Origin: Deltaproteobacteria bacterium
Lineage (GTDB): Bacteria > SAR324 > NAC60-12
Direction: 5' to 3'
NCBI GenBank assembly: GCA_038150265.1
Contig: JAYOTF010000015.1
Coordinates: 1-26,513 of the forward strand
Length of the DNA stretch: 26,513 nt
A program made the position numbers and the translations under genes. The notes beneath the pieces are model-generated. The model was not told where the DNA came from and did no database searches. It worked only from the letters and a program-made list of their open reading frames with translations. Positions within the stretch are counted from its first letter, which is position 1, and each line of letters opens with the position of its first letter. Below, piece after piece: positions 1-26,513 of this stretch.

Positions 1-86
1 TTGGAAGGCACCTGTTCCGGGGCAATCGCCTGAAACAAATGGCTGACAGAATGGGGTGAGCGGTTGGGGTGGGCTGCCGTTTTGGG

Positions 87-171
87 GTCATCCCAGCGCA
101 GGCTGGGATCCCGTCCTTGAGCCGATGGACTTCGATTCCTTGACTGGATTCTCGCCTTCGCGAGAATGACG
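87..171. repeat. Inverted doublet of CGTC-type REP palindromes
   Basis: GTCATCCCAGC-GCAG-GCTGGGATCC (87-111) and, on the minus strand, (C)GTCATTCTCGC-GAAG-GCGAGAATCC (146-171). Each has a perfect 8-bp stem and 4-nt loop. The spacer is 34 nt. Confidence 0.7.
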
Positions 172-186
172 GACCTTTCGATCCAT

Positions 187-234
187 TCGTGACTCCAGCG
201 AGGGAACGTATCCAGCGAGTCACGACTATTTTTT
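187..234 (+). repeat. 9-bp inverted repeat followed by T-run (REP-like or terminator-like hairpin)
   Basis: TCGTGACTC (187-195) / GAGTCACGA (217-225), then TTTTTT (229-234). Internal direct repeat TCCAGCGAG at 194-202 and 211-219. Confidence 0.4.
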
Positions 235-336
235 CAAGATGAGCGGGTTGCTTCCCTTCAGGCGATTGCCCTGCACCTGTTCCGGGGCAAGGGAGGCCCT
301 GGAAGCCTTCCCGGTTGCAGAGGCCCCGGGGCGGAT

Positions 337-981
337 TCAGTTGCTGAGGGGAATCGCCTGAATGAAGTCCTGGTAGTAGGGTTTGCGAAATTCCTGAAGC
401 AGACGAGCCAGTTCGGTCAGGGGGGCCGGGTGGTCATCAACACGCAGGTGGCACCACGGAAATGGCTGGTCCCGAATGGTTAGCAGGGCCGCCGACTGGC
501 GCCCCCGTCGATCGCCTCCAGCGGCGTCTCCCGCCTGGAGCGCGTGCAGCAGTCGTTCCTCCAGGTGGGTGCCCGACGTGGCTTCCAACGAGCGCACACA
601 CGCTTCAATCACGTCCGGACCCGCCAGGAGGTTCCCGGCCACACTGAAGTGATTCCCGTACGCGTGTCCGGCCCAGGGCTGGGTTCCGGAACCCGTCCAT
701 GCCCAGGAACGCCCTGCGGCATCAACCCCATGAAGCTGCCGGAGCGCGGCATCCGGGTCGGCATCGAGTACCACCTGCAGCGCCTCCGGAAGTGGGAGGC
801 CCCGGGCGAGTTGGTCAAGCCCCTGCAGGCCCAGGTGCGGATTGGTCGAGGCCTGAGTGGCCACAGCGCCCACGCCCTGAAGGAGGTGGGGAACCAGCGC
901 CCCCACCGCAAAGTGCCTGGTGGCCACGGCGATCCCGAAGTGCGGGTGGTCCGGATCTTTGAGAACGATGGAATACGTCAT
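337..981 (-). CDS. DUF1028 family protein (Ntn-hydrolase-like)
   Basis: Start reassigned to ATG at 981 (MTYSIV...GIAVAT...GVGAVATQA...RQ...TG...AGNLLAG...AGGDRRGRQSAAL...LRVDDHPAP..EL.RL), the typical DUF1028 pattern. The upstream ORF extension runs through the promoter region. Confidence 0.9.
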   Translation of the reverse strand: MTYSIVLKDPDHPHFGIAVATRHFAVGALVPHLLQGVGAVATQASTNPHLGLQGLDQLARGLPLPEALQVVLDADPDAALRQLHGVDAAGRSWAWTGSGTQPWAGHAYGNHFSVAGNLLAGPDVIEACVRSLEATSGTHLEERLLHALQAGDAAGGDRRGRQSAALLTIRDQPFPWCHLRVDDHPAPLTELARLLQEFRKPYYQDFIQAIPLSN

Positions 982-1008
982 GAGGCTCGATCGGAGGAGA
1001 GGATTTTT

Positions 1009-1058
1009 TAATTTATCATGATAAATTATTGACAGCCCGAAATTTATCATGATAAATT
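1009..1058. promoter_or_regulatory. Two identical palindromic operators AATTTATCATGATAAATT
   Basis: Copies at 1010-1027 (extends to a perfect 20-mer, 1009-1028) and 1041-1058, 31 bp apart, in the divergent intergenic region. Confidence 0.85.
1029..1058 (+). promoter_or_regulatory. Sigma70-type promoter of the ABC operon
   Basis: TTGACA (1029-1034), 18-bp spacer, TGnTAAATT extended -10 (1050-1058), overlapped by the second operator. Confidence 0.6.
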
Positions 1059-1112
1059 CGGGGCGATGCCGCAAGTTCGGCGACTCCTCGCTACTCTCTT
1101 TGGAGAAAGATC

Positions 1113-2678
1113 ATGCTGAAAAAAACGTTGAAACGGCTGGTGCTGGCAAGCGCGGCCCTTCTGAGCTTTGGGCCGCTGGCAAGTGCCGCGACGCCGAAAG
1201 ACGTCCTGGTGGTCGCCCAGATTGCCGAACCCAAGTCGATGGATCCGCACACCGTCACGGCTGTGAACGACTTCCGGATCCTGATGAACGTCTACGACGG
1301 GCTGGTACGCTACCGCAGCGGTACGCTCGAAGTGGAGCCCGGATTGGCGAAGTCCTGGGAGATCAGTGAAGACGGGCGCGTGTACACCTTCTCATTGCGC
1401 GAAGGCATTCAGTTTCACGACGGCACCCCGTTCAACGCCGAGGCGGTGAAGTTCAACTTCGACCGCATGCTGGTGGAAGGCCACCCGTTCGCCGAGACCG
1501 GTCCCTTCCCGCTGTCGTTCTTCTTCTCCGCCATCAAGGAGACCACCGTGGTCGATGAGTACACCGTGCAGTTCCGCATGGATGAGCCTTACGCGCCGCT
1601 GCTTTCCAACCTGGCCTACCCGACCGGACTCATTCTCTCGCCGGCAGCGGTGCGCAAGCATGGCAAAGATGTGGGCCGTAACCCGGCAGGAACCGGTCCG
1701 TACCAGTTCCGGGAGTGGAAGAGCAATCAGCATGTCATCCTCGACCGCAACGAGAACTACTGGGATGGACGCCCGGGCCTGAAGTCCGTGGTCTTCCGTC
1801 CGATCACCGATGCGAACACGCGGGTGGCCGAGATGCTTTCCGGAGGGGTGGACCTGATGGTGGAAGTCCCGCCGGACAACGTGGCAACCTTTTCCTCGAA
1901 CAGCAAGTACGCCCTCCACGAGCAGGCTGGACCGCACCTGTGGTTCCTGATCCTCAACCTCAAGGAAGGCCCACTGCAGGACAAGCGGGTGCGCCAGGCC
2001 CTCAACTACGCCATCAACAAGCAGGCCCTGGTGGAAAACGTCCTCCAGAACACCGCCACGGTTGCCAGCGGTCCGACCCCGGCAGCCTTCTCCTGGGCGT
2101 ACAATGATGCTCTGCAGCCCTATCCGTATGATCCGGAGAAGGCTCGGGCGCTCATCAAGGAAGCCGGCGCCGAGGGGGCCACGCTGACCTTCTACGTTAC
2201 CGAAGGGGGCTCCGGAATGCTGGATCCGGTTCCGATGGGAACCGCCATTCAGGCGGACCTCAAGGCCGTGGGCCTGAACGTGAAGATCGAGACCTACGAG
2301 TGGAACACCTTCCTCGGAAAGGTGAACCCGGGCCTCGAGGGCAAGGCGGACATGGCCGAGATGGCATGGATGACCAATGATCCAGACACCCTGCCGTTCC
2401 TGGCGCTCCGGACCGCAGCATGGCCGGAGCAAGGGGGCTTCAACTCCGGGTACTACTCCAACCCGAAGGTGGATGACCTGCTGGAGCAGGCGCGTGTCAG
2501 CACCAGCCAGACCGTCCGCGCAGCGCTGTACAAGGAGATGCAGAGCATTGTCCATGAAGACGCCCCCTGGGTGTTTGTGGCCAACTGGAAGCAAAATGCC
2601 GTGACTGGAAGCAACGTCGGAAACTTCCGACTGGAGCCTTCCTTCCTGCTGCTGCTTCATCAGGTCACCAAGAACTGA
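1113..2678 (+). CDS. ABC transporter substrate-binding protein, family 5 (DppA/OppA-like)
   Basis: Signal peptide (MLKKTLKRLVLASAALLSFGPLASA), LAKSWEISEDG..YTF.LREG..FHDGTPFNAEAV signature, GTGPY. RBS GGAGA upstream. Confidence 0.95.
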   Translation: MLKKTLKRLVLASAALLSFGPLASAATPKDVLVVAQIAEPKSMDPHTVTAVNDFRILMNVYDGLVRYRSGTLEVEPGLAKSWEISEDGRVYTFSLREGIQFHDGTPFNAEAVKFNFDRMLVEGHPFAETGPFPLSFFFSAIKETTVVDEYTVQFRMDEPYAPLLSNLAYPTGLILSPAAVRKHGKDVGRNPAGTGPYQFREWKSNQHVILDRNENYWDGRPGLKSVVFRPITDANTRVAEMLSGGVDLMVEVPPDNVATFSSNSKYALHEQAGPHLWFLILNLKEGPLQDKRVRQALNYAINKQALVENVLQNTATVASGPTPAAFSWAYNDALQPYPYDPEKARALIKEAGAEGATLTFYVTEGGSGMLDPVPMGTAIQADLKAVGLNVKIETYEWNTFLGKVNPGLEGKADMAEMAWMTNDPDTLPFLALRTAAWPEQGGFNSGYYSNPKVDDLLEQARVSTSQTVRAALYKEMQSIVHEDAPWVFVANWKQNAVTGSNVGNFRLEPSFLLLLHQVTKN

Positions 2679-2687
2679 TGACCAAAC

Positions 2688-2722
2688 GGGGGTGCCGCCT
2701 GGGCACTCCCTCTGACTTTTTT
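2688..2722 (+). terminator. Intercistronic stem-loop after the SBP gene (partial terminator or mRNA stabiliser)
   Basis: GGGGGTGCC-GCCTG-GGCACTCCC 9-bp stem (2688-2710), T-run at 2717-2722. Confidence 0.5.
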
Positions 2723-2736
2723 GGACTCTGGATCTC

Positions 2737-3684
2737 ATGTGGCGCTACACCCTGCATCGTCTGTTGCTGACGCTCCCGGTGCTCTTTGGCATTTCCGTGG
2801 TGGTCTTCCTGATCATGGCCCTGATTCCGGGAGATCCGGCCACCGCCATCCTCGGCGCCTTTGCGACTCCGGAGAATGCGGCCAAGCTGCGGAACGAGCT
2901 GGGGCTGGACCGCCCGCTCCTGGAGCAGTACTGGACGTGGGCCGGGAACCTGATTTCCGGTGATTTCGGGCGCAGCTACGCCCTCAACCGTCCGGTGCTG
3001 GATGAGCTGCTGGAGCGCCTTGGTCCGACCCTGCTGCTGGCTGGAGCGGCGCTGCTGCTCTGCGTGGTGCTGGGGGTGCTTTCCGGAGTCCTGGCAGCGG
3101 TCCGGCAGTACACGTGGGTGGATCAGTTCCTCACCCTCTTCACGCTGCTGGGCATTTCGGCGCCGTCCTTCTGGCTGGGGCTGATGGCCGTGTCGCTGTT
3201 TTCGGTGCAACTCGGCTGGCTTCCGGCGAGTGGCATGTTTACGCCTTATGGCGATGAAAGCTGGAGCGACCTGCTGCAGCACCTCCTCATGCCAGCCATC
3301 ACGTTGGGGCTGGTGGCTTCCAGTGTGATTGCGCGCCTCACCCGAACCAGCATGCTGGAGCAGATGCGGCAGGATTACGTCCGGACCGCCCGGGCCAAGG
3401 GGGAGCGCGAGTCAGCGGTGGTGCTGCGGCACGCCTTCCGGAATGCGCTGGTGGGCCTGGTGCCCGTGCTGGGGCTGCAGGCGGGGTTTGTGCTTGGAGG
3501 CGCCGTGTACATTGAAACCGTCTTCCAGTGGCCCGGCATCGGGCGCATGCTGGTCAATGCCATCTCCACGCGCGACATCCTGCTGGTGCAAGGGGGCGTG
3601 ATGATGGTGGCCACCCTGTATGTCCTCCTCAACCTGCTGGCCGACTTGCTCCAGCACGCCCTGGACCCCCGGATTCAGCACTGA
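2737..3684 (+). CDS. ABC peptide transporter permease (DppB/OppB-like)
   Basis: IPGDPA, LGLDRPL..QY..W, GDFGRS, DYVRTARAKG...HAFRNAL, ETVFQWPGIG motifs. Confidence 0.95.
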   Translation: MWRYTLHRLLLTLPVLFGISVVVFLIMALIPGDPATAILGAFATPENAAKLRNELGLDRPLLEQYWTWAGNLISGDFGRSYALNRPVLDELLERLGPTLLLAGAALLLCVVLGVLSGVLAAVRQYTWVDQFLTLFTLLGISAPSFWLGLMAVSLFSVQLGWLPASGMFTPYGDESWSDLLQHLLMPAITLGLVASSVIARLTRTSMLEQMRQDYVRTARAKGERESAVVLRHAFRNALVGLVPVLGLQAGFVLGGAVYIETVFQWPGIGRMLVNAISTRDILLVQGGVMMVATLYVLLNLLADLLQHALDPRIQH

Positions 3685-3685
3685 C

Positions 3686-5572
3686 ATGACCACTCCTGCA
3701 CAAGAATTCTGGCAACGGCTGAACCGCAACCGCCTGAGCACCATTGGGCTGGTGCTGCTCGTGTGCCTGGGCCTGCTCTGCCTGCTGACCCCCTGGCTTC
3801 CGCTGCCGGACCCGGATGCAACCAACCTGGCCAATCGCCTCAAGCCACCGCTGCATCCGGACCACTGGCTTGGCACCGACGAACTGGGACGCGACCTGCT
3901 CTCTCGGCTCCTCTGGGGCACCCGCGTCAGCTTGGCTGTGGGGGTGGTGGCCACCCTTGCCGCGGCCTTCATCGGGAGCACGATTGGCCTGCTCTCCGGC
4001 TACTTTCAGGGCTGGATCGACAGCACCCTGATGCGGGTGGTGGACACCCTGATGGCCTTCCCGTACATGCTGCTCGCGCTGGCCATTGTGGCTGCCTTTG
4101 GTCCCGGGCTCCTCAACGCGCTCCTGGCCATCGCCATTGTCAACGTCCCCTTCTTTGCCCGGACGGTCCGGGGCGCAACGATTTCCCTGGCCCGCCGAGA
4201 GTTTGTCCTGGCAGCCCGTTTGGGAGGCGCGTCTCATGCGGAAACCCTCTGGCGCGAGTTGCTTCCGAATGTCCTCCCGGTGGTGGTGGTGACGGTTTCA
4301 ACGACTGCGGGTTGGATGATTCTGGAAACCGCCGGCCTCAGCTTTCTGGGACTGGGCGCACAGCCTCCCACTGCCGACCTGGGGTCGATGCTGGGGGAAG
4401 GGCGCAAGCTGCTTTTCACGGCGCCGCATGTTTCCACCATTCCGGGACTGCTGATCCTGGTGCTGGTGATTTCCCTGAACCTGCTGGGAGACGGCATCCG
4501 CGATGTCCTGGATCCACGCCTGCGAGGTGGAGCCCTCCGGAGCCCTCAGCCGCAGACAGAGGTCCGTCGCCTGACTCAGCCTGATCCTGCCGCCGGGCCG
4601 CCGGGCAAGCTGGTGGTGCAGCAACTGAGCACCGAGCTGGTGCAGCACGGCGTGGGGCACCCGCTGGTCCGGAACCTCGACCTGGTGCTCCAGCCCGGCG
4701 AATGCCTGGGACTGGTGGGAGAGTCCGGATGCGGCAAATCCGTCACGGCGCTCTCGCTTTCAGCACTGGCCGCGTCACCTCCCCTGCGCATCACGTCCGG
4801 ATCGGTCGCGCTGGAAGGCACCGACCTGATTGGCCTTCCGCTTCCGCTTCTGCAGGACCTCCGGGGCCGGCGTGTTTCCTACATCTTTCAGGATCCGCTG
4901 GCAACGCTGAATCCGGTTCTGACCGTGGGCACGCAACTGCTGCAGGTCATTCAGCGGCACCAACGCCTGACGGCTTCCGCTGCACGAGAACACGCACTGG
5001 CCCTGTTGCAGCGGGTGCGGATTCCTCTTCCGGAGTCGCGTCTGGACGCCTTCCCGCATCAGCTTTCGGGCGGCATGCGGCAGCGGGTCTGCATTGCCAT
5101 GGCGCTGGCGAACCGTCCGGAGGTCCTCATTGCCGATGAACCCACCACGGCGCTGGATGTGACCATTCAGGCGGAGATCCTGGCGCTGCTGCAGGAGCTG
5201 CGGGCGGACTTCCACCTTTCGGTGATTTTCATCACCCACGACCTCGGTGTGGTCTCAACCCTCTGCGACCGTGTGGCGGTGATGTATGCAGGCGAAGTGG
5301 TGGAGTCAGGCCCCACCGCAGAAGTGCTGGAGCATCCGGAGCACCCGTACACGCAAGCGCTGCTGAAGTGCACCCCTCGGCTGGGCTCCGGAGAAAAATC
5401 ACACGGCGGCATTCCGGGCACGCCACCGGCTCCGGGAAGCATTCCCGCCTCTTGTGGCTTTGCCGAGCGCTGCCCGCACGCCGCGGCGCCGTGTCAGGTG
5501 CCGGTCGCCTTGCAGGCCACGGCATCCGGACGCCTGGTGCGCTGCACCCGGGCTGAGGAGGCACATGCCTGA
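3686..5572 (+). CDS. Fused ABC permease / ATP-binding protein (DppC-DppD fusion)
   Basis: Start at ATG 3686. N-half: HWLGTDELGRD..SRLLWG.R.SL, LSFLGLG..PP. C-half: Walker A GESGCGKS, LSGGMRQRV, IADEPTTALD, ITHD, Cys-rich C-terminal oligopeptide domain. Confidence 0.93.
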   Translation: MTTPAQEFWQRLNRNRLSTIGLVLLVCLGLLCLLTPWLPLPDPDATNLANRLKPPLHPDHWLGTDELGRDLLSRLLWGTRVSLAVGVVATLAAAFIGSTIGLLSGYFQGWIDSTLMRVVDTLMAFPYMLLALAIVAAFGPGLLNALLAIAIVNVPFFARTVRGATISLARREFVLAARLGGASHAETLWRELLPNVLPVVVVTVSTTAGWMILETAGLSFLGLGAQPPTADLGSMLGEGRKLLFTAPHVSTIPGLLILVLVISLNLLGDGIRDVLDPRLRGGALRSPQPQTEVRRLTQPDPAAGPPGKLVVQQLSTELVQHGVGHPLVRNLDLVLQPGECLGLVGESGCGKSVTALSLSALAASPPLRITSGSVALEGTDLIGLPLPLLQDLRGRRVSYIFQDPLATLNPVLTVGTQLLQVIQRHQRLTASAAREHALALLQRVRIPLPESRLDAFPHQLSGGMRQRVCIAMALANRPEVLIADEPTTALDVTIQAEILALLQELRADFHLSVIFITHDLGVVSTLCDRVAVMYAGEVVESGPTAEVLEHPEHPYTQALLKCTPRLGSGEKSHGGIPGTPPAPGSIPASCGFAERCPHAAAPCQVPVALQATASGRLVRCTRAEEAHA

Positions 5573-6542
5573 GCCGTTGTTGAAGCTGACCGATGTCACC
5601 CGGAGCTTTGTTCTGCGCCGTGCCCAGTGGGGCCGTCCGGAAGAGCGCCTGCAGGCTGTGGGAGGCGTGAGCCTTGAGCTTCCTGCTGGCGCTGCCCTGG
5701 GCGTGGTCGGAGAGTCCGGATGCGGCAAGTCGACCCTGGCCCGGATGATGGTTGGACTCGATGCCCCCACGAGTGGAACCCTGGCCTTCAAGCAGCGCTC
5801 CCTGAAGGAGTGGCTCAAGGATGACGCCCTGGCGTTCCGCCGTTCGGTGCAGATGGTGTTTCAGGACCCGGCCGGCTCGCTGAACCCACGGCAGCGCATT
5901 CAAGACATCCTGGACCTGCAGCTGCGCCGCCTGACTCCGTGGCCACCTGAGCAACGCCAGCAGCGCATCCGCGAAGTGCTGGACCAGGTGCAGCTTCCGG
6001 AGGCGGCGCTGGGGCGGTTTCCTCATGAATTTTCCGGGGGGCAGGCGCAGCGGATCAGCATTGCACGGGCGCTGGTGTCCATGCCCGAGCTGGTGGTGCT
6101 GGACGAGCCCGTGTCCGCCCTGGATGTGTCGGTGCAGGCACAGATCCTTCAGCTGCTGGACACGATGCGGCAGGAGCTGGGGGTGACGTACCTCTTCATC
6201 AGCCACGACCTGGCCGTGGTGGAGCAGCTGTGTCCGGAGACGGTGGTCATGTATGCCGGGCGGTTGGTGGAACGCGGGCCCACGGCGCAGCTGTTCCGGA
6301 ACCGCCGGCACCCGTACACCGACCTGCTGGTCCGGAGTGTCCCCGTTCCAGGCCAGATGCTGGCGATTGAACCCGGCAAGGCCTTTGAAATTGCTACAGG
6401 CGCCGGGTGCGCGTTTGCCCCGCGTTGTCCGCGTGCGACCGAACGCTGCGAGGAGTTTCCTCCTTTGCAGGCGGTGGACGCTTCTTCCGGGCACGCCTGT
6501 GCCTGTCACCACATGCTGGATGAACCCCGTGAAGTCCTCTGA
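5565..6542 (+). CDS. ABC peptide transporter ATP-binding protein (DppF/OppF-like)
   Basis: Start at ATG 5565 after GAGGAGG. GESGCGKST, FSGGQAQRI, LDEPVSALD, ISHD, HPYT, GC.F..RCP. Confidence 0.95.
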   Translation: MPEPLLKLTDVTRSFVLRRAQWGRPEERLQAVGGVSLELPAGAALGVVGESGCGKSTLARMMVGLDAPTSGTLAFKQRSLKEWLKDDALAFRRSVQMVFQDPAGSLNPRQRIQDILDLQLRRLTPWPPEQRQQRIREVLDQVQLPEAALGRFPHEFSGGQAQRISIARALVSMPELVVLDEPVSALDVSVQAQILQLLDTMRQELGVTYLFISHDLAVVEQLCPETVVMYAGRLVERGPTAQLFRNRRHPYTDLLVRSVPVPGQMLAIEPGKAFEIATGAGCAFAPRCPRATERCEEFPPLQAVDASSGHACACHHMLDEPREVL

Positions 6543-7575
6543 TTCTTTTCTCCTGGAAACGCTCCAGACGCTGATGCGCCTTCCCAGTCCGAGTGGACGG
6601 ACGGAGGAGGTGGTCGCCTGGACGGAGTCGCTCCTGAAGAGCTGGGGCCTGAGCCCCACCCGAACCCGCCGTGGCGCGATCAAAGTGGAACTGCCGGGAC
6701 GGGAGACGCACCGGGCCCGTGCCCTGACGGCGCACCTGGACACGCTCGGAGCCATGGTCCGGAACCTCAAGGACAACGGCCGCTGTTCGCTGGCGTCCGT
6801 GGGCACCTGGTCCAGCCGCTTTGCCGAGGGGGCTCGGGTGACGCTTCACACCGACACCCAGGACTACCGTGGCACCATCCTGCCGCTGCTGGCGTCCGGA
6901 CACGCCTACAATGAAAAAGTCGACCAGCAACCCGTCAACTGGGATCAGGTGGAGCTGCGCATTGATGAACACTGCCTCAACCGTTCCGATCTGGAGGCGC
7001 TCGGGGTGCAGCCCGGGGACTTTGTCTCTGTGGATACCGGGACCGAGATTTTGGACAACGGTTTCATTTTTTCCCGGCATCTGGATGACAAGGCAGGAGT
7101 GGCGGCGCTGCTGAACGCGTTGCGGCAACTGGTGGAAGCCGAAGCCGAGCTTCCCTGTACCACCCACCTCATCCTGACCGTCCGTGAAGAGCTGGGAGAC
7201 GGGGGCGCGGCGGTGCTGACTCCAGACGTCTGGGAACTGGTCACCATCGACAATGGCGTGCAGGCGGCCAGTCAGCACTCGCGCGAGTTTGGGGTCACGC
7301 TGGCAATGGGTGACAAGACCGGCCCGTTCGACCGGAACCTGGTCCGGCACCTGGCGCGCCTCTGCACCGAACACGACCTGCGGCACCAGCGGGACCTGTT
7401 CCGGCATTACCGTTCGGACCTGGCCGCCGCGGTGGAAGCCGGGTTTGACGTCCGGACCGCCCTGATTGCCATCGGACTCGACGGCAGCCACGGGCACGAG
7501 CGCACGCACCTGGATGCCATTCGGACGGCTTCCGAGCTGGCTCGCCTCTACCTCCTTTCCCCTCTCCTGGACTGA
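6520..7575 (+). CDS. M42 family metallopeptidase, NAGGN-system type
   Basis: Start ATG 6520 (or GTG 6529), overlapping the previous stop. SPSG, AHLDTLGAMV, WSSRFAEGARVT, GTILP..ASGH, RHLDDKAGVA, EE.G.G, GPFD, HYRSD..AA.EAG.D.RTAL, SHGHER match the subfamily usually annotated as osmoprotectant NAGGN system M42 peptidase. Confidence 0.85.
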   Translation: MNPVKSSDSFLLETLQTLMRLPSPSGRTEEVVAWTESLLKSWGLSPTRTRRGAIKVELPGRETHRARALTAHLDTLGAMVRNLKDNGRCSLASVGTWSSRFAEGARVTLHTDTQDYRGTILPLLASGHAYNEKVDQQPVNWDQVELRIDEHCLNRSDLEALGVQPGDFVSVDTGTEILDNGFIFSRHLDDKAGVAALLNALRQLVEAEAELPCTTHLILTVREELGDGGAAVLTPDVWELVTIDNGVQAASQHSREFGVTLAMGDKTGPFDRNLVRHLARLCTEHDLRHQRDLFRHYRSDLAAAVEAGFDVRTALIAIGLDGSHGHERTHLDAIRTASELARLYLLSPLLD

Positions 7576-7578
7576 CCT

Positions 7579-8799
7579 GTGACGTACCGCATCAACGGAA
7601 CCCGCCTCTGGGAAAGCCTGATGACTCTGGCCGAAATCGGAGGCACGCCGCAAGGAGGCGTCTCTCGTGTGGCCCTGAGTGACGAGGACCGGCAGGCCCG
7701 AGACCTGCTCCGGGAGTGGGCCGCTGACGCCATTGATGAGACGCACATTGATGAAGCTGGAAACCTCTTCCTCATCCGCTCTGGAACCAACCCGGAGGCA
7801 CCACTGCTGCTGACGGGGAGCCACCTGGACACGCAGCTCCATGGCGGACGCTTTGATGGCGCCTATGGCGTGATGGCTGGGCTGGAGGTCCTCCGGACGC
7901 TCGCCGAGCATCAGCTCCGGTTGCCCCTGGGGGTGGCGTTGGTGTGCTGGACCAATGAAGAGGAAGCCCGCTACTGCCCTGCCATGGGCTCAGCCGTGTT
8001 TGTCGGGAAGCAGACTCCGGAGGCCGCATGGGCCTGTGTCGGAAACGACGGCAGTGTGTTTGGTGAGCGTTTGCGTGAAATTGGCTATGCCGGCACGTTC
8101 CGGAAGCTGGAACTGCAGGCTTATTATGAGGCGCACATTGAGCAGGGCCCCGTGCTGGAGCAGGCCGGGCTGTCCATTGGGGTGGTTGAAGGCGCGCAGG
8201 GGCAGATGGCCTGTGATGTGGTCATCCATGGCGAAGCCGGGCACTCCGGAACCGTTCCGATGCCCCTCCGCCATGATGCCATGGCCTGTGCAACCGAGGC
8301 CATTCAAGCCTGCCACCAGGAGGTGCGGCAGGAAGGCCGGGGCGTGTTTACCGTGGGTGCCTTTTCCCTGCTGCCAAACTCGCGGACGACGATTCCGGGG
8401 GAGGTGTGCTTTGGCATCGACCTGCGGCATCCGGAGGCCACGGCCCTGCTGAACCTGTGGCAGCAGCTGGAGGCGCACCTGCAGGCCGTCACCGAAGCCC
8501 ACGGCTGCACCCTCCAGGTCACGCCGCTGTTTCACAAGGAGCCGGTGGTGTTTGATGACGCCTGCACGGAGGCGGTTCAGGCGGCCACCGAACACCTCGG
8601 GTACCCCTTCCGGAGGATGGCGTCTGGGGCCTTTCATGACGCCTGCCTGCTGGCGGGAGTGACGCCGACGGGGATGATCTTTGTTCCCAGTCAGCGGGGA
8701 ATCAGTCATAATCCTCAGGAATACACGGCTCCGGAAGAACTGGAACGCGGAGCCAATGTCCTGCTGCATGCCCTCCTGCGCCATGCTGATCTCCGTTAA
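7579..8799 (+). CDS. M20 family Zn amidohydrolase (N-carbamoyl-amino-acid / allantoate amidohydrolase-like)
   Basis: GSHLDT..GGRFDG.YGV, NEE, EAHIEQGP, G.AGH.GT, SGAFHDA, GISHNP.E. Confidence 0.9.
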   Translation: MTYRINGTRLWESLMTLAEIGGTPQGGVSRVALSDEDRQARDLLREWAADAIDETHIDEAGNLFLIRSGTNPEAPLLLTGSHLDTQLHGGRFDGAYGVMAGLEVLRTLAEHQLRLPLGVALVCWTNEEEARYCPAMGSAVFVGKQTPEAAWACVGNDGSVFGERLREIGYAGTFRKLELQAYYEAHIEQGPVLEQAGLSIGVVEGAQGQMACDVVIHGEAGHSGTVPMPLRHDAMACATEAIQACHQEVRQEGRGVFTVGAFSLLPNSRTTIPGEVCFGIDLRHPEATALLNLWQQLEAHLQAVTEAHGCTLQVTPLFHKEPVVFDDACTEAVQAATEHLGYPFRRMASGAFHDACLLAGVTPTGMIFVPSQRGISHNPQEYTAPEELERGANVLLHALLRHADLR

Positions 8800-8805
8800 G
8801 GTCCA

Positions 8806-9546
8806 ATGACTGAAGAGCACCCCCGATCCCCCCGCAAGCGATCCGATGTGGTCGCAGAGCAAATCAAGGATGACATCATCAGCAAACGCCTTCCCCCCGG
8901 AGAGCGCCTTGCCGATGAGAAGGACTTCCTCAAGACCTACCGGGTGAGCAAGGGAACGATGCGGGAAGCGCTCAAGGCGCTGGAGGTGCAGGGGCTGGTG
9001 AACATCCGGACCGGACCCGGCGGAGGGGCTTCCGTGTCGCGAGTGAGTCCTGAAAAGGCCAACGAGCTGCTGTGGAACTACTTCTTCTCGCGGAATGTTT
9101 CGGTCGAAGACATCTACGCCGTCCGCAAGGTGATTGAGCCGGAACTCGCTGCCAGCGTGGCCCAGCACCTGGAAGCCGAGGACCTCGCTCATTTGGAAGA
9201 ATGCGTGGGGCACTGCGCAATTGAGGGCTTTGAGGCGAGTGACCGTGCTCAGCGCATTCAGGAACTCGACTTCCACCTGGTCCTTGCAGACGCCTGCCCG
9301 AACCCGGTCCTTTCCTTTTTTGCCAAGTTCATCCTCAGCCTCCTCGCCCGCATCTTCATTCATGAGGAGCTCGACTCCGACCCGAGCATCAGTGAGCAGC
9401 ACCGCCAGCATGGGGTGGACTACCACCGGAACCTCCTGGAGGCCTTCCGAGACCGCGATCCGGAACGTGCCCGGCAGGTGATGATTGAGCACATGGAGTC
9501 GGCCGAAGCCTTCATGCTTCAGACCAGCAGCCCCACCTCCCACTGA
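8806..9546 (+). CDS. GntR/FadR family transcriptional regulator
   Basis: N-terminal winged HTH (PGERL..E....YRVSKGTMREALKALE.QGLV...GPGGG) and FCD domain (R..IEP, FH..LA..C.N, H..L..A....D). Confidence 0.92.
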   Translation: MTEEHPRSPRKRSDVVAEQIKDDIISKRLPPGERLADEKDFLKTYRVSKGTMREALKALEVQGLVNIRTGPGGGASVSRVSPEKANELLWNYFFSRNVSVEDIYAVRKVIEPELAASVAQHLEAEDLAHLEECVGHCAIEGFEASDRAQRIQELDFHLVLADACPNPVLSFFAKFILSLLARIFIHEELDSDPSISEQHRQHGVDYHRNLLEAFRDRDPERARQVMIEHMESAEAFMLQTSSPTSH

Positions 9547-9698
9547 CGTCCCGCCTGCGATTCCGGAAGGGGGCCGGGCCCGATTGAGGGGCTCCCGGCT
9601 TGCGAATTCGCCACAAAACTGCCAGAAAGTCTTGTCTTTACCACCATCTGAGCTATTTTGATTAGTTTGCAGATTCACCTCGGCTTGCAAAGGAAACC

Positions 9699-10451
9699 GT
9701 GAAAAACAAGCTGATTGCAGGAAATTGGAAGATGAACGGCTCGGCAGAGCTGGTTCTGGAAATGTGTTCCGCCCTGTCTTCGGAACTGAAGGACCTTCAG
9801 AGTGAAGTCCTGTTGTGTCCGCCCTTTACGCTGCTCCGGAAGCTCCGGGAAGCAGCAGAAGGCACCCCTGTCAAAGTAGGGGCCCAGAACGTCCACAGTC
9901 AGGTCAGTGGCGCCTACACCGGTGAGATCGCAGCCCCGATGCTGCAGGATGCGGGAGCCACCTACTGCCTGGTGGGACACTCGGAGCGCCGGAGCTACTT
10001 TGGCGAAACCGATGCCATTGTCCGGGACAAGGTGGCCGTGCTGCTGCAGCATGCCATTCAGCCAGTGGTGTGTGTGGGAGAGACGCTGGAGCAACGCGAG
10101 CAGGGCAGCCATGAAGCGACCGTCGCCCAGCAACTGCGGGGCGCCTTCTCCGAGATTGCCCCTGCGGACCAGCAACGCTGCGTCATTGCTTACGAGCCCG
10201 TGTGGGCCATTGGGACGGGACGAACCGCGACCCCGGAGCAAGCCAACGCCATGCACGCCTTCATCCGCGAGGAAATGGGACGCCTGGCCACCCCTGAGAT
10301 TGCTGCGGAACTGCGCCTCCTCTACGGCGGAAGCGTCAATGCCAGCAACGCGGACGAGCTGATGGCTCAGCCTGAAATTGACGGCGCCCTTGTGGGGGGA
10401 GCGAGCCTCAAGCCCGCCGACTTTTTGAAGATCATTCAAGCTGGTGGTTAA
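9699..10451 (+). CDS. tpiA: Triosephosphate isomerase
   Basis: AGNWKMN, GHSERR, AYEPVWAIGTG, LYGGSV, LVGGASL. GTG start after AAGGA. Confidence 0.98.
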   Translation: MKNKLIAGNWKMNGSAELVLEMCSALSSELKDLQSEVLLCPPFTLLRKLREAAEGTPVKVGAQNVHSQVSGAYTGEIAAPMLQDAGATYCLVGHSERRSYFGETDAIVRDKVAVLLQHAIQPVVCVGETLEQREQGSHEATVAQQLRGAFSEIAPADQQRCVIAYEPVWAIGTGRTATPEQANAMHAFIREEMGRLATPEIAAELRLLYGGSVNASNADELMAQPEIDGALVGGASLKPADFLKIIQAGG

Positions 10452-10485
10452 TCCCGCAATCCCTTCACCCTAACCCTCAGGTTTC

Positions 10486-10896
10486 ATGTTCAGTATCCTC
10501 TTGATCATCCACGTTGCCGCCTGTCTGATGATCATCTTCTTTGTGCTTCTTCAGTCCGGACGTGGTGCTGAGCTGGGAGCCGCATTCGGCAGCGCCGGTC
10601 AGGCCAACTCGGTCCGCAGCCAGATGACCGGTGTGGCCAAGATCACCACCGGCGTGGCCATTGTTTTCATGCTGACCTCCCTCTCGCTGGCCTACCTCTC
10701 TTCAGAAGCTGCCAAGGATTCGGTGGTGACCACCACCCAGGAGGTCCAGGTGATTCCGGGAACCGAGGCTCCCGTGGTTGAAACCCCCACCGAGCCGGCG
10801 ACCCAATCGGGAACGATTGAGCTGACCTCTGAAGCGGAGAAGCCGTCGGACCTGCTGCCGCAAAAAGAAGCCCCTCCTGTGCAATCCCAGCAGTAA
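10486..10896 (+). CDS. secG: Preprotein translocase subunit SecG
   Basis: VLLQ.G.GAELG.AFG, two TM helices, follows tpiA. Long acidic/Pro-rich tail. Confidence 0.93.
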   Translation: MFSILLIIHVAACLMIIFFVLLQSGRGAELGAAFGSAGQANSVRSQMTGVAKITTGVAIVFMLTSLSLAYLSSEAAKDSVVTTTQEVQVIPGTEAPVVETPTEPATQSGTIELTSEAEKPSDLLPQKEAPPVQSQQ

Positions 10897-10904
10897 CCGG
10901 GCGG

Positions 10905-11417
10905 ATGAAGACGCTTTACGTCCTCCGCCATGCCAAGTCCTCCTGGGGGCACCCCGAGGCCAGTGACTTTGAGCGAGAACTCAGTCCTCGCGGAGTGGAA
11001 GCGGCTCCCTGCATGGCGCAGGTGCTGGCGCTGCTTCACCCGGCTCCCGAGCTGCTGCTGACCTCTCCAGCCCGCCGGGCTCTGCAAACGGCTGAGCTGG
11101 TACGCGGCCACCTGAGCGCTCCGTTGGCTCAGCAGGAAGAAGCGGAGCTCTACCTGGCCTCTGAAGAAACCCACCTCCGGCACCTCAAGCAAACCTCCAG
11201 CCTCGTCCAGGGGCTGGTGCTGATTGCCCACAACCCCGGGCTGGAAGACCTCATTGAGACCCTTTGCTTTGGACGTCCGTATGGGCAGGTGGCTCTGAAG
11301 ACCGCAGGCCTCGCCGTGCTGGATCTTGATGTCACCGAGTGGTCCCAGGTCGGTCCCGGCACCGCAACGCTACGGGCGCTGCTGCCCTCTCGGCTGATGC
11401 AGGCGCTGCTGGCCTGA
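10905..11417 (+). CDS. sixA: Phosphohistidine phosphatase SixA-like (histidine phosphatase superfamily)
   Basis: LRHAKS.W....DF.R.L..RG, SPA.RA.QT, AHNP. Confidence 0.85.
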   Translation: MKTLYVLRHAKSSWGHPEASDFERELSPRGVEAAPCMAQVLALLHPAPELLLTSPARRALQTAELVRGHLSAPLAQQEEAELYLASEETHLRHLKQTSSLVQGLVLIAHNPGLEDLIETLCFGRPYGQVALKTAGLAVLDLDVTEWSQVGPGTATLRALLPSRLMQALLA

Positions 11418-11465
11418 TCCGGTTTTTCTTCCCTGTTTTCCCTTTCCCCATTGCCAAAAGTTTTC

Positions 11466-11918
11466 ATGCGTGACGCCAAGAATGATGTCCGGAGCGACTA
11501 CCCGCATTTTCTGGAGATCCCAACCCGCTGGATGGACAACGACGTGTATGGGCACGTCAACAATGTGGTGTACTACTCCTACTTTGACACGGTGGTGAAC
11601 GAGAACCTGCTCCGACGCCTGGGGCAGGACATCCGGCAGCTGGAAGCCATTGGGGTGGTGGTGGAGACCAGTTGTCGGTACTACCAGGAGCTGAGCTTTC
11701 CGGAGGTGATTGAGGCCGGGCTGCGGACGGTGAAGATTGGACGCACCAGCGTGGTTTATGAAATTGCCCTCTTCCGTCAAAACGACGAACACCCTGCTGC
11801 ATCCGGGCGCTTTGTGCATGTGTACGTGGACCAGGCCCACCGCCGTCCAGTGGAAATCCCGGCGGAGTTGCGGGCCATCATGAGCGACCTCTACGTGGAA
11901 GTCCCGGACGCCGCTTAA
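11466..11918 (+). CDS. Acyl-CoA thioesterase (4HBT/YbgC hot-dog family)
   Basis: RW.D.D.YGHVNN..YY.YFD motif, G.FVHVYVD. ATG at 11466 preferred over TTG at 11451. Confidence 0.9.
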   Translation: MRDAKNDVRSDYPHFLEIPTRWMDNDVYGHVNNVVYYSYFDTVVNENLLRRLGQDIRQLEAIGVVVETSCRYYQELSFPEVIEAGLRTVKIGRTSVVYEIALFRQNDEHPAASGRFVHVYVDQAHRRPVEIPAELRAIMSDLYVEVPDAA

Positions 11919-13417
11919 AGCAGCACCTGCCCAGTCTCCTTTTCGTCTGTGAGGCCGGCGGCCACCAGCGCGCCAGCGGTTTCTTCCAGCCGTCGAAAGT
12001 AAAGCTTCGGGTGCGGGGCCACCAGCGCCTCCCCCGTTTTTCCCTGCCGAATGCGTTCCTGCACCACGGGTCCAACCTCCAGCACCTCATAAACCGGCAA
12101 CCTTCCCGCATAACCGGTGCCCTGACAATGCGGGCACGCCTCTGGCTGGTGCCGGCTTGGCAGGCAGCGCTTCCGGACCAACCGCTGGGCGACCACAAGG
12201 AGCAGCGTCTCGGCAAGCAGGTCGTGACGGAGTCCCAGGTTTTCCAGCCGTTGCAGCGCGGTGACGGCATCGCTGCTGTGCAGTGTGGAGAGCACCAGGT
12301 GCCCCGTCAAGGCGGCCTTCACCGCAATGCCTGCCGTCTCTTCATCTCGAATTTCTCCCACCAGCAACACATCCGGATCCTGACGCAAGGCGGCCCGGAG
12401 CGCTTCAGCAAAACCGAGTCCGGACTCGGCATCAACAGAAACCTGCGTGATGCCGGGAATTTGATACTCCACCGGATTCTCAATGGTGAAGAGGTGCTTC
12501 TCTCGCGAATTGATGGACCGGAGCAGGGCATAAAGCGTGGTGGTCTTGCCGCTTCCGGTGGGGCCGACGAGGAGAATCAGACCGCTGGGAGCCTGCGCCG
12601 CCTGCCTGAGTACCGGGAGGTCGGTTTCGAGAAACCCGAGGGCGTCCAACCGATGCTGCACCGGAACCTGATCGAGCAGGCGCAGGACCAGCTTCTCTCC
12701 CTGAAGGCTGGGCATGCTGGACACTCGGACATCCACGAGGCGCCCGCTCTGCGAGGGGTGCACGAAGTGCCCGTCTTGAGGACGCCGCCGCACCGCAATG
12801 TCCATCCCGGAGAGGATCTTGACCCGAGAAGTCAGTGCCGCCTGCAGTCCGGGAGGCAGCAGGTGCTGATCCCGGAGGTGCCCGTCCACCCGCAGCCGAA
12901 GGGTTCCCCCTTCCGGACCGGGATCGAGGTGCAGGTCTGAGCTGCGCCACTCCAGGGCTTCCTCCAGCAGCTGTTCCAGGAGAGGACCTGCCTGGGCTTC
13001 CTGGTCTGCAGAAGGGTCCGGAAGGGAGGAGTTGTCGGTGTCTTGCCACCCCAGGTACCACTCCGGAGGCGTGGGCAGGCAGCAGGCCACCTGGTTCAGA
13101 CCATCCCAGTTGCTTTCGAGGGTCAGGACGCCAAGGGGAGCGGTTTCAGACTGGAGGAGGTGGATCCCGAAGTGCTGCCGGACGTACTCACGCAGCGCGG
13201 TGTGGGGAAAAGGGGGCGGAGCCGCCGGAGGCCGGAGCAGCGGCAGGCCGTAGCGCTGAGACGCATGCGCGAGGACGCTCCCTTCGTCCAGCAGGTTGAG
13301 GCGGACGAGTTCCCGGGCCAGGGCCCAATCCGGAAGCGCGTGCTCGGCCCGGAAGCGCTGAAGAAGCTCGGGGGCAAGGTCGCCGGCAGCAACAAGGTCG
13401 TCCAGCAACGAAGGCAT
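11915..13417 (-). CDS. GspE/PilB family secretion/pilus assembly ATPase
   Basis: SDLH..P, R.RVDG.L, PQDG, GEKLVLRLL, Walker A GPTGSGKTTT, LRQDPDVLLVGEIRD, TGHLVLSTLH, AQRLVR, C..C.GTGY.GR. Confidence 0.92.
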   Translation of the reverse strand: MPSLLDDLVAAGDLAPELLQRFRAEHALPDWALARELVRLNLLDEGSVLAHASQRYGLPLLRPPAAPPPFPHTALREYVRQHFGIHLLQSETAPLGVLTLESNWDGLNQVACCLPTPPEWYLGWQDTDNSSLPDPSADQEAQAGPLLEQLLEEALEWRSSDLHLDPGPEGGTLRLRVDGHLRDQHLLPPGLQAALTSRVKILSGMDIAVRRRPQDGHFVHPSQSGRLVDVRVSSMPSLQGEKLVLRLLDQVPVQHRLDALGFLETDLPVLRQAAQAPSGLILLVGPTGSGKTTTLYALLRSINSREKHLFTIENPVEYQIPGITQVSVDAESGLGFAEALRAALRQDPDVLLVGEIRDEETAGIAVKAALTGHLVLSTLHSSDAVTALQRLENLGLRHDLLAETLLLVVAQRLVRKRCLPSRHQPEACPHCQGTGYAGRLPVYEVLEVGPVVQERIRQGKTGEALVAPHPKLYFRRLEETAGALVAAGLTDEKETGQVLL

Positions 13418-13423
13418 AACGGG

Positions 13424-14509
13424 TCAGGGGGTGAAGTCCGGAGGCGGCTTGCGAACATTGTTCTTGAAGGCCGGTTCCGGAGGTGTTGCAGGCGGGGCTG
13501 AAGGAGGAGCAGGCGGGGGGGCCTCGTGGAGGCTCATGTCAGAAGACGGCAGGGGCGCGGCCTGGGTCCAGCGTTGCACCGAGTCCCGGACCAACTCCAG
13601 CTGCGCCATCAGGGCGTCTCGCTGTGTTTTCGAAAGGCGGTCCCAGCCCTTGGAGATGCCATCCAGGACTTCCCGGAGGTGCCGACGGTTTCCAGCGGTT
13701 CCTCCTTCAGGGAGGTGGGTGACGTTTGGACGCAAGCGGCTCATCCGGAGCTTCTGTTCGCGGCTCCGCAGCTCATTGTAATTCCAACGAAAGACGGAGG
13801 CAATGCGCCGGAGCAGCTCGTCATCCGGAGCCACTTCTCCAGCTTCCAGCAGCTCGTAGTAATCGGGGCTGATCTCGAGCAGCAGGGAAACCCCGTCGAT
13901 CGACTGCCCCAGCTCTTCGCGGGTTTGGCGGAGCAGGTCTCCGATTCCGGAAGAAGACGCGGCGGCAATTTCCGGAAGCTGCAGGGGCGCTGCTGGTGGC
14001 AGGCGTTCCCGGAGTTCTTCAAAGGAAAGGGGCTTCTGGGGTCCGGTAAAGACCATGGCGTTGTGCCGCCGGACGCGCTGGCGGACCTGGTGGAAGTTCC
14101 AGCGGTAGAGCGTGCAGAGGCGTTGCAGCAGCTCTTCCGGAACCGACCCACCGGCTTCAAAGTCTTCATACTGCTCCACCGGAATGCCCATCAGGGTGGC
14201 AATGCCGAGCGGAGGCTGCCCCGCGTTTTCTCGGGCGTCTCGGAGCATCTTGGCCAGGCTCCATTGTTCAGAGGAGGGCTCTTCGGTCCGCCGCCGGGCC
14301 GAGGGCGTGCGCTGCGCAAGTTGCTTGACCTCCTGATAGTTCCACTCGAAGAGGGCACAGAGGCGCTCCAGGACGTCTTCCGGAGGGATCCAGTCCTCTT
14401 CCAGCCGGGCGTAGTCTTCCGGATCCATCTGCATCAGCAACGCGAGCGCCTCAATGCTCTGGCCGATGTTGAGGCGGAAGTCACGGATCATTTCATTGAG
14501 TTTAGCCAT
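13424..14509 (-). CDS. Protein with three tandem XRE/Cro-like HTH repeats and Pro-rich tail
   Basis: Three ~60-aa repeats (aa ~4-63, 85-144, 189-249) of pattern L..hhR..R...GQ....hA.Lh.h....Y..hE....P..hL.Rh..ha.WNa. Ends 6 bp before the ATPase start. Confidence 0.8.
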   Translation of the reverse strand: MAKLNEMIRDFRLNIGQSIEALALLMQMDPEDYARLEEDWIPPEDVLERLCALFEWNYQEVKQLAQRTPSARRRTEEPSSEQWSLAKMLRDARENAGQPPLGIATLMGIPVEQYEDFEAGGSVPEELLQRLCTLYRWNFHQVRQRVRRHNAMVFTGPQKPLSFEELRERLPPAAPLQLPEIAAASSSGIGDLLRQTREELGQSIDGVSLLLEISPDYYELLEAGEVAPDDELLRRIASVFRWNYNELRSREQKLRMSRLRPNVTHLPEGGTAGNRRHLREVLDGISKGWDRLSKTQRDALMAQLELVRDSVQRWTQAAPLPSSDMSLHEAPPPAPPSAPPATPPEPAFKNNVRKPPPDFTP

Positions 14510-14599
14510 GGTTGGGCATGAGTCTTGGATTCAGAGCCTGTTGCCCCTTCGTTCCTGATGCAACAGGTGCTGGAGGGGAATCAACTGAGATGCAAAGTT

Positions 14600-15754
14600 A
14601 TGAGATTAAAGCGTTTTCTACAAACTCTCTTCGCCTTCGGGGGAGGGCTCTGCTGGGCAGTTTCTGCAGGGGCCGAAACCCGGAATGCCGGATTGGGACC
14701 GCTTGAAATCCGTCCGCAGTTTCCGTTGACCCAGGCGTATCTGGCGCTTTCTCCTGAAACCGCAGCGACCCTTCCGGAGGGGACGGTGCGTTATTCGTAC
14801 AGTCTCGCCGTCGCCAATACCTTTGTCAACACACAAGGCGGGGACGGCCAGATCACTCAGGAAACCGTGGACCAGGGCCTGACGACCGCCGACTTTCAGG
14901 ACGATCAGGGCAACGATGTGCCCGGGTTTGGGCTGTACCTTGACGTGGAGAGTCAGCGGCACACGCTGCAGTGGCGCCGGGGCATTGGCCCTGCGTCGGA
15001 GCTGGGCCTGGAGGTGCCGTTTGTCTCCTTCAGTGGAGGAAGCATGGACAGTACCATCGAAAGCGTTCATGACCTCATTGGCATCTCCAACGAAAAGAAC
15101 GAGGGCGCCTACCGAGCCTTTTCCGACCGCAACCAGTATGCTCATTACATCATCCGGGACGGAGCCTTCATCCAAAGCAACGAGGAGCCCCTCAACCTGG
15201 TCCGGGCGGAGCCGAGCGTTCACTGGAAGTGGATGCTGACGGAAGGTGGAGACGTGCTGCCGGCGATCAGCCTGAAGCTTGCCTACAAGGTGGGAGAAAC
15301 GGACCGTAGCGGTAACCTGGGGCTGGTCCGGAGCGGGGGAAACGACTGGGCGCATCAGTGGCTGTTTGCCAAGCGTTTTGACGGCTGGCTGGTGTACTTT
15401 GGCGATGGGCTGGTTCGACTTGGCGAAACGCAGGGCCTGGCGTCGTTCCTGAGCCACCGCTTCATGGCCATGGAGTACCGCTTCAATGATGGCTACTCCT
15501 TCCTCTTCCAGCAGGCCTCGCAGAGCAGCATCTTCTCGCAGACCGATGCCACGCTTCGGCTGGCCGACGGCTCTTCCACCGGCGGCGAGGAGCAGCGCAA
15601 TGCCAACCTGAGTGTGCCGAGCAGCGTCATCATGGTCGGACAGAAGGTGGTGTGGGGGCGGTTGCACTGGGATCTCGCCATTGTGCAGGACTACAGCAAC
15701 TTCGGAAATGAGGTGGACTTTGTGGTCTATTCGAAAGTGGGGTTGCAATGGTAA
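14600..15754 (+). CDS. DUF3187-like putative outer-membrane beta-barrel protein
   Basis: Signal peptide from ATG 14600, GPL.IR.Q.PL, LD.E, GG.MD..IE..H motifs, alternating beta-strands, C-terminal Trp. Confidence 0.65.
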   Translation: MRLKRFLQTLFAFGGGLCWAVSAGAETRNAGLGPLEIRPQFPLTQAYLALSPETAATLPEGTVRYSYSLAVANTFVNTQGGDGQITQETVDQGLTTADFQDDQGNDVPGFGLYLDVESQRHTLQWRRGIGPASELGLEVPFVSFSGGSMDSTIESVHDLIGISNEKNEGAYRAFSDRNQYAHYIIRDGAFIQSNEEPLNLVRAEPSVHWKWMLTEGGDVLPAISLKLAYKVGETDRSGNLGLVRSGGNDWAHQWLFAKRFDGWLVYFGDGLVRLGETQGLASFLSHRFMAMEYRFNDGYSFLFQQASQSSIFSQTDATLRLADGSSTGGEEQRNANLSVPSSVIMVGQKVVWGRLHWDLAIVQDYSNFGNEVDFVVYSKVGLQW

Positions 15755-16395
15755 GGAAGTGGTTGGTGAGCCTGGTGCTGATCCTGGGATCCATGAGCAG
15801 TGCGTGGGCGGTTGATGAAACCTTTGTGACGATCTCCTCGCAGTCCGGAACGCAGGACACGTCTGCCACCGCCCCCGTTCTGGGAGAAACCGAGGGCTAC
15901 ATTCAGGCTCTGGAAGCCTCCCAGGGCGCTCTGCAGTCGAGCCGGACGGTGGACCTTTCCGGGTTTTCTCTGGACTTCTACCGCGTTCATGGCGCGTCGG
16001 CCGTGGGCTTCGAGGTGAAGCTGCAGCGCTACGACACGGACTACCTGTTTGCAAACGGGTCCCGTGTCAGCCTCAGTGTTCAGCAGTTCCTCTATGGCGT
16101 GAACGCCTACCACCGGGGCGGGTGGTGGTTTCCGTTCATTGGAGCCGGGTCAGGGAGCGTCTATGGCAAGGTCAGCGAGTCCCTGACGATCAACGGCACG
16201 TCCTACTCAGCCACCACCTACGGGCAGGTCGCCAACCCGTACTTCTTCCAGGTTGGGGTCCGGTTCCCCTTTGGCCCCTTCGGACTGCTCCTGTCCCGGC
16301 AGTACCTCTCGGCCACCATGCAGGTTGAGACCGAGAAGCAGCCGCTGGAATTAGGCGGTGAAGCCACCATCCTGGGGGTGTCCCTCATGTTCTGA
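15748..16395 (+). CDS. Small outer-membrane beta-barrel protein (hypothetical)
   Basis: Signal peptide ending AWA, amphipathic strands (PFIGAG.G, QVGVRF), C-terminal Phe. Overlaps the previous stop. Confidence 0.7.
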   Translation: MVRKWLVSLVLILGSMSSAWAVDETFVTISSQSGTQDTSATAPVLGETEGYIQALEASQGALQSSRTVDLSGFSLDFYRVHGASAVGFEVKLQRYDTDYLFANGSRVSLSVQQFLYGVNAYHRGGWWFPFIGAGSGSVYGKVSESLTINGTSYSATTYGQVANPYFFQVGVRFPFGPFGLLLSRQYLSATMQVETEKQPLELGGEATILGVSLMF

Positions 16396-16403
16396 GCGCT
16401 GGC

Positions 16404-16739
16404 TCAGGCAACCCGGGTACCGTTTGCGACCTCCTCGGTCGGACGCAGCAGCACCACCCCGCTTTCCTCAGACATGGCTCCCAGCACCAGTACCTCTGAC
16501 TTGACCCCAGCGATCCGCAGGGGTGGAAAGTTGAGAACGGCAGCCACCTGCTTTCCCACCAGGTCCTCTGGAGTGTAGTTCCGGGTGATCTGTGCCGAGC
16601 TCGTTTTGATGCCGAATTCGCCAAAGTCGATGGTCAGGACAAAAGCCGGCTTGCGGGCCTTTGCGTTGGGCTGCACCTGCAAGATGGTGCCGATGTGCAT
16701 CTGGACCTTGTCGAAGTCAGAGTAGTCGATGGGTTCCAC
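16404..16739 (-). CDS. csaA: tRNA-binding OB-fold protein / export chaperone CsaA
   Basis: GTG at 16739 after AGGAG gives 111 aa: DF.KV....GTI....P.ARKPA....IDFG.FG.K.SSAQIT..Y....LVG.QV.AV.NFP...IAG..SEVLVLG. Confidence 0.9.
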   Translation of the reverse strand: MEPIDYSDFDKVQMHIGTILQVQPNAKARKPAFVLTIDFGEFGIKTSSAQITRNYTPEDLVGKQVAAVLNFPPLRIAGVKSEVLVLGAMSEESGVVLLRPTEEVANGTRVA

Positions 16740-16844
16740 GGAGGGCTCCTGTTGAGGTTCTTGACATTTGGAAGGCACCCCCTATGCTTTTTGAATCTTC
16801 CGGATCAGCTGCCGGAGCTGAATTCCCAACTGAATCAACCAGCC

Positions 16845-16939
16845 ATCTCCGATTCACTGGACCTAACGCCTCAGGCCACGGTTTCGTGAACGTGGGTTGC
16901 CCGGGAAACGGGGCAGCCTCCCGCGCTTGGAAAGGAGAT
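16845..16939 (+). ncRNA. Moco RNA motif (molybdenum/tungsten cofactor riboswitch candidate)
   Basis: Directly upstream of moaA. P1 ATCTCC/GGAGAT pairs over the RBS. P2 carries ACCTAA...GGT. P4 GGTTGCCC-GGGAAACG-GGGCAGCC has a GAAA loop. 3' CCTCCCG...GGAAAGGAG matches the conserved Moco pattern. Confidence 0.85.
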
Positions 16940-16944
16940 TTCCT

Positions 16945-17892
16945 ATGATTGACGCATACGGTCGAAAGATCAACAAGCTGCGTGTGTCCCTGGGAGAAGC
17001 CTGCAACATGGCTTGCACCTACTGCGTGACCAGCATCAAGGACCACGTCCCTTCCCCGAAAGCCCTGCCGGGCGACCAACTCCTGCACCTCGTCTCGCTG
17101 CTGCACCAGCATGCTGGCATTGAAAAGGTCCGGCTGACCGGTGGCGAACCGCTGCTGTTCCGTCACGTTGTGGACTTTGTTCAAGGGGTCCGGGACCTCG
17201 GGATTGAGAGCATCGGAATGACGACCAATGGTCTCAACCTGAAGAAGCTGGCGAAGCCGCTGCAGGCTGCCGGCCTGAAGTCTGTCAACGTCAGCCTGGA
17301 CTCGCTGGATCCGGAGAACTTCCGGAAGATGGGGCGGGCTGGACGGCTGGATCGAGTGCTGGCTGGGATTGACGCGGCCGCCGAGGTGGGGCTTGGCCTC
17401 AAGCTCAACATGGTGGTGGTACGGGAGGCGAACGACCACGAAGTCGTCGACCTGCTGGACTACGCCGTGTCTCGGGGGGCCGAGGTGCGTTACCTGGAGC
17501 TGATGCGCATGGGACCGCTGCACCAGGGCCAGCACTTTCCGTTTGTGTCGATGCATGAAATCCTCGAGCGCATCGGCGAGCGCTACTCCTGGCACCGCGT
17601 GGAAGCGGAGTCAGACGCCACGGCGCAGCGCTTCTGGGTCCCGGGCGGGCACTTCGGGATCATTCCGAATGAGAGTGCGCCCTTTTGCTCCACCTGTTCA
17701 CGCCTGCGCCTGACGTCGGATGGCCACCTTGTGGGGTGCCTGAGCAACCCGGTAGAAACCTCCATCCGCCACCTGCTGCAGCAGGAAGACGTGGCAGAGG
17801 ACCTCCAGGAGTTGGTCCGGACGTCGGTCGCCTACAAGCAGCCGGCCGCCTTCACCGGGTCGAGCCTGGGAATGTCCCGCGTGGGAGGGTGA
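16945..17892 (+). CDS. moaA: GTP 3',8-cyclase MoaA
   Basis: ATG 16945. Radical SAM CNMACTYC, RLTGGEPL, C-terminal FCSTCSRLRLTSDG...C, terminal GG. Confidence 0.96.
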   Translation: MIDAYGRKINKLRVSLGEACNMACTYCVTSIKDHVPSPKALPGDQLLHLVSLLHQHAGIEKVRLTGGEPLLFRHVVDFVQGVRDLGIESIGMTTNGLNLKKLAKPLQAAGLKSVNVSLDSLDPENFRKMGRAGRLDRVLAGIDAAAEVGLGLKLNMVVVREANDHEVVDLLDYAVSRGAEVRYLELMRMGPLHQGQHFPFVSMHEILERIGERYSWHRVEAESDATAQRFWVPGGHFGIIPNESAPFCSTCSRLRLTSDGHLVGCLSNPVETSIRHLLQQEDVAEDLQELVRTSVAYKQPAAFTGSSLGMSRVGG

Positions 17893-17978
17893 TGCGTAAA
17901 AGGCTTGCTCCGTCTCTGACTTTGCGGTAAAAAGATAAGTTTAGTTTTTTCAACACTCTTTACCTCAGTCAGGGTTTC

Positions 17979-18113
17979 ATGAAACGGACTTTCCAACCGA
18001 ATGTACGGCGTCGCAAGAAGAAGCACGGATTTCGTGCCCGCATGGCGACTCCAGGAGGCCGCAAGGTGATCAACCGTCGCCGGGCCAAGGGGCGCAAGCG
18101 ACTCAGCGCCTGA
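17979..18113 (+). CDS. rpmH: 50S ribosomal protein L34
   Basis: Not in the ORF track. Read by hand: [44 protein letters not shown]. Stop overlaps the rnpA start (TGATG). Confidence 0.98.
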
Positions 18114-18469
18114 TGAAAGAGCGGAGCTTTCCCAAGTCGGTTCGCTTGAACCAGGCTCGGGAAATTCGCCCGATCTTTTCTCATGGAACCTACCGTCCTC
18201 TTGGGTTGATCAGCGTCAAGTACCTCCCCAGCCAAGCCGAAACGAGCCGATTCCTCATTTCCATCAAGAAAAAAGTGGGGCATGCGCCCCTGCGCAATCG
18301 GTTGAAGCGCCTCCTCCGGGAAGCGATTCGAGCGGAGCGGCACTGCCTGGAGCAGAGTTATGACATCTGCTTCATGATCACCCGCACACCAGGACGTCCG
18401 GCGACGTTGGCGTACATGACGCGCTCCGTCCGGGGGCTGTTCCAGGAACTTGCACAGGCAGCCCCCTGA
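18113..18469 (+). CDS. rnpA: Ribonuclease P protein component
   Basis: FPK..RL, KKVG.A..RNRLKR.LRE. Conserved position after rpmH. Confidence 0.95.
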
Positions 18470-18474
18470 TCGGC

Positions 18475-18789
18475 ATGGCGCACCCCGAACCGCACGTCAC
18501 GTTGTCTGAAGACTCAGCGACCGAGGGCCAAGAGGGCCAGGGGTGGAGCGTTCGCCTGCTCATGCTCCTCATCCGGGGGTACCGCAAATGGATCTCTCCT
18601 CTGCTACCGCCGTCCTGTCGCTTTTATCCAACCTGTTCGCAGTATGCGCTGACGGCGTTGGCGTATCATGGCCTGTGGAAAGGCGGGTGGCTCAGTGCCC
18701 GCCGTCTGCTGCGCTGTCATCCCTTTCATCCGGGCGGGGTTGATCCTGTGCCCCGAACCTTCCACTTCAAGTCTTCCTCCCGATTCTGA
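18475..18789 (+). CDS. yidD: Membrane protein insertion efficiency factor YidD
   Basis: [34 protein letters not shown]. Confidence 0.96.
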
Positions 18790-20558
18790 TGGAAAAGAAC
18801 ACGTTGCTGGCGGTGGTGATCTCCATGGTCATTCTGGTGGGCTGGTCCTACTTTTTCCCACCTCCGGAGCCTCCGAAACCGGAAACTCCTCCTTCTGCGG
18901 AAGTGACCCAGGCGCTGGATGAAGTGGCGGCTGAGGCACTGGCGGGCCGTGAGGCATCCATGGCCTCCGAGCCGGCTGACACGCTTCCGGAAACTCCGGT
19001 GGTGGCCGTGGACGCGAGCCTGCCTGCCCGAGAGATCGTGGTGCAGACCGACCGCTTCCGGGTGCTGCTGAACAGCCGCGGTGGCGTGGCGACCAGCTTG
19101 CAGCTGACCAACTACGACCACACCAAGCCCCGCCTGACCCTGAGCACCTGGTTCCCCATCCTGGAAGGGGTGCTGGGGCCCGACTACCAGCTGTCGGTGA
19201 CCGAGGGCAACAAGGTGGAGATGCTGAGCAACTACGTCCCAAACGTGGAGGCCTTCGGGGTGCAGTTTGAGGATGACTCGGAGCTGACCCAGCGCTTCCG
19301 GAACGCCAGTTATGCCATTTCGGTGAACGGCCAGACGCTGGAGCCGGGGACCGATCAGCAGACCTTTGCGCTGGGCGCGGAAGATGAGTCCATGACGGTG
19401 GAACTGCGCTCGGTAGAAGTGGGAGGCGTGCAGCTGGTGAAGACCCTGACCTTTCGGCAGGGCGCACACCTGATCGACTACGACCTGCAGGTCATCAACC
19501 GCTCCCTGTCTGCCAAGCCCCTCAAGGTCCGGCAGCTCTTTGGCGAAGCCCGCTTCCATGAAGGCGAGGTGGACACCCGAGCCGGGCACCGAGGCCCGGT
19601 GTACTTCACGGATGGCAGCCTGGAAACCCATGGGCTGGATGAGGCCCGGGACGGCCTGCGAGTGGGAGACTTTGACTGGGTGGGACTGGAAGACCACTAC
19701 TTCATCAGCGCCGCCGCGCCGCTGGCTCCGGTCAAGGAAGGATTCTATCAGGCCCGGGAAACCGAAGGCACCGGACTCGCACCCTATTATGGCATCCGCC
19801 TGCCGCTGGTGGAACTGCTCCCCGGGAAGCTCGTGGAAGTCCCCTTCCAGCTCTACTTCGGCCCGAAGGATGAGGCGGAAATGACCAAGTTTGGTCGCAA
19901 CCTGAACCAGTCCCTCAACATGACCCTCGAGTCCCTGGCGGGACCGCTGCTGTCGCTGTTGCGAGGAATTTACGGGGTTGTGGGGAACTACGGGGTGGCC
20001 ATCATCATCCTCACCGTGATCGTTCGACTCGTCCTCTTCCCGCTGACCTACCGCGGCATGAAGAGCATGAAGCGCATGCAGCAGCTGGCGCCGAAGATGA
20101 AGCGGATTCAGGAGAAGTACAAGAACGACAAGGAAAAGCTGCAGATGGAAATGATGGGCCTGTATCGCAAGAACAAGGTCAATCCGGTCGGAGGCTGCTT
20201 GCCGCTGCTGCTGCAGATTCCGGTGTTCCTGGCGCTCTACAGTGCGCTTTCCAGCGCCGTTGAGTTGCGGCATGCGCCGTTCGGGCTCTGGCTCAGCGAC
20301 CTGTCTCAGGCAGATGGCCTGGGGATCACGCCGATCCTCATGGGCGCCACGCTGTACTTCCAGCAGAAGCTGACCCCGCAGAGCGCGGTGATGGACCCGA
20401 CGCAGGCGAAGATCATGCAGCTGATGCCGCTGGTGTTTGCCGTCTTCAGCTTCACCTTCCCGTCTGGACTGGTGCTGTACTGGGTGACGAGCAACCTGCT
20501 CTCAATGGGGCAGCAGCAGATCATCAACCGGATCAAGACGCCGGAGATTCAGGACTGA
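18789..20558 (+). CDS. yidC: Membrane protein insertase YidC
   Basis: N-terminal TM, large periplasmic domain, GNYGVAII.LT..VR, NPVGGCLP.L.QIP.F, ELRHAPF..W..DLS, PSGLVLYW. Confidence 0.97.
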   Translation: MEKNTLLAVVISMVILVGWSYFFPPPEPPKPETPPSAEVTQALDEVAAEALAGREASMASEPADTLPETPVVAVDASLPAREIVVQTDRFRVLLNSRGGVATSLQLTNYDHTKPRLTLSTWFPILEGVLGPDYQLSVTEGNKVEMLSNYVPNVEAFGVQFEDDSELTQRFRNASYAISVNGQTLEPGTDQQTFALGAEDESMTVELRSVEVGGVQLVKTLTFRQGAHLIDYDLQVINRSLSAKPLKVRQLFGEARFHEGEVDTRAGHRGPVYFTDGSLETHGLDEARDGLRVGDFDWVGLEDHYFISAAAPLAPVKEGFYQARETEGTGLAPYYGIRLPLVELLPGKLVEVPFQLYFGPKDEAEMTKFGRNLNQSLNMTLESLAGPLLSLLRGIYGVVGNYGVAIIILTVIVRLVLFPLTYRGMKSMKRMQQLAPKMKRIQEKYKNDKEKLQMEMMGLYRKNKVNPVGGCLPLLLQIPVFLALYSALSSAVELRHAPFGLWLSDLSQADGLGITPILMGATLYFQQKLTPQSAVMDPTQAKIMQLMPLVFAVFSFTFPSGLVLYWVTSNLLSMGQQQIINRIKTPEIQD

Positions 20559-21526
20559 CTGACCTGCGGGTCAAACACCCTGGCCACGGTCTCCAGCAAC
20601 TCCGGAACCTGCTCCAGCGGCAGGTCGTTGATGCCGGCGGCCTTGGAGCGTCCCCCGCCGCCAAGGGAGCGGCAGATGACATCGGCTCCGCTGGGGCGAC
20701 TCAGTGGGGCGCGGACGCTGACGAGCCCTCCTCCTCTTCCATTCTCCACCAACACAACCAACCCCTGGTCAGGGGCTTCCCGAATCTGTTCATTGCTGAA
20801 GACGCCGGCGATGCGACGGCCCCAGGCTTCATTGGGAAAGCGGAAGAAGCGGAAGGCCTCCGTTTCGGCTGCTGGGGCCACCGCCTGAGCCTGCCGCTGA
20901 TCCTGCTGAAAGTGCTCCCGCAGGGCGGGAAGCGCCTCGGAGAGCCGAGCAAAGTCGAGTGGGTTCTCAAAGGGGTGCAGCTGATTGAAGAGGTCTTCTG
21001 GCGCATAGTGCAGGTCCTGCAGCGTCTCGCCGTACCCGTTGTAATTGAGCAGCTCCCCGGTTTCCCGGAGCAGGGCGAGGTCGGCCTCGCTGAGGTTCAG
21101 CGTGGCGGCCAGTTCCTGAGCAGTGCGGTGCTGGTTGTCGCCAAAGGCGCCTGCAAGGGCCCAGAGGCGGTAGGCGCCCCCCAGGTGCCGATCCACCAGG
21201 GTGCTGGTGCAGACTTCCGGATCCGGATCAATGAAGGAGGTAAAGTGGGGGTGGTCCGGAAGGGCGCCGGCAAAGTGATGGTCGAAGTAGCGGATGGTAT
21301 TCTGCTGCTCAAGCAGCTGCAGGAGCGGGGCTCGGTTGACATCCAGCGAGATGTCGAGGACGGTGATGGAGCATCCGGTGCGCTCTTGAATACGGGAGAG
21401 CAGTCGGATGTCGCGCTTCACCCCGGTGATGCGTTCCGAGGCGAGGGGTTGGTGCAACCGCAACTGTTGCAGCGCACACAACCCATCGGCATCTCCGTTG
21501 AACACGTCAATGTGTTGGGTCGTCAC
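20549..21526 (-). CDS. DHH family phosphoesterase
   Basis: DVFNGDADG, DIS, YFDHH, C-terminal SVRAP...GGGR..AAGI (DHHA1-like). Confidence 0.85.
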   Translation of the reverse strand: MTTQHIDVFNGDADGLCALQQLRLHQPLASERITGVKRDIRLLSRIQERTGCSITVLDISLDVNRAPLLQLLEQQNTIRYFDHHFAGALPDHPHFTSFIDPDPEVCTSTLVDRHLGGAYRLWALAGAFGDNQHRTAQELAATLNLSEADLALLRETGELLNYNGYGETLQDLHYAPEDLFNQLHPFENPLDFARLSEALPALREHFQQDQRQAQAVAPAAETEAFRFFRFPNEAWGRRIAGVFSNEQIREAPDQGLVVLVENGRGGGLVSVRAPLSRPSGADVICRSLGGGGRSKAAGINDLPLEQVPELLETVARVFDPQVSQS

Positions 21527-21705
21527 TGAGCAAAAAAGAGGACTTGGAGACTGAACAAGGTGGCAAAGAGCACCACTCCCCCCAGAGCGATGGTAATGGG
21601 AGTGCTGAGTGCCCCGTTGCTTCGGAATCGCCGGTTGACCTCGTGCTTCTCAAAGCGACGGATCGGGTCCCGACGGATGAAGGTTTGGCTTTTCATCACG
21701 GACAT
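21523..21705 (-). CDS. Small hypothetical single-TM protein
   Basis: 60 aa, basic N-half and hydrophobic C-terminal helix. Stop overlaps the DHH gene start (GTGA). Confidence 0.5.
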   Translation of the reverse strand: MSVMKSQTFIRRDPIRRFEKHEVNRRFRSNGALSTPITIALGGVVLFATLFSLQVLFFAQ

Positions 21706-21784
21706 GGCGCTCGAAATGGGCTGAAAAGGTTCTCAAGCTCCCCAAAGGGATCAGGAACTGTTTCAGCAAAAAGAGTGCCTAAAT

Positions 21785-22879
21785 TCAGTCCGTGAGGCGA
21801 TTCATGGCCCGTGTCTGGTTGCGCAGGTAGTGGTCGGCCAGCACCAGGGCCACCATGGCGTCGATCATCGGCACCGCCCGGGGCAACACGCAGGGGTCGT
21901 GCCGGCCCTTGGCGCGGAGCTTGGTCGCTTCTCCGGACTGGTTCACCGTGTCCTGCTCAAAGTTGATGGTCGCCGTGGGTTTGAACGCGACCCGGAAGTC
22001 GATGGGCTCTCCGTTGCTGATGCCTCCCTGGATGCCTCCGGAACGGTTGGACTGGGGGCGGATCCGCCCGTCTTCAGAGGTGAAGGCGTCGTTGTGCTGG
22101 GAGCCCTTGAGGAGCACCGAATCAAAGCCGAGGCCAAACTCCACACCCCGGGTAGCGGGCAGGGACATCATGGCCTTGGCGAGGTCGGCGGTGAGCTTGT
22201 CGAAGACGGGCTCGCCCAGTCCGGGAGGAATGTTCCGGATGTGGGCCCGGATGATGCCCCCGACGCTGTCTCCGCCCTTCCGGGCTTCCAGAATCCGGGC
22301 CTCCATGCGGGCGCTGGCTTCCGGATCGGGACAACGCACGACGCTGGCCTCCACGGCCTCGGCGGTGACGTCTTCCGGAGCGATGCTTGCGGTCAGGTCA
22401 TGGATCTGCTCCACCCATGAAAGGATCTCGGCGCCACAGAGCTGGTGCAGGAGTTTCCGGGCAACGGCGCCGGCAGCCACCCGCCCAATCGTTTCCCGAG
22501 CGCTGGAGCGTCCGCCTCCCATCCAGTTGCGGAAGCCGTACTTGCGATCGTAGGTAAAGTCGGCATGGCTGGGCCGGTAGAGGTCCTTGAGGTGGTCGTA
22601 GGCCTGAGGCCGGGCGTCTTCGTTACGGACGAGGATTGCGAGCGCGGTGCCAGTGGTCCGGCCATCAAAGACGCCTGAGAGGATCTCCGCGGTGTCGCTT
22701 TCCTTGCGCTGGGTGGTGATTTTGCTCTGTCCGGGACGCCGGCGGTCGAGGTCGGCCTGGATGTCGCTGAGGTCCAGTTCCAGGCCGGCAGGGCAGCCGT
22801 CGATGACCACGCCAATGCCGCCGCCGTGTGATTCGCCCCAGGTGGAGATCCGAAAGAGGTGGCCGAAGCTATCGCCCAT
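21785..22879 (-). CDS. aroC: Chorismate synthase
   Basis: [49 protein letters not shown]. Confidence 0.98.
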
Positions 22880-22880
22880 G

Positions 22881-23681
22881 TCAGTTTACGGCTAAGGGTT
22901 TCAGGTGAGACAGATCTGCCTGTTGCAGGTGAAGGGACGCCGCGAGGGCCTGGTTCTCAGCGATTCCGGCCTGGACGTCTCGGGGGTGGTGGCAGTCGGA
23001 GTTGCAGACCACCTGGATGGGGTACTCCTGGGCCAGTTCCCAGAACGGCCGCCAGGGGTAGGGAGGCCGCTGCCCCTCGGCGCCGGGCACCTTGGGCTTG
23101 CGGAGGCCATAGCCATTGATTTCCAACGGGACCCCGGTTTCCACAGCGGCCGCCAGGATGTCTCGCGAGCAGGCCGCGACGTCTTCAGTCCAGCTCATCT
23201 GAATGCCTCCAAAGAGGTCCGGATGGGCAATGAAGGCAAAGAGGCCGGTGGCCATCATTTCCTCAAGGTAGCGCGCATACGCCCGCAGGTGGGTGGCCGT
23301 TCGCAGCTCGACAAAGGAGTTGAGCCAATCGCCCTGGAAGGGGGTGAAGTGTCCGGCGCCAATGAGGTAGCTGAAGTGCCGGGCCTCAAGCAACTCCTCG
23401 GCAAAGTAGGCATGAAACTCCGGAATGTACTCGCACTCCATGCCAAGCAGGACGTTCACTTCCGGAACCACCTCGGCGGCATGATGAACCGCGGCAACGT
23501 AGTCATCCAGCTCATCAAAGCGCATCCGGACGTCAGGCCAGCGGTTGTCTGGCAGAGCGGCATGATCGGAGACGCCGAAGGTGGACATCTTAGCCTGAGC
23601 AGCGGCCCGGACGTAATCGATAACGTCCTCGTCTGCATGCTGGCAACGGAAGGTATGAGAGTGATAGTTGGCGAGTGGCAA
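22881..23681 (-). CDS. PHP-family histidinol-phosphatase (HisJ-like)
   Basis: NYHSHT.RC.HA, SDH, GMECEY, AHPD, LEIN, NSDCH. TTG start is uncertain. Confidence 0.85.
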
Positions 23682-23766
23682 GGCTGGGTGTCGTCACGAA
23701 AGGATTGAGCTTGAAAGAACGAAGATAACAACGGGTCACGAACGTGCAAGGAGATTTCACCGCGGC

Positions 23767-23794
23767 TTGACCCTGAGGTGGGCTTTGGTACGAT
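23767..23794 (+). promoter_or_regulatory. Sigma70-type promoter for sthA
   Basis: TTGACC (23767-23772), 16-bp spacer ending TGG, TACGAT (23789-23794). Confidence 0.5.
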
Positions 23795-23849
23795 TATCGC
23801 GTTCTGAAACACGCAAAAATTCCCCTCCTCTGTCTGACGGTAGCTCACC

Positions 23850-25259
23850 ATGCAAGATGTACATCATTACGACCTCGCGGTCATTGGCTCTGGCCCTGCT
23901 GGAGAGAAAGCCGCCATGCAGGCCAGCAAGCTCAAGAAACGGGTGGTGATGATCGAGAACAAGCCTCGGCTCGGAGGGGCGTCTCTGCATACCGGAACCA
24001 TCCCGTCCAAGTCCCTCCGGGAAACGGTGGTGAACCTGTCGATGATCCGGCAGCAGACGCATGGCATCCAGATTTCGTTCAAGGACAACCTGACCACCGA
24101 CGAGCTGATGTACCGCAAGCAGGTGGTGATTCAGGAGCAGGAAAACTCGCTCAAGCGGAACCTGGACAAGAACCGGGTCACCACCCTGGTGGGCAGCCCC
24201 CGGTTTTTGAGCCCGACGGAGCTGGAGGTCCTTCCGAATGACGGCAGCGAGCCGATTCGCCTCACGGCGGATTTTTCCATCATTGCCACGGGTTCGAGTC
24301 CACGGCGTCCGAAGTGGGCCCCGTTTGACAACGAGTGCGTGTTCGATTCCGACAGCATCCTCAAGATCAAGCACCTCCCGAAGAAGATCACCATCATCGG
24401 AGCCGGGGTCATCGGCTGCGAATACGCGTGCATCTTTGCGAAGCTGGGGATCCGTGTGAACCTCATTGCCCGCGACCGCAACGTGCTGCCGTTCCTCGAT
24501 CGCGAGATTGCCGAAGCACTGATCTACCGGATGCGCAACCAGCGCATCACCCTGCGCCTGGGGGAAAACGTCAAGGACATCCGAAAGGTGGCTCCGGAAG
24601 AGGTGCTGGTGGAGCTGGAGAGTCAGAAGGTGCTGCCCTGCTCAACCGTGCTGGTTGCTGCTGGCCGGACGGCGAACTCGGAAAACCTGGGCCTGGAGGA
24701 GATTGGCATTGAGCTGGGCCACAACCTGCTCATCAAGACCAACGAGGTCTACCAGACGGCGCGTCCGAACATCTATGCCGTTGGCGACGTCATTGGCTTC
24801 CCCGGACTTTCGTCAACCTCAATGGTGCAGTCCCGGATTGCCGTCCTGCACGCCTTTGGCGAACTGCAAAACGAGTCCATGCCCAAGGAGTTTCCCTACG
24901 GCATCTGGACGATTCCAGCGGTGGCGATGGTGGGGCAGACGGAAGAGGAGCTGACCGAGGCCTGCATTCCCTATGAAATCGGCGTGGCCCACTTCAAGGA
25001 GATCTCCCGGGCGCACATCATGGGAGAAGAGGAGGGCATCGTGAAGCTCATCTTTGATCCCGAAAGCCTGAAGCTCTACGGCGTCCACATCATCGGCCCC
25101 CGCGCGGCAGAACTCGTTCACCTCGGACACTCGGTGATGCACCTTGGGGGAACCATCCGGTACTTCATCAACGCGGTGCTCAACTGCCCCACACTGGATG
25201 AAGCCTACCGGGTCGCGGCCTTCAATGGCATCAACCGCCTCGATCACGACTCCCTCTGA
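23850..25259 (+). CDS. sthA: Soluble pyridine nucleotide transhydrogenase
   Basis: GSGPAG, GG...HTGTIPSK.LRE without a redox CxxxxC, GAGVIGCEYA..F, GDVIGFP.L, GI.TIP, G..A.ELVH.G, PTL.EAY..AA.NG.NRL. Confidence 0.9.
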   Translation: MQDVHHYDLAVIGSGPAGEKAAMQASKLKKRVVMIENKPRLGGASLHTGTIPSKSLRETVVNLSMIRQQTHGIQISFKDNLTTDELMYRKQVVIQEQENSLKRNLDKNRVTTLVGSPRFLSPTELEVLPNDGSEPIRLTADFSIIATGSSPRRPKWAPFDNECVFDSDSILKIKHLPKKITIIGAGVIGCEYACIFAKLGIRVNLIARDRNVLPFLDREIAEALIYRMRNQRITLRLGENVKDIRKVAPEEVLVELESQKVLPCSTVLVAAGRTANSENLGLEEIGIELGHNLLIKTNEVYQTARPNIYAVGDVIGFPGLSSTSMVQSRIAVLHAFGELQNESMPKEFPYGIWTIPAVAMVGQTEEELTEACIPYEIGVAHFKEISRAHIMGEEEGIVKLIFDPESLKLYGVHIIGPRAAELVHLGHSVMHLGGTIRYFINAVLNCPTLDEAYRVAAFNGINRLDHDSL

Positions 25260-25262
25260 TTC

Positions 25263-25304
25263 CGGAAGCCGGGTCCGATGACCCGTGCCTTCCGCTCATT
25301 TTTT
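25263..25304 (+). terminator. Putative intrinsic terminator after sthA
   Basis: CGGAAG..CGGGTC-CGAT-GACCCG..CTTCCG hairpin (25263-25294), followed by TTTTTT at 25299-25304. Confidence 0.45.
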
Positions 25305-25340
25305 CCAGAATTCCCAAGACGGCTGGCCAGGACATTTTCC

Positions 25341-25370
25341 TTGACATCCGCCTTGGCACGATGTTAGCTT
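25341..25370 (+). promoter_or_regulatory. Sigma70-type promoter of hrcA
   Basis: TTGACA (25341-25346), 18-bp spacer, TGnTAGCTT (25362-25370), immediately before CIRCE. Confidence 0.65.
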
Positions 25371-25371
25371 A

Positions 25372-25398
25372 TTAGCACTTTCTTGAGATGAGTGCTAA
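25372..25398. promoter_or_regulatory. CIRCE operator
   Basis: TTAGCACTT-N9-GAGTGCTAA, one mismatch to TTAGCACTC-N9-GAGTGCTAA, upstream of hrcA. Confidence 0.95.
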
Positions 25399-25438
25399 CG
25401 ATCGATCAGGCAACAAGGGGGATTCATCCAGGGACCGC

Positions 25439-26500
25439 ATGGGAACGAGAAAGCAGGGTCAAGACATTGACGAGCGCATGCAGATGGTGCTGCGCGGCAT
25501 TGTGGATAGCTACATTGAGAACTCGGAGCCTGTGGGGTCGAGAACCCTGTCGAAGCAGTTAGAGGTTCAGTTCTCTCCGGCGACGATCCGGAACATCATG
25601 TCGGACCTGTCGGAGATGGGCTACCTGATGCAGCCGCACACTTCCGGGGGACGCATTCCGACGGACAAGGCGTACCGGCTGTATGTCGATTCGCTGGTGG
25701 TGGCCAATCAGCTGCCGAACAGCATCCAGAGTCACATCGCGGAGCTGTCGAAGCTGGGGACAACGGCGCCAGTGGAGGTCTTGCTTCAGAACACCACCCG
25801 CATCCTGGCGGGACTGACCAAATTCGTCTGCCTGGTCACGGCTCCGAAGACGGAGGTGAGCCTGCTGCAGCGCATTGAGTTCATCAAGGTCAGCGCCCGC
25901 AAGGTGCTGGTGATTCTGGTGACCAAGTCCGGTGTGGTGCGCAACAAGATCATTGACACGCCAGAAGACTTCCCCCAGGACTTCTTCAACACGATCTCCG
26001 CGTTCCTCAATGATCAGTTCCAGAACCGCTCCCTGCAGCAGATCCGTGAGGAGATCCTCCGGAGCATGGTGGAGGACAAGGAACGCTACGACCAGCTCCT
26101 TGCGCAAGCGGTCCGGCTCGGCAAAAAAGCGTTTGAGCTCGATGAGCGCGAAGAGATGTACATGGAAGGCCAGTTCAACCTGCTCAAGAACGAGCGTTTT
26201 CAGAGCACCGAGGTGGTGCAGCACCTGATGGACGCCTTTGAGCACAAGAGCATGATCATGGATGTGCTGGACCACACCGTCCGGGCGGAGGGCGTGCAGC
26301 TGTACATCGGGGTGGAAAACGAGTCTGAGAACCTGAGAGACTGCACCCTGGTAGCCGCCAACTACCGCAACGAAAACAACGTGTTGGGCACCATTGGGGT
26401 CATTGGTCCCACCAGCATGAATTATCAGCACATCATTCCTGTCGTGGACTACACGGCCAAAATTCTATCCCAAGCCATTTCTGAGCAAGCCTATGACTGA
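25439..26500 (+). CDS. hrcA: Heat-inducible transcription repressor HrcA
   Basis: IV..YI...EPVGS..L, SPATIRN.M.DL...GYL.QPHTS.GRIPTDKAYR.YVD, IG.EN, GVIGP..M.Y. Start at 25439 (AGGGA RBS) preferred over 25388, which lies within CIRCE. Confidence 0.97.
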   Translation: MGTRKQGQDIDERMQMVLRGIVDSYIENSEPVGSRTLSKQLEVQFSPATIRNIMSDLSEMGYLMQPHTSGGRIPTDKAYRLYVDSLVVANQLPNSIQSHIAELSKLGTTAPVEVLLQNTTRILAGLTKFVCLVTAPKTEVSLLQRIEFIKVSARKVLVILVTKSGVVRNKIIDTPEDFPQDFFNTISAFLNDQFQNRSLQQIREEILRSMVEDKERYDQLLAQAVRLGKKAFELDEREEMYMEGQFNLLKNERFQSTEVVQHLMDAFEHKSMIMDVLDHTVRAEGVQLYIGVENESENLRDCTLVAANYRNENNVLGTIGVIGPTSMNYQHIIPVVDYTAKILSQAISEQAYD

Positions 26501-26513
26501 GAAGAAGAAGGCC

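Follow-up and report, generated by a model that had tools for sequence, protein, structure and literature searches.

TCCGGA is a genome-wide iterated palindrome with helical phasing in one family of SAR324 bacteria

Why does the palindrome TCCGGA occur 89 times in a stretch of 26,513 nt? The window, by which we mean the whole stretch of DNA analysed here, comes from an uncultured Deltaproteobacteria bacterium of marine type (SAR324; NAC60-12; GCA_038150265.1, contig JAYOTF010000015.1, positions 1 to 26,513, forward strand). A first-pass annotation had estimated about 89 sites and about a 10-fold excess. Our count gives exactly 89 copies against 9.7 expected, the first at 614-619 and the last at 26058-26063 (array 614..26063, 3.4 per kb), and they form part of a genome-wide set of 9,711. 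None of 100 dinucleotide-preserving shuffles of the window reached 89 (9.71 +/- 3.11, largest 17), and the palindromes AGGCCT and ACCGGT, of the same composition, occur 9 and 6 times, the latter in agreement with the earlier estimate of fewer than ten.

The copies occupy all three codon phases, as had been claimed: 19 are read TCC-GGA, 24 xTC-CGG-Axx and 43 xxT-CCG-GAx, and 3 are intergenic under our gene map. TCC-GGA encodes the Ser-Gly of the Walker A motif GESGCGKS in both the first ABC ATPase domain (4724..4729, plus strand) and the second ABC ATPase (5715..5720, plus strand). The only intergenic copies are the three already picked out near 9562, 16799 and 25261; they lie between the gene for a GntR-family regulator and tpiA (9562..9567), between a minus-strand gene for a tRNA-binding-domain protein and moaA (16799..16804), and right after the stop codon of the dihydrolipoyl dehydrogenase gene (25261..25266). 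The doubled site reported near 21216 consists of two abutting copies (TCCGGATCCGGA, 21216..21227, spacing 6 bp), and other pairs lie 42 bp apart, an example of a favoured distance (4.0 helical turns; 23419..23466), or 52 bp apart (about 5 helical turns; 5335..5392). The palindrome TTCCGGAA includes TCCGGA within its letters. As counted before, 43 of the 89 copies fall at or before 9840 (4.37 per kb vs 2.76 per kb in the remainder of the window), and at least 43 are found in just 1.2% of the genome's 9.84-kb windows. This density had been ascribed to long residence of an accessory ABC cluster, an explanation that is not supported, nor is the accessory status of the cluster; the cluster is collinear in both congeners. 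Density differences elsewhere in the genome track protein composition, the low-density stretches being membrane permeases and repetitive surface proteins.

The enrichment acts at the level of DNA, independent of coding and of base composition. Over 3,393,712 bp (61% GC), TCCGGA ranks first of 4,096 hexamers with an O/E of 8.67 at zero order, its density is even over 87 contigs, and the excess is peculiar to the complete palindrome (TCCGGG 2.26, TCCGGT 1.62, TCCGGC 1.40; mean of the 15 NCCGGN words other than TCCGGA 1.16). With increasing Markov order the O/E falls to 7.57 (first), 3.95 (second), 2.39 (third) and 1.22 (fourth), the last being near 1 because the 5-mers TCCGG and CCGGA already hold the signal; the refutation criterion proposed earlier, a ratio near 1 once 5-mers are conditioned on, is therefore not a fair test. 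Our gene calls are home-made, span 87% of the genome and leave some genes out. Under them the phases TCC-GGA, xTC-CGG-Axx and xxT-CCG-GAx hold 2,053, 2,366 and 4,270 sites, 3.9, 3.2 and 5.1 times the number in 20 shuffles of synonymous codons, and the short intergenic segments of the genome (20-150 bp) hold 135 copies vs 16.9 expected (8.0-fold; 7-8-fold for intergenic DNA). We therefore agree that neither a dipeptide nor a codon preference explains the excess, which is confined neither to the window nor to one phase and recurs in related genomes. Ser-Gly is written TCC-GGA in 2,053 of 6,106 cases (33.6% vs 8.1% expected by codon usage), permissive peptides carry the word at 33.6%, 37.3% and 48.8% (vs 8-11% expected), and the Gly codon is GGA in 69% of cases following TCC vs 22% following non-NCC codons. 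The dipeptides themselves are over-used (Ser-Gly 1.41, Pro-Glu 1.65, Pro-Asp 1.35), and TCCGGA is gained in genes with amino-acid changes. The ratio of cognate to one-off words is 0.307 in coding and 0.280 in intergenic DNA, each about 5 times expectation.

For comparison with relatives, we label the present genome G000 (97.8% complete), its congeners G001 and G002, and genera of the same family g2, g11 and g12. TCCGGA is the top hexamer in sampled relatives from three genera of this one SAR324 family over 43-61% GC (G002 and G001, 60-61%; G013, 56.5%; G037, 43.4%), which bears out the suggestion of a HIP1-like, lineage-specific iterated palindrome outside cyanobacteria. Enrichment was not found in a fourth genus, the sister family or 80 more distant relatives, and three non-enriched genomes occur inside one enriched genus. 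Sites turn over between congeners with elevated retention: from G002 to G000, 1,105 of 1,919 aligned copies are kept (57.6% vs 33.8% for all hexamers), which ranks 36th of 1,161 frequent hexamers and above 97% of them, and in the reverse comparison, G000 to G002 over a 79-kb sample, the word is kept at 36-45% vs 33% in coding and at 7 of 24 vs 41.5% in intergenic DNA. Where congeners differ by one base, the change falls mostly on the outer bases (CCCGGA/TCCGGG 34, GCCGGA/TCCGGC 14, ACCGGA/TCCGGT 8; together 56 of 131).

The spacing of the copies reveals both an exclusion zone and a helical phasing that is word-specific, heritable and genus-specific. Pair distances in G000 follow a 10.5-bp period (z = 15.6 against 200 nulls preserving gene and codon phase), with 50 and 49 pairs genome-wide at 41 and 42 bp vs about 25 expected and further peaks at 51-52 bp; the phasing fades slowly out to about 300-400 bp, is seen in each of the three d mod 3 classes and also among pairs that do not share a gene (relative amplitude 0.072 vs noise of 0.02). 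Among 23 control hexamers, z exceeded 1.7 only in the two that overlap TCCGGA (4.6 and 5.7) and in CCTGGA (3.6). The phase offset is 9.9 bp [9.51-10.29] in G000 and 9.9 bp [9.55-10.33] in G002 (880 kb, 2,014 sites; period 10.5, z 5.8), and 5.0 bp [4.48-5.52] in G013 (1.14 Mb, 2,614 sites; period 10.65, z 7.8), the observed amplitude being reached by 0 of 200 nulls in each; whole helical turns are preferred in the two congeners and half turns in g12. Pairs that include a site unshared with G000 keep the same offset (0.091 vs noise of 0.038), and conservation is 230/394 for sites with an in-phase nearest neighbour vs 116/225 for those out of phase, a difference that is not significant (z about 1.6). 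Neighbours avoid distances of 11-24 bp, with 11-17 bp reduced to 0.26, 0.33 and 0.38 of baseline in G000, G002 and G013, and spacings of 6-8 bp are under-represented genome-wide (0.57 of baseline). The flanks of isolated sites carry no helical A/T pattern (10.5-bp amplitude 0.0004 vs a median of 0.0005 in G000) and therefore no bending or wrapping signature.

Exclusion and phasing narrow the mechanisms to something that binds duplex DNA. We put at about even chances the view that a putative protein binds TCCGGA on duplex DNA and that a weak genome-wide pressure maintains the word. The reader, a postulated actor to which we assign no candidate, would be a sequence-specific protein, probably a symmetric dimer, bound over the whole length of the chromosome in one clade of a single SAR324 family. 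It would place every resident stretch of DNA under weak directional pressure, equal in non-coding DNA, that brings TCCGGA to about 35-50% of protein-permitted positions; per site, its effective strength would lie between about ln 5 and ln 9, of the same order as codon bias and enough to shift the usage of Ser-Gly, Pro-Glu and Pro-Asp and to bring in amino-acid changes. How much a copy contributes may depend on the copies around it: another one within about 11-24 bp would add almost nothing, which fits a protein footprint, and farther copies would be favoured at a fixed rotational setting, whole turns in the genus of G000 and half turns in g12. This opposite preference needs the extra assumption that reader geometry differs between the two genera. 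We infer that the pressure is selection for binding rather than biased repair by the protein itself; a bound repair or modification enzyme would produce the same phasing and exclusion, which therefore do not separate selection from biased conversion. Of the causes offered by the first-pass annotation, a nucleoid signal fits best, given copies that are phased and exclusive at 11-24 bp, and a methyltransferase or repair system fits poorly.

That second cause corresponds to a repair ratchet, in which an orphan methyltransferase marks TCCGGA, methyl- or site-directed mismatch repair converts near-cognates and protects existing copies, and enrichment is a neutral by-product, as proposed for HIP1 by Elhai (2015; PMC4390886). 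We regard this as rather unlikely here. In its favour, the HIPs of cyanobacteria, among them the CCGG-centred rCCGGy, are accompanied by cognate methyltransferases, and the concentration of one-base differences at outer bases was likewise seen for HIP1 (both from PMC4390886); equal coding and non-coding pressure and fast site turnover are typical of mutational bias, and a site-bound enzyme could also yield the exclusion zone and phasing. The search for the enzymes themselves argues against it. PF00145 (C5 methyltransferase), PF03852 (Vsr) and PF02384 have no match in G000 despite its completeness, and no type I/IIG-type N6 methylase was found there. C5 methylases are absent from G000, G001 and all three g12 genomes, with fragments only in g11, and canonical PF01555 methylases are missing from the three g12 genomes, 17 of 18 g11 genomes and G002. 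The sole canonical N4/N6 methylase of G000 (on C45) adjoins a retron-type reverse transcriptase, is confined to the genus and has a full ortholog in G001 only. A conserved methylase-like gene (C51-type) also occurs where the word is not enriched, in 7 of 9 g2 genomes and in 18 of 19 from the sister family, with its catalytic motif intact in these relatives but variable or degenerate in g12, g3, g6 and g4. Across PF00145, PF01555, PF02384 and PF02086 no methylase tracks the trait, a result that would miss unknown enzyme families and is limited as a test for a matching methyltransferase by the fact that methylase specificity is not readable from sequence. Words expected from deamination are not depleted either (TCTGGA/TCCAGA O/E 2.57, TTCGGA/TCCGAA 1.34), so that, with PF00145 and PF03852 missing, the signature of Dcm/Vsr very-short-patch repair is absent.

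A DNA-uptake or self-recognition word, favoured in transformation or spared by a nuclease and spread through the population by recombination as molecular drive, in the manner of USS and DUS and of a recent proposal for HIP1, appears improbable. TCCGGA is evenly spread and enters genes with amino-acid changes, and the USS is likewise written into genes at that cost. G000 encodes ComEC, and some uncultured viral contigs match the genome in TCCGGA density. For HIP1, a methylation-dependent gain in transformation efficiency has been reported (bioRxiv 10.1101/2024.09.10.611283), as has a correlation with secretion and transformation genes (PMC13756078). However, every one of the 12 genera and all 19 high-quality genomes of the family carry ComEC (PF03772), enriched or not, so the gene does not discriminate; competence machinery does not co-distribute with the word, and the viral scan gave no convincing gene sharing between the dense contigs and G000. 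Moreover, a 6-bp palindrome confers little specificity, and drive predicts neither the 10.5-bp rotational rule nor the 11-24-bp exclusion.

Could the word instead act through DNA structure, as a flexible or kinkable step whose phased copies determine the course the chromosome takes, with no dedicated protein? The phasing period does equal the helical repeat of B-DNA (10.45-10.65 bp), but the sites lack the helical A/T pattern, whole-turn and half-turn genera would have opposite shapes, and there is no physical reason for one clade to use such an element over 43-61% GC, all of which makes this very improbable. Finally, a by-product of base, codon or amino-acid composition, to which the low fourth-order O/E and the over-used dipeptides might point, is refuted by the 3.2-5.1-fold excess over codon shuffles in each phase, the 7-8-fold intergenic excess, the preference for GGA after TCC, the low mean of the other NCCGGN words and the top rank of the word from 43% to 61% GC.

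If a binding protein maintains the word, as we favour, a more far-reaching picture may be drawn, which we consider possible but doubtful. The chromosome would be a sequence-encoded array in which an abundant dimeric protein occupies TCCGGA about every 350 bp, the genome having been rewritten, amino acids included, to a fixed rotational register over hundreds of bp, and the switch between whole and half turns would record co-evolution of protein geometry with the spacing of ten thousand sites. If true, this array would give bacteria an equivalent of sequence-directed chromatin. The natural in-phase and out-of-phase arrays could serve as baits and thereby offer a concrete experimental handle, and the enriched genera, the non-enriched genus and the three non-enriched genomes within an enriched genus provide contrasts for phylogenetic profiling of the responsible gene. 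In addition, TCCGGA is a strong signature for binning and host assignment of the clade, and perhaps of its phages too.

In cyanobacteria, highly iterated palindromes have posed a puzzle for three decades. TCCGGA adds an independent second instance, from an uncultured phylum that is abundant worldwide, and shows that the phenomenon is not peculiar to cyanobacteria; it comes with no matching methylase among the families searched, with a footprint-sized exclusion zone and with a helical phasing whose register differs between genera. The uptake words USS (Pasteurellaceae) and DUS (Neisseriaceae) are family-specific and have thousands of even copies in genes at some protein cost, and TCCGGA resembles them in its thousands of evenly spread genic copies within one family. 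They are, however, non-palindromic words of 9-12 bases with a known uptake receptor, whereas TCCGGA is a 6-bp palindrome and ComEC does not separate enriched from non-enriched relatives; to our knowledge, helical phasing is not known for USS or DUS. Closer parallels are the alternate HIPs, GGCGCC in Calothrix PCC 7103, GCsGC in Cyanothece PCC 7822 and rCCGGy in Oscillatoria PCC 10802, where another palindrome, in one case CCGG-centred, replaces HIP1 as the outlier word of the genome (Elhai 2015, PMC4390886). According to the same paper, each belongs to a single cyanobacterium and has a matching methyltransferase, as is the rule there wherever a palindrome is abundant, whereas TCCGGA spans at least three genera and none of the four families searched tracks it. 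With HIP1 itself (GCGATCGC), as described in PMC4390886 and PMC5861425, TCCGGA shares the form of a short G+C-rich palindrome occurring about once per few hundred bases, genic in all frames and intergenic, lineage-wide, retained above comparable words and varying at its outer bases, and like the HIPs it is an extreme outlier genome-wide. It differs in being a hexamer, in residing in SAR324 and in that no cognate methyltransferase was found, where HIP1 has DmtA and DmtC. The HIP1 periodicity given by Xu et al. (2018; PMC5861425) spans 10-90 kb and is not helical, whereas TCCGGA, read at short range in fragmented assemblies (87 contigs, largest 214 kb), keeps to a 10.5-bp phasing, excludes close neighbours and takes a phase that differs by genus.

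The hexamer TCCGGA occurs exactly 89 times in the window, where 100 dinucleotide-preserving shuffles give 9.7 +/- 3.1 copies and none of the 100 reaches 89, in agreement with the first-pass annotation, which had counted about 89 sites by hand against about 9 expected. Its finer observations stand as well: ACCGGT, described as scarce (fewer than ten), has 6 copies, TCC-GGA is the spelling used in both ABC Walker A motifs (GESGCGKS), the sites at 9562, 16799 and 25261 are all intergenic, two copies abut near 21216, and the dense start of the window holds 43 sites in its first 9.84 kb. The genes of the window have ordinary housekeeping roles (an Opp/Dpp-type ABC transporter, peptidases, tpiA, secG, a PilB-like ATPase, moaA, yidC, aroC, lpd and hrcA). 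At 3620-5569, a single 650-aa ORF joins an OppC-like permease (BPD_transp_1, OppC_N) to an ABC ATPase with an oligo_HPY C-terminal region, a fusion that is uncommon for an Opp/Dpp-type system.

The excess is a property of the whole source genome and not of the window. In the assembly (3.39 Mb in 87 contigs, 61.3% GC, 97.8% complete), TCCGGA has 9,711 copies, one per 349 bp, and ranks first among all 4,096 hexamers, with an even density of about 2.2-3.4 per kb across contigs longer than 12 kb. The full palindrome is favored: observed/expected (O/E) by base composition is 8.67, compared with 2.26 for TCCGGG, 1.62 for TCCGGT and 1.40 for TCCGGC, and the 15 NCCGGN words other than TCCGGA average 1.16; T is mildly favored at base -1 (32% vs 19% background). 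Against Markov models, a check proposed earlier, the excess holds from the 1st (7.57) and 2nd (3.95) through the 3rd order (2.39) and comes near 1 at the 4th (1.22), because the 5-mers inside TCCGGA are enriched too. Three gaps of at least 3 kb are free of TCCGGA, vs 1.5 expected; motif-poor stretches code for polytopic permeases and for giant surface proteins made of repeats, both with few permissive contexts, and we rejected the idea that they are islands of foreign DNA. The residence time of DNA, suggested to be long for the dense start of the window, is not datable from such gaps. Such motif-poor stretches are few; one of them, at C34:3-10454 on another contig than the window, is a giant ORF cut off by the contig end (at least 3,484 aa), whose repeats are rich in D-N-S/T and 'VDEG' motifs and whose product is presumably a surface adhesin. 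The same genome is nearly devoid of CTAG-containing palindromes (O/E 0.03 for ACTAGT and CCTAGG, 0.06 for TCTAGA and GCTAGC) and of CATATG (0.03).

Enrichment extends to every codon phase and to intergenic DNA across the genome, as had been noted for the window. Using a home-made gene map that places 2,677 genes on 87% of the genome and lacks some others, sites were assigned to phases by start position modulo 3 and compared with 20 synonymous-codon shuffles within genes, which gave 2,053 sites in phase TCC-GGA (3.9 times the shuffle mean), 2,366 in xTC-CGG-Axx (3.2 times) and 4,270 in xxT-CCG-GAx (5.1 times); short intergenic segments (20-150 bp) hold 135 copies vs 16.9 expected. TCCGGA thereby writes 33.6% of Ser-Gly dipeptides (2,053/6,106; codon usage predicts 8.1%), 48.8% of X-Pro-Asp/Glu (4,270/8,746; 8.0% predicted) and 37.3% of [FLIV]-Arg followed by a codon starting with A (2,366/6,341; 10.9% predicted). 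After TCC, 69% of glycines have the codon GGA, compared with 22% after codons that do not end in CC, and the dipeptides themselves are over-used (Ser-Gly 1.41, Pro-Glu 1.65, Pro-Asp 1.35). Relative to their one-base neighbors, cognate sites are equally frequent in coding (ratio 0.307, 5.3 times expectation) and intergenic DNA (0.280, 4.9 times), which argues for a pressure that is uniform and, at about ln 5 per site, weak. Thinning of sites is confined to about 30 bp around start codons.

One conserved gene has relatives whose annotation reads SAR324 cluster bacterium or Candidatus Lambdaproteobacteria, and the nearest AroC loci among named genomes come from MAGs labelled Deltaproteobacteria. 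None of 80 named-genome AroC loci shows a TCCGGA excess (maximum 1.3 per kb); CGATCG, seen in the cyanobacterial ones, serves as a positive control. Within our genome set the trait is confined to part of family f1 (45 genomes). Enrichment was judged by O/E in sampled DNA and by sites per kb and not by ratios against AGGCCT, the reversed control word, which overstate it in G013, G037 and G005 because AGGCCT is depleted there (O/E 0.24-0.32). Genus g1, that of the source genome, carries 2.2-2.9 sites per kb (O/E 7.1 in the congener G002 at 60% GC and 8.4 in the congener G001 at 61%), and g12 carries 1.4-2.3 (G013, 56.5% GC, O/E 7.6). Genus g11 has 0.6-2.1 per kb in 15 of 18 genomes (G037, 43.4% GC, O/E 12.5) and 0.12-0.16 in three that are just 51-57% complete (G034, G042 and G043). 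With 0.7-1.1 per kb, g4 is represented by G005 (51.5% GC, O/E 3.7), a modest case since its other NCCGGN words also average 1.74. The nine genomes of g2 have 0.13-0.24 per kb, and G014 among them (42% GC) shows an O/E of about 2 in 22 kb sampled and no substitute palindrome.

An apparent class-wide pattern is for the most part artefactual: CCGG is avoided or enriched in general, or the control word is depleted. G083 and G084 of family f7 and G023 of the sister family f2 avoid CCGG generally (O/E 0.08-0.16) together with many other palindromes (loci L262-L264 and L268-L272), G069 and G079 have every NCCGGN word enriched 2-3 times, and G066 lacks AGGCCT. Sampling of DNA led us to reject both an enrichment in f7 and f4 and a 100-fold TCCGGA-specific avoidance in other f7 genera; specific avoidance is seen only in G087 (0 vs 26 expected), whose 55 kb are without any TCCGGA, CTCGAG, CTGCAG, GTCGAC, GTATAC or TACGTA. 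The C5 methylases of depleted genomes are mutually 26-31% identical and gave no lead to a common restriction-modification system. G023, G021 and G026 (1.6-3 Mb) each have 21-24 PF01555 methylase matches, an unusually heavy restriction-modification load. Among 80 viral loci, several match the density of the SAR324 clade: L297 (from a 248-kb viral contig, 42.5% GC), L320 (from one of 110 kb, 67% GC), L335, L354, L311 and L305 carry 2-3.9 TCCGGA per kb at O/E 10-15, the density of short loci being inflated by their selection for two nearby TTCCGGAA copies. A search for convincing protein similarity between the dense viral loci and the source genome returned weak matches of 23-30% identity, and we rejected a phage link.

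Individual sites turn over fast. G002 is collinear with the source genome at about 82-83% nucleotide identity, and in its 880 kb (96% aligned in HSPs of at least 600 bp and 72% identity, with 95 unaligned sites excluded) 1,105 of 1,919 sites (57.6%) are also TCCGGA at the aligned place, vs 33.8% for all hexamers, which ranks TCCGGA 36th of 1,161 frequent hexamers. In the reverse direction (79-kb sample), 20/45, 26/58 and 39/107 sites are conserved in the three codon phases (all hexamers 33%), and 7 of 24 intergenic sites vs 41.5% for all hexamers. Between 40 and 60% of sites therefore differ between congeners while density stays high. The encoded amino acids differ at 500 of 1,193 sites found only in the source genome and at 315 of 733 found only in G002, and at 29-35% of background differing hexamers; one-base differences between the congeners are commonest at the outer bases (56/131).

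Overall placement of the sites is near-random in the source genome (CV 0.98), but copies close to each other interact. After a local peak at 9-10 bp, pairs 11-17 bp apart fall to 0.26 of the long-range baseline (0.33 in G002, 0.38 in G013) and pairs 18-24 bp apart to 0.63 (0.43 and 0.26), an exclusion zone whose floor lies near the level of an unenriched word. Beyond it, pair distances in the source genome oscillate every 10.45-10.5 bp (z = 15.6 relative to 200 nulls preserving gene and codon phase; 14-15 under a jitter null), with a relative amplitude that falls from 0.19 at 6-60 bp to 0.034 at 325-430 bp. The phasing is present in all three classes of distance modulo 3 and in pairs that do not share a gene (0.072 vs noise 0.02), and it does not come from repeats, because the inner sequences at peak distances are all distinct. 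It is also word-specific: 20 of 23 control hexamers stay at z of at most 1.7, including the one-off words CCCGGA, GCCGGA, ACCGGA and TCTGGA, the exceptions being the overlapping CCGGAA (4.6) and CCGGAG (5.7) and also CCTGGA (3.6). Outer-base variants are weakly phased to cognate sites (0.025 vs noise 0.006), and inner-base variants in the same genome show no such phasing.

The phasing recurs in relatives, with a register specific to each genus. At a period of 10.5 bp, the source genome (9,711 sites in 3.39 Mb; z 14.0) has an offset of 9.9 bp (95% bootstrap 9.51-10.29) and G002 (2,014 sites in 880 kb; z 5.8) one of 9.9 bp (9.55-10.33); in G013 (2,614 sites in 1.14 Mb) the period is 10.65 bp (z 7.8) and the offset 5.0 bp (4.48-5.52). 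Whole helical turns are thus favored in the source genome and G002, and half turns in G013. None of 200 nulls was as strong in either G002 or G013, where ten control hexamers reach z of at most 1.3. Pairs in G002 with at least one site not common to the source genome keep the same phase (0.091 vs noise 0.038, offset 9.7), so the spacing rule is re-created during site turnover. Preferential retention of in-phase sites (230/394, 58.4%, vs 116/225, 51.6%) is a non-significant trend, and we set it aside.

We infer, and consider robust, that TCCGGA is recognized on duplex DNA by something spanning roughly two turns and that the value of a copy depends on its rotational setting relative to its neighbors. 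A DNA-binding protein is the simplest candidate for the reader, and we see about an even chance that, in this broad form, a sequence-specific and probably dimeric protein reads the word. Copies would then accumulate either because binding is weakly selected or because the same protein repairs or modifies DNA with a bias; both routes fit a genome with no cognate methylase, uniform pressure and fast turnover.

A methylation-linked ratchet, close to the orphan methyltransferase first proposed for the window, is an unlikely driver. The source genome, at 97.8% completeness, has no C5 methylase, Vsr or PF02384 methylase, and we rejected C5 methylation with Vsr. The genera with the strongest enrichment lack both C5 and canonical N4/N6 methylases. 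The sole canonical PF01555 gene of the source genome, on contig C45, encodes 258 aa (TSPPYW…DPFAGGGT). Only G001 has a full-length ortholog of it (71% identity); G002 has a fragment, and g11 and g12 have nothing comparable; on these grounds, and given its retron neighbor, we rejected it. The C45 locus (1438-4560, L081:35-3156; outside the window) begins with a reverse transcriptase of retron type (469 aa with YADD; NCBIfam retron St85 family, 3.9e-59), with the methylase directly after it and then an unassigned 311-aa ORF, and is possibly a retron-type defense unit with a methylase partner. A second, divergent methylase-like gene lies at C51:2-1387 (L083; outside the window). Its motifs are in permuted order (DPFMGGGT…TSPPY; in the order-wide gene DPFMGGGT…(S/N/C/R)PP(Y/F)), its motif IV resembles that of N4-cytosine methylases, its best PDB match is the DNA cytosine-N4 methyltransferase 8s9n, and its N-terminus, cut by the contig end, carries the basic repeat RDERPRRDD, with a TerB-like gene downstream. 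Genes of this type are inherited vertically within the order (f1 32/44, f2 18/19, f3-f7 0/24) and could be necessary for the trait, being present in every strongly enriched genus. As a sufficient driver we rejected them: they are intact in the non-enriched g2, g9 and g5, and in g12, g3, g6 and g4 their catalytic tetrapeptide varies or has degenerated (APPA, NPPM and RPPL in some genera), which suggests from sequence a conserved role for which catalysis may not always be needed. Among the genes tested (methylase families, Vsr and ComEC), none tracks enrichment.

Uptake or self-recognition as the driving force appears more doubtful still; ComEC is present, but it is universal in the family and was rejected as a correlate. 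Intrinsic DNA structure or composition deserves little weight; a helical A/T (bending) pattern is absent from the flanks of isolated sites. Genomes are known to have a general 10-11-bp dinucleotide periodicity (PMC7537859), but the control words here are without it.

In the literature covered, with subscription journals mostly outside it, we found no report that bacteria are enriched in TCCGGA, none on palindromes of SAR324 and none on a hyper-abundant word phased with the helix. Among known systems, cyanobacterial HIP1 and its alternates (HIPs) come closest (PMC4390886, PMC5861425, PMC13756078); for HIP1, phylogenetic profiling by phylogeny-aware regression has been carried out (PMC13756078). 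Like these, TCCGGA is hyper-abundant in all contexts and lineage-specific, with elevated retention and variation at the outer bases. It differs in its SAR324 lineage, in its hexamer length and in having no matching methylase. HIP1 is reported to be periodic at 10-90 kb (PMC5861425); TCCGGA stands apart from the HIPs in being phased with the helix, in its exclusion zone and in a register that depends on the genus.
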